Shown piece by piece: positions 1 through 64,000 of a stretch of 64,000 bases of DNA (position 1 is the first letter of the stretch; the number at the start of each line of letters is the position of its first letter). The stretch covers positions 16,368,001-16,432,000 of the forward strand of contig NC_043012.1 of the NCBI RefSeq assembly GCF_006345805.1, written 5' to 3'. Origin of the DNA: Octopus sinensis (taxonomy: Eukaryota). The notes beneath the pieces were generated by a model. That model was given only the letters and a program-made list of their open reading frames with translations, made no database searches and was not told the origin of the DNA. The translations under genes were made by a program, and so were the position numbers.

Positions 1-290
1 AAAATCTTTGAAGAGACACGGTCGAAGGTTGCCCGTGGGACACGATTCCAGATTTGCTGTGAGCGTGACAGACGTTCTGCCAGTGGACCAAAGCAACCAT
101 TTTAGAAATTTTATTCTTACCAGAAAACGTTTAAACCAGTGCAGATGTTTTCTACGAATTACATTACTGAAGAATTTTAATAACAGATTATTGTGGCCGA
201 CTCTGTCCAAGGACTTGCAAAGACGAGATGTATGATGTCGGTGTTTGAACCCTTCTCCAAACAATTAAAATGCCTTCAAAATGAAATAAT
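1..290 (-). mobile_element. Degenerate non-LTR (CR1/L2-like) reverse-transcriptase fragment
   Basis: Minus-strand translation across frameshifts gives ILNCLEKGSNTDIIHLVFA / LDRVGHNNLLLKFFSNVIRRKHLHWFKRFL ... VP....RPCLF, resembling the LINE RT motifs D(I/V)IYLDFAKAFDKV.H..LL.KL and GVPQG..LGP.LF. Confidence 0.65.
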
Positions 291-490
291 CACTTCGTTT
301 CAAAATATAGCCAACCCACATAATAAAGGTTAGAGTCATATCATTAATACGCCTCTGTAATTCTGTTTTTGGATAAAAGACTTGCTTTGGTTCTGATACT
401 GTAGTCGCACTTGAGAAAACCTGCAGAAGTTAATTGTGTACCGACACATATTCACAGTAACCATTGAAATAGACAGACAGACATGTCTGT

Positions 491-776
491 GGGTATATAG
501 CGTAGTGGTTATGAGCGCGAGCAACAAACCTCAAGATTCCGAGTTCGATTCCAGGCAGTGACATAAATAATAATAATAATAATAATAACAACAACAGCAA
601 CATCGAAAAATACCTTAGGAATGAGAACCCAGGTTCGAAATCTCCCCAAGACACTTGAAGACTGGAGAGGATATCAGCCGAAATGATGTGTTAACAACAA
701 ACAAGATGAGGACAGGACAAATATCCCTCAAATTTAAATAATGTACATAATTCCTCATCTCTTAAATATAGAACTG
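491..776 (+). mobile_element. tRNA-headed SINE with hammerhead-bearing tail (family H), copy 1, degenerate ribozyme core
   Basis: A-box-like TAGCGTAGTGG, B-box GAGTTCGATTCC, internal (AAT)n, then a tail matching 10425-10636 and 11531-11985. The core reads ACAC-TTGAAG-ACTG...CAGCC-GAAAT-GAT-GTGTT (deletion in CTGATGA). Confidence 0.8.
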
Positions 777-1629
777 AATAGTAATCATCTATTTCCCATC
801 GCTCTAGAGGCCCCAGTATCGATTTTTTTAAAACTCTAAGTAGCCTATATTCAGGTCTGGGATATGAAGCAGCTGTGTTTAAATTTTTTAAAGAAATCCG
901 ATGAAAGATGAAGCAGTTATTGAGGTACATTATATTTTCGTATACATACACACACACACACACGTATACAGAAAACTTCAATTTCATATATATATACTTT
1001 ACCTACTCTAAAAAAAAATTTTAAACATGGAAGAAAATTATGTCTCCTTGTTTGGATCGATCTGCGCGATCATCCGAACTAATAATGGTAAAGTTTCTTT
1101 AAACTCAACATCGAAGCGCAAGTTTTTTATATGTGTCCGAGTTAGGCTAGAGACAAAATAGAGTGAATCGATTCAACAGTTTAACCTTCTATGTATGTGA
1201 TCTTCTATGTTAGAGTAATGACAGATGCGCTTATGCCTCACACATTCAGTAGAAAAGTCGAAACTAATGTGTTTGCTTTTTGTGTTGCTTCAAGGGCCTT
1301 AAATGGTGCTCTTTGTTGTTTCGTGGCAACACTGGAATTAATAATTTGTGTGCTGAGATAAAAAAAAAAAAACAGGGAGTGATGTTTTGATTGTTGAAGA
1401 ATTTGCATTTCGAGAACTCTTAAGATTGTTGATAAACGGCGAAATCTGTAGGATTAAGTCGGAATTTATATCTTCTGTGTATGTAAAGAAAAATACAAAA
1501 GGAATTTATTTTGGCGAGAAGTCTTTGCAGTAGCTAATCTGTCTGTTTGGTGGAAGTTCTTCGGTGGTGCTGTGTGTATGTTTGACTTTCATTTTATTTC
1601 TGTATCGTTCTTTATCATTTAAGTTTCAT

Positions 1630-1864
1630 TTACTCTTACTCTTTACTCTTTTACTTGTTTCAGTCATTTGACTGCAGCCATGCTGGAGCACCGCCTTTAG
1701 TCGAGCAAATCGACCCCAGGACTTATTATTTGTAAGTCTAGTACTTATACTATCGGGGACGTAAACACACCAGCATCGGTTGTCAAGCGATGTCGTGGGG
1801 GGGGGACAAACACAGACACACAAACACATACACACATACATATATATATATATATTATATATAT

Positions 1865-1906
<42 letters not shown>

Positions 1907-2071
1907 TACGACGGGCTTCTTTCAGTTTCCGTCTACCAAATCCACTCACAAGGCTTTGGTCAGCTCGAGGCTATATTAGAAAACACTTGCCCAAGGTGCC
2001 ACGCAGTGGGACTGAACCCAGAACCATGTGGTTGGTAAGCAAGCTATTTACCACACAGCCACTCCTGCGCC
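1630..2071 (-). mobile_element. SINE family A (tRNA-derived head, CORE-like GGCACCTTGGGCAAGTG, central TA/CA microsatellite, GTAAAAGA tail)
   Basis: Matches many copies in the window (2372-2775, 38172-38578, 43527-43993, 58896-59305 and others). Confidence 0.9.
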
Positions 2072-2371
2072 AGGAATTTGGCAATTTTTATATGGCGAAT
2101 GCTACATCCCTGACATACACGTTCTCAATGAAAGAATCCTGAGATACTTTCGGATGGAGACAATCACGTTTGTTGCACTTTATGCATAAGTATTTGGTAT
2201 TAGGGCTAAGAACTCTCTATTTATGACAATATAACAAAAATCGGGCGAATGCAACGTTATACATGACTTGTTGCCTCCAATTAAGGCTTTTAGACTATAA
2301 CAGTTTAGAGCAGTTTACAAATTTCATTCCAGGACCTTATTTGTTTAATGGAAACCAAGCTTGGGTATATA

Positions 2372-2775
2372 GGTGCAGCCGTGGCTGTGTGGTAAGAAGC
2401 TTGCTTCCCAACCACATGGTTTCGGGTTCAGTCCCACTGCGTGGCACCTTGGGGCAAGTGTCTTCTACTATAGCCTCTGGCTGACCAAAGCCTTGTGAGT
2501 GAATTTGATTGACGGAAATTGAAAGAAGTCCGTCGAATAGGCATGTGTGTGTGTGTGTATGTGTGTTTGTGTCTGTGTTTGTGCCTAGTACTGCTTGACA
2601 ACCGATGTTGGCGTGTTTACGTACCCATAACTTAGCGTTTCGGCAAAAGAAACCGATAGAATAAGTACCAGGCTTAACAAAATCGTAAGTATTGGGGTCA
2701 CTTATTTCGACTAAAAGTTCCAGGCGGTGCCCCAGCATGGCCGCACTCCAATGACTGAAACAAGTAAACGATAAA
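2372..2775 (+). mobile_element. SINE family A
   Basis: GTGGCTGTGTGGTAAGAAGCTTGCTTCCCAACCACATGG head through CCAGCATGGCCGCA...AATGACTGAAACAAGTAAA tail. Confidence 0.9.
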
Positions 2776-2793
2776 ATATATATATATATTCAC

Positions 2794-2825
<32 letters not shown>

Positions 2826-2829
2826 ATAC

Positions 2830-2918
<89 letters not shown>

Positions 2919-2926
2919 CACTATAT

Positions 2927-2978
<52 letters not shown>

Positions 2979-3015
2979 TTGTATATATATATATATATAT
3001 ATATATGTAAGTATG

Positions 3016-3049
<34 letters not shown>

Positions 3050-3110
3050 ATATATATATGTATGTATATACATACATATACACTAGTTATATGTATATAT
3101 ATATATATAC
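2776..3110. repeat. (TA)n microsatellite array
   Basis: Directly visible; the source of the YIYI ORFs. Confidence 0.95.
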
Positions 3111-3648
3111 ACTACAATTTATTGGTGGTGTGTATATCCTTGTTCGGACTTTTACATAATTACTTCCGCCCGTTTATTTAATATCGTCCCATGAGAGTGT
3201 ATGACGAGCCCAGAGTTACAATAGATATGACTTAACCATCGTATTACGTCTGTGAGTCGGTATCTCAACACTGAGAAGTGAACCTCTTAACCATCGGCCA
3301 TAACATCCATTATCGTAAGCAATATTTTGGGCTTAAGCCTTTTCCTCGTCAGTTGTCAGCGTATTTTCTTTTACCTCTTCTTTTACTTGGTTCAGTGATT
3401 GGACAGCAGCCACTCTGGCGCTGCCGCCTTAAGGGATCTAGTCAAACAAATCGCGCCCACTACTTACTTTTAAAATCTGATACTTATTTTATCAATTTCT
3501 TTTACCGGTTCCACTAGATTACAAGGACGTAAACAAACCTACCCCGATTGTCAAGATTGTGGGAGACAAAGACAAAGGCACACACAACTTCATACATACA
3601 TACGAGTATATATACTTTAATAATAAAACTGAAAAATCTTCACAAAAG

Positions 3649-3686
3649 CTGTTACTCGGAGTTTCACGTTCCTGTTCGTCGGACAG
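3649..3686 (-). ncRNA. Minimal type-I hammerhead ribozyme motif (left arm of palindrome)
   Basis: Reverse complement CUGU-CCGACGA-ACAGGAACGU-GAAAC-UCCGA-GUA-ACAG. Stem I is CUGU/ACAG; U4C core variant; stem II damaged. Confidence 0.65.
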
Positions 3687-3700
3687 TTTCTCAACCAAAA

Positions 3701-3737
3701 CTGTCTGACGAACGGAAACGTGAAACTCTGAGTAACA
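3701..3737 (+). ncRNA. Minimal type-I hammerhead ribozyme motif (right arm of palindrome)
   Basis: CUGU-CUGACGA-ACG(GAAA)CGU-GAAAC-UCUGA-GUA-ACA: canonical core, GNRA-capped stem II, GUA cleavage triplet, stem I UGU/ACA. Confidence 0.8.
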
Positions 3738-4419
3738 ACAGTTTTTGTGATGTTTTTTGAAACTTTATTGATAATGCATATTACTCTACCTCCGGTATTC
3801 GAGTACTGTTTCCACCTTGGTTTACATTTATGCGCTTACTCACAAACATACACGATGGAATTCCACATAGTTTCCAGCTATCAAATTCACTCATGTTACT
3901 TTGGTTGACCCAGGGGTTATAGCAAAACACACTTTGCACGAGGCCCCGTGCTCTGGCACTGTACTTGAAACCACGTCTTTGACAAGCGAGCTTTTCTTAT
4001 CCACACAACCATTCCCTGCGCTTAATTTTACATCTTTGTCCGTTTAATATCAATACAACCTATCGTTTTAATATCTGTTGCTTAATAGGTGCTGGCTGGC
4101 TGGCTGGCTGGCTGGTTGGTTGGTTATTCAGCTGTCTGGTTGGCTGGTTGGCTGATTGGCTGATTGGCTGGTTGGCTGATTGGCTGATTGGCTGGTTGGC
4201 TGGCTGGTGGGTTGGCTGGCTGGTTGGCTGGTTAACTGGTTGCTTTCTATCCTTTCGTTCGTTCGCTGCTCTTATCAGCTGCTTTCTGCATACATGTTTT
4301 ACCAGTTGGAAATTCGAGCTTTTAATAACTATTAATCTAATAAATTAAATTATCATATACATACAGCAATTCCCTTCGGATGGTATCTTAATTTTCCTCT
4401 GTGTTTTTATTACTGGCGT

Positions 4420-5090
4420 GGAGCATAAGGCCGACAAGCTGACAGAATCCTTGGCGCATCGAACAAAATGCTTAACATATATTTCTTTCGGCTCTTTACG
4501 TGCTATGATCAAATCTCGCGAAGATCAAATCTGCCTCTCATCTTTTTGTGGGGTCGATAAGATACGGCATCAATCTGGTACCAAGTCGATGCAATCGACT
4601 AATGCCCTCCTGCTACAATCTATGGCCTTGTGCCAGAATTTGAAACCATTACTAGGGCGTTTGGTTGGCAGAAATCGCCTGAGGGTCAGAAAAATTATTT
4701 CGTGAAATTTCATCCGTCTCTTTACGTCCTGTGTTCAAATTCCGCTGAGGTCGACTTTGCAGTTCATTCTTTAGTGATCGACGAAATAAGTACCAGTTAA
4801 GCTCTAGGGTCGATGTAACCGATTTGTACCCTTCTCCATGACAAAATTTCAGACCTTGTGCCAACAGTGGAAAAGATTATTAGGGCGGTTGATTGGTAGA
4901 CTCGTTAGAGCTTCAGAAGAAATACTTTGCAGCATTCTTTCCGGCCCTTTATGTTTTGAGTTCAAATCCCGCTGAAATCATCTTTACTTTTCATCCTTTC
5001 GCGGTTAATGAGATAAGTACCAGTCATGCACTTGGGTCGGTGTAATCGATCAGTCCCCCTCCACCAAAATATTTTGCCTCGTGCCTAAAA
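4420..5090 (+). mobile_element. Three head-to-tail copies of SINE family B (GGCGGCGAGCTGGCAGAA head; GGTCGACTTTGCCTTTCATCCTTTCGGGGTCGATAAA central domain)
   Basis: Units at about 4420-4652, 4655-4880 and 4882-5090; the first two end in GGCCTTGTGCC...ATTA(T/C)T. Confidence 0.8.
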
Positions 5091-5109
5091 TAAAAGAAAA
5101 AAACGTGGT

Positions 5110-5430
5110 AGTCCGTCGGTTAAGATGACGAGGGTTCCATTTGATCCGATCAACGGAACAGTCGGCTCGTGAAATTAACCTACAAGTGGCTGAGCACTCC
5201 ACAGACACACATAATCTGAACACAGTTCTCTAAGAGGTTCAGCCTGGCGTAGAATGGGACAAATCTGGACCTTTGAAATACAGGTACAACTCATTTTTGC
5301 CAGCAGAGTGGACTGGAGCTATGTGAAATAAAGTGTCTTGCTCAAGGACACACCACACCATCAGGAATCGAACTTCTAACCCTACGATCGTGAGCTGAAC
5401 ACCCTAACCCCTAAGCTACGCGTTTTCACC
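5110..5430 (-). mobile_element. SINE family C (tRNA head, CCTTGAGCAAGACAC domain, GGAACCCTCGTCGTCGTAACCGACGG tail)
   Basis: Inverse match to 12190-12505 and 19767-20086. Confidence 0.8.
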
Positions 5431-6308
5431 TAGAAAGTGTAGTGGTCTATGTAGCTAAATAATTGAATGATCTCCTTTGCACAGAAAGATTATAGAGTAA
5501 CCTTTTTCTAAGTTTCTCGAAGCATCAGTGTCATAAGATGTGATTCTTAATTATTCAAGAAGCTTAGCGCTTCTCTTGGAAGTTTTTAGGATGTCTAGCG
5601 TTCCATTAATAAAAGCAGCTTGCTAACCCAGCTCTTTGCTTCTTAGTCAATTAGACTTAGAGCCATTCACGTCATTGCTATGTCCGTCTATTTCTCTACG
5701 CCACATGACTGAAAACCACCACTTAGCTGTTATTTCTATATTTCGTATCTCTGAACTTTCTTGCATAGATTACTTCACTCAACAAGATTCTACATGATGA
5801 TTCTATGTATCATCATCATCGACTAGTAAATAAAATATATTTTCATGTCGTAAATATACAGTTCTTGAATTTATTCTTCATCTCTATATGAACTCTTGTA
5901 ATAATATACATGCAACCACATCAACACCTTGTACTGACTTTATATTTCCACTACAAAAGGATTATGAGGGCAGTTGACTGGCTTTGCGGCATTTCTGGGT
6001 TCAAACCCTGCTGAGATCAACTTTGCCTTTCCATAAAACGAAATAGCAGCCAAAGTCCTGGGATCATTGATGTCTAATAAACTTCTCGCTTTATTCAAAT
6101 TGCTCGCTTCTAAATTAGAAACAAGCACGAGAGCAGGGAATTGGCGGTGTTGTGAGAGCGTCGAACAAAATGCTTTGCGGTATTCTGGGGAAAGCTTTTT
6201 CTTCTCTTTAGGATCGATGAAATACAAAAACAGTCAAGTACTAGGATCGATTATAGTCGACTAAACCTCTCAAATTTGCTGGCCTTGTACCTTTATCATT
6301 GATAATAA

Positions 6309-6346
<38 letters not shown>

Positions 6347-6573
6347 GTATATATACGAATATACGACGAGCTTGTTTCCAAATACACTTAGTTATAGTTG
6401 AAGACCCTTGCCCAAGGTGCCCACGCAGTGGGACTGAACTCGGAGCCATGTGGTTGGGAAGCAAGCATTTTAGCACACAGCCATGACTGCGCCTATACAC
6501 ACACACACACACACACACATATATAATATCATATTAAAATATAATATAATATAACACACACACACACACACAC

Positions 6574-6670
<97 letters not shown>

Positions 6671-6679
6671 GTATCGTTG

Positions 6680-6862
6680 AAATTTACAGAAAAACAAAAG
6701 ACGAAGACAGGTGTATATAAAACAAGCATGTGTATAAGTTTAACGCTCGGGAAGGTGAGAAAGTCTTTTACGTTTCGAGCCTACGCTCTTCAACAGAAAG
6801 GAACTCGAGGAAATAAACAGAGAGAGAGAGAGAATAAAAATAAGCTTTAGTGGCCATCGATT
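6680..6862 (-). mobile_element. Short non-coding Penelope-end/retrozyme-like element containing a hammerhead
   Basis: Abuts (TA)n. Related copies lie at 53985-54140 (ribozyme deleted) and 51750-51970. Confidence 0.6.
6765..6800 (-). ncRNA. Minimal type-I hammerhead motif (A6U core variant)
   Basis: Reverse complement CUUU-CUGUUGA-A-GAGC(GUAG)GCUC-GAAAC-GUA-AAAG. Stems I and II are perfect; stem III is reduced to palindromic ACGU. Confidence 0.7.
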
Positions 6863-7412
6863 AATAATGTATCTAGCTTCGCTCTTTTCTTTCTTTTCAC
6901 TTTAACCCAAAGAAGATGGCTGCTTCTGTTAATTCACGATAAAACCAAAATCTTTTCAACGTGATGGCTGAAATTTCAGTATGAGGATGATGGGATTGGT
7001 GATGCGACTAAAATGTGAATGGTTCTTAACATGAGCAGAAACTTCTTGTTCTTTTATGTTGTTGAGGTCGTCGCCATTATTATTGATGATGATGATACTG
7101 TTTAACCCCCGTCACGGACCCGGTGACAGGCGTACAAGCCAAATCCAATTTTTTTTCCAGTTACTTACAACTATGTTATACATTATCCATTGTGTGTATG
7201 TTTCTTTAAGTTTTCTTGACAATGATTTAAATGAGATCTGGTTTTTATTTCTAGCAGAACCAGCGACCACATAGAGGCATTCACTTCGGCTCTGCTTGCG
7301 GTTTCGGCTGTTCATCGAGAACCTATCTAAGACGCGAGAGTCTCCCCCTCGTTGCTCGTTGTTCTTGTTGCTGTCGCTACATCTGCTATTGTTGTTGTTG
7401 GTGCTCTACCCG

Positions 7413-7847
7413 CATGGTTCTTGGTCTCAAGAATTTGTCTTATGAAGAAAGGCTGAAGACGCTCGACCTTTATTCTCTAGAAAAACGACGACGCCGTGGT
7501 GATCTCATTCTTGCTCACAACATCATAAGCGGAAAGTGTAACCTCTCGAAAGAGCTGTTCTTCACTCCTGCTCCAGAGCGTGGGCTGCGGGGTCACTCCG
7601 AAAAGCTGTATCTGCGACGATTTCATCTCAATCGAAGGAGAGGGGCTTTCTCCGTCCGGGTTGCGGATCCGTGGAATAAGCTGCCGGACGAGATGGTGAA
7701 GATGCCGACGACCACTCGGTTCAAAGTCTCCTTTGACCACAAGTGGCCTGAACTCTTTACATGAACACCACCCTGTACATAACTCCATGTCTCCCGACAT
7801 AGCCTTGCTTTTTGCTTTTTGAGCCAAAAAATTAACTAACTAACTAA
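7413..7847 (+). mobile_element. CR1-like LINE 3' fragment (ORF2 C-terminus, 3' UTR, (TAAC)n tail)
   Basis: ORF 7414-7764: GLKNLSYEERLKTLDLYSLEKRRRRGDLI...RGHSEKL...FSVRVADPWNKLP, typical of the CR1 ORF2 C-terminus. Confidence 0.9.
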
Positions 7848-7989
7848 TTTGTTACTGTCGACGTTAAACAATTTAACTGTTTAGAAAAAGAAATTTGCAT
7901 CTTATCGCTGTCAGACAATTGTAGACATAAAAAATTGCGTGAATGGGTGTTTGTGCATTTGCATGTGTCTGAGTGTAATCGAAATGTTT

Positions 7990-8840
7990 GTATAGTAGTG
8001 GTGGTGGTGGTGGTGGTGTGGTGGTGGTGGTGGTGGTCGTGGTCGTGGTGGTGGTGGTGGTCGTCGTCGTCGTCTTCCTCGTCGTGCAATGTAATGTAGG
8101 CTATCACGGTTGGTCTGATTGATTCTAGAATTTTCAAACTTCAAATTGATATTAGTTGTTTCATGCCTCGAAGTCACAGTTTGTTTCTAAGTGACGGCGG
8201 TGGCGGGGTGGAGGTGGGGGGGTCGTAGTTGTAGTGGTGGTGATGGTGGTGGTTGTGGTGATGGTAGTGGTAGTGATGGAGGAGGATAATTTTGGCAGTG
8301 ACCATGATAGAATTATTCATAATGGTGGTGGTAGTTGTGGTGGTGGTGGTGGTTGTGTTGGTGGTAGTGGAGGTGCTGTTAGTGATGGTGACGGTTGTGT
8401 GTGAATGGTGGTGTTTGATGTAAAGGAAATTTGTGGTAATGGTGTTAATGGTATAATTATTGGAGGCGGGTGTGTTGGTGGTGGTGCTGCTGCTGCTATT
8501 GCTGGGGGTGGTAGTGGTTTGTAGGACGGTAATGGTGACAGTGGCTGAGGTGGGAGGGATAACTGTGGTGGTGGTGGTGTGGTAGCAGTCACTATGATAG
8601 ATGAGTGTCGTTAAGGTGAGAATGATGATGATATTGATGATGATGATGATAATGATGATGATAATGATGATGATGTTAGCGGTGGTGCCGTTGGTCATGA
8701 TGATTGATATATTAATGGTCGTCTCGATACATCAAGGTGTAGGTGGCAATTAACACGGTGGCGGTAGTGCAGCGACGGCGGTGTATGTGGTGGTTTTGGC
8801 AGCGTTGGCGGCAATGGTGGTGGTGGTGGTGGTGGTGTTT
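7990..8840. repeat. Degenerate (GGT)n/(GAT)n trinucleotide field
   Basis: Directly visible; produces poly-T/H/I pseudo-ORFs. Confidence 0.9.
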
Positions 8841-9046
8841 GCCGCCATGTGTTGACGTTATCATGTCTGTGTTTTTGTTGTTTTTTGTGTTGTTTTGTTT
8901 TGATTTTTTTGTTTCTGTGATTGCTGGTCCCCAGTTTCGTTAACGCTTCACTGGATCAGGAATTGTCCTTTGGGAGATGTCGTTGTGTATGATGACAGTA
9001 TAATATAACAGGGATTGGCGTAGTGTATTATTAGAACCAGCACAAA

Positions 9047-9672
9047 GGCGGCGAGCTGGCAGAAACGTTAGCACGCCGGGCAAAATGCGTAGCCGTATTT
9101 CGTCTGCCGTTACGTTCTGAGTTCGAATTCCGCGGAGGTCGACTTTGCCTTTCATCCTTTCGGGGTCGATAAATTAAGTACCCGTTACGCACTGGGGTCG
9201 ATATAATCGACTTAATCCGTGTGTCTGTCCTTGTTTGTCCTCTCCGTGTTTAGCCCCTTGTGGGTAGTAAAAAGAAATAGGTAATACGTCTGCCGTTACG
9301 TTCTGAGTTCAAATTCCGCCGAGGTCGACTTTGTCTTTCATCCTTTCGGAGGTCAATTAAATAAGTACCAGTTACGCGCTGGGGTCAATGTAATCGGCTT
9401 AATCCCTTCCTCCAAATTTGATGCCTTGTGCTTCCAGTGGAAAGGATTATTAGAAACATCAGAAAGGCAGCGAGTTGGCAGACTCGATAGCACGCCGGAC
9501 AAAATGCCTAACGGTGTCTCTTCCGACTCATTTCGTTCTGAGTTCAGTTCCACCAACGTCAATTTTACCTTTCGAGGTCGATAAAATAAGCAGCTGTTGA
9601 ACACTGAAGTTGATGTAATCCACTTTCTGCCTTCTCTCAAAATTGCTGGCCTTGTACTCAAATTAGAAAGAA
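9047..9672 (+). mobile_element. SINE family B, dimeric subfamily (9047-9452) plus a tandem monomer (9466-9672)
   Basis: Head GGCGGCGAGCTGGCAGAAACG; the linker TTTAGCCCCTTGTGGGTAGTAAA precedes a second copy of the body. Confidence 0.85.
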
Positions 9673-10337
9673 TATAAACCCGACCATCAGCTTAAAGCAG
9701 GCATGGGCAAGCTTTTTCGAGAAATGGGCCGCACTACTAAAAACGTCTTGGTAATATTTCGATGGACGTACCATTCAATCTTGAAGGCCGTACTTTTCCC
9801 ATAATGCATGCCAAAATGGTAATTATCATGTTAATTATACCATTGTACGACAGCATTACTTAATCTGTTAAACTACAGTTCGTTGCACCGCTGCACTAAT
9901 GCACCCCACGACATTGAAAATACTTGTCTTTATCCTGCGAGAATTGTAAACATTGCCAGTAACACTTTTTATAAAAGACGATTTTTCAGATGTTCGTCAT
10001 TTTTTTTCACATCAGATATCTCTTTACAGAATAAGAATCAAATATCTTTTAGTGGCCAATATGAAAAATTCCACCAACAGGAGATGCTGAACGAGAATAG
10101 CAGAAGCAGAAAATAATCAATTCTATTATTAGGTGGTTAATTGACTTCATTATTAGAATGACCGTGAAATTTAATTACGCAGTGAAAGGTAAGGCAATAA
10201 TTATGGACGATTTGTTTGTTTGTTTTTTATAATTTAATCCCACAAGCAATAAATATAATCTCTGCACTTCTCTTTCTTACGTCTTCAACGCAACACATTT
10301 ACAGCTTTGTAGAACTGGTCATTCAAAGAGTCTAAAA

Positions 10338-10459
10338 CAGTGGTTCTCAACCAATTTTTGCTTATGGCTCCTTATGACTCTAATTTTACTCGGGTGGACC
10401 CTCATAATTATTCCATGTTTAAAAAACCCCAAGATTCCAAGTTCGATTCTAGGCAGTGA

Positions 10460-10531
<72 letters not shown>

Positions 10532-10771
10532 CAACAACATAGAAAAATACCTTAGGAATGAGAACTCAGGTTCGAAATTTCCCCAAGACATCTGATGAAA
10601 CAAGATCAGGACAAATATCCGTCGAATGTAAATAATTAGCAACTGTATTTAAAAATTGTTGAAATATTTTGTGTTTCGTAGAAATAGAATCAATTTACTG
10701 CATATAAACTTTATCAACAAAATTTCATATGAAACCCCCAGGGTCATATGGGCCTCGGTTGAGAACCACTG
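10338..10771. mobile_element. hAT-superfamily MITE with 15-bp TIRs and 8-bp TSD, carrying a nested family-H SINE
   Basis: TIRs CAGTGGTTCTCAACC (10338-10352) and GGTTGAGAACCACTG (10757-10771); identical GTCTAAAA flanks at 10330-10337 and 10772-10779. A degenerate second copy lies at about 50665-50895. Confidence 0.9.
10425..10636 (+). mobile_element. Family-H SINE copy 2 (5'-truncated, 3' half of ribozyme deleted)
   Basis: AAGATTCCAAGTTCGATT...(AAT)n...CCCCAAGACATCTGATGAA joined directly to ACAAGATCAGGACAAATATCC. Confidence 0.8.
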
Positions 10772-11154
10772 GTCTAAAACAATGTCCCCCCCCCCAACTG
10801 TTTTGTAACTCATTTTAGCATCTTCACACCTTTTAGTGGGAGATATTTTATCAATGCTCACCCCACCTTATAGTTTTGCAAACGAAACAGGAGATTCCTT
10901 TTATCAGAAGCTAATGTTTCAGGGAAGTGTTACTATCGATATTATTTTTTTTATACCAACCCAACCAGGACATCCCTGTTTTTAGATATTTGCATGGATT
11001 ATTGATCCTCATATTAAATTTTCATGGCAAATGGAAGGACGTATTTAATGAAGTTGCACTCGACCTCTGTTCTCTGCTCATTGAAAAACAGAATGTCCTA
11101 TTTATATTTTAATGACAACAAACACTGATTTTTAAACGGTGTTCAACTCAATGG

Positions 11155-11365
11155 TCTCAAATTTTGGCACAAGGCCAGCAATTTCGGGGGAAGGGGTAAG
11201 TCGATTACATCAACCCCAGTGCATAACTGGTACTTATGTAATCGACCCCGAAAGGATGAAAAGCAAAGTCGACCTGGGCGGAATTTGAACTCAGGACGTA
11301 AAATCGGACGAAACGCCGCTAAGCATTTTCTCCGGCGTGCTAACGTTTCTATCACCTCGCCTCTT
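11155..11365 (-). mobile_element. SINE family B
   Basis: Inverse match to the family B body. Confidence 0.85.
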
Positions 11366-11582
11366 TAGAAGGGCTGAAAATGTAAGAATTGTACTTGGTT
11401 TACGTTTAAGTGCGTTGTTTCTGAAAATAAACATCATATCATCCCTCTGAACATCCAGCATCTTTGACAATTATTTGACTCATAGTGAGTGTAAATTTTT
11501 GTTAGACCTATAAACATATATACTCCTGTTTATTTACATTATTTATATTTGATGGATATTTGTCCTCATCTTGTTTGTTGTT

Positions 11583-11629
11583 AACACAACGTTTCGGCTG
11601 ATATACTCTCCAGCCTTCATCAGGTGTCT
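11583..11629 (-). ncRNA. Minimal type-I hammerhead ribozyme inside a SINE
   Basis: Reverse complement GACAC-CUGAUGA-A-GGCUG(GAGAGUAUAU)CAGCC-GAAAC-GUU-GUGUU: canonical core, 5-bp stems I and II, palindromic AACGUU in place of stem III. Confidence 0.85.
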
Positions 11630-11681
11630 TGGGGAGATTTCGAACCTGGGTTCTCATTCCTAAGGTATTTTTGCGATGTCA

Positions 11682-11900
11682 AGGCGGCGAGCTGGCAGAA
11701 TCGTGAGCACGCCAGGCGAAATGCTTAGCGGTGTTTCGTCTGCCGCTGCGTTCTGAGTTCACATTCCGCCGAGGTCGACTTTGCCTTTCATCCTTTCGAG
11801 GTCGATAAATTAAGTACCAGTTGAGTACTGGGGTCGATGCGATCGACTTACCCCTTACCCCAAAATTTCAGGCCTTGTGCCTATAGCAGAAAAGATCATT
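11682..11900 (+). mobile_element. SINE family B nested in the (ATT)n tract of a family-H SINE
   Basis: Full head-to-tail match, ending AGAAAAGATCATTATTATT. Confidence 0.9.
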
Positions 11901-12189
11901 ATTATTATTCAGGTCACTTCCTGGAATTGAACTTGGAATCTTGGGGTTAGTAGCCCGCGCTCTTAACCACTACGCCTTATGGCCCTGGTTACGTTTCCGC
12001 AACGCAAAACCTGCTCCTACTTGTTTGGATATGAACTCACCGGGAAGCATCTGACTGACCATACGAACTGTTCCGTAGGTTGCATACCGTCCTTCGCTTC
12101 CAGATTGTGAAAGCTTACCATAACGTTTAATCTAAATAGAGTGGAATTTTAAGGCTTTTAAACAGAATCTGTGTGTGGAAGAGAGTGCG

Positions 12190-12505
12190 TGTGAAGTCGC
12201 ATGGCGTAGTGGTTAGGCTCACGGACTTTCGGTCGTGAGTTCGATAGCCGGCGGCGCATTATGTCCTTGAACGAGAGACTTTATTTCAAGTTGCTCACTC
12301 ACCTCAATTGGCAAAAAGAAGTTGTACCTGTAATTCATTGGGTCAGCCTTGTCACATTCTCTGTCACACTGAATCTCACTGAGGAACTTCATTATGGTTT
12401 TGCATGCCTGTGGAGTACTCAGCCACTTGGACATTAACTTCACGTGCTTCCTGTTCCGTTAACCGGATCGACTGGAACACTCCTCGTCGTAACCGGCGGA
12501 ATGCC
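12190..12505 (+). mobile_element. SINE family C
   Basis: TGGCGTAGTGG A-box, GAGTTCGAT B-box, tail ...CTCGTCGTAACCGGCGG. Confidence 0.8.
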
Positions 12506-12774
12506 AGTGTGGGTGTCTGCGTGTGTGTGTGTGCATATGTGCTTGTGTGTGCGTGTACATGTGTGTGCGTGTACATGTGTGTGCGCGCGTGTGTGTGTAT
12601 GCGTGTGTGTGTATGTGTGCGCGTGTGTGTGCGTGTGCGTGTGTGGGTGCGTGCGTGCGCGCGTGTGTGTATGCGTGTGTGTGTGTGCGTGTATGTGTGT
12701 GTGCATGTGTGTGCGCGCGTGTGTGTGTGCGTGTGTGTATACGCGCGTGCTTGTTTGTGCGCGTGTGTGAGTAT

Positions 12775-12985
12775 GAAGGCGTGTGATCTACTGATCAGGA
12801 CGTTCGATTCCCAGATCGATTACTTGAACCGAGTGTTGCGATGTTATTCTTGAGCGAAGAGAGATTCTTGGCCTGATCACCAAACCAGCGGGGTTGCATC
12901 CGTCGAATGCGAAAACAATATGGTGAAGCGCACTGTGACCAGCGGTGTATAACCATATCCGAGAATCTGGTCAATACAATGATAA
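12775..12985 (+). mobile_element. Degenerate SINE (family D); tail shared with 53778-53908 (-)
   Basis: B-box CGTTCGATTCC; the TTGGCCTGATC...GTGACCAG tail recurs inverted at 53778-53908. Confidence 0.55.
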
Positions 12986-13044
12986 ATATATATTTGTGTG
13001 TGTGTGTGTGTGCGTGTGCGTGTGTGAGTATATATATTCCTTTA

Positions 13045-13352
13045 TTTTTTTATTTGTTTCAGTCATTTGACTTTGGCCATGCTGGAGCAGCGCCTTTAGT
13101 CGAATAAATCGACCCCAGGACTTATTCTTTGTAAGCAAGCCTAGTACTTTTCTATTGGTCTATTTTACTGAACCGTTAAGTTACGGGGATGTAAACACAC
13201 CAGCATCGGTTGTCAAGCGATGATGGGGAGGACAACCACAGACACTCAAACACACAGAAACACAAACACAAAGAAACACAAACACACAGAAACACAAACA
13301 CACATATATGCCAGGCTTCTTTCAGTTTCCGTCTACCAAATCCACTTACAAG
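13045..13352 (-). mobile_element. SINE family A, 3' part
   Basis: Matches the family A tail and central domain. Confidence 0.85.
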
Positions 13353-13482
13353 GTTTTGACATTTTCCGACCTCCTTGAGTTCATGCCTAACAAATTTCCA
13401 AGACCGTTCTTCGCCTCCCTTAATAACCAGTGGTTTAAACAAACGATCCCAGAAATAGTATACGAACGATATATCCATCTAG

Positions 13483-13775
13483 TGGAGGTGCATGGCCTAG
13501 AGCAGCGGACTCGCGGTCGAGAGATCGCGGGTTCGAATCTCAGACCGGGCGATGTGTGTGTTAATGAGCGAAACATCTAAGCTCCACGCGATTGCGGCAG
13601 AAGGTAATGGCGAACCACTGCTGACTCTTTCGCTACAACTTTCTCTCACTCTTTCCTCCTGCATCTTGCAGCTCTCCTGCAACGGACCGGCGTCCTGTCC
13701 AGGTGGGGAACCTATACGCCAAAGAAACCGGGAAACCGACCCTATGAGCCAGGCGTGGTTCGAGAAGGAACAAAC
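13483..13775 (+). mobile_element. tRNA-headed SINE related to the 37746 copy, with a different tail
   Basis: GGAGGTGCATGGCCTAG...GGGTTCGAATCTC...CTAAGCTCCACG shared with 37746-37930; the tail CCTGTCCAGGTGGGGAA...GAAACCGGGAAACC differs. Confidence 0.7.
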
Positions 13776-15614
13776 ATATCCATCTAACGATCGTCTGACA
13801 CGCCGTCCTCACCAGCTAAATATTTCCCTCGATAGCACTTGTATTCTAATCCCTACGAAGCAAAACCTACACAATTATCACATGAACCGTCAAAAACCGC
13901 CGATTTAAAACGTCTTCATTTCATACAGTCATATATACGTCCATGATACTAACTGGAAATAATATAAAGAATCATATGATAAAAGATAATAAAAAATCAT
14001 TCTGATTACGTCATACGTAGCAACCAATCAAATTTCTGAAATATAACCAGATCAAAATGGTAGCTATTGATGTGTATGAAAATATAGCTTAGTACAAGTC
14101 TTTGAAAATAAATGAAAATAAATGTAAAGTTACGAAATATAAAATAGCATGTTCTTCATCTTTCTCTTTTTCTTTCAATGCAAGATTTTAATATTTAATA
14201 TATGAATTTATGTACTTTTGTGCACGTGATAACACGCAATAAATTACATGCATTTCCACACATACATATATTTATGTATATTTGCATGGAGACATATATG
14301 CATATATGCATTTATATGTATATACACACACTCATACATAGACATATGCATATATATCTAGTTATATATTATATATATATATATATTATATATATTATTA
14401 TATGCATATGTCTATGTATGAGTGTGAATAAAACACACATATATCATTATTTGCATCTATATGAATATATATATATATATACGTATATATTCATACCTGC
14501 ATATATATATATGTCTGCATATATTATATGTACATGTGTGCATATTAAGTGCATGTATTTGTACGTATGTATATGTTTTATATACGTGTGTGTGTATATG
14601 AATATATAAACGTCTGCATACACATATGGACATGTTAAACAAATATACATCTACTTATATAAATAACCAAATTTATTTAAGTAGATGTGTGTTATAGACA
14701 CATGGATGCCAACAGGCATAGGTAGGTGCATACAAAGATATTTATATACATGCATACACACAAACAAACATTCAGCCACACATACATTCATACATACATA
14801 CATACATACATAAATACACATACATATAATCACATGCACACATAGACACATACATACAAACATACTTAGCTTCAGATATATATATAAATACATATATATA
14901 TATATATATGCATACACACACACACATACATACATATATACATACATACACGCACATACATATATACATACAGACATACGTTCATGCATATATACACGCA
15001 TACATACATATACACATACATACATGCAAGCATGCATGCATACATACACATACATACATACACACACACTTACATAAATACATATACATACATACATATA
15101 CATACATACACATACATACACACACACATACATACATACATACGCACACATCCATACATACACACATACATAAATACATCCATACATACATACACACACA
15201 TACATTCATACATACATATATACATGCATACATACACACACACACATACATGCATACATGCATACATACATACATACATACATACATTCATACATACATA
15301 CATACATGCACACTTACATATCAACGTGTTGTTTACGCTACGCTATCAACACATGTCAAAGCCGTTTATTAAACTCGTTTCATCTTTTTCTGCATGGCTT
15401 AATATCGCTGTTTGCTGTTGTTGTTGTTGTTATTGTTGTTGCCGTTCTTCATGATTCTTTCGCATAGAATATTGCGTAAATAATATTCCTATATTTTTGT
15501 ACTTATTTTATGTTATATTTATTTATTTATTTATTTTTTTTTTTTTTTACTAATTTCATTTCTTCTTGACGAAGATAATTTATGTGAACATGTACATATG
15601 AACCTTTGCGTTCG

Positions 15615-15690
<76 letters not shown>

Positions 15691-16272
15691 TATATGTATA
15701 TATATATGTATATATATGTATATATATATATTGTATATATATATATATATTTCTTTATCATGTGTATTATATGCACATATTTAAACAAACTTACGCATTT
15801 ATTTATATTTGTATCTGCATACCTATATCAAGTTAACTACTATATATCTAACATATCTGTAAATATCCATGCGCGTGTATGCATGTGTGTATGGTGTATA
15901 CGTGTGCTGTGGCGCGGTGAATGTGCGTGCGTGCGTGCGAAAACACGTCTTTGAAATCGCCGTATTTTTGTGCCTTGATCAGAGAAATTATAAATAATAA
16001 ATTTTCATGCACAGGTATGAAACGTCGATTTGACAAACGAGACTTCCATTCATCTTACGCATGCATACAAATGATATGTATGATATGCATGCGTATGCAT
16101 GTATGCCTTTATGCATGTATGAATGCATGCATGTATATATGCATGAATTTATATATACATATGTGCGTGTGTATGCAAGTAGGTTGCGCCTAGATCAACT
16201 GATGTTTCGCGTTTTAGCCCATATCTTCAAAGAGGTCATACACTCTGTCAGTTTTAGCTTTTCATTATTTTT

Positions 16273-16662
16273 GGGGCGGCGAGCTGGCAGAATCGTGTAC
16301 ATGCCGGGCAAAATGCTTAGCGGTTTTTCGTCCGTCTTTACGTTCTGAGTTCAAATTCCGCCGAGGTCAATTTTCCTTTTCATCCTTTAGGGGTTGATAA
16401 AAAAATACCAGTTGAACACTGGGGTCGATGTAACTGACTCATCCCCTCACCCAAAGTTGCTGCCCTTGTGGCAAAATTTGACACCATTATTGTTATTAGT
16501 CACTACGATCTGAGTTCAAATTCCGCCGAGGTCGACTTTGCCTTTCATCCTTGCGGTCTCGATAAATTAAATACCAGTCATGTACTGGTGTCGATGTAAT
16601 CGACTATCCACCTTCCCCACAAATTCCAGGCCTTGTGCCTATAGTAGAAAAGATTATTATTA
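16273..16662 (+). mobile_element. Two tandem SINE family B copies
   Basis: Units at 16273-16495 and about 16505-16662. Confidence 0.85.
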
Positions 16663-16729
16663 TTATGAATCACCATCATTATTATTATTAGTCATCATAA
16701 TCATCACCATCATCATTATTATTATCATT

Positions 16730-16948
16730 CAGTAGTCTTATTTATATCACGTGCTTTCATTGCACAACCGGTCGCAGCTCTGTGTGCTTTGGGTATGTGC
16801 TGTGGTTTGTTGTGATGCTCTTATTTTTGCTGTATTGAAAGTGTTTTACGTAGGATGTGTGCAGTGCCTTGTAGTGCTATTTTCTGTATGTTATATATAC
16901 TCGTTAGTCCTGGTGTATTTGTCTGAATATTTTTTATCATGCCTAATG
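16730..16948 (-). mobile_element. R4/Dong-like LINE 3' fragment in (TAA)n
   Basis: Diverged copy of 17041-17365. Confidence 0.75.
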
Positions 16949-16956
16949 CTATTATT

Positions 16957-17040
<84 letters not shown>

Positions 17041-17043
<3 letters not shown>

Positions 17044-17365
17044 TAGTTTTATTTTTATAATGTGCTTTCAGTTCACTACCGAGCGCAGCTCTGTGTGCCT
17101 TGGGTATGTGCTGTGATTTGTTGTGATGCTCTTATGGTTACTGTATTGAAAATGTTTTGCGTAGGATGTGTGCAGTGCCCAGTAGTGCAATTTTCTGTAT
17201 GTTATATATATTTGTAAGTCCTTGTGTCTTAAATTTTTTTATCATACCTAATGCGCCTACTATGATAGGAATTGTTTCTGTTTTTAGATTCCACATTCGA
17301 GTTACCTCTATTTCCAGGTCTTTGTATTTTGAAAGTTTCTCCATTTCTTTTAGAGACATGTTCTC
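17041..17365 (-). mobile_element. R4/Dong-like LINE 3' fragment (restriction-like endonuclease C-terminus)
   Basis: KEMEKLSKYKDLEIEVTRMWNLKTETIPIIVGALG...IQKIALLGTAHILRK matches the K..KY.DL / PI.VGALG motifs of RLE-type elements; (TAA)n on both sides. Confidence 0.88.
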
Positions 17366-17379
17366 ATTATTATTATTAC

Positions 17380-17412
<33 letters not shown>

Positions 17413-17827
17413 AATGAGGTAAATCCGAGGCGTGGTTATGCTAGTTGAAAATTATTATTATTATTATGAAAGTGTAGAAACTGAATTACGTTGCTGGGAC
17501 ATTCATTCTGTTTAACGGAATTAGCAGCAAAAAATGTGTTGCATATACACAAATTGATGACGTTTGTAAGAGCAAGAAAATAACGAGAGGTTATGGCGGG
17601 CATATTCTTCCTGAGGTTATCAAAGATGGATGATTGATGTCTTCGTGTCTATTGACGCCATCTTCATCATCATCATCATCATTCCCACCACCATTGCCAA
17701 TACATTAAGTTGAAGCGAATAATGGATGGTTATGGCGCTCATATCTTTCCTAAAGACATTGGCAACGGTCGCATTGATTTCTTAAATTGGTGTGTTCTCT
17801 GTTGCTGTTGCTGGTTGTCGTTGTTAC

Positions 17828-17876
<49 letters not shown>

Positions 17877-17886
17877 GGTCGTGGTG

Positions 17887-17927
<41 letters not shown>

Positions 17928-19766
17928 GAGAAGGGTCGTGGTCGTGGTCGTGGTAGTTGCGGTGGTGGTGGTGGTGGCGGTGGTGTTTAGTCACCTATCA
18001 GCTCTGATCAAGCAGACCTATAATGAAAGACGTTCCCGCCATGACTAAAGGGTCAGTTATTTATTTTTTCACTTATTTATTTATTCAAGCTTAACATATC
18101 CTGAGCTACATTGTCCGATGTGCACTTCTAACTGTTTTGTCTTTTTATTAAAACTCTGAAGAATGCGATTCGAGAAAGAATTGGCTGCTATTTCTAAGCA
18201 TGTAGTGCAGATATGGGCAATGTTTTTCAAGAAGCGGACCGCATGAGATATGGCCACATCATCAGACGGACCGAGCTAAAAAAGATTCACGGTAATTTTT
18301 CGTCGGCGTACCATTCAGAAAGCCGCAGTTTGCCCATGACTAATGCAGCGGTTCCTTTGATTGCTAAGACTAAAAGACTAGCTAATGGCGTTGGCATTCA
18401 TGTTTTTCCTAAAGATATTTGGGAACAATTTGTTGATTTTATTATATTCCTGTTGCTCTTTTAACCCCAGATCAGTCCTGAATGAACGGATTTATAACGG
18501 AAGGTGTTCAATTTACGACTGTCTCGTCTGTTCGGACAGTTTACCCCAAACTATATTCTCTTCTATATCCTTTTGTTATTGTTGCTGTTGTTGTTGTTTT
18601 GTTGTTTGTTTTGAGTTTTTAAATAAAAGGGACGGTAAAGTGTGGTCTGAGGGAGATTTATTTCTTTGCTATTTCTGGCTGGCCGAGTAGATCGTCTTCG
18701 TAGAGCTGGTCTCAGAAGCTCGCGAATTCTTACTCAAACTAAAGATGTCGGATATGTAGGAAAAAAGAAGGAAAGGGATGGTATTGTGTAACAAGCATGC
18801 CTTTTTGTTATTATTATTATTATGTTATTATTATTATTATTATGGTAGTGGTGGTGGTGGTGGTGGCTGTGAAAATGGTGACGACTATGGCCGAAGACCG
18901 TGATTTGAATCAATGATGTCGGTTATGATAATAGTAAAGACGATGGTGGTAGTGTTGTTAGTGGTGGTGGTGGTGGTGGTGGTGGTGGTAGTGGTGGTGT
19001 GGTGAGATTGTAGCGGAGGTGGTAGTGTTAAAGCTGACAGCGATCGTCGTAGTAATGGTAGAGCGAGCTGAAGTCAGTAGATGCGCTAATGGTCGTAGCA
19101 GTGATATCATTGGGGATGGTGGTGGTGGTGGTGCTACTGCTGCTGCTGCTGGTGATAGTGGTGGTGATGGTGGTTCTGGTAGTGGTGATAGTGATGATGA
19201 TGATGATGATGATAATGATGATTGTAGTGGAAATGGCGGTCCGTAGCTGTGGGGAGCAGTCATTATTTCCGTGCAGTCAACCACAACGTCTATATTTTAT
19301 AACGATATGAAAATCATTAATAATTTTTTTTTATAAAGTAACAAGGCAAAAAAATTGAAAATAAAACAAGAGTAAAATGACTGTCGGGCGAACGGTTTTC
19401 TTGACGAAGACAACAAACTTAACAGCAGAAAGTTATAAAGAAAGAGAGAGACAATGAGAAAAGAGAGGGGGGGAAATTGAGTGAGGGAGTAAAGAGTCGG
19501 CAGAGGAGGAATGAGGAATAGAGGGAGATGAGTTGATGAGAAGAGAGAGGGGGTTAGAGAGAGAAGTAGTGTGAGAGGGGAAGATAGGGAGAGAAAGTGA
19601 AGTGTTGAAATATGACTGAAAGACACGCACACACACACACACACACACACGTCTTTAGCTATATTAAGCTGATATAGCAAAAAGACGTGTGTGTGTGGGT
19701 GGGATGCGCGCTTATGTGTGTGTATGCGCGTGTGTGTGTATATGTATGTATTCATATATATGTATG

Positions 19767-20086
19767 TGAAGGCGCACAACTTCGTGGTTAGGATATTCGG
19801 TTCACGATCGTAAGGTTGCGAGTTCGATTCGTACCGGCGCACTGTCTCCTTGAGCAAGACACTTTATTTCACGTCGCTCCAGTCCACTCAGCTAGCAAGA
19901 ATGAGCAGTACCCGTAATTAGACGAGAGCCAGCCTTCTCACATTCTGTGTCACCATGAATCTGTCTGAGAACTATGTGAAGAGTACGCATGTCTGTGGAG
20001 TACTCAGCCACTTGCACATTAATTTCACGAACATGCTGTTCCGTTGATCGAATCAACTGGAACCCTCGTCGTCGTAACCGACGGAG
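19767..20086 (+). mobile_element. SINE family C
   Basis: Head through tail GGAACCCTCGTCGTCGTAACCGACGGAG. Confidence 0.85.
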
Positions 20087-21284
20087 AACCAGACTTTTGT
20101 TTATATGCATGCATATATATGTGTGTGTGTGTATGTACGTATTCATATGCATCCATGTGTGTGTGTGTGTGTACGTATTCATATGCATCCATGTGTGTGT
20201 GTGTGTGTGTGTGTTTGTCCTGTTTACCATTGTTTTCTCGTTTTTGTATTTAACTCGTTTGTTTACGTATTTCATGTTATTTGCACCGTTGGTGATGTCC
20301 TCTATCCATATATGCAAATATACACACACACACACAGACATACACACATATACGCACATATACATATATATAATAACAAAATAATATATAAAACATATGC
20401 ATATATACATACATTTATGTACGTACTTACCTCTACATGTATATATACATGCATATATGTGTACAGGACACCAAAAAAAAAAACGTTGAACACAATGAGA
20501 AACGAAAACATAAAAATAAAAACATGGAAACGGACTTTTTTTCAAACAACGAAAAAACAGAGTAAAAGACATACAACACAAGGAATATTCCCCTTCTTCG
20601 GTTGCCCCTGTTTCGGCTACTCCGCGTTTCGAAGGTAAGGGCAAGACGCGACAATCCTTGAAACAATCCTTCCCACAAAGCAAATTAAGTAAAATTTGGG
20701 ATTTTTTGCGGAGGGGTAAAAGTGGTAACAAGAACAGGTCAGCAAAAACAAAACAAGGCAGTAAAAACAATACAAATAAAAACAGTAAAAGACAGGACAA
20801 GTAGAATAACACAGTAAAAACAAACGATGAGGGTTGTTAAGCCGAGACGATAGAAAAATTATTTTGAATGCATTGAGAAAACGGCTTACGAGAAGGACAG
20901 GATAAGCCGTGTTGACTTGTTGAATGTAGCAGTCGGAAGGAAAGTTACCCTCTGGTCATGTGTCAGTGACGAGAAGGAGGAGGAGGAGTAAGAGAGAGGG
21001 AACGGTGAAAGGGAGAGGAGAAGAATAGAGAAGGGAGGGAGAGAAAACCAGAAAGGATGAAGAACAAGAGAGGGAGACAGACAGACAGGAGAGGAAAAGT
21101 AAAGTTAAAAGTGCGCATCATAATTATTAAGATAAAACTTACTTGGAAGCGGATGCGTGGCGTTCGATCATATAATAACAAAATTATATATAAAACATAT
21201 GCATATATACATAAAAACAAAAACATGAAAACGGACTTTTTTTTCAAACAACGAAAAAACAGAGTACAAGACATACAACACAAG

Positions 21285-21318
<34 letters not shown>

Positions 21319-21458
21319 CGGGCTTCTTTCAGTTTCCGTCTACCAAATCCATTCACAAGGCCATAATAGAAGACACATGCCGAAGGTGCCACACAGTGGG
21401 ACTGAACCCGGAACCATGTTGTTGGTAAGTAAGGTATATATATATATATATACACACA

Positions 21459-22341
21459 CAGGATACGATGGGTAATTTGGCGTCAAATTATACTTTTTAT
21501 TTCGCGCATGCGCATTGTTTGCTTTTGATTTTGTCGATTACACAGTATAGTTGGGTCAGTTGGGCACTGTCTGTGAGAATAACAGCACCATGATGCAATT
21601 CACTCTGCCAGAAATTTGGAAATATGCTGTACTGTTTGGTATTCACACCGGAAGCTCCAATACTAACATTTCAGAGTGTTTGGTGTCAGTATGAGGACAG
21701 TGCAATTTGAGGAGAAGTACGGAGAGTGATATAAATCAAACATCCAGTCAACATCATGGTATTTGGAGTGATCACTAGTGATGGCGACGTTATGCTTCCA
21801 TTCATCTTCCCACACGGCCTCAGACTCAACATGAAGGCCTGCAGCAAGTGTCTGGAAGAGGTAGCGCTGCCCTGGATGAAGAGGGTGGCTGCTGGAAGGC
21901 CCTATGTCTGGCAACAGGACTCTGCCCCATGCCATACAAGCAGGTGAACCTAGTCATGGCTGTTAGACAATTTTTGCGACCACATCACCCTTAACATCTA
22001 GCTACCTAACTCCCCAGACTGCAACCCCCTTGATTATTATGTGGGGGGCGCAGTTGGGCAAAAGACCAACAAAATTCCTTGTAACACCGAAGATAAACTG
22101 AAGGCAAGGATTATGGCAGCATTTACCAACTTAAACAAGGAGACCATCTAGAAGAGTTGCAGGAGATTCTGAAGTCGTCTGGAGGACGTGGCTGAAGCCA
22201 ATGGCGATTTTATTCAATAAATTTACTCTTTAATATTTCAAGATATTTTTATGTAATTTTAGTAAATATATCTATTAAAATGAGATGTCAGTTATTTTCA
22301 TTATTACGTAATTTAAACGACAGTTTATTCACCGCACCCTG
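21459..22341 (+). mobile_element. Internally deleted Tc1/mariner (DD37D maT-like) element
   Basis: VMVFGVITSDGDVMLPFIF...WQQDSAPCH...PNSPDCNPLDYYVWG remnant; degenerate TIRs CAGGATACGATGGGTAATTTGGCGT / ACGACAGTTTATTCACCGCACCCTG followed by TA. Confidence 0.85.
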
Positions 22342-22344
22342 TAC

Positions 22345-22407
<63 letters not shown>

Positions 22408-22674
22408 GTGTGTGTGCGTCTATTTATCATTGCATGGTATGTTTAGTGTGTATATATGTATGCAAGTTTCTAAGTGAATGTGTCAGCGGATCTACTTCGG
22501 TATCATTATGTTCGTGCGTGTAGAGTATTCCTGTATTTGTATATCTGTGTACATGTGTATATATGTGAGCGCGCATGCGTGTGTATATGGATGTAAGTAA
22601 ATTGATTTCAAATTTTGGCACAAGGCCGGTAATTCCGTGGCAGCAAGTCAATTATGTGTGTGTGTGTTTTATCT

Positions 22675-22913
22675 GTTATCTTTTACTTGTTCCTGTCATT
22701 AGACTGCGGCCATGCTGGGGCACTGCCTTGAAGAGTTTTAGTCGAACGAATCTACGCCAGTACTATTTTTTTTCAAACCTGATATTTATTCCATCGGTTT
22801 CTTATGTCGAACCGCTAGATTACGGGGACGTAAACAAACCAACACCAGTTGTCAAGCGGGGGTGGTGGACAAGCTCAAAGACACGCACACAGATGTGTGT
22901 GTGTGAGTGTGTA

Positions 22914-22981
<68 letters not shown>

Positions 22982-23050
22982 TGCGACTGGCTTCTTTCAG
23001 GTTCTCTTTTCCAAATCCACTCACAAGACTTGGGTCGGCCTGGGGCTATA
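22675..23050 (-). mobile_element. SINE family A, diverged
   Basis: Tail and central domain match. Confidence 0.75.
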
Positions 23051-23357
23051 AAAGAAGCAGTTTGTATTTATGCTCCCTATTTTAAAGAGATGCAAGTCTG
23101 TATGTGACTTGTGGCGATTAAGCGACACCAAATACAAATCCATATTCATATCATGTCAATTCAATGTCGCAGGCACACACGCCCAATATTTCTCTGTGTG
23201 TATGTGTGTATGTATGCGTGTGAGTGTTTGTCTGTGAGGGAATGTATGTGTATGTATCATGCATAAATATGAATAATAAATTATTGGAAATTGAACGGGT
23301 GTCTTCGGTATTAAGGTAATTTGACTCGCCCCAGGCGCAACAAAATATATGTATATA

Positions 23358-24070
23358 CGAGGTTCGATCAATAAGTATCCGGACTGTTGCCGTAGTAACG
23401 AAGCTAAAGCATGCAGAGTAAAGCTGCTTCGTACAAATTGATCTTGAACTCTGTTGTGCATGCGCACTAAGTTTTACCGTTCTAGCACACTTCTGTTGTG
23501 CTTGGAAGGAAGGTGTGTAGCGTGTGATTGTCGCGTTGACCGTGACAGAGAAAATTGTCATGGCGACACATGCTCAGAGGCCTACGCAAATTTTCAGAAA
23601 GCGTATGGAGAGGAATGTATGTGCTGTACACAAGTGTACGTGTGGGTCAGACATTTCGAAGATGGCCGACAAAATGTCGATAGTGACGAACGTTCTGGGA
23701 GACTCGCAACCAACAGAACTGAGAAAACAGTGCAGCTGTACGTGCAGCTGTGAGGGGAAGTCGTCGAATCATCATCCGTGAGTTATAAGAGAATGTGCGA
23801 ATTAGTTACGGTTCAGTTCAGTCCATTATCACTGAAGATTTCGGTATGAGACGCGTGCCTACCAAGTTTGTGCCAAAAACAGCTTTCAGCTGATTAAGAA
23901 GACTCACGGGTTTCAGTTGCACAAGATCTCCTTGATTGTGTTGAAAACGATGAAATTTTTTTGCAAACTTTGCGTAGGCTTCTGGGCCGGTATCACCAAG
24001 CTTTTGGCAGAATTTGAGGCAGATTCTCTGCTCAACTTCCTCTGTGTGTTGCGAAATGAATTTGACAGAT
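23358..24070 (+). mobile_element. Mariner element, 5' part (TIR plus HTH region, pseudogenised)
   Basis: TA-CGAGGTTCGATCAATAAGTATCCGGACT TIR-like start; FQKAYGEECMCCTQVYVWVRHFEDGRQNVDSDERSGR is typical of the mariner N-terminal HTH. Confidence 0.85.
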
Positions 24071-24084
24071 GTATAAACTTACAA

Positions 24085-24305
24085 TAATGATTCCAAATTT
24101 TGGCACACAAGACCAGTGAGTTCGAGGGAAAGGACAAGTCGATTACATAGACCCCCAGCATTAAACTGGTAATTATTTTCTCAACCTCGAAAGGAAGAAA
24201 GGCAAAGTCGACCTCTGCGGAATTATAACCCAGAATGTAACGACGGGTGATATGCCGCTAAGCATTTTGCCCCGTGTGCTAACGATTCTGCCAGCTCACC
24301 GCCTT
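24085..24305 (-). mobile_element. SINE family B
   Basis: Inverse match ending CCAGCTCACCGCC. Confidence 0.85.
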
Positions 24306-24389
24306 AAACTAAAAATAAATTGAACAGTATACACGAAAATTAATACGATTAAATATACAACGGCTAGCTCGCAAGGTAGCTAGCTTGGT

Positions 24390-24487
<98 letters not shown>

Positions 24488-24498
24488 GATAGATAGAC

Positions 24499-24582
<84 letters not shown>

Positions 24583-24591
24583 TGATAGATT

Positions 24592-24629
<38 letters not shown>

Positions 24630-24658
24630 CAGACAGGCAGGCAGACAGACAGACAGAC

Positions 24659-24706
<48 letters not shown>

Positions 24707-24739
24707 GGGTGGGTGGATGGATGGATGGATGGATGGATG

Positions 24740-24821
<82 letters not shown>

Positions 24822-24845
24822 TTGATAGATATATAAATAGATATA
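24390..24845. repeat. (GATA)n/(GACA)n/(GGAT)n compound microsatellite
   Basis: Directly visible. Confidence 0.95.
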
Positions 24846-25028
24846 TATATATAATAATAATAAATATTAGGGAATGAATCCAAAATTACAGGGAAAAATC
24901 AGATTTAGGGTTAAATCCAATTTTATAGTAAAATATATAATATAATTCGAGACAAAACCACTATTTTAAAACCAAACAAGGAAAGACTTAATCAATACAT
25001 AAAATTTTAATATAAATTAAATAAACCG

Positions 25029-25072
25029 CCACTACAAATGTTTCATGTCTGCTACCGACAATCTTCAGGTGG
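25029..25072 (-). ncRNA. Type-I hammerhead motif
   Basis: Reverse complement CCAC-CUGAAGA-U-UGUC(GGUAGCA)GACA-U-GAAAC-AUUU-GUA-GUGG: canonical core, 4-bp stems I and II, 2-bp stem III with a tetraloop. Confidence 0.8.
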
Positions 25073-26759
25073 ATTTTCGATCTAAAAATATCAATATTTT
25101 AAAATATAATTTAAAATAATTTATAATAATAAAATAATAAAATTATCAATGAAAGAATATAAAAAAATAAAAATATAATCTATATATAATCTATATATAA
25201 TCTATATATAATCAATATATAATCTAAAATAATCTAAAATAAACCCTATAAACAATTGAATATAAAAACCTATTATAAAAGTTCTCATATTTAAAAATGC
25301 ACAAAAACCAAAAAACAACAAGCAAAAACCAAAAACCAAAAAACAAAAAACAAAAAACAAAAAATAAACTATATATACACACACATGCTCATACCCTCAA
25401 CACATTACTTATTCATACTTCCTCACACACACATACAACACTCAATTCATAAACAATATACATATACCCGCTCACACATACATATACATACACATACATA
25501 CAGAACACGATATATACCAATATATAAACACCCACACCCATACAGATAAATAAATTACGCAAACAATCACACACACACACACACACACATTCACACATAC
25601 ATAAACACTCAAAAGAAAACCGAACAATTCTTTGCACGTGGATATCAAACGTTTTAAAAAAATTTATGAATGGAAATGAAATCCATACATACAAGTATAA
25701 ATATAACTATACAACCCCTAACACAATACACACAAATACACACACATATATACACACACCCACAAACTTAACCATATACACACTCACACATACATATACA
25801 TACGTACAAGTCTCGATACAAACAAACTTTAATAAAACGACCATGATAAACGAAAACTCATATATATATTAATATATATATAAATAAAAGAGTGTGTACA
25901 CGCAGACGGGTGCAATCAAACGCACATTCAAAACTTACATGTATACAAGTGCATAAATAATCACACCCAATTACATAGCACTCATACACTCCCACATCTA
26001 CACTTACACTTGTACACTCTCACACATACATATACACCCATACCTACATACAAAAATTCTTATTAAAATAATCATGATAAATAAAATCCGTACATACAAG
26101 TATAAATATAAAGATACAACCCCTTACACAATACACACAAATACACACACATATATACACACACCCACAAACATAACCATATACACACTCACACATACAA
26201 ATACATACGTACAAAACTCGATACAATCAAATACGCACACGCACACACATTCACACATACATAAACATACAAAAGAAAACAACATTTCTACACATAATAC
26301 GATATATAAAAAATACTCCATAAGAAATCAGATTATCATAAGTAACAAGATTAACAAAGGAGAAAATTAGACATACCTTCTAATCAGTATCAAATTTTGA
26401 ATGAATAACTCAATCCGTTATTACAATAAACAAAATTACGTTACCATGGAACCGAACATATAAAAATTACTAGCGCGCTACGTAAAACAGCGTCTTTAAA
26501 ATTATGAATGGAATATAAAATTCTTTGCGCGTAGTAAACAAACTTAAATTTAAAAATTATGAATGGATATACAAAACTTTCTACAAATTCTTTAAAAAAA
26601 CCATAAAAAACGAAAACTCATATAGATATTAATATATATATTAATTTTTAAAGTATTTGTAGAAAGTTTTGTATATTCCATTCATATTATGTGTAGAAAT
26701 GTTGTTTTTCTTTTGTATGTTTATGTATGTGTGAATGTGTGTGCGTGTGCGTATTTGCT

Positions 26760-27122
26760 TGTAAAGGGGGAAACAGATAAGGTTTATCCGTGGAAAGAGA
26801 AGCCTACGGAAAAGACCACGGTAGCCTCGGCCAATAATGTCACATGCTAACACATTTATTTGTAAGTAACACTCTGTTTTAAATTTTTCCGGGTTCATAG
26901 GATTATGCTCATTCATACGTGCCATCCTTGCTACATTCACCCATCTTTTTTTGAAACATTCTTGCCTCTCTACTCTCACTTTCCTTTTCAAGTGATACTT
27001 GATGAAGTTGATAAGAGATTGACTAAAGAGGAAAGTGTTGGTCTCTAATCCTTTCAGACGCGTCCACCAGATAGATTATTTCGCCATAGCCACAAGTATG
27101 ATGAAAATGGTCCTTCCTTCTT
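26760..27122 (-). mobile_element. Tx1/L1-clade LINE fragment
   Basis: Homologous to about 62735-63120; the 5' junction abuts (GATA)n. Confidence 0.85.
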
Positions 27123-27164
27123 GATAGATAGATAGATAAATAGATAGATAGGTAAATAGATAGA

Positions 27165-27212
<48 letters not shown>

Positions 27213-27247
27213 TATACAGATAGATTGATAGATGGATAGATAGATAT

Positions 27248-27296
<49 letters not shown>

Positions 27297-29349
27297 CTTG
27301 AGATCATGTAGAGAGTACCTTTGTCACTTTAGTGTATGTGCGTGCGTGTGTGTGTGTGTGCGTGTGCGCGCGCGCGTGCGTGTGCGCGTGATTTTCGCTT
27401 GTGATTGTTTGCATATGTTCATGACATGAACATAAAATGGAGATTCCATTTACAGATTTTCACTGTACCACTAATCGATTGTATTTGAAGGATGCGAATC
27501 TTTTTACTTTGTTCTTTTGCAAAGATTCCCACCATTTCTAGGCTTTTATGCAAATCTGTGGTTACACAGCCAAATGTAAAAGTCATAAGTACAAATTAAA
27601 AAAATCTATTCAACCTGAATATAAGAGCTGTAGCTTTCTCATTAGTTCACCATAACTGTTCTCTTTTCCCCCCAGATGTCAATGAGACATTTACCTCTGT
27701 TGAGCACCTAAACCTCTTGTGGCAAAAGGCCAGGCTGATGGAAACAATCGTTAAATGCAAAATATATGTCAGATCCACTGACTACGAGCAGCACATTTTT
27801 TACGAACCCCACTGCAGTATCCTACCCTTAATGTGGTGCAGTGGCTTGTTTGCCTTAATGACCCACAGAACAATTCCAACAGAGTATAAGTCAAGTTTTT
27901 GGTAAGGCCATCCATGCTGAGCACGTTAAAGGATAGAGAACAGACTATATTGGATCACGTTTTCCCACAAATAAAAATGGCTTTGCGTAGGATCAACATC
28001 ACTAACTAAAAAAAGAAAGTAAAGTTACAGAAATATCGATGACAATTCAAAACCACAAAGACTGGGAAGAGGCAAGAAAGTCAAGAAGAGTGGAGAAAAG
28101 CTCTCGATGTCCTGGGCTCCATAAAGAGTGAAGTTGCTAAGTAACTAACTATGTGTTCTCTTTCTCTTTTAAATTTTGACGGCCACCAGCTTGGTAGCAA
28201 GGTTGTGAAGGAAAGCATCTTGAATCGTTCATTATCCTTTAAAGATTAAGAAGGTCTTGGACCTTTTTATCGTGCCAGATATTGTGATCATTTGTAGTGT
28301 ATGAATTAAGGATTTGCGTCCTCTTCCCCAAGAACCCAAATTCAGGTTCACTTTGCTCCAAACGAGTTGGTACATACGTACAAGCAAGGTAGGCATGCAT
28401 GTGAAAAAGAAAGTTGCTCAGCCTGCTAGAAACAACAAGCAAAGATCAATCAAAGAACACCTTACAACTTTAAAGAAGAAGGATGCCTTTGTTGTCAAGC
28501 TTGTGACAGTGGAGACCTACGGCTTTCTTGGTCCCCGGACTACATCCCTGCTATTCAGAGATGGCTATTCGCAAGTGCGAGCCCCATCAGTCTCTTTCGC
28601 CATCCTCCAGAGCAACGCCTTTCCCATTTTGTCCGCCGGGCCCGCGAAACGTGTATAACCGTTGTCTCTCTTAAGACTACAAATAGGAAAAGCATTTTCC
28701 AACTTATCTATTGATGTTAATATTATATAAGTGCAGAAGACAGAATGGAGGAACGAAAATTCATGTCAAAGACGTACAATTGCAAGAGCAGTACACATGT
28801 CATTTAAATCGGTTCAATATATAAACAATAAAGTAAAAGATGCCATGCAATTTCTTTCTTTCTCTTCACAGCCTTTATTTAATATCAGGTGACTAATTTA
28901 TTTTATCAAATGATAATAATTATCTTCACTTAAATGTGGATGTTCTCTTAGAGCAAACTTTACTGCGGTACACACTTTGCTGCTGTTGATACCATGAGAG
29001 AAACTTGCATAATGGCATTTGGTCCAAAACGCACTTTTTTATTATATCGATAAAGGGGAGATAAAACCTCGCCACGTCCAGCACCGAGGCAACCAGATCG
29101 CTGATTTCGACCTACCTTGGTCCTTTCAATGTTGCTGGAGGCTTATCTCTCCGGTGGCGATACAAACGAGAGAGCATTTTACAGCAAAAAGCTAATACGA
29201 ACGTGTTTCTCGTGATATCTACCGCAGTATAGTTTATTCTGACAGAACATCCACGTTTAAGCGGGGATGGATATTACGTCGCAGGATCAATACTGACTCT
29301 GTCACTAACACATATTTTTCAAATGGTTTTCCCGTTACGTCATTCAATG

Positions 29350-29407
<58 letters not shown>

Positions 29408-29775
29408 CATATATATATACATATATATATATACATATATATATATATGTATGTATGTATGCATGTATGTATGTATGCATGTATGTATGTATATATATTT
29501 ATATATATACCTATATATATATATAGGTATATATATACATATACATATATATATATATGTATATATATATGCATATATACATACATATGTAATATGTATA
29601 TATTGCATATATATATATATATACACGTATATATATACACATATATATATATACACATACATATATATACATATATATGTATATATATATACATAAATAT
29701 GTATATGTATATATACATATATGAGGAATGAACATTAGGTTGATTCCTAATAATATTCTAATATGTATATTTATA

Positions 29776-29810
<35 letters not shown>

Positions 29811-30071
29811 ATATATATATAATGTATGTATGTATGTATGTATTTATGTGTGTGTGTATGTATATATAGCGTGATATCTTTGGATTTAGCATTAGTAAAC
29901 AGACTTGTTTTGAGTTGGAGGTCATAGTCATATATGTGTGTGTATGTGTGTGTGTGTGTGTGTTTATATGTATGCATGCATACATGTATGTATGTCTTTA
30001 TATATGTGTTTGTGTTATATACAATACATACAAATGTACAGATATACATATATACATGCATACAATATATG

Positions 30072-30119
<48 letters not shown>

Positions 30120-30481
30120 TGTGTGTGTGTGCGTGTGTGTGTGTATGTGTGTGTGTGTGCGTGCGTCTATGCACATTTGGTGAGTGAGTAGGTTATTTTA
30201 ATAAACAAGTATTGAATATTCGGCGATGTTACAAATGTGCCATTTTATTTTTAAGTTCTTATATTTCTTTATAAGTTCTTTGCAGTTTTCTTTGCAGTGT
30301 AAAATTCAAAAAAGACCTGGAAACTTTCTTGTTTCCCACCCCCACCACAAAAAATAAACCTGCGAATAAACTCAAAACGAAAGAAGGTTCATAAAGAAAT
30401 ACAAAAGTAGAACACAGTCCTACTTTTCAAGCACCCTGTCCATGTACCTTATATAATGTACACACACACATGTATGAGTAT

Positions 30482-30514
<33 letters not shown>

Positions 30515-30536
30515 ATATATATATATATATAATATA

Positions 30537-30569
<33 letters not shown>

Positions 30570-30615
30570 ATATGAATATACGTGTGTATATGTATATATA
30601 TTTATATAGGTATAT

Positions 30616-30688
<73 letters not shown>

Positions 30689-30754
30689 AAATATATGCAT
30701 ATATATATAAATGCATATATTTATATATATGTATATATCTAAATGTATATATAT

Positions 30755-31106
30755 ATACTTTGATACTTTGATACTTTGATAGGTTTCGGCCATTATTGGC
30801 CCAGGCCATGTCTAACTTAATAGCACCACCTGGTGAAGTCTTTCAAGTCAGAATTTGGGCACTATGGCCCACTCAAGTAGAGAGTTATTGTTTACAGAGA
30901 CATATCCGGGTGTAGGGGGTTTATCCGGGATTTCTTGAAGGAATCTGTCCAAAGACTTCTTGAACCCTATAGGGTCAGTTTCTGTTTTAATGTGTTTTGG
31001 TGTAATGTTAAAGAGAGCGGGGCCAATTGAGGTGAAATAATTGTGCCGTATTGTTGTTATGAGATGAGAGTGCGATTTTTGTTTTGGGCGGATGGCACGG
31101 GGCCCC
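30755..31106 (-). mobile_element. CR1/L2-like LINE 3' end with (CAAAGTAT)n tail
   Basis: RHNYFTSIGPALFNITPKHIK...FKKSLDRFLQEIPDKPPTPGY...NSLLEW; tandem 8-mer tail at 30755-30780. Confidence 0.85.
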
Positions 31107-31379
31107 ATATATATATATGCATGTATGCATATATGTTTGTATATATGCATGTGTAACTTTGTAAGTCTGTATGTGTATTTGTATATAGAGAGTTAGATAG
31201 AGAGACAGATAAATAGAAATATAGATATAAAGATATGGATATAGATAGATATATGTACATATATATATATATACACACATATATATATATGTATATATAG
31301 ATTTATATATATATACGTATTAATGTATATATACATATATATAGATATATATATACGTATTAATGTATATATATATATC

Positions 31380-31411
<32 letters not shown>

Positions 31412-31515
31412 TATACACAATATAAATAATATATATATGCATATACACATACGTATATGTACATACTTCTATCTATAGATATATATATAATACATATATA
31501 TATATATATATATGC

Positions 31516-31887
31516 ATATGTGGACACAGGATGTCACGGAACGTGTACAACAAAAACATACGAAGCACGAGTACATGGAACATGAACTATTCTTTCGAAC
31601 AACGAAAGACACTAATGGAAAACGAAACAAACAACTTAAATAGTGACCCTTCATCAGTGTTTTTCTAGTCTGGTATTTCGAGCATTTAACAACAATATAC
31701 GCGTGTTAAATGCTCGAAATACGAGACTAGAAAAACAGGCCAACAACTGATGATGGTTCGTTCTTTGCGTTGTTCGTTTTGTTTTCCATTTGTGCCTTTC
31801 GTTGTCCGAAAGAATAGTTCATGTTCCATGTACTTGTGCTTCGTATTTTCGGTTGTACACGTTTCGTGACGTCCTGTGCCCACATAT
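31516..31887. repeat. Fold-back (inverted) repeat, ~175-bp arms, embedded in (TA)n
   Basis: ATATGTGGACACAGGATGTCACGGAACGTGTACAAC...GAGCATTTAACA versus TGTTAAATGCTC...GTTGTACACGTTTCGTGACGTCCTGTGCCCACATAT; ~12-nt spacer. Confidence 0.9.
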
Positions 31888-31888
31888 A

Positions 31889-31959
<71 letters not shown>

Positions 31960-32579
31960 CAAGTTTACAGAAAGCAAAAGACGCAAGAATGTATGTATGT
32001 ATGTATGTATGTATGTATGTATGTATGTATCTATGTATGTATAGTTGGTGGGTTTGTTGGTAAGTAGGTAGGTCGGGAGGATGACTAGCAGCTAACAGGA
32101 AACAAGAAAATTCGAGAGAAATGAAAAAAAAAAGAAAAGAAAAGAAAAAAATGTAGAAATCAAAGAGAGAGAGGGAGAGGGAGAGAATCAAGAGTAAATG
32201 AGTGAGAGATAATGTATGTATGTGTGAGTGTGCGTGCGTGTGTGTGTGTGCGTTTGTGATTGTGTAAGTGTGTATGTGAGACTGAGAGAAAAAAATTTTA
32301 AGAGACAGTGTGTGATAAACCGGAAAATAAGTCGATATTTTCCCTTTTTTTTTCTCCACACTCCGACCGCCGCTCTTCTTTGTTGTTCCTGGCGGTTTTT
32401 TCAAATCTAAAAATCTAAAATGGTAATGATATAGTATAATTACCATTGCTGCAAATACACGTGCACGCGTATATGTATGCCTCTGTGTGTGTACATATGT
32501 GTGTGTGTACGAGGGTGAGTGTGTGTCTGTCTTAGTTGTGTGTGTGTGTGTAGGTAAGCATACGCATTCACATATGTAC

Positions 32580-32615
<36 letters not shown>

Positions 32616-32747
32616 CCTGGAAATGGATGCGTAGCGTTCAATCAAATAATAATATAAATAATATATATATATAATATATATATATATGCGTATATATATA
32701 TGTATAATATATATGTGTGTCTGTATATATATATAAATATGCATGTA

Positions 32748-32778
<31 letters not shown>

Positions 32779-32808
32779 ATATATATATAATATATTATTA
32801 TATATATA

Positions 32809-32863
<55 letters not shown>

Positions 32864-33093
32864 GTACAAGACGTCACAAACAGTAAAATTCCCTTCTATC
32901 TTTTCTCTAGGTAAAGAAAATATTTCTCCAACGTTCGGTGTTTTACCCTCGTTCTGGTCTAACGACCCTCCATGCTTGATTTTATTCGCTCCACTGTCCT
33001 GTTTTCCATTTGTTTCTCTCGTTGTTTGCCTATTGAACTCATTTATTTTCGTATTTCATGTTGTTTACTGTTTGTACCCATATATGCATATAC

Positions 33094-33145
<52 letters not shown>

Positions 33146-33339
33146 TGTGTGTGTGTGAGTGTATATATATATATATAATTTATTTCATATTTATATATTT
33201 GTATATACATATACAAATATGTATTATGTATGTATGTATGTATGTATGTATGTATATAAATGTACGTATGGATGTAGACATTTATATATACATATATATA
33301 TATGTGTGTGTGTGTGTGTGTATCTATATATATACATAC

Positions 33340-33383
<44 letters not shown>

Positions 33384-33410
33384 ATATATATGTGTGTGTA
33401 TATACATATA

Positions 33411-33458
<48 letters not shown>

Positions 33459-33543
33459 CGCATACACATAATTATATGCTTGTTTGCTTAGGCTTATGTA
33501 TGCTGCATATAGATAGATATAGATAGATAGATAGATAGATAGA

Positions 33544-34334
33544 TATGTTTCTTTCTTTATTAGCCACCAGGGCTGCACACAGATAGAACAAATTACAAGG
33601 TAGAGCTTCTCTTTTGAAGGTATTAAAAAAAAAAAAAAAAAAAAAAAAGGGAAGGGGAGGTTCGATCAAAAGGGATCGTACAAGGAGAAAGAGGACAAAA
33701 ATAAGGGGGGTTAAAAAAAAAAAAAAAAAAAAAACAGGGGGGGGGAGGAAAAAAATGATCAATAGGGATCGTTATCACAGAAATGTCAATATGAAGTGTA
33801 AAGGGGAGGACAGGTGAGGTTTACCCGTGGAAAGAAAAGCCTGCGGAAAAGACCACGGTAACCTCGGTCAATGAAGTCACATTTTATATTTCTTTTTTTT
33901 TTTTTTTGCAATAAGCAACTCTCTGTTTTCGATTTCTGGGTTCATAGGACTATGCTCAAGGTGGCTTCGTCATTCATACGTGCCATTCTTGCTACATTCA
34001 CCCATCTTTTTAAAACATTCGCTAGACAAAACTTGCCTCTCTACTCTCACTTTCCTTTTCAAGTGGTACTTGAAGAAGTTGATGAGAGATTGACCAGAGA
34101 GGAAGTGTTTGTCTCCAATCCTTTCAGACGCGTCCACCAGATACATTCTTTCGCCTAGCCACAAGATGATGAAAATAGCTCTTCCTTCCCGTTTGAAGGA
34201 AGGAGGCGTGACAATATTGACGATAGACTCAGCTGATAAACCGACTCGTCCCACACGTGACAGCAGTTGTTCGACATAAGCCCACAGGTCGGAAATGGTT
34301 GGAACTGAACGAGTGCGTGCAGAACGGTTTCGTC
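33544..34334 (-). mobile_element. Tx1/L1-clade LINE 3' fragment inserted in (GATA)n
   Basis: Close inverse match to 62585-63318; (GATA)n on both sides. Confidence 0.9.
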
Positions 34335-34360
34335 AGATAGATGATAGATATACAGACGAC

Positions 34361-34426
<66 letters not shown>

Positions 34427-34431
34427 CAGAC

Positions 34432-34494
<63 letters not shown>

Positions 34495-34511
34495 AATAGA
34501 ATAGACAGACA

Positions 34512-34568
<57 letters not shown>

Positions 34569-34590
34569 AGATGATAGACAGACAGACGAC

Positions 34591-34670
<80 letters not shown>

Positions 34671-34771
34671 TAGGATATACAGATAGATAGATAGATAGAT
34701 GAGAATAGATAGATAGATAGATAGATAGACAGACAGATAGATAGATAATAGATAGATAGATAGATAGATAG

Positions 34772-34811
<40 letters not shown>

Positions 34812-34821
34812 GATAGATAGA

Positions 34822-34853
<32 letters not shown>

Positions 34854-34864
34854 TAGATAGATAG

Positions 34865-34925
<61 letters not shown>
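34335..34925. repeat. (GATA)n array, ~590 bp
   Basis: Directly visible. Confidence 0.95.
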
Positions 34926-35734
34926 TGCACGTATACGTACGTACGGACGCTTACAAGCAGGCACACACCCATTCACACATGTACACGTATATAGGGGCAA
35001 ATATAACAGATACATCGATAGACATACAGTCAGACAGACAAGCAGACAGACATACATACAGACAGACAGACTGACAGAGAGATAAACAGACGCTCCAAAA
35101 GAAAGATAGAATTGAAATAAACCCCATCTCCTTACCTATCCCTGGCAGCCCTCAAATTCTAATATCAGATCATCGAATGCCTCAACTTTTCCATCCGACG
35201 CACCAACAGATAGACGAAACAAAGCAATCACATTAGACAAAACAAAGCAATCACATTAATATCGTGTCGTAATTTCCTTTTTATTGTGTCAAAATATTTT
35301 GGGGTTCTTTTTGGTTTTGGATTTTTTTTTTTACGGTTTTTCGCCATTTTTGTTTTTTCTCTGGAAACCTCTTTTATTGAATTCTGCGTTGATTGTTGGC
35401 GTTGTTCAATTAAGAAACGGATCACTTCCAACACCACCACCACCACCACCACCACCACCACCCTTGCAACTATACCAAATCCCCAAACACCATACAATAA
35501 CTCTATTCACGCAACGCTGCACACACACGCACACGCACATACATACACACACGCACGCACACATACACAATACACACACAAACATACACACACGTATATT
35601 CTCGCTCACACACACACACACGATCTCTCTCTCTCTCTCTCTTTCTCTCATAACCTCTCGCTTACACGATTTCCTTGTCTGTCTGTTTCTCTCTCTCTTT
35701 CTCTTTCTCTCTCACTTATTATCTAACTCTGTCA

Positions 35735-35787
<53 letters not shown>

Positions 35788-36180
35788 ATTATCTCTCTTT
35801 CTCACATACACTGATGGCATTAGCACGCCACCATTTACATAATGTATCTTACGTCACCACCTCCACATCCACCACCATATAAAAACTCGTTGAAGAATCG
35901 AGAAGGTAAATCGGAATGTCCTTCCATATGAAGCTTTAAACTATATTTTTCTTGGTCATTTGCGACTTTGTAAATAATTAATGAATTACCAAGCCCGACC
36001 GAATAGAGAAGGTAAGTCGGTGATTTATGGAACGAGATATTCGTACATGTTACTAACACGAAGCTGTACCCGTGACCAACGCATTTGAAGTCTCACTATT
36101 CCACTGCTTCGAGATATAAGTCGAATAGATATGTGGTTCATTGATTTAATGCATTGATTTCAGATATAACCAACCGGAGC

Positions 36181-36582
36181 TCAAGCAGTGCCACTTTGGT
36201 GTGCAGTCAACTTGGTTATTTACACATTAGCGTCTAGTCTAATCCTAGAACCTAATCTTACCTCTAAACCTAAATCCTAACTTAACCCTAACCTTAAAAC
36301 TTAACTCTAACCCTAAACCTTAACTCTAACCCTAAACCTTAGCCTTAACCCTAATGCTAACCCTAAAGTCAAGCCCTAACATTAATTCTAACCCTAACTC
36401 TTAACCATAACCTTAACCCTAACCATGACCCTAAATCATAACCCAACATCATAACACTAACCCTAAACTTAAGCCTAACGCTAACTCTAATGACCCAGAA
36501 CTGGTCATTTCACAGCGTAGGCTATGGATACTGCGATAAACTGCACGCTAAAGCAGACCCGCTACTCCAGCACTGTGCTTGA
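36181..36582. mobile_element. Non-autonomous element with nested inverted repeats around a degenerate (CCCTAA)n tract
   Basis: TCAAGCAGTGC/GCACTGTGCTTGA and CTTTGGTGTGCAGT/ACTGCACGCTAAAG bracket telomere-like hexamers at about 36238-36490. Confidence 0.55.
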
Positions 36583-37745
36583 CCAAAGCACGTTATCTCT
36601 CAACAGCCCAGTGTATGAGGCTGTATGTAAATTGGTGATTTGTTGGTTTGCACGCTGAGTCTGGATCCACAAAAGTTTCGTAGATAAGCAGTGCGTTCAT
36701 ATGCCATGATGACCGAAAACCCTAACGGTCCAGCACGAGACATCCCACAGGGAACCCGTACTCTGCTCGCATATTTATCAGGTTCACTGAGGCAAACAAG
36801 GTGCTACACCGCAACAAGAACAGAACCCTGTGGTAAATTCTCAAAGAAAAGAGGAAATAATTTTATGAAATCAAAAATGAATTTCTTCAATAAATTTACA
36901 TTATCACAGAAAGTACAGTCAGATCTTTTCTTGCAAACAATTGGTAACTATGGACATAAGTTTCGGTATATTTGACGTCGTCAGTATAGTACAACCTACT
37001 GAGGCCTGCTGAGATATTTTTAATATATTATCTTCTACTTGTTTCAATCTTTGGACTGCGGTCATGCTGGGGCACTGCCTTAGAAACTTAGTCGAACTAA
37101 CTGACCTAGTACTTATTCCCTAATTCCCTTTTTACCGAAACGCTTAGTTACGGAAACGCAAACAAAGCAACATCGGTTGTCAAGCAGGTACATAAAAACA
37201 TACACACACACACACAAGACACAGTCACTTGTGTGTGAATGTGTGTGTGTGACGTGTGTGTATGTGTGTGTGAGCTTGCCTTCCATTATACCCCTGCAGT
37301 TGGGACTGAATGAAGGCCACATGTTTGGAAAAATGGTGAGAACTGGGTGAAATGATACAAAGGATCCGAAGGCATGAATTTAGAATAAATTAACAGACGC
37401 TGTATTAGATGCGGAGCGCAATAAATTCTCGATTTATTTAATTTTTTTACTCTAAATTTGAGAAAGAAAACAAAAACCCAATGATGGTTGATAGCAACAG
37501 TGAAAGAACAGAGTAGACAATTTCAAGAATTCGAGAATTATAAACAATTCCACCCGAAGTTCTGCCGCCGCAGTGGGATCGAAATCAGGTTCATCTAACT
37601 GCAAAGCGATTTCTTAACCACATGTATATGTGTAAATGGGAGAATATCAAGAGTTTTGCGGAAAAGGGTTCCATCCAATTGAACAACATTACCATTCATC
37701 CTTCCGCCGAGTCCGTCTTTGTGTGAGTGTTATGAAAGAAATTGT

Positions 37746-38118
37746 GGAGGCGCAATGGCCCAGTGGTTAGGGCAGCGGACTCGCGGTCATAGGATCGCGG
37801 TTTCGATTCCCAGACCGGGCGTTGTGAGTGTTTATTGAGCGAAAACACCTAAAGCTCCACGAGGCTCCGGCAGGGGATGGTGATGATCCCTGCTGTACTC
37901 TTCCACCACAACTTTCTCTCACTCTTACTTCCTGTTTCTGTTGTCCCTGTATTTCAAAGGGCCGGCCTTATCACTCTCTGTGTCACGCTGAATATCCCCG
38001 AGAACTACGTTAAGGGTGCACGTGTCTGTGGAGTGCTCAGCCACTTACACGTTAATTTCACGAGCAGGCTGTTCCGTTGATCGGATCAACCGGAACCCTC
38101 GTCGTCGGAACCGACGAA
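37746..38118 (+). mobile_element. tRNA-headed SINE with family C tail
   Basis: GGAGGCGCAATGGCCCAGTGGTTAGGGCAGCGGACTCGCGG...GGTTTCGATTCC head; tail GGAACCCTCGTCGTCGGAACCGACG. Confidence 0.85.
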
Positions 38119-38171
38119 GTGAGAAAAAAATGAAAGAAATTACCAAGCAGTCACAGGGTTTCGGTTTATAT

Positions 38172-38578
38172 TCTCTTTTACTCTTTTACTTGTTTAAGTC
38201 ATTTGACTGCGGCCATGCTGGAGCACCGCCTTTAGTCGAGCAAATCGACCCCGGGACTTATTCTTTGTAAGCCCAGTACTTATTCTATCGGTCTCTTTTG
38301 CGGAACCGCTAAGTAACGGGGACGTAAACACACCATCATCGGTTGTCAAGCAATGCTAGGGGGACAAACACAGACACACAAACACACACATACATATACA
38401 TATATATACATATATACGACAGGCTTCTTTCAGTTTCCGTCTACCAAATCCACTCACAAGGCTTTGGTCGGCCCGAGGCTATAATAGAAGACACTTGCCC
38501 AAGGTGCCACGCAGTGGGACTGAACCCGGAACCATGCGGTTGGTAAACAAGCTACTTACCACACAGCCACTCCTGCGC
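38172..38578 (-). mobile_element. SINE family A, near full length and little diverged
   Basis: Very close to 1630-2071. Confidence 0.92.
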
Positions 38579-39112
38579 TATATGATTAAAATGCATCGTA
38601 AATATGAATAAAATTATCATAGAATACTTTAATGCCCTCGTTCATAACTGCTACTTGTTTTCATAGATTACAGAGCGATAAAGGTGAAGACGAAATCCCA
38701 GTGATTTAATGTTACCTTTTAAGATACTTGCCCGAGTTTGTGCGTCGTAGCATCGAAACAGAAATAGCTGATTGCGAAACGAACTCGTTACGCATAATAT
38801 CAAGGCTACACACATAGAATGGCCACTGGCTTGGTTCATACTTGAGGTGTTTGACCTAAGACTTAACATAATCCTAGATCTATAATTATATTATCATGTA
38901 ATAATCATATAGATTAGCAACGACGCAATAAAACTAACAAGGGTGTGATACATTAATAAAATTATCCTATGGCAACGTCATTGTCATGTGATAAGAAGCA
39001 GAGCGCTATGTCGTATGTCAGGTCGACGAATATAGTATCGGCTGTGTATGCTTCCAGTTATACTTAGATATCATTACATTTTTAATTAGATCTGCTAATT
39101 TAACTGAGTGTG

Positions 39113-39154
<42 letters not shown>

Positions 39155-39165
39155 GTGCGCGTGTA

Positions 39166-39202
<37 letters not shown>

Positions 39203-39360
39203 CATCGATTCATTGATCCGTCCAAAATCGTTGATCAATGAATAGAGTAAGTTATGATAATAATCTTTCTAACAAAAGCAATTAAAATTCTACCAGCTAA
39301 CTACACATATTTTGATACACACACACACATATATATATATATCTACGTGTGTGTATGTAC

Positions 39361-39424
<64 letters not shown>

Positions 39425-39558
39425 GATATAGTATAACATTTCTTTCGGGAAAAATTTTTTATCAATGGCCAGCATATCAAAAAATGGCTTTAAAGGTAAA
39501 GTTTACACATAATTTACAAAATAAGGGCAAAGAAAAATTCTAATGCCAGATACGCCGA

Positions 39559-39599
<41 letters not shown>

Positions 39600-39666
39600 C
39601 AATAATAAATCTCTGGCATATATATATGTATATATATATATATATATATACATACATACATACATA

Positions 39667-39722
<56 letters not shown>

Positions 39723-40483
39723 GCACATATATATACACATATACATACGTGCATGCATACTTATGCATGCAAGTACGCGCGTGTATAATATAGAGAGAGA
39801 GAAAGAAAAAGAAAGAGAGAAAGAAAGAAGGAAAGAAAGAAAGAAAGAAAGAAAGAAAGAAGGAAAGAAGGAAAGAAAGAAAGAAGGAAAGGATGAAAGG
39901 AAAGAAGGAAGGAAAGAAAGAAGGAAAACAAAGAAAGAAATGAAGGAAACAAAGAAAGGAAGGAAGAATGGAAGGAAGGAAGGAAGGAAAGGGCAGTATC
40001 AATAGGTGTTACATTTGAGTAAAGCAATTTCGGTAAGTAAAAGTGATATGTTTCATGACTCGGAGTGGCGCAAAAACACGTTAGTTGGTCGGTAGGATGA
40101 CTTCCTGTCAATGGGAATTAAACGAACGTGGAAAAACGACGATGTATACACCAGGCAAAAGAAATATTGTATACTAAGCTCAAAGTTACTAAGCAGGATG
40201 TCTATATGTCCCCGTGAGTATTCTACTAATCAGCCACTGTTAAAGTAAATAGTTATTATATATGTGTATGTGTGTACTATATATATATATAAGATTAATC
40301 AGCCGAAATTGCTAGGATGATCGGTTCTTGACTGAAGATGAAGGATTCGAATGTCCCGTCCGTGTTTTTTGTATCGTCTTCTAAATGTTTTACGTTCTTG
40401 TCCCAGTTTGTATTTTCTACATATAATCTATATATAATATATATATATATATATATATCTATATATATATATATATATATATA

Positions 40484-40524
<41 letters not shown>

Positions 40525-40532
40525 ATATATAA

Positions 40533-40676
40533 TAAAAAAAAAGAGTAACCACTATGTGATCGACTCTAGCACTAAAAAAGATCCGCTAGGTTTCAGCCAC
40601 AAAGAATTGTTTCCGATGAAAGTTAGCACGACTACTAGCGCAAGAGTCGACCACATAATGGTTACTCTCTTTTTTT
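40533..40676. repeat. Inverted repeat (~40-bp arms) with split hammerhead-like pieces in the spacer
   Basis: GAGTAACCACTATGTGATCGACTCTAGCACTA / TAGCGCAAGAGTCGACCACATAATGGTTACTC. The spacer has CCGATGA-A-AGT..ACT (+) and CTGAAACCTAG (-). Confidence 0.75.
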
Positions 40677-40781
40677 ATGTATAAATTTATCGTAATCCAT
40701 GTTTTTATGCACTAAGCCACTTAGTGTTTAATGGATGTACTATTAAATTAGTATCCAATTTTCTCCACCTTATTAGTTGAT

Positions 40782-40858
<77 letters not shown>

Positions 40859-41016
40859 TAGTAACAGAGACAGTATTAATACCGACGTAGCTACTTAGAC
40901 GTGAATGTTCCGTTAGAACAAACTATACTGCGGCAGATACCACAAGAGAAAGTTCCACTCTGGATTTGGTACAAAATGCGGGGAGATAAATCCTTGCCAT
41001 CTCCACGACTGAGAGC

Positions 41017-41059
41017 ACCAGAACATGTGGTTTCGACCTTCCTTGGTCTCGTCAATGAT
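41017..41059 (-). ncRNA. Degenerate type-I hammerhead motif
   Basis: Reverse complement AUCA-UUGACGA-GACC(AAGGAA)GGUC-GAAAC-CACAU-GUUC-UGGU; C3U change and one extra nucleotide at the cleavage site. Confidence 0.6.
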
Positions 41060-41209
41060 AGACGTCCGACTGCTAGAGACAGCAGCGATTCATACCCCGC
41101 CCATGATATATAGAATTATAGTGCCAGAACAGGCGCTGGTGTCGCGATTAGCCAGTGAACTTCTTAACATACATACGTACATATATGTATATATATACAT
41201 ATGTGTGTG

Positions 41210-41264
<55 letters not shown>

Positions 41265-41270
<6 letters not shown>

Positions 41271-41428
41271 ACAATAACCTTTGGATGGAATTTAGAAATA
41301 TTTAATACATCGCTACGCGGTGCGTTTCCACAAATCATATGTCTCGTAAGTTCATGTGATTTGTGAAAACGCGCGTAGCGATGTATTAAATGTTTCTAAA
41401 TTCCATCCATGGATTATTGTTATTATTA
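41265..41428. repeat. Near-perfect hairpin (~76-bp arms, 11-nt loop) carrying the 3' half of a hammerhead
   Basis: GGATGGAATTTAGAAATATTTAATACATCGCTACGCG / CGCGTAGCGATGTATTAAATGTTTCTAAATTCCATCC; contains GAAAAC-GCGC-GTA. Confidence 0.9.
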
Positions 41429-41444
41429 CTATATTTATTCTACA

Positions 41445-41812
41445 TATTCTTTTCTACTCAAGGCACAAGGCCTGAAATTTTGGGGGAGGGGCAGTCGATT
41501 AGATTGACCCCAGTGCGCAACTGGTACTTAATTTAACAAATCCGAAATGATGAAAAGCAGAGTTGGACACAGTGGAATTTAATTTCAGAACCTAAAGACA
41601 GACGAAATACCTATTTCTTTACTTTCCACAAGGGACTAAACACAGAGGGGACAAACAAGGACAGACAAACGGATTAAGTCGATTATATCAACCCCGAAAG
41701 GATGAAAGGCAAAGTCGACCTCGGTGGAATTTGAACTCAGAACGTAAAGACAGACGAAATACCGCTAAGCATTTCGCCCGGCGTGCTAACGCTTCTGCCA
41801 GCTCGCCACCTT
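41445..41812 (-). mobile_element. SINE family B, dimeric subfamily
   Basis: Same linker and duplicated body as 9047-9452. Confidence 0.85.
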
Positions 41813-41987
41813 ATATTGGTACAGCTCGATGCAACCTCAAAACCTATAGTTAAGCTCCAGGTTCAGTGATTATGCGAAAGAGTAGTCCAACGTAGGTCAT
41901 ATATAAGCATGCATATATATATTAAAAAATTAACAGTATGAGATAAAAATCCAAGGATGTGAAAGACTTCAGAACATTGATAAATAG

Positions 41988-42035
41988 GTCTTGCAGCTGT
42001 TTCCGGGATATTTTATATAGCCCTTCATCAAAGAC
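41988..42035 (-). ncRNA. Degenerate type-I hammerhead (left arm)
   Basis: Reverse complement GUCU-UUGAUGA-A-GGGCUAU(AUAAA)AUAUCCC-G-GAAAC-AGCU-GCA-AGAC. Confidence 0.6.
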
Positions 42036-42245
42036 GGTGTGAGAAGATGGTTAAGCAATAGTTATTCTAGATAAGATATGAAATAGAGAGTGATGTGGAG
42101 GAAGGAAAATAGAAGTGAGATATTCAGGGATATTGTACCTGTAGATCCATTATTTTGGCAGAATGGTATACATATAAGAATCCTGTAATTTGTGAGTAAG
42201 TTCCAATAGTATTTAAATACTATTGCTTAACCATCTTCTCACACC

Positions 42246-42293
42246 GTCTTCGATGAAGGGATATATAAAATATCCCGGAAACAGCTATAAGAC
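42246..42293 (+). ncRNA. Degenerate type-I hammerhead (right arm)
   Basis: GUCU-UCGAUGA-A-GGGAUAU(AUAAA)AUAUCCC-G-GAAAC-AGCU-AUA-AGAC: 7-bp stem II and palindromic AGCU loop III. Combining both arms implies an ancestral GUA triplet. Confidence 0.65.
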
Positions 42294-42469
42294 CTATTTA
42301 TAAATGTTCTGAAATCTTTCACATCCTTGGATTTTTATCTCATACTGTTTATATATATAATATGATATGTGTGGCAATTAGTCAGTTGCCATAATAAAAC
42401 TCAGAGTTTTGGAAGTCGAGGCGGAGCTATGAGAGTGACTGTTAAATAAAATATATAAAAAATATATAA

Positions 42470-42905
42470 AACTATAAAAATATATATATGTAAGGAATGA
42501 ATTGTTTGTACGTGGACACAATATAAAAAGCAGGTTCTATCTGTGATCTTGGGGGGAACCAAAAATGTAACAAATATTTAGCCATATGTGAACATGGTCC
42601 AAAAAGTTCAGTTCTGGAATTTAGACATGTAGCGGTGTCTAAGCTGCTTTTCTAGATGAGCCATTTTTCCATATCACAAAGACCACACTTCCTACTTGTG
42701 GTATGGAAAGATGGCTCATCTGGAAAAGCAACTTAGACCCCAATACATGTCTAAATTCAAGAACTGAACTTTTTGGATCATGTCCACATATGGCTAAATA
42801 TTTGTTACGCTTTTGGTCCTCCCATGATCACAGGTAAAACCTGTTTTTTATATTGTGTCCACGTACAAGAATTTCATTTCTTACATATATATTTTTATAT
42901 TTTTA
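42470..42905. repeat. Long fold-back (~210-bp arms, 16-nt loop)
   Basis: ...GATGAGCCATTTTTCCATATCACAA (to 42679) versus TTGTGGTATGGAAAGATGGCTCATC... (from 42696); pairing continues to the AT-rich ends. Confidence 0.92.
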
Positions 42906-43347
42906 CATATTTATATATATATATATATTTTTATATAATTTATTGCTTTATATATTTTTATACATTTTTCTGTACGTTACCTTTCACCCTGCATATTTGT
43001 ATATGTGCGTATAGGGACGTGTATATGAACATAATTGTGCGCGTATAGTATATATACGTGTGTGTGTGCGTGTGTGCGGGTAAGTATACATGTGTATGGA
43101 TGCATGTATATGTATACATATAAGTATGTGGGTGGGTGTGCACGATTGTGTTTCACGTGAGTGTGAGTGAGCATATGCATATATGCACATGCATGTGGGC
43201 GTACGTGTGCGCATGTGTATCTATGTGTGTACATGCGCGCACACGCGGATTCTATGAACGTGGGTTTACTTTTTCGAGTACTTTTACTTTTTCCCTATTC
43301 GAGTAATTTCCCTTTATTTAACATTTTCATAGCATTTTTGTTTGTCT

Positions 43348-43410
43348 TAATAACTGACGAGATGCCGGAGTAGACGTCCGCTCCGATATCCGAAACACTG
43401 AGTTTTATTA
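43348..43410 (+). ncRNA. Type-I hammerhead motif with long stem II
   Basis: UAAUAA-CUGACGA-GAUGCCGGAG(UAGACGUCCG)CUCCGAUAUC-C-GAAAC-ACUGA-GUU-UUAUUA; 6-bp stem I. Its 3' half recurs inverted at about 42365-42426. Confidence 0.75.
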
Positions 43411-43526
43411 TGGCAACCAAATAATTGTCACATATTATAGATAAATTCCTCTATTTACATAATAGTGAAGTCTCATTCATGCTTTTGTTCTCATATTAAC
43501 ATGATTAATATATATTTATATATAAG

Positions 43527-43673
43527 AGACTTGCTTCCCTACCACATGGTTCTGGGTTCAGTCCCACTGCATAGCCCCTTGAGCAAGTCTCTTCTACTAT
43601 AGCCTCGGGCCGACCAGAGCCTTGAGTGGATTTGGTAGATGGAAATTGAAAGAAGCCCGTCATAAATACATAC

Positions 43674-43762
<89 letters not shown>

Positions 43763-43993
43763 TATATATATATAAGCATATGTATGTGTATCTATGTCCC
43801 CCGATCATTGCTTGACAACCGAGGTTAGTGTGTCTACGTTCTCGTTACTTAGCGTTTCGGCAAAATAGACAGATAGAAGAAGTACAAGGCTTACAAAGAA
43901 TAAGTCCTGGGGTCGATTTGTTCGACTAAAGGCGCTGTTCCAGCATGGCCGCAGTCAAATGACAGAAACAAAAAGGTAAAAACGTAAAAGAGA
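43527..43993 (+). mobile_element. SINE family A
   Basis: Match through head remnant, CORE-like domain, (TA)n and tail. Confidence 0.88.
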
Positions 43994-44179
43994 ATATATA
44001 TATCCTCCATCTGTTTTCGACGAGGAGTCTTTTTTCATTTGTTGGGCCAACTGAATTATGTAATGTATTAGAGTGTTACTGGCTGCTACACGTTTACTCT
44101 TCGTTTAATTCTTGGCTGTTGTCAGTGTGAAATGGTGTGTAACAAAGTTAAGCTTCTGAATCACTGTAGAGAATAGTTT

Positions 44180-44540
44180 TAGGTTCTGAGTTCAAATTCC
44201 GCCGAGGTCAACGTTGTCTTTTATTTTTTAGAGGTCGATAAAATAAGAACTGGTAAAGTACGTACCAGTTGAGCTCTGGGGTTGATGCAATCGACTTACT
44301 CCTCACCTTAATGTGCTGACCTTGTGTCTATAGCAGAAAAAGAGGGGAGGGAAGTGCCATTTCTTAACAGTCTGAGTTCAAATCCCATCTTAGTCTGCTT
44401 TCCTTTTCACCCGTTCAGAGTTGATATAAAAACATAAAAAAAAGAACCAGACAACCATTGGGTTCATTGTAATTGACAAAGCTACCCGACTAAGCTACCC
44501 GACAAAGTTTCAGGTCTTGTGCCGATAGCAGAAAGAATTT
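44180..44540 (+). mobile_element. Two diverged tandem SINE family B bodies
   Basis: TCTGAGTTCAAAT... units ending CTTGTG..ATAGCAGAAA. Confidence 0.7.
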
Positions 44541-46091
44541 GAAAGAATTATTCACCAACGAAGACTATAGCTAGTTTCCTCGAATCCAACTGTTTTACTA
44601 AAGCAATATTGACTTTTCTATACATCTAGTGTTCTTAGAGACCTACATATACTTTGAAAGTCGTTCCAAGTTTTCACAATCACAACCGGATGTGAAAATG
44701 AAAATAAAAAAAACACTCTACATATGCTTTTTATTGCATTGAAAAATTTGCTAAATCAGATAAAAAAAAAAAGACGTTTCACTGATATATTGCAGACTAA
44801 GTTGTATCAGCATTCGTTCGTTAAAACTCACGTGTTTTATAAGCAGACTTTGCTAAGAGAGTGTTGCTGATTGTTGTTGTTGCTGATTGTTGTTGTTGCT
44901 GTAGTTGTTGTTGCTGTAGCTGCTGCTGGTCTTGTTACTGCTACTACTAAGGCCTTGTTGTTTAGCGCAACGTGGAGACGAATAATCCGACGTGATTTCA
45001 GACATAGTACGTCTTGAACTACATGTGCCCTGCTTTGTTTAAAACGGAAGGAAGTCCTTTTAGGGAGCTCTAGCTGATACATTGCTTTATCTACCATATT
45101 CAACAACTGCCATAAGACATCTCTTTTAATAGTCAGAAATCAGGAGGTACTTCCGGTCTTTGTTTTATTGTCTATTTTTGTTTTTTGTTTTTCTTAAATT
45201 AAATATACTAATCAACAAAGAGACATTCTGTATCTCATTCTGAGGAAACAATAGAAAAATAAAGTGCCTGATTCTCTTCTGCAGGCTGGCCAACGCATAG
45301 AAAAAGAAACGATTTACCTTAGGTACACCTCAGCTACAGTACATACGGTTAAAAGCTTGAAAACACCCGTTGCTCACACTTGGCCGTCTTCCATCTTTCT
45401 CTTCCTCACGTGATCATCCTTCTTTTCTTTCAGGACTGTCGTAATGACAGCACGTATCCTATCTCTCTCTTCTATTTTTTTCTCTTGTCAAAGAAAATAT
45501 TTCTCCAGTGTTCGCTATTTTACCCTCGCTCTGGTCTAACGACCCTCCATTTTAGCTTTCGTTCGGTTTCCTTCTATGTCTCCACTGTCCTGTTTTTGTT
45601 CCTAACTTCGACCCTCCATAAGTCCCAAGTTTTATTTTGGCAGTTATGGGAGCAACTGTCTTCAAAGACTCTATTGTCATTAAATGCTCGAAATGAAGAA
45701 TAGACAGACAGTTGACAATTGAGGAAGTGTCGTTCTTTATGTTACTTGTCCTGTTTTCCATTTGTTTCTCTCGTTATTTGCGTATTGAACTAATTTGTTT
45801 TCATATTTCATGTTGTTTACTGTTTGTGACGTCCCGTACCCATATATACATACGTATGTATATATATAATATATATATATATATATTATAATATATATAT
45901 ATATATATTATATATATATATATAGATATATATATATAGTCTATACATATATATATATATATATTTCTTTATATGAGTTCGTGTGTTGAAGCATATTCTA
46001 TTGTGTCTGGGGAGAGTCATTTTCTTTTTGTGCCTCACCGGTAAAATTTACTCACCGGTAAAATTTCCACGTTTTTCTTATTTTTATTGTC

Positions 46092-46128
46092 CTAAAATTT
46101 TCGTTGCGTCTTGCAACCTTTTCAATAG
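46092..46128 (-). ncRNA. Minimal hammerhead motif with U3:A8 core covariation
   Basis: Reverse complement CUA-UUGAAAA-G-GUUGC(AAGAC)GCAAC-GAAA-AUUU-UAG. Confidence 0.6.
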
Positions 46129-46305
46129 TTTTGACTTTCTTATGAATTAACACCGAAATTGGGACCAATACGGTTATAACGGAATTTTTTTAGAAATTTC
46201 TATCGGCATGTTCCGAGATGCATAAATTATAATGGTTATTGACAATTTTGTATTTTTTTCGGCATATTTGGCATTAGAATTTTTCCCTTTACCTTATTTT
46301 ATAAG

Positions 46306-46375
<70 letters not shown>

Positions 46376-46410
46376 TATATATATATATATGTATGTATAT
46401 ATATATATAG

Positions 46411-46591
46411 CTGGACCCCACCTACAAAGTCATGCGCTGGTAGTTTTGATATGATATCACATGTCGCGCACATATAGTTGTGATGCATGTGCCTGGTGTA
46501 CCCTTATCAGACGGGTAGTCATGGTAGGTATACAGAGCTTCGTATATTTTACCCCAGTGTCACTTTGATGGCATGCACTGCTCTCTCACTC
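46411..46591 (+). mobile_element. 5'-truncated copy of the 47300-47801 element, followed by (AAT)n
   Basis: Shares GATGCATGTGCCTGGTGTACCCTTATCAGACGGG...GCACTGCTCTCTCACTC-AATAAT. Confidence 0.85.
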
Positions 46592-46603
46592 AATAATAAT
46601 ATC

Positions 46604-46674
<71 letters not shown>

Positions 46675-46680
46675 TAATAA

Positions 46681-46942
46681 TATGAGAATGATCCCTGGCT
46701 TACCATCCCTGCAAGAAGTGCAAAAGATTGTCTTAACTGGTACATCACACGTATTGAGAAGAGCATTGTCGATGTGAGAACTGTTGCTGCTCATGTATTT
46801 TAATTTAACTTTAAAAAAAAAAATGAACGAACTACTGAGTTTGGTTTAATGGCCTACCAATGTATACTATGAGTTTCTTTGCCCTAGGAGTCGGGAAGAC
46901 ACTCGGCAAGAAATGGAAGCAAATTTGAAAGAAGAAAAAAAA
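46681..46942 (+). mobile_element. R4/Dong-like LINE extreme 3' end
   Basis: RMIPGLPSLQEVQKIVLTGTSHVLRRALSM* plus 3' UTR, between (TAA)n tracts. Confidence 0.75.
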
Positions 46943-46965
46943 GTAATAATAATAATAATAATAAT

Positions 46966-47223
46966 ATGAAAACAATTGTGCTTATAATAATTGGTGCAGT
47001 GGGAACTGTAAGCAAAGATATTGACAAATGGTTGAAGGAGATTGGAATAGAATGTCTTGTAGAGCTTCTACAGAAAGTTTGTCTTTTAAGGACAGCAAGA
47101 ATTATCAAGGTTCTAAACACTTGGAAGACAGACGAAAACTTGTGGATAACTAAGGTTACAGGCTGTAACCTGTGACCCCTCCATAAATCCTACCAGGAAC
47201 AAGACCGAACCTAAGCCAAACCA
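46966..47223 (+). mobile_element. R4/Dong-like LINE 3' end, another family
   Basis: IIIGAVGTVSKDIDKWLKEIGIECLVELLQKVCLLRTARII, between (TAA)n tracts. Confidence 0.8.
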
Positions 47224-47246
47224 TAATAATAATAATAATAATAATA

Positions 47247-47280
<34 letters not shown>

Positions 47281-47299
47281 TAATAATAATAATAATAAT

Positions 47300-47801
47300 G
47301 GAAGTGTTATCATGTACATTGTTTTGTCTTGGTATAAAAGATGGGCTACAGCAAATATTCTGCTCAATATCACAGATTTGCTTGTCAGTTGTTTGACCTT
47401 AACCAGTTGAGCATGTCCCTTGGTGGCTGACGATATGTGCATCTCTGATCACGAGCAGAAGTAGTTGGGGAGCATCATAGCCATGTGTTGAGAGGGATTC
47501 TTTGGGGTTTGAATAATTCACCTCTGGAAACATGGGTGGTTCTTTCAACATCCTTAAACAACCCTTATTCAGGGACCTTTTGAGCGGGATGGGCTACTCA
47601 ACCTGAAGAAAATTCTAACTAGGCCCCACTTGCAAGGTCATGTGCTGTTTATCTTGATATGAGATCACAATATCGCGCACATATGGTTGTGATGCATGTG
47701 CCTGGTGTACCCTTATCAGACGGGGAATTCTTGATGGGTATACTGGGTTTCGTATATTTTACCCCAGTGTCACTTTGATGGCATGCACTGCTCTCTCACT
47801 C
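47300..47801 (+). mobile_element. Non-coding (TAA)n-inserted retroelement 3' segment
   Basis: (TAA)n on both sides; the shorter copy at 46411 shares the identical 3' end, a 5'-truncation pattern. Confidence 0.75.
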
Positions 47802-47870
<69 letters not shown>

Positions 47871-47936
47871 AAGAAGAAGAAGAAGAAGAAGAAGAAGAAG
47901 AAGAAGAGAAGAAGAAGAAGAATGATAATAATAATG

Positions 47937-47975
<39 letters not shown>

Positions 47976-48794
47976 TAATAATTTTTACTGCTGATAATAA
48001 TAAAACAATCATCATGTAACATTAATAACACTCACGTTTCCCGGATCGGTGTTCGCTATAATTTCAAACACAGAAGCTATTCATTCTATGTTTTCAAAGA
48101 AAGACAATTCTTTCATGCGGAATATATTTAGCTGTCATATTGATAACGATATTTTTAGTTTGGGAAAAGAGCAAAAGAATTTTTTTTTAATAGCATTAGT
48201 TACAAATATTTATATGATATCAGTTCAAATTGAAAGAGATGTTTCATATTTAAACATATGATATCGATATCATACACTCATACGCACATACATACTTAGA
48301 CACGCGCTTATATACATATGTGTGTGTATACACACATATATATATATATATACATATATGTATGCATATATATATATATATATTTATCTGTGTATACATA
48401 CATATATAATATATATATATAAACATATATATATATATATATAGGTGTGTGTGTATATATATTTCATATGCATATATATATACACATATATGTTTATTTG
48501 TATATATGCATAACACATATATACATGTTAGTGTATAAATATAACAGGTATTTTCTATTTGTGAATATATGTATGTATATGTGTATATATGTATATATAC
48601 ATATAGATATGTATGTATATGTATGTATATGTATATATATAAATATATATATCATTTATGTATATATATATATATTATATAAATTATATATATATTCGTA
48701 TGCATACATGTATGTGTGCGTATATACTTACGTATACACACAATCACACAAATACTCATATAATAATAATAATATAATAATAATAATAATAATA

Positions 48795-48839
<45 letters not shown>

Positions 48840-49580
48840 TAATAATACATATGTTCATCATCATCTCTGTAGTCTTCATCACCATCATCATCATCTTTAG
48901 CATCATCCACATCATTATCACTATAGTCATCATCATCAGTATCGTCCATCATCATTTTCATCATCATCATTTTCATTATCATCATTTTCATCTTGGTCGT
49001 CGTCGTTCTCATCCTCATCGTTTTGCTTTCGTTATTCGTCTATTGTGTAATTCTCTTTGCAAGCTTCTCCTACCGTTTGATCTCGAAAATGGATTTAGCT
49101 TTCAGTTTTCAGACGATAGATAATACGGAAGTCGAATCTTGTGATCTGTTTGATCTGCATTAGACGGATTAAACAAAATTCGATGTATTTCAAGAAAAAC
49201 ATACGAGGATGAGATTTTGTTTTTAGCTCAGAAATACCAGCAAAGAAACAAAAAAAAAATTGATATAGTTAATTAACGTTCTTTATCTAATAAATAATAG
49301 AATCCAATAGTAACGATCAGTCTGTTAGGAAAGTTCTGGATGAAATATGTCAACGATGAAATATGTGGATATAAGCTGTTGTTCTTTTTTAAACAAGTTG
49401 TTATGCTTCTTTGTGTCTATATGTATGTGTATGTTGTGTTGTGTTGTGTATGTTGCATATTTGTAGTGTGTATGCATGTGTGTGTGTGAGTATGTGAGTG
49501 TATGTGGGTAAATATATACAAGCTAAAAGTATGGAGAGTTGCATAAGATACACTGATGCAATATAGATATATATATATAC

Positions 49581-49635
<55 letters not shown>

Positions 49636-49638
49636 TAA

Positions 49639-49711
<73 letters not shown>

Positions 49712-50914
49712 CAGAGAGACAGAGATAGAGACGTGTACATATATATTTATAAAAACAGATATATTCATATTTATGTGTGTGAATATATAATATATTCATA
49801 TATGCATGTACTACATACACACATATATACATGTGTTGTGTGTGTGCGCGTGTGTGTGCGCGTGTGTGTGCGCGTGTGTGAGAGAGTGTGTATACATGCA
49901 CAAGTATACATATATATGCATACGTATTTATAAATATATATACATATATTTATATGTATTCATACGTACAGGCACGCATATATATTTATATATATGTATA
50001 TATATATTGTGTACACACACGTATATATATACATATATATACATATATATATATGGGCATGTATGTATGTATGTAGGTATGTATGTATGTACAGTTAGAT
50101 TGGTAGATAGATACAGAGAGAAATAAAAAGAGAGCTATTTATATGTACATGTATGTGTGTGTATTTGTACATATATATATGTGTGTGTGTGTGTGTGAGT
50201 ATACATGCATACATACACATATAGAGAGAAAGACACATAGAGGCACGTGCTTCTTTTGTAATGTAGTGTTTGTGTTATGTATGTGTATCTGTACTTGTGT
50301 ATGATGCAACTCTGATTCCATCCGTTGTTAATCTAAATACACAGCATGGAGTGATTTTAAAGATCATCTATTGAAGAACAAGTCAAACTACTACTTCTAG
50401 TGAATGAACGCTGAAAATAACAATTCTAGACAGTTCTAAACAACAGAAATGGTTGCTAAGGCATTCGATAATGTTCCATTGAAAATACAGTAACACGACA
50501 TTATAATTTACACATTCAATACATCGCGCCCAAGAAAATTTAAATTGATTTGCGAAACTATAAGAATTAACGGTAAAACGTCTTTATGAAAATAGCATAT
50601 GACCTAAGATTCTATGATTCTCTAACCGCAAGATCGATCTGTATTAAATAAACGTATAATGGATCATTGGCCCTCAACCATCTTTCACCTATGGAGCTCT
50701 TTGATTTCTATCTTACTCAGAACTCATAGACACTCGATACTTAGAATATCCTATATTTTTTTAATTATATATAATAAGGAATTGTATAAAAAGAACTGTT
50801 AAAATATTTTGTGCCAATTTCTTGCACATAAATGCTAGCAGTGAGATCTCGCACGGACCTCTAAAGGTCATATGAACCCCGATTGAAAACCACGGTAGTA
50901 AACAAAGATTTTAA

Positions 50915-51316
50915 TAATTCTTTTCTACTCTAGGCACAAGGCCCGAAATTTTGGAAGAGGGGGTCAGTCGATAAGATCGCCCCTAGTACGCAACTCGTGC
51001 TCAATTCATCGACCCCGAAACCATGTAAAGTAAAGTCGACCTCAGCGGAATTTGAACTCAGAACGCAAAGGCAAACGAAATGCCTATTTCTTTACTACCC
51101 ACGAGGGGCTAAACACAGAGAAGAAAAACAAGGACAGACAAACGTATTAAGTCGATTACATCGACCCCAATGGGTAACTGGTACTTAATTTATCGACCCC
51201 GAAAGGATGAAAAGCAAAGTTGACCTGGGCGGAATTTGAACTCAGAACGTAACGGCAGACGAAATACGGCTACGCATTTCGCCCGGCATGCTAACGTTCC
51301 TGCCAGCTCGCCGCCT
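50915..51316 (-). mobile_element. SINE family B, dimeric subfamily
   Basis: Inverse match to 9047-9452. Confidence 0.88.
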
Positions 51317-51638
51317 TAAAGATTTTAATTATTGGCTGTGTAATTAAGCAATTGTCTTAGAAACGGTCTAGCTTCAGGTTCAATCCCACCGCATTGCAGA
51401 TTGGGTGATTTTCTTGCTCGTAAATGATCTTGAGTTGAGGTTGACCATTAATAACCTTTGTGAGTGTAATTCGGTAGAGAGAACCAGGATAGAAGACTGT
51501 CTCCAAGAGGGCGTTTTCACTTCCTAAATGCTCGGATAATATCAGTTGATTGAAAATGATCAACTCACTATACTATATATGGGAGACCCGACCATATTTG
51601 TATTGTGTTTGGTAAAACAATTTCTTGAGATAGTTTTC

Positions 51639-51689
<51 letters not shown>

Positions 51690-51716
51690 ATACACACGCA
51701 CATATACGTATGTATG

Positions 51717-51749
<33 letters not shown>

Positions 51750-51751
<2 letters not shown>

Positions 51752-51970
51752 GTACATTTATATACGGTCACTTGGTCACTTGAGCAATATAACTATACAA
51801 GTGCAGTTGGCGATTTCTTTTCCTTCTTTGGACTTTTCCCTTTCTATTTTCCGACGAAGAGCTATGCTCGAAACGTCAAACTCTCTTCTCAACGAGCGTG
51901 AACCTAATACATTCCTTGTGCCCGTCCTCTTGTTATCCATTTGCTGAAGTGACCGTATATAAATATACGT
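51750..51970 (+). mobile_element. Short hammerhead-bearing element with ~30-bp inverted ends
   Basis: ACGTACATTTATATACGGTCACTT..GAGCAA / TTGCTGAAGTGACCGTATATAAATATACGT. Confidence 0.75.
51848..51880 (+). ncRNA. Minimal type-I hammerhead motif (U4C variant)
   Basis: UUU-CCGACGA-A-GAGC(UAU)GCUC-GAAAC-GUC-AAA; GUC triplet. Confidence 0.7.
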
Positions 51971-52210
51971 TTAGCCCATCGTATATGTGTCTGTATTTGT
52001 GTTTGTGTCTGTGTTTGTCACCCCAACATCGCTTGACAACCGATGCTGGTGTGTTTACGTCTCCGTAACTTAGCGGTTCGTCAAAAGAGACCGACAGAAT
52101 AAATACTAGGCTTACAAAGAATAAGTCCAGGGGTCGAATTGTTCGACTAAAGGCGCTGTTCCAGCATAGCCGCAGTCAAATGACTGAAACAAGTAAAAGA
52201 ATATATATAT

Positions 52211-53112
52211 AGCACCACCTTATACAATTATCTAAATCCTTTTTGAGTAATGTTTTATGGTATTATGGTCCATTCAAGTAGTGAGTTCTTGTTGGGTGAG
52301 TAGTATCCAGGTATAGGTGGCTTATCTGGTATTCCTTGAAGAAATTTGTCCAGACTCCGTTTAAAGGTGATGGGATCTTTTTTCCTCTTTGATCAGTTTC
52401 GGGACAATGTTAAACAGGGCAGGGGCTGTTGAAGAAAAGAAATTGTGTCGCAGTGTACCTATATGTTGTGATCCTAAATTGGGCAGGGAACTATGGTCCT
52501 TGGTCCCAGCCTTGGATGAACATTGAAACTAATGTACAGGTCGTTTGGGCAATGCTGGCAGTATATTCTCCACAACGTGCAAATGATGTACCGCTCGCGG
52601 CGGCCTGGAGAGAGTAAAGTTTCAAGGCTTTAAGGCGGTCCCAGTAATCGAGATCAGTCATGTCCTTAATTCGTTTAGTGAATGGCCTCTAGGGTTTTCA
52701 ATTTACGAGATGTTTTGTTTGTATGGGAAGTCCACAGAGGGCAGCAGTATTCGAGGTGTGGCCGTACAAAAGAGGAGAAAAGTGGAATGATGACACCTTG
52801 TTCTCTGGACCGGAAGGCTCTTAAGATCCAGGAGCTCATGCTACGAGCTATATCGACCGTATTGTTGATGTGGGCACTCCAACTGAGATTGTTATCATCA
52901 ATTACACTTAGGTCTCTGATATTATTTTATGCTTTGAGCGGTTCCCCTGAAGGAGGTATATATTTCTTCCAAAATGCATCAGCTCAAATTTTCCCTCGTG
53001 TAGATGCATTTTGTTTTTGTCTGTCCATTGATTCATCGCATATAGATCAGACTGGAGTTGAGTTCGACCTTCTTCATTGAGGATTTTCTGGAGTTTAGTG
53101 TCATCAGCAAAG
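52211..53112 (-). mobile_element. CR1/L2-like LINE ORF2 3' fragment (pseudogenised)
   Basis: Minus strand reads FADDTKL (53092-53112), RDLSVIDDNNLSW, FVRPHLEYCCPLW, YWDRLKALKLYSL and FKRSLDKFLQGIPDKP. Confidence 0.9.
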
Positions 53113-53357
53113 TGCCTTTAATTAATTAATCAATTTATATCAGCCTGACAAACCTAAGTACATTCCAACAAATGGACAGTGTCATATAATACGTCGACGT
53201 AATTCATGGATAACCTCGGTGTGTTTTCACTCACCACATGGTCTATAAACGGTCTATAATAAGAATTTCTCCTCATATACAGTCATCTGAGCGAAGGTCT
53301 TTCCCCGTTAGCAATGTTCACGATCATGAACCCTAACACACACATATATATATATAT

Positions 53358-53627
53358 AGTATTAATAAAGTAGGGTATGTGTATTAGACTCTTATTAAGT
53401 ACAACACACGTTTCGACCCATCGTTTCTTGTGTCGGCTTGCTGCTAGATTTTTCTTTGCTTCATTCTTTCTCCAATTTCATGGACATATAGAAACAAGCA
53501 AGCCGACACAAGAAATCTCTAGTGAGACTTTTTATTGATGTACCCGAAGAGATCCAGAACGAGGGGTCGAAACGTGTTGTATTTAATAAAGTCTCATACA
53601 CATACCCTCTCCTACGTTATTAATACT
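53358..53627. repeat. Nested inverted repeats around a hammerhead
   Basis: Outer arms at 53358-53425 and 53558-53627; inner arms TTTCTTGTGTCGGCTTGCT / AGCAAGCCGACACAAGAAA. Confidence 0.88.
53540..53582 (+). ncRNA. Type-I hammerhead motif (U4C variant)
   Basis: GUAC-CCGAAGA-GAUCC(AGAACGAG)GGGUC-GAAAC-GU-GUU-GUAU. The inverted copy preserves GAAAC-GUGU-GUU-GUAC. Confidence 0.7.
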
Positions 53628-53746
53628 GTTACCCTAACTGTCACTGCGAAGTTCCTGAAATAAATCTACGGATAACAACAGGTAGCCTAGACTGTGCTGG
53701 TGCTTTGCTCCTTATCTAATTATGCATCTTTTTATAATGTTTCCAT

Positions 53747-53780
<34 letters not shown>

Positions 53781-53908
53781 CGTGATCACCGTGATCACCG
53801 TGACCGACCAGGCTATCAAATGTTGCTACACATCACTGGTCACAATGCCTTTCGCATTGTTTTAGCCTTCAAGTGACACCACCCCACTGGGTAAGCGATC
53901 AGGCCAAT

Positions 53909-53983
<75 letters not shown>

Positions 53984-54149
53984 GGGAGAATCCACGAAAA
54001 AAAACAAAAAACAAAGACAGGTGGTGTAGAAAACAAACAGATGTATTAGTATAACGCTCAGGAAGGAACACAGAAAGAAATAAGGAGAGAAACAAGGAAG
54101 AGAGAAAAATGTGTGTAGTGGCTACCGATCTATCATGGCGACATATATA

Positions 54150-54215
<66 letters not shown>

Positions 54216-55074
54216 ATATATATATATGCATATGAAAACGAGATGATCAGAACTCAAACGCCTTCGACTTAAACCTGATCAACAAAGGTTTAACCTGAGG
54301 AATAAATAAACCGGCAACAACGATAACAACAGGTTTCCACAACCACCATTGTTGTGAAAAATATAAAGGTTAGTGACCTTACATAAAAATCATCCGTGAT
54401 GTGTAAATTCAAACTTAAGACCTTTACTTTTAAATATTATCTCGAACCGGGCGATTTAAGCACACGGCAAATGGTAATTACATAAAAACAAAGCTTTAAA
54501 ACATTCAAACAAACCCAAAATTAAACGAAATACATGCGGCTAATGTGGAAACTTCTAAACATCAGTTATTTCTCATATAATTTTATAAAGCAAGCCAGAA
54601 ACAGGAATTAGATTTGCTTCCTTCATTCGTGTCTCATTGATGGGTCTTTTTAAAATTTTGTTTTTGATATTTAAAACCCAATGATTTTGCTTATTAAATA
54701 TTAAAAATATCTAAAAAATTTTCGAGAAAATTCTTCTGTCGCAGCTTGTAGTTTTATTGTAAGAATCAATTGATGCTCATTTGTTATCTTTATTTTTATC
54801 GGAATATTTTTCTATCCTTATTTTGTTTGTTCTTTATATGGATGTTGCTGTTGTTGTAGATGTTGTTTTGTGTTTTCTGCCATTTTGTTCAACTCTTAAC
54901 AAAAACAAAAAAAAAGACATCATTTAGATTGGAATATCTCAGTAGTTTTACTTTTTCTTCATTTTATTTATTTTATTTCTGTTATGTAATTTATTTAACA
55001 TTTTGATCGACAACAATTGAAGACATTTTGGTATCGATGCCGTCACACTGTCATATATCAATGTTATATATATA

Positions 55075-55105
<31 letters not shown>

Positions 55106-55187
55106 TTATGTATATGTATGTATATATATATATAATATATATAATATATATATACACATATACATATATATATATATACACACACAC

Positions 55188-55238
<51 letters not shown>

Positions 55239-56687
55239 TACACACATTTACATATATGCATATATATATTTTATGGACCAGAAAAATGATAAATAATGGA
55301 AACCATTTCCTTTCTTCTACATTGTTAGATCTTAATAATATTAATAAAATATTAATAATATTAGAAGAATGTGAAATAAGTAAAATGTAAAGCACACACA
55401 CCCCACTCCCCACACATATATATAGGAATGAAAGAAAGAATATACACTCATTTATACATATTATAAGATACACAAGTACACATATGTACATATATACATA
55501 CATATACACATACATATGCATATATATATATATATATATGCATGTGTATATGTGTATATAACATATTTATATGTATACGTATGTATATATGTATGCGTGT
55601 GTGTGTGTGTGCACGTGCGCTCGCAGTAGAGAGGAAGAGAGATAAAGTGTGTGACAAATCAACATGACTTCTTTGACATTTGCTTCCAGCCACCATGAGA
55701 TTTGGTAACTTCCGTTCTTTTCCATTTCAGTTAAGAGAAAAATTGCTGTTGACTGAGAGAGAGAGTGGGGGGGAAGAGAGAGAGAGAGAGAGAGATAGGA
55801 GAAAAGGGAAAGAGAAAGAAATAGAGAGAGAGAGATTTGAAAACTGTTAGGAATAGAGAAAAATAATAAAATCTGAAACGATTTTATTTTTCCTAAATAA
55901 CTTGGAACTCTTTGCTACATGTAAATGTTACGGATGGAAATGTGAATGTTGCGTGGACTTTTCTCGAATCAAAAACAATGGTCTCTTAACAGTGACACAA
56001 GAATATAAAAGAGAGACAGAAGCAGAGCGGTCAGAGGTTGTGTCATATCTGTCTTTGGTCAGCCGACCTACGTTAAATAACATACAAATCTTTCTCGAAT
56101 TAGATCTTATAGTGTACGATCGCAAAAAGCGGCTGAAATGCAAGTCCTCGGACAAATTTCAGAAGTAACCTTACTAGAGAAGATGCAAAGAGGGCAAAGG
56201 TCAAAGAGCGTCACCTGGTAGAGCCGCGTTGAAAGGTCAAAATTCTGGTGCATGTGATTAGAACGTCGTAGGAAATAATCGCAAGAGAGATTCTGGGATC
56301 CAAGCTAACCGGCAGAAAACGTAGGGTTAAACGAAAAACGATGTGGTCGAATATAGTCCATAGTATCAATTGGTCACTCTTGGTAAATCAGCCGAAAAGT
56401 CTAATCCCGATTACTTCTGATTAGAGCTTATGGAAGGGGTACTTGAAGACTCTTCCCCCGTTACCTTCCTAGTAAGTGTTGGTGGAGAAAACGGATGGAT
56501 TGATGGATGGATCTTATAATCTTGTTTATGTAGTTCTAAAGTCTATCAGAAAACGAAATGTCGAATGGAACATTGTCGGAACGCTGGATGTCGTAAGTCT
56601 ACTTGGCCAGAGATGACCTGGGGCTAAACACCAAGAACATCATTGACTCGCATAGGATCTTAATCATAGCTCTAGTGGCAGGTGTGT

Positions 56688-56731
<44 letters not shown>

Positions 56732-57826
56732 GTGTCTTTGTGTAACTCAGTGACATGTTAACCATATAACAGGCTCCACATCCCGCCCCCTCAGATAGTA
56801 TAGCCTAAAATTTCGAGATATCTTAATTCATCACTCAACTACTACTACTACACACACACGCACGCACGCACGCACGCACACATCTTATCTTTTGCTTCTA
56901 CAATACTGCAAATGTCGCACTGTCCATGATACAGAAGTAGCAACATATAGCAGACATATTTATTTAGCTGGTTAGTTAGCTATCCATCTAGCTAGCCAAC
57001 TATATATACATCTATCCATCTACCTTCCTCTCTATCTATTTGTACGTATATCTGTCAATCTAGCAACATATTAATCCATTCATTCATACATCTACCTACT
57101 TACATGTCTGCCCGTTTATCTACCGACATATTCATCTGTCCATCTATCTGTCTATCTAAACATCTATCCAGCTCGCTATTTGACTGTCCCTCTATCCATT
57201 TATGTATTTATTTACCTATCTTTCTATCTAACTCCCTATTTATGCATTTGTCTGTCAATCAACGTATCTTGCCATCCATTCACCTATCTAAATATGTATC
57301 TTTTTATCCATTTATCTACACACATATTTATCTGCCTGTCTATGTATCTATTCCTCCATACACTTAGTTATCTATCCATCTATCTATTTATTCATCTATC
57401 TATCTATCTAAACAAAATCGAATACACATACACAATGTGTGTGGGGGTGTTAGTTCACGGGTCGGCTGCGTTTTTTAGGCGTAAGAGAATATATTCTCAA
57501 TGCGCCTAGTGTTAAAAACACCTGAAAGTAAGTCATAGACAAGCGAGACAACTCACACCAGGTCCCTTTCGGAGCGACAGACATCAACGTTTCGTCATCG
57601 TTGTGATTTTTCACAACTTTTCACGAACAAGGGCTGCTGCAAGCTATATCGCTGACTATGACTACATGCTAAATGGTTTGAAAACCATCTACCTACATAA
57701 CGAATGAAAACAAACATAACCCAAAATGCCAACATGCTATTTATTCTCTGTTGTGTTCGCTACCTTCCCTGTCTGGGTGAGGTCTTTAACAGTGAAGGAA
57801 ACTGGATGAAACCAAACCGGAAAGTA

Positions 57827-58381
57827 CGAGGATGAATCAAAAAGTAATGCCATTTTGTTTAGGACAGGTATAATTACCATCACAGGAACAGGTATCATAC
57901 CTCAAAATGAAGCTGGTCTTTTGTGGATCACATCCCTACATCTCAACATAGTCACCGTTTCTCTCAATAGCAATGTTCCACCTTCGAATGAGAGCATGTA
58001 TCTCTGCCCCGTAAAATTCTGTTGACTGTTCTTTGTGCCACTTTTTCACTAAAGTCAGAGACAACACCAGCTTTCGAAGGCTCGTAACAGATGATAAAAC
58101 ATTTGCTTTCATCATTAAGAACCGGAATCAAAGAGGCAGTCAATGGAATGGCACCACTCTACGTCACCACCACCGAAAAAGTTCAAGACGCAAAAGTCAG
58201 TTGGAAAAGTTATGGCGACTGTCTTTTGGGGTGCTCAAGGTGTCATTCTGGTCGATTTCTGGCCAAAAGGAAAAACAATAAACTCATAATAAGCTTCATT
58301 TTGATGTATGGTTCATGTTCCTGTGTTGGTAATTATACACCTGTCCTAAACAAAATGGCATTACTTTTTGACTCACCCTCG
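57827..58381. mobile_element. Rearranged non-autonomous mariner derivative with ~88-bp inverted ends and TA TSD
   Basis: TA-CGAGGATGAATCAAAAAGTAATGCC ... GGCATTACTTTTTGACTCACCCTCG-TA. Transposase C-terminus on the minus strand (EQSTEFYGAEIHALIRRWNIAIERNGDYVE); mid-region on the plus strand (EPESKRQSMEW...GKVMATVFWGAQGVILVDF). Confidence 0.9.
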
Positions 58382-58895
58382 TAACTTTGGAAAATTAAGA
58401 CAAAAGAAAAACAAAATTATTGGTATTAGGTTTGATAGAATTGTTACAGCATCAGGCAAGTAAGTGGCGATATTTATTTACGACTCTTGACATTCTGAGT
58501 TCAAATCTTGCTGATGTCGGCTTTACTATTTATCCTTCTGGAGTTAACACAATCGACTGTTCTTTAATTCAAAACTTTCACCCATGTTCCTATAAATAGC
58601 AATACTATTTATTAATAAGCTGAGAGGTCGGTTTCGCATCCTATCACCAGTGAAGTTTTGAGACACTGAAAAAAGATGCTTAATTTAAAGACGAAGCATT
58701 TATGAAGATGTGCTTCCATTTCAAACAATGCTGGAGTAGAAGAATGGGACAAGAAGAGAAGAAATTTTTGAACGAATAAAATAGAAAATCTCCCACCAAA
58801 ATCAAACTAGACGTTCTGGGGTCGATAAAGCACTGGGTAAAGCACTGTCGGAAAAAATACCCTGAAATCCTACTACATCCCTTTTCACTCAACTA

Positions 58896-59053
58896 GGCTC
58901 AGGTGTGGCTGTAGTACGAAGCTTGCTTCCCAACTACATGGTTCCGAGTTCAGTCCAACTGCCTGCCGCCTTAAGCACGTGTCTTCTACTAAAGATTCGG
59001 GACGACCAAAGCCTTGTGGGGATTTGGCAGACGGAGACTGAAAGAAGCCCGCC

Positions 59054-59101
<48 letters not shown>

Positions 59102-59305
59102 TTGCCCCCCACTACCACTGCTTGACAACCGGGGTTGTTGTGTTTATATCTCCGTAACTTAGCGGCTCGGCAAAAGTGACCGATAGAATGATTACCAGGG
59201 TTAAAAACAAAATAATACGTACTGCTGGTGGATTCATTCGACTAAAAATTCTTTAAGGTTGTGCCCCAGCATGGCCACAGTATAATGACTGAAGCAAGGA
59301 AAAGA
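58896..59305 (+). mobile_element. SINE family A
   Basis: Head, microsatellite and tail match. Confidence 0.85.
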
Positions 59306-60213
59306 TTTTAAAAAGTACCCAACTATCCAAATTATGTGGTTTAGAATCAAAAGAGTTTTTATTGCAATCGCTCCTGCATTTGTGAAATAGCAGTCAAATA
59401 AATGTATTTCCAATCTTAGCTTACTTAGGACTTAGGTCTATCATCAGCCCGAGGACTCATAAGGACTCGTCAGGCTGAAATTGAGCTTGGTTTCGTCGGC
59501 TTATACAAGACTGAGATCACTACGCTCTCTTTCCCGCTGAACAAGACGTCACAGAGTTTACTCCCTTGCTATTGCTGGAACTCATTAAACAGCTCAGCGA
59601 CGTGAAATGGAAGTGTTCTGGTCCAAAACACAATGCACCGCTCGGGCCAGGAATCAATACCACAATCTTAGAATCGTGATAACAACACCCTGATCATTAA
59701 CCCACACACTTTATTGCCTTCAAAAAAAAAAGGACTGAGTAGATAGAAAAAATAGAACAGGACAGATTGTTCAAGGTCGAAATAACATCGACAATACTTC
59801 GACCGTATTCTTGATTAAGTCTGTGTAATAAGGAATAACAAGGTAACGTGTAAAAATAGGGGATAGTATTCACTGCCGGACGTATCCCCCTTGGTTACTG
59901 TGGGTGTTTTGACCATTCTTTTGACTGGTTCACTTTGACCAACTAACTTGATGCTGACCAGCTGCTCCGTTAGTTTTAATGCTGATTATTTTACCAGATG
60001 AGTGGACGGAGGTAAGGAGAAGTAAAGCGCCTTGACCAAAGACTCTACGAGTCTCCTGGACTCGGAATCGGTAACTCAGTTTCTTCGCGCTAACCTATGC
60101 GTCATCTCAATCAAAAAATTCTTACATATGAAGAGCAAAACGAGAAGTTTGGAAGCTGAAGGAGGGGAAACAGATAACAATGACGAAGATGATGTTGATG
60201 ATACTTCTGCTAC

Positions 60214-60244
<31 letters not shown>

Positions 60245-60559
60245 GGTGGTGGTTGTTGTTGTGATGGTAGTGGTGATGGTGGTGGTGGTGGTGGTGGTGG
60301 CGGTGGTGGTCGGATTTTTTTTCTTTGTTTTACTCTGATATTAATATGAAAAAATAAAGTTTATCTTCATCATCTTAATGGAATCATCGTTCTTTTAATA
60401 AGATTACTTTTGTTATGGCTGCTATTGTTGTTGTTCTTGTTGTTGCCGTCTTCATACCAATAATCCTTGTTGCTGCTGTTGTTGCTATTTATTATTACTG
60501 TCCAACTTTTTTTTTCTTTTTATTAACATGTAGAGTTGCAGGAAATCGTTTCTTTTGGT

Positions 60560-60603
60560 TTGTTCGTTGGCTAGTTGGCTGCTTGCTTGGCTGGCCGACT
60601 CGT

Positions 60604-60656
<53 letters not shown>

Positions 60657-60945
60657 CGTTGGCTGTCTAGTTGGCTGCTTGCTTGGTTGGGTTGGTGATT
60701 GGCTGGCTAGCTACTTGCTTGCTTGCTTGCTTGCTTGCTTAGGTGGGTGGCTTGCTCGCTAGCTGCCTGCTTGCTTGCTTGGGTGATTTGCTTGCTTGCT
60801 TGCTTGGGTGGTTGGCTGGCTAACTGGCTGCTTGCTTGCTTCCTTGCTTGCTTGACTGGCTTGCCTGATTGGCTGGTTTCTTGCTTGCTAGATTGGTAAG
60901 TTAGTTGCTGATTGGCTAGTTTGTTAGTTGGTTGGTTGGTTGTTC
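60560..60945. repeat. Degenerate (GGCT)n/(GCTT)n tetranucleotide field
   Basis: Directly visible; a similar tract lies at 4090-4240. Confidence 0.9.
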
Positions 60946-62127
60946 TTGTTGTTACTAATGTTGTTGTTATTGTTACGCCGTTCCTCTGCCTAATGTTTCT
61001 AATTTGTTGTGGTTGTTATTGATGTTCTTCTTCATGTCGTCGTCGTCCACGGCGTCATCGTTGTTGTTGCTACGGCTGCTGTAGCTATCTTCTCTGTATG
61101 ATATTACTGTTGTTGTTGTTGTTGGTAGTGGTAGCGGTGGCGATGGTTGTGGTTGTGGTAGAGGGTATGATAGTGGCGGTGGTGATGGTACTAGTGGTGG
61201 TGATGGTTGTGGTCGTCGTCGTCGCTGTCATAGTCATGGCTGTAGGGTGGTGGCGGCGGCGGTGGTGGTGGTGGTGGTGGTGGTGGTGGTGGCGGCGGCG
61301 GCGGTGGTGGTGGTGGTGGTGGTAGTGGTGACAATCTCTACATCTCCAGTACCTACAACAACAGCAACAACAACATGCACAACGGCTTCAACAATACCAG
61401 TGGCAATAATGTCGATAACAACAACAACAGCAACAATAACAATAACAACAAACAACGATAGCTACAACAACACCAACAACAGTAACAACAGGACCATTTA
61501 CAACAACTAGCAACAACAATAACAAAAATAAACGCAACATCAACAAAGCAATTAACGCAACTGCGACGTCAGCAGCAACAACAACAACAAAAGCACCAAA
61601 GGTATGCAACTGTTACTGAGACTACCACAATGGCAACAAGAATAAAAACAAACAAAATACAACAAAAAACAGCAAAAGACACAAGCAAAAGCAATAGCAA
61701 TCAGAAGTACATCTTCATGAGTGGATGTGTGTGAATGTGTGTGTGTGTGTGTGTGTATGTGTGTGTGTGTGTGTATGTGTGTGTGTCTGTGTGTAATAAA
61801 GAACTTTGTCATAGTATATGACCGTGGGTTATGTTGGTTGTCAGCCGGAAATATAACTTGAGTCTTTTTTTGTTTTAGAAAGGTCAATTTCTCCCTTCCT
61901 CTCGCTCTCTGTCTCTATCTCTCTCTCTCTCTCCATCTATTTATCTCTCTTTCCCTCTCTCTGACACTATATCTCTCTTTCCCTCTCTCTCACGCTAACT
62001 TTCTCTTTCCCTCTCTCTCTCTCTCACTTTCTTTCTGTCTCCCTTCTATCGTTCTATCTCTCTATCTATCTTTCAGTCTATCTATCTATCTTTCTTTCTT
62101 TCTTTCAGTCTATCTATCTCTCTCAAT

Positions 62128-62216
<89 letters not shown>

Positions 62217-62252
62217 CTCCTGTCTATCTATCTCTCAATTTATCTATCAGTC

Positions 62253-62284
<32 letters not shown>

Positions 62285-62323
62285 ATATATATATATATAT
62301 ATTTACCTTTTAGTTTATCTACC

Positions 62324-63318
62324 TTGAGCGACTTCAACACAACCAAAGCATTCTATAGGGGATTAGTGTCGGGGAGGTACGATGACGAGCTCGGGGCGAA
62401 CCTGGGCGTCGACGAGGAATACTTGACCCGCCTGTTCAGGACGACTTTCGGGCCAGGACCTATGGACAACTTCCAGAGATCCCTGGCCTGGCAGTGCTAC
62501 CGAGAAGCGCTACCCGTTCGGGATAAGCTCTACAGACACGGCTCGAGAAACGCGGGGCCGACCTGCCCGAGATGCGGTCAGAGCGACGAAACCGTTCTGC
62601 ACGCACACGTGCAGTGTCCAACCATTTCCGACTAGTGGGCTTATGTCGAACGACTGCTGTCACGTGTGGGACGAATCGGTTTATCAGCCGAGTCTATCGT
62701 CAATATCGCCACACCTCCTTCCTTCAAACGGGAAGAAAGAACTATTTTCATCATACTTGTGGCTATGGTGAAAGAATGTATCTGGTGGACGCCTCTGAAA
62801 GGATTAGAGACAAACACTTTCATCTCTGGTTAATCTCTCATCAACTTCTTCAAGTGTCACTTGAAAAGGAAAGTGAGAGTAGAGAGGCAAGTTTTGTCTA
62901 GCGAATGTTTCAAAAAAAGATGGGTGAATGTAGCAAGGATGGCACGTATGAATGACGAAGCCACCTTGAGCACAATCCTATGAACCCGGAAAAATTTTAA
63001 ATAGAGAGTTTCTTACTTGCAAATAAATGTGTTAACATATGACATTGATGACCGAGGTTACCGAGGTCTTTTTCGTAGGCTTTTCTTTCCACGGATAAAC
63101 CTTATCTGCTTCCCCCTTTACATCATGACATTTCTGTAATACACGATCCCTATTGGTCGTTATTTTTCTTTTATCCTTTCTTATTTTCCCTTTTTTTTTC
63201 TTTTTACTATCCCTTTTGATCGAAAACCTACCCCACTTTTTTTCTCCTCAAAAAGAAAAGCTCTACTTTGTAATTTATCCCGTCTGTGTTCAGCCCTGTG
63301 TGGCTAATAAAGAAACAT
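62324..63318 (+). mobile_element. Tx1/L1-clade LINE 3' fragment (zf-RVT-like CCHC region plus 3' UTR)
   Basis: RSLAWQCYREALPVRDKLYRHG...[19 protein letters not shown]; premature stops; ends CTAATAAAGAAACA followed by (TATC)n. Confidence 0.9.
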
Positions 63319-63788
63319 ATCTATCTATTTATCTATCTATCTTTATATCTCTCTATCTCTCTATCTATCTGTCTATCTATTTATCTATCTACAAACATAC
63401 AATTACAAGTTTATAGAGCTGTGTGTGTGTGTATGTATGTATGTTAATTTGGCTATATACGTATGCGTATATGTCATACCCTACCATGGGCCCTTAACTC
63501 CTTGATGGAGTCGTAGGGCCGTTTTCGTAGTAGTATACGGTTTCAACATAGTCGATTTCTTCAAGAAAGAGAGAAAGAAAGAGTTACAGAAAGAGAAGAA
63601 TCGACGCCAGTGAATAACTGGTACTTTATTTATCGGCACCGCAAGAAGACAACGCAAAGTTGACTTAGGCATGGTTTCAACTTTGAGCACAGACAGCGGA
63701 ACGATTATTCTAAAATATATATACCAGATGTTCTAACAACTGCTAATTTACCAGCGCCGCGCGTGACGTGTGTGGGTGCATACATGAA

Positions 63789-63888
<100 letters not shown>

Positions 63889-64000
63889 TGTCTGTGTGTA
63901 CGTGCGCGTGTGTGTGTCTCTGTGTGTCCGCGCACAAAAGACCATCCAATTTTTTGTCACTCATCTTTTTTCTACTTGACCAGTGCATAGGTAAGACACT

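What the first reader, a model, noticed from the sequence alone, without database searches (positions are those of the whole stretch)
491..53627. Dense population of minimal hammerhead ribozymes spread over many unrelated short non-coding repeat families
Seen: near-complete type-I hammerhead layouts at 3649(-), 3701(+), 6765(-), 11583(-), 25029(-), 41017(-), 41988(-), 42246(+), 43348(+), 46092(-), 51848(+) and 53540(+), plus halves at 649, 10586, 40612 and 41364. Stem I and II sequences differ completely between families yet still pair, while the core boxes are kept. Stem III is 0-2 bp, often with a palindromic centre (ACGU, AGCU, GCGC, AAUU). Known: such helix-III-deficient hammerheads mark Penelope-like element pseudo-LTRs and animal non-LTR retrozymes, and cleave as dimers. 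Inference: this genome hosts a large, diverse and probably unannotated ribozyme-bearing mobilome (roughly one motif per 5 kb here), with no coding Penelope element in the window.
Basis: partly seen in the sequence, partly recalled or inferred. Interest (0 to 1): 0.9.

Follow-up and report, generated by a model that had tools for sequence, protein, structure and literature searches.

The report
Penelope retroelement hammerheads, one tRNA-headed
The tiny 'hammerhead' RNA motifs are really here and in tens of thousands of places across this probably octopus genome, as end-pieces of short repeats (four families tied directly, the rest likely, to Penelope-like jumping genes, a known arrangement); most copies are decayed and likely cannot cut, but one family starts at a tRNA-like head that likely drives its own copying and another spread to over 13,000 copies with a changed catalytic letter.

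Summary
Observation confirmed: all 12 near-complete motifs lie at the stated places; of four 'halves', one (649) is nearly whole, two are halves, one (40612) is misread. Enrichment is real: 20 descriptor hits in 800 kb of blind genome sample against 1-2 in shuffles; 14,312 against 363 control pattern matches genome-wide. They are pseudo-LTR ends of Penelope-like elements (PLEs): four families are tied to PLE coding sequence (Poseidon-type, two Hydra-type, one other GIY-YIG), most show divergent inverted pairs and two fixed 3' ends; one family is a tandem non-LTR retrozyme. This class is described in print, and this scan has noted it before in shark-like and other genomes. The window is richer than average (about one intact motif per 40 kb, not per 5 kb) and holds a 65-residue endonuclease remnant. 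Only 4 of 12 window copies keep the canonical core; none has a same-sense partner nearby. Not found in the papers searched: a tRNA-like head inside a PLE 3' UTR at which about 80% of copies begin (probable PLE-mobilised SINE), and family-wide core changes (A6U in 13,148 exact copies; U4C in four families). No RNA or cleavage data.

The parts
482..790 (+). Family A copy: tRNA-like head (about 490-562), (AAT)n, hammerhead 650-692 with two core letters deleted, 3' tail
3604..3689 (-). Family 3705, short arm of a divergent inverted pair; hammerhead 3645-3689, CCGACGA (U4C, the family state), helix II broken
3691..3800 (+). Family 3705, long arm; hammerhead 3697-3745, canonical core letters, 3-nt duplication in helix I; pair folds as one long hairpin
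6680..6860 (-). Family 6796 short element; hammerhead layout 6765-6800 with CUGUNGA core (A6U, the family state)
10425..10640 (+). Family A copy, partial head, 5' half of hammerhead (core box at 10592), internal deletion
11500..11990 (-). Family A copy: head 11916-11990, interrupted by an unrelated abundant repeat (about 11680-11900), intact canonical minimal hammerhead 11583-11628 (ACGU centre)
24870..26763 (-). 5'-truncated 3' UTR/pseudo-LTR of a young Hydra-type PLE with a short inverted end (26645-26763); intact hammerhead 25029-25072; ends in (TA)n/(TAGA)n
29055..29134 (-). Second, more decayed solo copy of the tandem retrozyme-like family
40531..40678 (.).
40941..41110 (-). Solo decayed copy of the non-LTR retrozyme-like family; hammerhead 41016-41061 (helix I 6 bp, helix II 4 bp in the family)
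41266..41440 (.). Inverted pair of 3' halves (41309-41334 -, 41360-41382 +) of a family with ACGCGCGU helix III and a roughly 100-nt helix II insert
41929..42345 (.). Family 42246 divergent inverted pair; hammerheads 41988-42035(-) and 42246-42293(+), both decayed from the family's CCGAUGA core
42367..43480 (.). Family 43354 divergent inverted insertion: half hammerhead 42392-42417(-), Hydra-type endonuclease C-terminal remnant 42520-42714(-), hammerhead 43348-43410(+) with canonical core
45966..46140 (-). Family 46092 short copy; intact hammerhead 46092-46128 with U3-A8 covariant core and AAUU centre; begins at the family's common 5' end
51775..51990 (+). Family B 210-bp element; hammerhead 51848-51880, CCGACGA core (family state), helix I only 3 bp
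53358..53700 (.). Family 53544 divergent pair: 3' half 53399-53419(-) and hammerhead 53540-53582(+) (copy-specific U4C; family core canonical)
54001..54066 (-). 3' fragment of family 6796 without the hammerhead

Best explanation
These are hammerhead-bearing ends of short retro-copies, four families joined directly to Penelope-like coding sequence and the others likely derived from such elements, plus one tandem retrozyme-like family; the dispersed copies are likely inert, and the hammerhead likely cuts only as a slow, two-copy (dimer) ribozyme in the tandem parent transcript. Shown: motifs, families, fixed double 3' ends, divergent inverted pairs, (TA)n flanks in most families, links to RT/GIY-YIG frames. 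Inferred from PMC11167929, PMC3846280 and PMC4209133: the PLE protein nicks AT-rich DNA and starts reverse transcription inside the RNA at one of two sites just past the hammerhead (giving the optional tail); the cDNA stops early or runs off the RNA's 5' end, and snap-back priming makes the inverted second arm. Where 5' ends pile up (family A at its tRNA-like head, family 46092 13 nt before the core, the 210-bp B group 70-85 nt before it) the template was most likely a short RNA starting at an internal promoter, so these behave as non-autonomous mini-elements; in family A that promoter is probably a tRNA-type (Pol III) one. Family-wide core changes (A6U, U4C) suggest that in several families the fold is kept for recognition by the PLE protein while cutting is weak or lost.
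For: Family A: a natural 300-aa frame (YVDD, thumb, GIY-YIG end) and an RVT_1 hit (E 3e-8) lie upstream; in 25 ORF-selected loci the head follows on the same strand in 23 and the hammerhead in 21; 127 homologs carry RVT_1 and the same unnamed Pfam accessions, some GIY-YIG PF01541. Family 25068: three hammerheads in direct tandem, two followed by an ORF with DKT, CxCx5C, GIY-YIG, CxxC and CxH, the Hydra-clade marks of PMC8557442 section 11. Family 43354: Hydra-type endonuclease end directly upstream in L160/L161/L183, L170 and in the window. Family 46092: shared 1.6-kb upstream with a GIY-YIG frame, best E 4e-8. Neighbouring copies are divergent inverted in 30 of 34 pairs (A), 31 of 33 (3705), 17 of 18 (42246), 8 of 9 (25068), 14 of 18 (43354), 5 of 5 (53544), 9 of 9 (46092), but direct in 14 of 14 for family 41055 (periods 278-370 bp). 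Two 3' ends per family. (TA)4 within 260 nt downstream in 16 of 16, 28 of 29, 22 of 27, 33 of 42, 13 of 16 copies of five families vs 628 of 3,040 background windows. Helix III segments are palindromes or near-palindromes that pair with a second copy and not alone in 12 of 12 families. Head step: exact 16-mers number 10,130 (before the hammerhead), 6,479 (mid-head), 1,253 (63 nt further up, outside the head), 803 (ORF); loss per 100 nt 0.41, 2.61, 0.23. 22 of 31 held head copies start within -7..+8 of the tRNA +1, including 7 with no inverted arm and 6 whose other arm ends elsewhere (one of the 7 is an alignment miscall of a longer copy). A box 21 of 24, B box 18 of 24; relaxed ARAGORN of 24 vs 0-1 in shuffles; colinear about 60% match to this genome's tRNA-Arg(UCU), z 7.3, best of 20 tRNAs of 6 isotypes. 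9 of 12 head-to-end copies lack TTTT, while six other families hold it in 2/2, 7/7, 30/38, 37/37, 19/20, 13/15. A6U: 13,148 exact 29-nt matches, 99 of the first 100 with U, 1 with C, none with A at position 6. U4C is the commonest state in four families.
Against: No PLE link was shown for families 3705, 42246, 53544, 41364 or the B group: 1 of 30, 3 of 30, 0 of 15, 0 of 12 and 0 of 20 loci had any PLE hit, against 14 of 80 blind 10-kb stretches; family 40612 has 1 of 15. The local Pfam copy gave no hit on the Hydra-type frames or the 300-aa frame and PDB none. The B group is almost never inverted (1 pair in 41 loci). Families A, 46092 and 41055 do not show (TA)n flanks (3 of 52, 7 of 30, 4 of 15). 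The head is not called a tRNA by Rfam or by default ARAGORN. A short palindrome lies at the head's 5' edge and such palindromes mark pLTR 5' ends elsewhere (PMC3846280). Sharp 5' ends also occur in families with no tRNA head (2,902 vs 756 matches 16 nt apart in family 46092). Top-hit loci are biased to the query, and 16-mer counts were not corrected for unequal conservation (13-20 of 25 loci held each). Single-strand folding returns the hammerhead shape for few window copies. No RNA ends and no cleavage data.
Confidence: 0.85

Rival explanations
1. The pile-up of family A 5' ends at the head is not a Pol III start: reverse transcriptase stalls or snaps back at the palindrome there, or a Pol II internal promoter happens to start there; the tRNA-like piece is an old passenger insertion in the PLE 3' UTR.
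For: Palindrome at the head's edge in the master; pLTR 5' palindromes, self-priming and Inr-like motifs in rotifer PLEs (PMC3846280); internal TATA-less promoter in D. virilis Penelope (PMC2377424); sharp 5' ends in head-less families; (AAT)n after the head looks like a captured SINE tail.
Against: Solo and asymmetric copies also start at +1 (13 of 22); A and B boxes kept and T4 avoided only in this family; no free-standing head without the PLE end among 11 head hits of the blind sample, apart from one weak hit to another repeat.
Confidence: 0.45
2. Most motifs are an actively self-cleaving ribozyme population in host transcripts, with variant cores rescued by dimerisation or protein.
For: U3-A8, U4C and a U10.1-U11.1 mismatch are tolerated natural variants (PMC3088659); the Anolis PLE hammerhead cleaves when its protein is present (PMC11167929); family 25068 is 98-100% identical and tandem; mussel retrozymes of similar period make circular RNAs (PMC7229834).
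Against: Copies are solo or on opposite strands; an inverted pair folds into a -87.7 kcal/mol hairpin that hides the motif; CpG decay hits the core boxes; 8 of 9 Xenopus dimers did not cleave (bioRxiv 2026.07.22.740005); single min-HHRs showed no cleavage (PMC4209133).
Confidence: 0.1
3. The hairpin-shaped and (TA)n-flanked short elements are MITEs or ordinary SINEs, and the hammerhead layout is a by-product.
For: Family 3705 copies are near-perfect hairpins; B-group elements have both ends fixed and no PLE link.
Against: Arms diverge from a variable junction and end at two alternative 3' points; helices I and II pair within but not across 12 families; four families with the same layout are joined to PLE frames.
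Confidence: 0.07
4. Chance matches in a repeat-rich, AT-rich genome.
For: 1 of 7 window descriptor hits and about 3 of 20 sample hits look like chance.
Against: 39- and 56-fold over reversed-pattern controls genome-wide; 20 vs 1-2 in shuffles.
Confidence: 0.01

Closest known systems
Minimal type I hammerheads (min-HHR) of metazoan PLE pseudo-LTRs (Cervera and de la Pena 2014, PMC4209133; Lunse et al. 2017, not held)
   Same: Type I layout, short helix I, palindromic 15.2-16.2, extra nucleotide before helix II in several families, U3-A8 covariant family, many solo and opposite-strand copies, few full PLEs; limpet and oyster examples are in the supplement.
   Different: Family-wide U4C and A6U cores, non-G-C pairs at 10.1-11.1, and 38-100-nt helix II inserts were not seen in the parts read; density about 25 per Mb.
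Penelope/Poseidon-type PLEs (Anolis PAc, PMC11167929)
   Same: Family A: MGSPLSP and YVDD RT motifs, C-terminal GIY-YIG, hammerhead in the pLTR, two 3' ends; an Anolis protein is among the homologs.
   Different: A tRNA-like head and (AAT)n lie between the stop codon and the hammerhead, and most copies begin at the head. Clade placed by motifs only; no tree was built.
Hydra-clade PLEs (Craig et al. 2021, PMC8557442; Hydra-1_Obim listed for O. bimaculoides)
   Same: Families 25068 and 43354: DKT, CxCx5C, CxxC and CxH marks, canonical hammerhead, (TA)n targets.
   Different: Family 25068 has a UTR of about 3 kb (tandem period 5.4-6.2 kb) against elements under 3 kb; RWK not seen as such (IKWK in a shifted frame).
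Animal non-LTR retrozymes (PMC7229834; bioRxiv 10.64898/2026.07.22.740005)
   Same: Family 41055: helix I 6 bp, helix II 4 bp, palindromic helix III, direct tandem units of 278-370 bp, no ORF; mussel units are 350-390 bp.
   Different: Only dimers and one trimer seen, about 80% identical, cores often decayed; circular RNA untested.
Schistosoma Sm-alpha/Sj-alpha SINE-like repeats (known here only through the review PMC6765202)
   Same: Pol III-type promoter followed by a hammerhead.
   Different: Those are tandem repeats with canonical hammerheads; family A is dispersed, has a minimal hammerhead, PLE-type inverted arms and tail, and its head is part of an autonomous PLE's 3' UTR.

Membership tests
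PLE minimal hammerhead | CUGANGA and GAAA boxes with NUH in type I order, helices I and II paired | tested here: met
   12 families; canonical core is the family state in 6 (A, 25068, 43354, 53544, 40612, 41364), U3-A8 in 1
PLE minimal hammerhead | All core letters canonical | tested here: not met
   U4C in families 3705, 42246, B, B'; A6U in family 6796
PLE minimal hammerhead | Helix III absent or tiny and palindromic (dimer-competent) | tested here: met
   8 perfect and 4 near palindromes of 12; no monomer hairpin
PLE minimal hammerhead | Self-cleavage as dimer | not testable with these tools
   no assay; no read data
EN+ Penelope-like element | RT plus C-terminal GIY-YIG frame joined to the pLTR | tested here: met
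   families A, 25068 (RT and EN), 43354, 46092 (EN end)
EN+ Penelope-like element | Coding link for families 3705, 42246, 53544, 41364, 40612, B group | tested here: inconclusive
   no more PLE hits than background within 1.5 kb
EN+ Penelope-like element | 5' truncation, divergent inverted arms, optional 3' tail | tested here: met
   seven families; not met by the B group (solo) or 41055 (direct tandem)
EN+ Penelope-like element | RT phylogeny within PLE clades | not tested
   clades assigned by motifs and homolog lists only
Hydra clade | DKT, CxCx5C linker, CxxC and CxH around E and N, (TA)n target | tested here: met
   L171/L172 frames against PMC8557442 section 11; 16 of 16 copies with (TA)4
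Non-LTR retrozyme | Type I hammerhead in direct tandem units of about 170-400 bp, no ORF | tested here: met
   family 41055: 9 of 20 search loci tandem (three are duplicates of one block), periods 278-370; 0 of 20 with PLE hit
Non-LTR retrozyme | Abundant circular RNA | not testable with these tools
   no read data
tRNA-derived SINE (family A short form) | tRNA-related head with A and B boxes at the 5' end | tested here: met
   not called by Rfam or default ARAGORN
tRNA-derived SINE (family A short form) | No Pol III terminator inside; 3' end shared with the partner retroelement | tested here: met
   9 of 12 copies lack TTTT vs 583 of 2,640 random windows; 3' end identical to the PLE's
tRNA-derived SINE (family A short form) | Pol III transcription shown | not testable with these tools
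   no RNA data
tRNA-derived SINE (family A short form) | Own master lineage, separate from the autonomous partner; target-site duplications | not tested
   the head is also in ORF-bearing copies (23 of 25); no diagnostic-site analysis done

The most novel reading that the evidence does not exclude
A Penelope element captured a tRNA-Arg-like Pol III promoter in its 3' UTR and thereby spawns its own SINE: a 270-330-nt hammerhead-bearing RNA, reverse transcribed and inserted by the PLE protein, in over ten thousand copies. Alongside it, the most numerous short family multiplied with a disabled catalytic core (A6U), which would mean that PLE proteins select the hammerhead fold as a mobilisation signal rather than as a catalyst.
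Probability: 0.45. Interest if true: 0.68.

Novelty: new variant of a known kind. Interest (0 to 1): 0.45.

Why it matters
The basic finding extends a described class to a probable cephalopod, at a high density (about 25 intact motifs per Mb; published counts are 9,000 for Xenopus tropicalis, over 6,000 for a coral, about 5,000 for a mussel). What would matter: what PLE hammerheads are for is open (mutants do not block insertion in vitro, PMC11167929; 'may simply parasitize PLEs', PMC8557442). This genome offers natural experiments: high-copy families with A6U, U4C, U3-A8 and canonical cores, a young 99%-identical tandem Hydra-type element, and sharp 5' ends that predict RNA start sites. A tRNA-headed element mobilised by a PLE would add a partner class to the SINE-LINE rule and may explain some of the many unclassified octopus SINEs.

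Tried and rejected
Rfam: no hammerhead at gathering score and none among the 150 best e-value rows of the window; those rows are microsatellite miRNA artefacts. First strict descriptor missed most copies. Local Pfam and PDB gave no hit on the Hydra-type frames; Pfam names for PF26215 and PF28514 came from no call. Reference L332 lacked the core and L346 had a damaged head; replaced by a profile. Pattern searches for the head's parent tRNA returned only family copies or another repeat. Expression: no RNA holder listed for the young Hydra-type stretch, and no reads were laid, so expression, RNA ends and circles stay open. Window candidates at 36984, 59473, 3352, 18156, 54295 have no relatives in the held loci and do not meet the descriptor; rejected. 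38108 rejected as chance. Type II readings of the 31657 and 40332 families were not supported by alignment folding. No coding parent found for the B group. Papers not held: Lunse et al. 2017 and Ferbeyre et al. 1998; the first may already list U4C or other core variants. Searches behind 'not found in print'; one search was uninformative. Repbase and Dfam could not be searched; bioRxiv supplements and file 1 of the PMC4209133 supplement could not be seen.

Full report
Setting. The window is G000:C16:16368001-16432000 of a 2.72-Gb genome, AT-rich and full of microsatellites. An octopus is inferred from size, about 30 chromosome-scale contigs and the only named close homolog of a local PLE protein being from Argonauta hians; no call names the organism.

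Observation. A strict descriptor found 1-3 window hits. A wider one, tuned on the window, found 7 against 0.05 in shuffles; on 80 blind 10-kb stretches it found 20 in 800 kb against 1-2 per shuffle and 0 reversed, that is about 42,000-105,000 genome-wide before removing chance hits. Exact patterns give 14,312 vs 363 (CUGANGA form) and 9,863 vs 176 (CCGANGA form). Profiles of nine families hit the blind sample 53 times, the shuffled sample never. So the population is real, but one per 5 kb describes this window, not the genome.

Families. Genome searches gave 12-30 loci per family. Helices I and II pair within families (means 4.6 and 4.3) and not across (0.8 and 1.8); helix III segments are 4-9-nt palindromes or near-palindromes that pair only with a second copy. 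Family states of the first box: canonical in A, 25068, 43354, 53544, 40612, 41364; U3-A8 in 46092; U4C in 3705, 42246, B and B'; A6U in 6796; mixed and decayed in 41055. In U4C families the canonical-looking CUGACGA copies most likely arise by CpG decay (inference). Among the 12 window copies, 4 keep the canonical core (3701, 11583, 25029, 43348) and 1 the covariant core (46092).

What they belong to. Family A is the 3' end of a Penelope/Poseidon-type PLE: natural frames upstream carry MGSPLSP, YVDD and a GIY-YIG end, RVT_1 E 3e-8, 127 homologs with RT and in part GIY-YIG annotations; head and hammerhead follow the frame in 23 and 21 of 25 loci. Family 25068 is young (98-100%) and sits in a direct tandem with an ORF bearing the Hydra-clade marks. 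Family 43354 follows a Hydra-type endonuclease end, also in the window at 42520-42714. Family 46092 has a parent with a GIY-YIG frame about 0.7-1 kb upstream. Five families and the B group have no demonstrated coding link. Seven families form divergent inverted pairs with two alternative 3' ends, the architecture described for PLEs (PMC8557442, PMC3846280, PMC11167929); family 41055 forms only direct tandems of 278-370 bp, as non-LTR retrozymes do. The B group (51848, 6765 and B') are solo elements of about 210 bp with both ends fixed, in microsatellites.

How it likely works. From PMC11167929 (parts 1-2 of 4 read): the PLE protein nicks AT-rich DNA and starts reverse transcription at two internal sites near the pLTR-ORF junction; its hammerhead cleaves only with protein and is not needed for insertion in vitro. 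That accounts for the fixed double 3' ends here. Early stops and snap-back give truncated and inverted copies (inferred). A dimer needs two same-sense copies; in the window the nearest same-sense relatives are 10-12 kb apart and broken, and an inverted pair folds into one long hairpin, so these copies are probably inert. Cleavage is plausible in tandem parents such as L171/L172 and in family 41055 arrays; untested.

The tRNA-like head. Between the family A stop codon and the hammerhead lies a 75-nt segment with A and B boxes (21 and 18 of 24 copies), called tRNA-like by relaxed ARAGORN in 8 of 24 copies vs 0-1 shuffled and aligning end to end with this genome's tRNA-Arg(UCU) (best of 20 fetched of 46 listed tRNA matches; z 7.3; all 20 score z 2.9 or more); Rfam and default ARAGORN do not call it. 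Copies pile up at its 5' end: 9 of 11 head hits in the blind sample start at or inside it, 22 of 31 held copies start within -7..+8, and genome-wide 16-mer counts fall 6,479 to 1,253 across 63 nt spanning its start, against 10,130 to 6,479 and 1,253 to 803 over longer flanking intervals. Only this family avoids TTTT on its sense strand. A Pol III transcript mobilised by the PLE fits best; a palindrome at the same edge and sharp 5' ends in head-less families keep a stall or Pol II start alive.

Core variants. PMC3088659 (section 8 and passages) reports U3-A8 and U10.1-U11.1 as active natural variants, U4C as much slower in vitro yet sufficient for a viroid, and A6C as weak. A6U in 13,148 exact copies with no A6 among the first 100 listed suggests amplification without efficient cutting; in folding, the changed core pairs with the GAAAC side to extend a rod. 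This is inference; Lunse 2017 could not be read.

Comparison. PMC4209133 (parts 1-2 of 4, supplement file 2 searched) describes the class, including solo and opposite-strand copies, the U3-A8 family and mollusc examples. PMC7229834 (passages, section 14) gives mussel retrozymes. bioRxiv 10.64898/2026.07.22.740005 (parts 1-3 of 5) derives retrozymes from PLE pLTRs and includes no mollusc. PMC8557442 (passages, section 11, supplement rows) lists Hydra-1_Obim and octopus Naiads. PMC13282606 (part 1 of 3 and a term search) annotates octopus PLEs with no mention of hammerheads or ribozymes. PMC6765202, PMC2377424 and PMC3846280 were read as passages. Searches found no tRNA-headed PLE derivative and no cephalopod hammerhead survey. 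The scan has noted the same class in shark-like and other genomes.

Verdict. A correct catch of a known kind, with two features that go beyond the papers read. Novelty: new variant of a known kind; interest 0.45.

Noticed in passing
window 31560-31860 (inverted pair; boxes at 31657 -, 31747 +) and about 45660-45900: A PLE-like repeat family (inverted pair, T-rich end, TA flank) in which GAAA comes about 25 nt before CUGAUGA, the reverse of type I order; 11 related stretches held. No type II fold supported. May be a Naiad 'HHR half core' as listed for octopus in the PMC8557442 supplement.
   Followed up: partly
window 40295-40420: Second family with GAAA before CUGAAGA, 13 related stretches held, ends in (TA)n; no fold found.
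   Followed up: partly
family 46092 (window 45990-46070; L207, L210): A 48-nt GT...AG intron-like segment follows the hammerhead, then an ATG between the two AC-rich 3' ends, like the 5' UTR intron of D. virilis Penelope.
   Followed up: no
L224, L229, L230 (family of 40612); L314-L320 (family of 41364): Hammerheads with long helix II inserts (38 nt and about 100 nt) that short descriptors miss.
   Followed up: partly
window 3604-3790 and other inverted pairs: Read-through RNA would form long double-stranded hairpins (-87.7 kcal/mol here), likely substrates for A-to-I editing or Dicer.
   Followed up: no
L171-L172 (G000:C4:78074000-78086000): Three-unit tandem of the young Hydra-type PLE with an asparagine-rich stretch between RT and endonuclease; frames are interrupted by frameshifts.
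   Followed up: partly
L185 399-733 and 1219-1557 (just left of the window): Two more Hydra-type endonuclease remnants.
   Followed up: no
window 7255-7764, 52682-53110, 33970-34340, 62300-62900: Fragments that read like LINE reverse-transcriptase ends (label recalled; no Pfam hit for the first).
   Followed up: no
window 36238-36490: Degenerate (TAACCC)-like array of about 37 units inside the chromosome.
   Followed up: no
L387 4862-8898: Open 405-aa and 949-aa frames of a LINE-like element inserted in a duplicated block.
   Followed up: no
L152, L201, L276: Longer forms of family 6796 with an AC-rich upstream region; the short form starts right after an Inr-like TCAGA.
   Followed up: partly

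Follow-up and report, generated by a model that had tools for sequence, protein, structure and literature searches.

The question raised by this locus is how a tRNA-derived head and a hammerhead ribozyme come to lie in the same short repeat. The window considered here, a stretch of 64,000 nt from the genome of Octopus sinensis, holds three repeats that a preliminary description took for copies of a SINE. They were said to share a head with A and B boxes, an (AAT)n linker, and a tail borrowed from a Penelope-like element (PLE), and the hammerhead in the tail of one of them, it was suggested, might set the end of the RNA. The partner was correctly named, but the relationship was not: the three repeats are almost certainly pieces of the terminal repeat of a PLE.

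Three copies of a composite repeat

All three repeats, built from head, linker and tail, are present where they had been placed (Table 1), but they are not equally complete. Both of the boxes ascribed to each head are found in copies 1 and 3, where the A box of copy 1 is in fact TAGCGTAGTGG and the B box of copy 3 GTTCAATTCC. In copy 2, whose first base corresponds to a point some 37 nt inside the head, the A box is missing and the B box alone is left. Similarly, the span 11531-11985, originally treated as a single unit, does contain the element, but about 217 of its 455 bases belong to a foreign SINE-like insert that had gone unmentioned.

Table 1. Coordinates within the 64-kb window of the three copies and their parts. 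Boxes on the minus strand are given in the direction of reading.
Feature	Position	Strand	Remarks
Copy 1, whole	491-776	+	Head, linker and tail
Copy 1, head	491-566	+	A box 498-508, B box 543-552
Copy 1, linker	567-601	+	(AAT/AAC)n
Copy 1, tail	602-776	+	Ribozyme core broken; longer fixed end (TAGAACTG at 769-776)
Copy 2, whole	10425-10636	+	Partial head, linker and tail
Copy 2, head	10425-10464	+	3' half only; B box 10441-10450, no A box
Copy 2, linker	10465-10542	+	Long (AAT)n
Copy 2, tail	10543-10636	+	Ribozyme lacks stem II and its GAAA half, lost in a deletion of about 40 nt
Copy 3, whole	11530-11985	-	Head, interrupted linker and tail
Copy 3, head	11909-11985	-	tRNA-derived, start of the pseudo-LTR; A box 11976-11967, B box 11932-11923
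Copy 3, linker, 5' part	11898-11908	-	(AAT)n; remainder resumes at about 11680
Insert in copy 3 linker	11681-11897	+	Unrelated abundant SINE-like repeat in opposite orientation, foreign to the element; 18 other matches in the window
Copy 3, tail	11530-11679	-	5' coding end of the PLE ORF, ATG 11657-11655; shorter fixed end
Copy 3, minimal type I hammerhead	11583-11628	-	Pattern match; architecture as in the part of PMC4209133 drawn on here

Other sequence has been inserted repeatedly in the (AAT)n linker, not only in copy 3 but also at L021, L024, L026, L066 and L247. Copy 2 is itself nested in a small DNA-transposon-like element (window 10330-10779) with 15-bp terminal inverted repeats (10338-10352 and 10757-10771) and an 8-bp duplication, GTCTAAAA, on both sides. 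I presume this surrounding element to be hAT-like.

Head and tail belong to one unit. Among 30 head-first loci, 27 have a tail downstream of the head on the same strand and no more than 600 bp away (26 of 29 if the query's own locus is set aside), and the head stands in line with the tail in 36 of 56 tail-first loci. One might suppose instead that an ordinary SINE had by chance received the end of a Penelope element in its (AAT)n tail, since the linker is prone to insertions (copy 3, L021, L066, L247) and three of the 30 head-first loci have no tail. Had this been so, head and tail should mostly have occurred independently. Their linkage, and the constant position of the head 30 nt behind the stop of the ORF considered below, rule chance nesting out as nearly as such counts can. 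Nor are the units arranged head to tail in the ribozyme tandems that define non-LTR retrozymes: a second unit on the same strand, sought over 700 bp on the upstream side and 200 bp on the downstream side, was found in none of the 56 tail-first loci.

The element that carries the unit

One of the tails adjoins a fragment encoding GIY-YIG, through which the ORF was traced. In 28 of 30 GIY-first loci the head begins within 60 bp after the GIY-YIG end or ORF stop. Of 30 RT-first loci, 22 extend as far as the GIY end, and 20 of these show the order RT, GIY, head. At its other extreme the unit runs on into protein, the far end of the tail being continuous with the N-terminus of the ORF. The element thus reads ORF stop, about 30 nt, head, (AAT)n, and then the ORF start bearing the hammerhead. 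One locus, L193, preserves the partial tandem in full, with a GIY fragment followed by head, linker and tail, then by the ORF, and then by head, linker and tail once more, and the partial-tandem pseudo-LTR (pLTR) is seen as well in L162, L166, L183 and L187.

The single ORF encodes a reverse transcriptase (RT) with a C-terminal GIY-YIG domain, and one frame of 551 aa spans the two. The RT domain is recognized by Pfam (RVT_1, E = 5e-9), while the GIY-YIG assignment is based on motifs and homologs, the Pfam GIY-YIG family giving no match on the C-terminal piece or on L151. The sequences ILPADKGNA and VYSIPCSCGRLYKGET agree with the features given for Penelope/Poseidon elements (PMC8557442). That the tail is truly coding is indicated by the frame from its ATG, which aligns at 42% over 139 aa with a relative, P0003 (E = 8e-30), the stretch encoded by the ribozyme included, and by length variants between the ATG and the ORF, which preserve one frame in eight of nine copies. 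No splice-like joint appears among the joints listed, in contigs of unrecorded kind, and no T-rich tract is present in the pLTR. The bridge from GIY end to head is found also in contigs under four other organism labels (L153:3760-4300; runs X16, X17, X19 and X20), so the arrangement is not confined to the genome of Octopus sinensis.

The head, linker and tail are therefore the pLTR plus the first 55 or so codons of an RT and GIY-YIG element of the Penelope/Poseidon type. The inference that the partner is a PLE is borne out by the position of the head behind the GIY end and by the passage of the tail into the RT/GIY ORF; the proposed search for tails adjacent to such ORFs finds that the tail is the ORF start itself. 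An origin of the tail in the 3' UTR of a LINE is ruled out, as the tail codes for the N-terminus of the PLE protein. What finds no support is the idea of a SINE with a borrowed tail, given that the head is part of the autonomous element, that the tail is the beginning of its ORF, and that one majority sequence is common to short and ORF-linked units. This last comparison set 30 ORF-linked units against 68 others, a few of which include small pieces of the ORF body, and because the two majorities are identical, the sample holds no separate SINE lineage. The repeat does have the small-RNA-derived head with A and B boxes expected of a SINE. It forms no separate composite lineage, and its 3' end is not that of a LINE 3' UTR or a terminal simple repeat, the simple repeat being internal.

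Most of the copies are nonetheless short. The head or the tail was found in 9 of 100 random stretches of 10 kb and the ORF body of the same family in none (matches to the body at reference positions 848-873 were left out of the count, as artefacts of (AAT)n), from which I estimate some 24,000 loci (11,000-46,000) in the 2.72-Gb genome. This dominance might be explained by a true Penelope-mobilised SINE that budded from the pLTR, with Pol III transcribing its short copies, which would then be recopied in trans. The short copies carry the promoter boxes, and they are slightly less diverged than ORF-linked copies (head 7.9% vs 10.5%, tail 5.6% vs 7.6%), although the short set was chosen by similarity. 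Against such a lineage, no diagnostic bases separate short from ORF-linked units, ORF-bearing copies begin at the same place (L176/L177, L179 and L189 begin at the head), and in an anole element the template requires about 55 nt of ORF beyond the RT start (PMC11167929), sequence absent from the short copies. I consider the budded SINE rather improbable.

The octopus element resembles the known Penelope/Poseidon PLEs (the anole element PAc, PMC11167929; Penelope of D. virilis, PMC2377424; PMC8557442). The parts of these papers drawn on here describe a single ORF with RT and C-terminal GIY-YIG, a partial-tandem pLTR, an inverted 5' copy, a one-sided tail of 30-40 nt, and a hammerhead overlying the ORF start and dispensable for insertion. 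The octopus element differs from them in that its pLTR starts with a tRNA-derived A/B-box head and (AAT)n, where relatives have a T-rich tract, in that most copies begin at the head, and in that its ORF contains no TTTT. Non-coding derivatives of PLEs are known (bioRxiv 10.64898/2026.07.22.740005; PMC8557442). Among them, the animal non-LTR retrozymes (bioRxiv 10.64898/2026.07.22.740005) are likewise non-coding, hammerhead-bearing derivatives of the PLE pLTR, but they occur in tandem, with no tRNA head mentioned in the part of the preprint at hand, whereas the octopus repeat forms no short tandems.

The hammerhead and the 3' ends of the copies

The letters of the hammerhead in the 11.6-kb copy, on the same strand as the promoter, are as first described: stem I GACAC (11628-11624, GACAC/GTGTT), then CTGATGA (11623-11617) and an extra A, stem II GGCTG/CAGCC, and then GAAAC-GTT, with a predicted cut between 11588 and 11587. 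Of the three copies in the window, only copy 3 passes the ribozyme pattern. The motif is not canonical, however, since its helix III is loopless and Rfam does not recognize it as a hammerhead. Copy 3 and the family majority instead combine the CUGANGA/GAAA/NUH core with an extra base after A9, the pair G10.1-C11.1 and a palindromic, loopless helix III. Minimal metazoan PLE hammerheads, according to the part of PMC4209133 available here, similarly have an extra base between positions 9 and 10.1, G10.1-C11.1, and a palindromic 15.2-16.2 without loop 3. By these features the ribozyme is the known minimal PLE hammerhead and not a canonical type I. The motif itself is no different from theirs, and a tRNA-like head goes unmentioned in that part of the paper. 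The minimal hammerheads of Cervera and de la Pena are mostly single or in pairs on opposite strands, in truncated PLEs (PMC4209133).

Rfam searches with copy 3 and with L063 gave no hammerhead or tRNA match at E ≤ 10, and a search with the whole window gave only microsatellite-type matches among the 150 listed of 256. Neither for a monomer nor for a dimer of the ribozyme was the minimum-energy fold the active one (z = -1.2). The core is nevertheless present in the family majority, where its absence would have told against the family having a hammerhead at all. Of 98 units, 25 retain the motif intact, and since the peptide that it encodes is also conserved in P0003, the hammerhead is under some constraint. 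In 19 of the 98 units an in-frame deletion of three bases lies at the GTT-GTG junction, a change that would remove the cleavable triplet.

That cleavage by the ribozyme fixes the end of the retrotransposed RNA, as had been suggested, is a proposal that might draw on this constraint on motif and peptide. It is contradicted, for inserted copies, by the position of their ends: all 27 head-first copies with a tail reach at least 30 nt beyond the cut site (L001-L030, chosen by use of the whole tail and hence biased as to 3' ends, were left out of this count). Copies end at two other fixed sites, about 55-65 and about 95 nt past the cut and about 40 nt apart. Moreover, ribozyme mutants of the anole element still insert normally (PMC11167929). 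I give a ribozyme-set end very little chance. The hammerhead may have a role in processing of the mRNA for translation or turnover.

Inverted 5' ends, which it had been proposed to seek, are present, and head-to-head inversions are frequent: the inverted piece lies on the 5' side in 39 of 56 tail-first loci. Among 51 two-armed inserts, 45 have the longer 3' end on one arm and not on the other, where 25 would be expected, and this one-armed end corresponds to the one-sided tail of PLEs (PMC8557442). In the anole element the one-sided tail marks two internal RT start sites (PMC11167929). A search for target-site duplications at 22 long-ended units, made without a control, gave scattered matches of only 3-6 nt.

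The association of a Pol III-type promoter with a hammerhead is not new, since the SINE-like schistosome repeats SM-alpha and Sj-alpha have both, the one following the other (PMC6765202). The schistosome repeats, as described in the part of that paper used here, are tandem and released by cleavage, whereas the octopus unit is dispersed, lies within an autonomous element and is uncut at its end.

Two further motifs of this kind occur in the window. An unrelated hammerhead-like sequence (AATAA-CTGACGA ... GAAAC-ACTGA-GTT-TTATT) lies at 43349-43409 on the plus strand, with an inverted part at 42367-42425; of 100 random stretches, 4 contain homologs, which in two cases form inverted pairs. In addition, a head-to-head inverted pair (31543-31675 and 31720-31860, 82% alike) has a CTGATGA core in each arm and one homolog, in L249. 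It looks like another mirror insertion of the PLE type.

The 5' boundary and probable transcription from the head

If the 3' ends are fixed, so for the most part is the 5' end. The head start is intact in 29 tail-first loci, of which 24 end there and five run on into the ORF, whereas truncation within the ORF body, at 0.0022 per nt, would remove only about 5% of copies per 25 nt. Of 61 arms, with each mirror insert contributing two, 53 have their first base in the interval from -9 to +1. The seven distinct ORF-start loci with an intact head start divide between three that begin at the head and four that extend upstream into a tandem unit, the latter counting against the reading proposed next.

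I suggest that the short insertions are run-off copies of an RNA that starts at the A/B-box head and is likely made by Pol III. For the whole chain of steps I put the chances at slightly better than even. The RNA would begin at the head and read through the terminator-free ORF, and the element's protein would nick AT-rich DNA. Reverse transcription would then start inside the RNA, about 125 or about 165 nt into the ORF, as it does in vitro for the anole Poseidon element. A start at the site nearest the RNA 5' end would copy about 300 nt and run off to give a short copy, and a start at the downstream repeat would give longer, randomly truncated copies. The small palindrome GCCC-AC-GGGC that spans the 5' boundary could let cDNA ends snap back or pair, producing mirror insertions. 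Cutting by the hammerhead would need a dimer or a protein, and the template end would not be defined by it. By analogy with the single anole element, most of the short copies would be dead ends, since the stretch of ORF that follows the RT start site is missing from them.

Pol III is suggested in the first place by the thousands of copies that begin at a tRNA-derived promoter sequence. The family-majority boxes are perfect, TGGCGTAGTGG and GTTCGATTCC, and both remain intact while the tRNA stems have decayed. Aligned with 27 host tRNA sequences of nine classes, the head is closest to Arg(TCT) (z = 7.5). It is, to judge from these comparisons, tRNA-derived with A and B boxes, if weakly so by Rfam and by ARAGORN, which called none of 114 heads at -ps95, 17 at -ps85, and no tRNA in the whole window.

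A second indication comes from TTTT. The majority sequence of the 2273-nt ORF body has no TTTT (2.5-3.6 expected, p = 0.026-0.037), and no TTTT site is common to 15% of 119 aligned pieces of it. The comparison set consisted of 58 ORFs of at least 300 aa from 79 related metagenome loci; TTTT is present in 57 of the 58, in all 38 over 500 aa, and in 18 of 19 with similar T content. The A/B-box pattern was found in none of the 79 loci. Within 200 nt upstream of the relatives' hammerheads TTTT occurs at 25 of 28 sites (some of them near-duplicates), and the T-rich tract usual there is absent from the octopus element.

One may go further and suppose that an autonomous element captured a tRNA-type promoter, purged its 2.3-kb ORF of terminators, is transcribed end to end by Pol III, and leaves tens of thousands of SINE-like run-offs that mark the start site. 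This fuller account, drawn from the same comparisons, is possible but stands short of an even chance. The deficit in TTTT is modest, as GGGG is likewise absent from the ORF body and the nearest relative among the 79 loci (L344:2602-4745, about 2.1 kb, 47%) has no TTTT in its ORF, a T-rich 3' region and no tRNA head. Run-off from a Pol III start leaves the translation of an uncapped RNA unexplained. The one dissected PLE promoter, that of Penelope in D. virilis, is LINE-like and TATA-less (PMC2377424), which also counts against such a start.

In a different reading, a tRNA or SINE was captured but persists in the head only as a passive relic, transcription is by Pol II, and the 5' ends pile up either at a Pol II start or by fold-back at GCCC-AC-GGGC. 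Known PLE promoters do lie within the pLTR (PMC2377424; PMC8557442), bases -2 to -7 are retained at fold-back junctions, and the head resembles that of another abundant SINE (score 68) more closely than any of the 27 host tRNAs (60). Only 13 of 2299 body windows are predicted to hold a hairpin as stable as the one at the boundary (top 0.6%), and since the ORF also has a local hot spot where 6 of 23 copies are lost, its worst window, sequence can evidently cluster 5' ends. None of the equally stable hairpins in the ORF produces a comparable hard stop, however, and a passive head would account poorly for perfect boxes beside decayed stems, for the missing T-rich tract of most relatives' hammerheads, and for an ORF without TTTT. 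I regard the passive head as unlikely, and retain the run-off of an RNA begun at the head as the preferred explanation. The hot spot itself is a secondary site of 5' truncation in an AT-rich stretch (positions 1740-1765 of the ORF reference L196; 6 of 23 copies at risk).

A copy of the other tRNA-headed SINE-like family is present in the window at 12193-12300 (48 BLAST hits in 1.06 Mb). The head of its best copy is identical to the element head at 49 of 76 positions, mainly in the boxes, and the family is a possible donor of the head. Ohshima and Okada reportedly described in 1994 the octopus tRNA-derived SINEs OR1, OR2 and OK, said to originate from tRNA-Arg. These come from what is likely the same host group, and the element head also has Arg as its best host tRNA, a likeness by description only; the present repeat may be on record under a name of the OR1/OR2/OK type in Repbase, Dfam or SINEBase, or may be included in the repeat library of PMC13282606. 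No account of a PLE with a tRNA-derived pLTR head was found in the literature searched, which included the parts drawn on of the octopus repeat papers (PMC13282606, PMC8967140, PMC6962438, PMC8969392). The nearest parallel for the promoter is in the TRIMp3 elements Cassandra, Helenus and Ajax, which have a small-RNA-derived Pol III promoter inside the terminal repeat, proposed to originate by insertion of a SINE (PMC10886601). Those, in the part of the paper used here, belong to the non-autonomous LTR elements and have PBS, PPT and TSDs, whereas the octopus element is a protein-coding PLE.

PLE promoters are barely known, only one having been dissected. If the head is a working promoter, then Pol III would be driving a retroelement that encodes protein, which would be unusual, and the question would arise of how an uncapped RNA with a ribozyme in its first codons gets translated. 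A repeat that looks exactly like a SINE and yet is the by-product of an autonomous element bears on the annotation of SINE-rich octopus genomes and on the origins of SINEs. Finally, the thousands of copies log the 5' end of an RNA together with two RT start sites, and so would provide an in vivo test of the internal-initiation model.

Follow-up and report, generated by a model that had tools for sequence, protein, structure and literature searches.

A U3-A8 minimal hammerhead motif in a high-copy dispersed repeat of Octopus sinensis and its probable Penelope-like origin

Introduction

A hammerhead-like motif on the minus strand of an Octopus sinensis contig carries U3 and A8 at the two core positions that are otherwise occupied by the tertiary pair C3-G8, and this raises the question whether the double change marks one decayed copy or a whole ribozyme family. 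The motif was studied within a 64,000-nt stretch of microsatellite-rich, animal-type DNA, referred to here as the window. The swap itself has been known since 2011 and its presence in Penelope-like elements since 2014, and the octopus locus contributes a very high-copy, multi-species new example of a U3-A8 minimal hammerhead. In the accessible passages of the cited literature, we found no published assay of this minimal combination. With thousands of copies available, selection on the core can be tested site by site, and the four combinations at positions 3 and 8 offer a clean bench test.

Anatomy of the motif

The 37 nt at 46092..46128 (minus strand) form a minimal type I hammerhead motif whose core carries U3-A8, as judged by the letters, the fold and the match to a structural descriptor. 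The 5' arm of stem I (CUA, 46128-46126) pairs over 3 bp with its 3' arm (UAG, 46094-46092). Core box 1 (46119..46125) reads U3 U4 G5 A6 A7 A8 A9, with U3 at 46125, A8 at 46120 and A9 at 46119, and is followed by an extra unpaired G (46118) between A9 and G10.1, which could alternatively be read as G10.1 followed by a bulged G. Stem II comprises 5 bp (GUUGC, 46117-46113, with GCAAC, 46107-46103) around the 5-nt loop 2 and opens with the G10.1-C11.1 pair (46117 with 46103). G12, A13, A14 and A15.1 (GAAA, 46102-46099) lead into the palindrome AAUU (46099-46096), which contains U16.1 and would form stem III between two molecules, and U17 is located at 46095. According to hammerhead numbering, the cut is predicted between 46095 and 46094.

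The catalytic boxes are thus complete, including a Watson-Crick 3-8 pair (U3-A8), G12-A15.1, U16.1 and U17. The preliminary description of the locus had listed the UUGAAAA core, stems I and II, the GAAA box and the palindromic AAUU, all of which we recovered on the reverse complement of 46092-46128; the extra G at 46118 was absent from it. Its statement that U3-A8 is a known and tolerated swap for C3-G8 agrees with the passages of Perreault et al. (2011, PMC3088659) considered here, which report several natural U3-A8 hammerheads and cite earlier in vitro activity. These hammerheads share the compensatory 3-8 change with the octopus motif, but the same passages do not deal with minimal dimeric Penelope-like motifs.

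The descriptor allows any Watson-Crick 3-8 pair and was written after the motif had been seen. It has two matches in the window, the motif at 46092-46128 and a C3-G8 motif at 11623, and no match in 300 dinucleotide shuffles of the window searched on both strands. Because the descriptor was built post hoc, the shuffle result speaks only for the non-randomness of the shape. When a 61-nt stretch was folded, stems I and II formed the minimum-energy structure (z -2.38, with 5 of 200 shuffles equally good), with pair probabilities of 0.99-1.0 in stem II and ~0.6 in stem I. Taken by itself, the AAUU duplex is predicted to be unstable (+2.2 kcal/mol); the preferred pairing is a longer one, AAAAUUUU (8-nt A4U4, -1.4), which would occupy core bases. 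The predicted dimer lacks stem III, and secondary-structure energies disfavour the active dimer; the canonical motif at 11623 misfolds likewise. The extra G and the A-U-only stem III suggest that cleavage activity is probably low. A review of hammerheads (PMC3705267) mentions, in its relevant passage, major detrimental effects of a G inserted at the place equivalent to 46118 in a viroid hammerhead, and dimers of a Schistosoma minimal hammerhead are described as cleaving poorly (Cervera and De la Pena 2014, PMC4209133).

A search of 45970-46300 against Rfam returned no hammerhead family at E<=10 and three unrelated weak matches. For the whole window, the Rfam matches to miRNAs were driven by microsatellites and stayed below the gathering scores (among the 150 of 256 matches listed), and they were discarded. 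A pattern of core plus stem II was also searched in metagenome contigs, prokaryote genomes and viral contigs. It had no match in the prokaryote genomes and none in the viral contigs; five metagenome contig matches were rejected as chance, none of the five having the AAUU palindrome and the stem I arm after GAAA, or the flanks of the repeat.

The repeat that carries the hammerhead

According to contig tables, the motif belongs to one copy of a repeat spanning about 45965-46136 (minus strand). The repeat ends at its 3' side in a (TA)n microsatellite (45860..45964), which is the likely insertion target, and the hammerhead lies ~125 nt upstream of this tract in RNA sense. Part of 45965-46300 is carried by 20 of the 24 listed runs (10 studies, 4 organisms). 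Four runs, one per organism and study, were compared at 80% likeness with variants listed from 2% upwards, and 8 runs guessed to be RNA were left out of the contig comparison. Between 6,313 and 17,249 contigs matched per run in all four runs, and the depth was highest over 45965-46136, which identifies the repeat as high-copy and dispersed. The summed depth divided by the single-copy depth amounts to 4-8 x 10^4, a ratio that is not a copy number.

Upstream of 46136 in RNA sense, other copies share ~20 nt or more before they diverge, and 46136 is therefore the truncation point of this copy. A BLAST search of 45960-46300 against the window revealed no second copy of the hammerhead repeat, the window copy being single and not tandem. 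Opposite-strand joints at 46122-46136 were present in a minority of contigs (1-11 per joint and run, among the joints listed), and the 3' loose ends before 45993 were TA-rich in all four runs, with an agreement of 0.44-0.45. For Penelope-like elements, the consulted part of PMC8557442 describes microsatellite targets as well as inverted 5'-truncated partners. The opposite-strand joints and the (TA)n end fit such insertions, although, (TA)n being so plentiful in this genome, the tract next to 45965 is an unspecific feature.

This copy also has a 14-nt replacement of its own at 46036..46049, which is a local duplication (46034-46049 repeats 46051-46066); it is marked by a dip in depth, with loose ends at positions 46035 and 46050, and other copies have different letters at 46036-46049. 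A different and less abundant repeat adjoins the hammerhead repeat at 46137-46300 and runs into (TA)n, and the end of this second repeat has another copy at 39518-39559 (86% over 43 nt).

Positions 3 and 8 across the family

The state of the family was deduced from the contig variant tables of the four runs and not from a direct alignment of genome copies. Among the rows listed, no variant was present at 46125 (U3) or 46120 (A8) in any of the four runs, and the sole change inside 46092-46128 was in loop 2 at 46108 (16-21%, four runs). At 46000, 46071 and 46089, the other letter was the majority, with 79-99% of the depth, and the method thus detects departures of this copy from its family. At 46089, the minority letter of this copy is predicted to extend stem I by 3 bp (46133-46135) beyond a 4-nt A bulge, an extension that is absent in the family majority. 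In two runs, X2 and X6, all three A>G places were listed and none of them is 46125, which places C3 below 2% in these runs. G8 is probably below ~11% of the family, as judged from the weakest rows listed, which reach this share in their best run. The depth ratio fell to 0.50-0.54 in the bin 46121-46132, which holds U3, and clipped variant copies around U3 are possible; a similar drop is seen near any end of a compared stretch, and the loose ends listed lie behind 46129 and 46136, beyond the core. U3-A8 is the family-wide state of the repeat.

The preliminary description had allowed for two private transitions in one old copy, with a family consensus of CUGAAGA, and the variant tables of the four organisms speak against both. 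Its suggestion of covariation within the family is not borne out: neither position 3 nor position 8 varies, and the contigs of the four runs revealed no C3-G8 sister that shares the flanks. The lack of such a relative points to one inherited double change rather than to covariation within the family, and the invariance at 3 and 8 is explained by descent from one master copy.

Whether the double change was compensatory was assessed by the chance that two hits among 11 invariant core positions fall on 3 and 8 and restore the pair. Under neutral decay this chance is 0.007-0.11, depending on the mutation bias, which favours compensation, though as a single after-the-fact event. None of the 32 sites in core and stems was polymorphic, compared to 1 of 5 loop sites and 7 of 88 sites outside, and the difference between core and stems and the outside was not significant (p=0.19). 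Selection for catalysis may have acted on this repeat family.

Comparison with known hammerheads

Every single feature of the U3-A8 motif has precedent. Minimal hammerheads (min-HHRs) are characterised in the accessible part of Cervera and De la Pena (2014) by four features: a large consensus family, an insertion of one base between positions 9 and 10.1, G10.1-C11.1, and a palindromic 15.2-16.2 (PMC4209133). The octopus motif has one unpaired base between A9 and G10.1 (the G at 46118), G10.1-C11.1 at the opening of helix II, no stable helix III with a palindromic 15.2-16.2 (AAUU), and a large consensus family genome-wide, according to the contigs matched in all four runs, which are not a copy count; helix I is short, with 3 bp. 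We counted this match with the four features for a Penelope-like reading.

The Penelope-like element Cercyon of S. mansoni is among the closest known systems. The same study reports that U3-A8 replaces C3-G8 in the min-HHRs of its pLTRs, with about 1,300 hits that are mostly single motifs (PMC4209133). Row 4 of S. mansoni shares with the octopus motif the UUGAAAA core, the base between A9 and G10.1, G10.1-C11.1, a 2-nt palindromic insert, a 3-bp helix I and U17, and both occur mostly as single dispersed motifs in large families. In contrast, Cercyon has an inserted A, a 6-bp helix II and an ACGU palindrome, where the octopus repeat has an inserted G and AAUU. The Cercyon motif is also linked to an RT-endonuclease element and has, in S. 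japonicum, a similarly flanked counterpart with C3-G8; neither a linked ORF nor such a sister was found for the octopus repeat. In the 56-row alignment of that study (Fig. S3, counted by eye), U3-A8 is present in two rows and U3 with G8 in one; the inserted G is found in one row (Nasonia) and AAUU in one (Crassostrea), the >80% consensus at the inserted base is H (not G), and no row is from a cephalopod. The motifs assayed in the passages of this study were a C3-G8 motif of Schistosoma, that of D. virilis and one fungal example.

The Crassostrea gigas PLE min-HHR shares the 3-bp helix I, 5-bp helix II, 5-nt loop, AAUU and U17 with the octopus motif and is the sole row of the 56 to do so, but it has a canonical C3-G8 core and an inserted A (PMC4209133). 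In Drosophila Penelope, three rows have near-identical helix II arms, GGUUGC ... GCAACC compared to GGUUGC ... GCAAC in the octopus repeat, yet a C3-G8 core, an inserted C and a longer palindromic stem III; this likeness over 11 letters may be due to chance. The anole Poseidon PAc hammerhead lies, like that of the octopus repeat, in a pLTR a short way upstream of the element 3' end and at an AT-rich target, but it has a C3-G8 core, was tested in vitro and belongs to a known autonomous element (PMC11167929). According to the consulted part of that report, it cleaves only with the element's protein, and the pLTR end serves as the ORF start. In the octopus copy, a 19-codon ATG frame (46020-45964, minus strand) continues past the repeat's 3' end and may, by analogy with Poseidon, represent a candidate ORF start.

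The combination of features and the family itself were not found in print. Lunse et al. (2017), who treat hammerhead variants associated with Penelope, stood outside this comparison and may cover the family. A paper on Octopus vulgaris repeats (PMC13282606) makes no mention of a hammerhead, and the motif was absent from the one supplement checked.

Origin and proposed mechanism

The anatomy of the motif, its high copy number and the family-wide U3 and A8 are observed, and we infer from them that the repeat is of Penelope-like origin, that selection once acted on the 3-8 pair and that the RNA would be cleaved as a dimer. We consider it probable, at roughly 0.72, that this copy is the 5'-truncated 3' remnant (pLTR) of a Penelope-like element, with a ribozyme that cuts weakly, as a dimer or with the help of a protein. 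The motif would be a minimal type I hammerhead as in the pLTRs of animal Penelope-like retroelements, in which the tertiary pair C3-G8 was exchanged for U3-A8 once, in the master lineage and before the family spread, so that the copies inherit it. The window copy would have been inserted at the (TA)n tract as a non-coding, 5'-truncated copy. In the RNA of the master or of tandem copies, two motifs would pair through AAUU to form stem III, U3-A8 taking the place of C3-G8, and cleavage would follow U17, at a low rate and probably only when an element protein or a different chaperone assists. The single window copy most likely persists as an inert passenger. After filtering for length and complexity, 186 stop-to-stop frames of the window remained, 79 of them within ~3.5 kb of the U3-A8 motif or within 1-2 kb of the one at 11623 and 107 elsewhere, and Pfam identified a RT or GIY-YIG domain in none of these; single truncated motifs are the rule in the accessible account of PMC4209133.

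A more far-reaching version of this proposal appears doubtful. It holds that the repeat ranks among the group's most abundant short repeats, present in at least four organisms and built around a working hammerhead that unites U3-A8 with the inserted G and a stem III made of A-U pairs alone, all three of them likely to reduce its rate, and that would remain below activity until copies pair or an element protein intervenes, in thousands of transcribed places and with a U3-A8 origin independent of the flatworm elements.

Unlikely, though to be taken seriously, is the idea that the ribozyme was already dead in the master, owing to the extra G, the all-A-U stem III and the 3-bp stem I, and that U3 and A8 are ordinary fixed transitions in a repeat that spread without cleavage. 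C>T and G>A are indeed the commonest changes among the copies (13-15 and 6-14 places per run), the chance of the double hit reaches up to 0.11, and no loose end was found at the cut site among those listed. Moreover, catalytic mutants of the anole element still insert in vitro and no RNA-seq reads start at its cut site, as stated in the consulted part of PMC11167929. However, apart from positions 3 and 8, the invariant core has kept its letters (9 of 11 positions), as have G10.1-C11.1 and the palindrome, and the CpG formed by C11.1 and G12 is free of listed variants, whereas the loop site 46108 varies at 16-21%. The same U3-A8 double change also arose in Schistosoma elements (PMC4209133).

That the repeat is a retrozyme-like or SINE-like non-autonomous RNA is very unlikely. 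Animal retrozymes consist of tandem units with a canonical type I hammerhead, whereas the window copy is single and its helices are minimal. In this case, the hammerhead would cut multimers to unit length, possibly yielding circles, and no full Penelope-like parent would be needed. The unit is short, non-coding and very high-copy, with a hammerhead near one end, and most classical type I hammerheads of animals reside in non-autonomous retrozymes, according to the passage available from PMC7229834. Against this stand the min-HHR rather than canonical helices, copies that reach upstream of the core instead of beginning at the cut site, and the inverted joints. Finally, a chance look-alike or two private transitions in an old copy of a C3-G8 family can practically be dismissed, even though this copy has changes of its own (the majority rows at 46000 and 46071, the 46036-46049 duplication), given that no variant is listed at 46125 or 46120 in any of the four runs, the C3 share below 2% in X2 and X6, and the absence of the shape from 300 shuffles.

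Other features of the window

The second descriptor match is a minimal hammerhead of another repeat family at 11583-11628 (minus strand), with the canonical C3-G8 pair, an inserted A, a 6-bp stem II, an ACGU palindrome and a 5-bp stem I; frames near it gave no Pfam match to a RT or an endonuclease. At about 41015-41060 (minus strand), with N3 at 41055, a hammerhead-like remnant combines U3 and G8 with a 4-bp stem II and GAAA and falls outside the full descriptor. A hairpin followed by a GAAACGUU box at about 57575-57632 (minus strand) may be the decayed hammerhead of yet another family.

Short frames beside (TAA)n tracts are present at 17138-17440, 46484-46777 and 46888-47175. We take them to resemble the C-termini of restriction-like-endonuclease LINEs, e.g. 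Dong/R4; Pfam gave no match of this kind. The frame at 23448-23750 (plus strand) weakly matches the HTH domain of the Mos1 transposase (PF17906), at an E of 0.00048 that misses the curated cut-off, and is a probable mariner remnant. Another short repeat, which ends in (TAA)n, is present in two copies ~1,209 nt apart, at 46408-46685 and 47616-47895.
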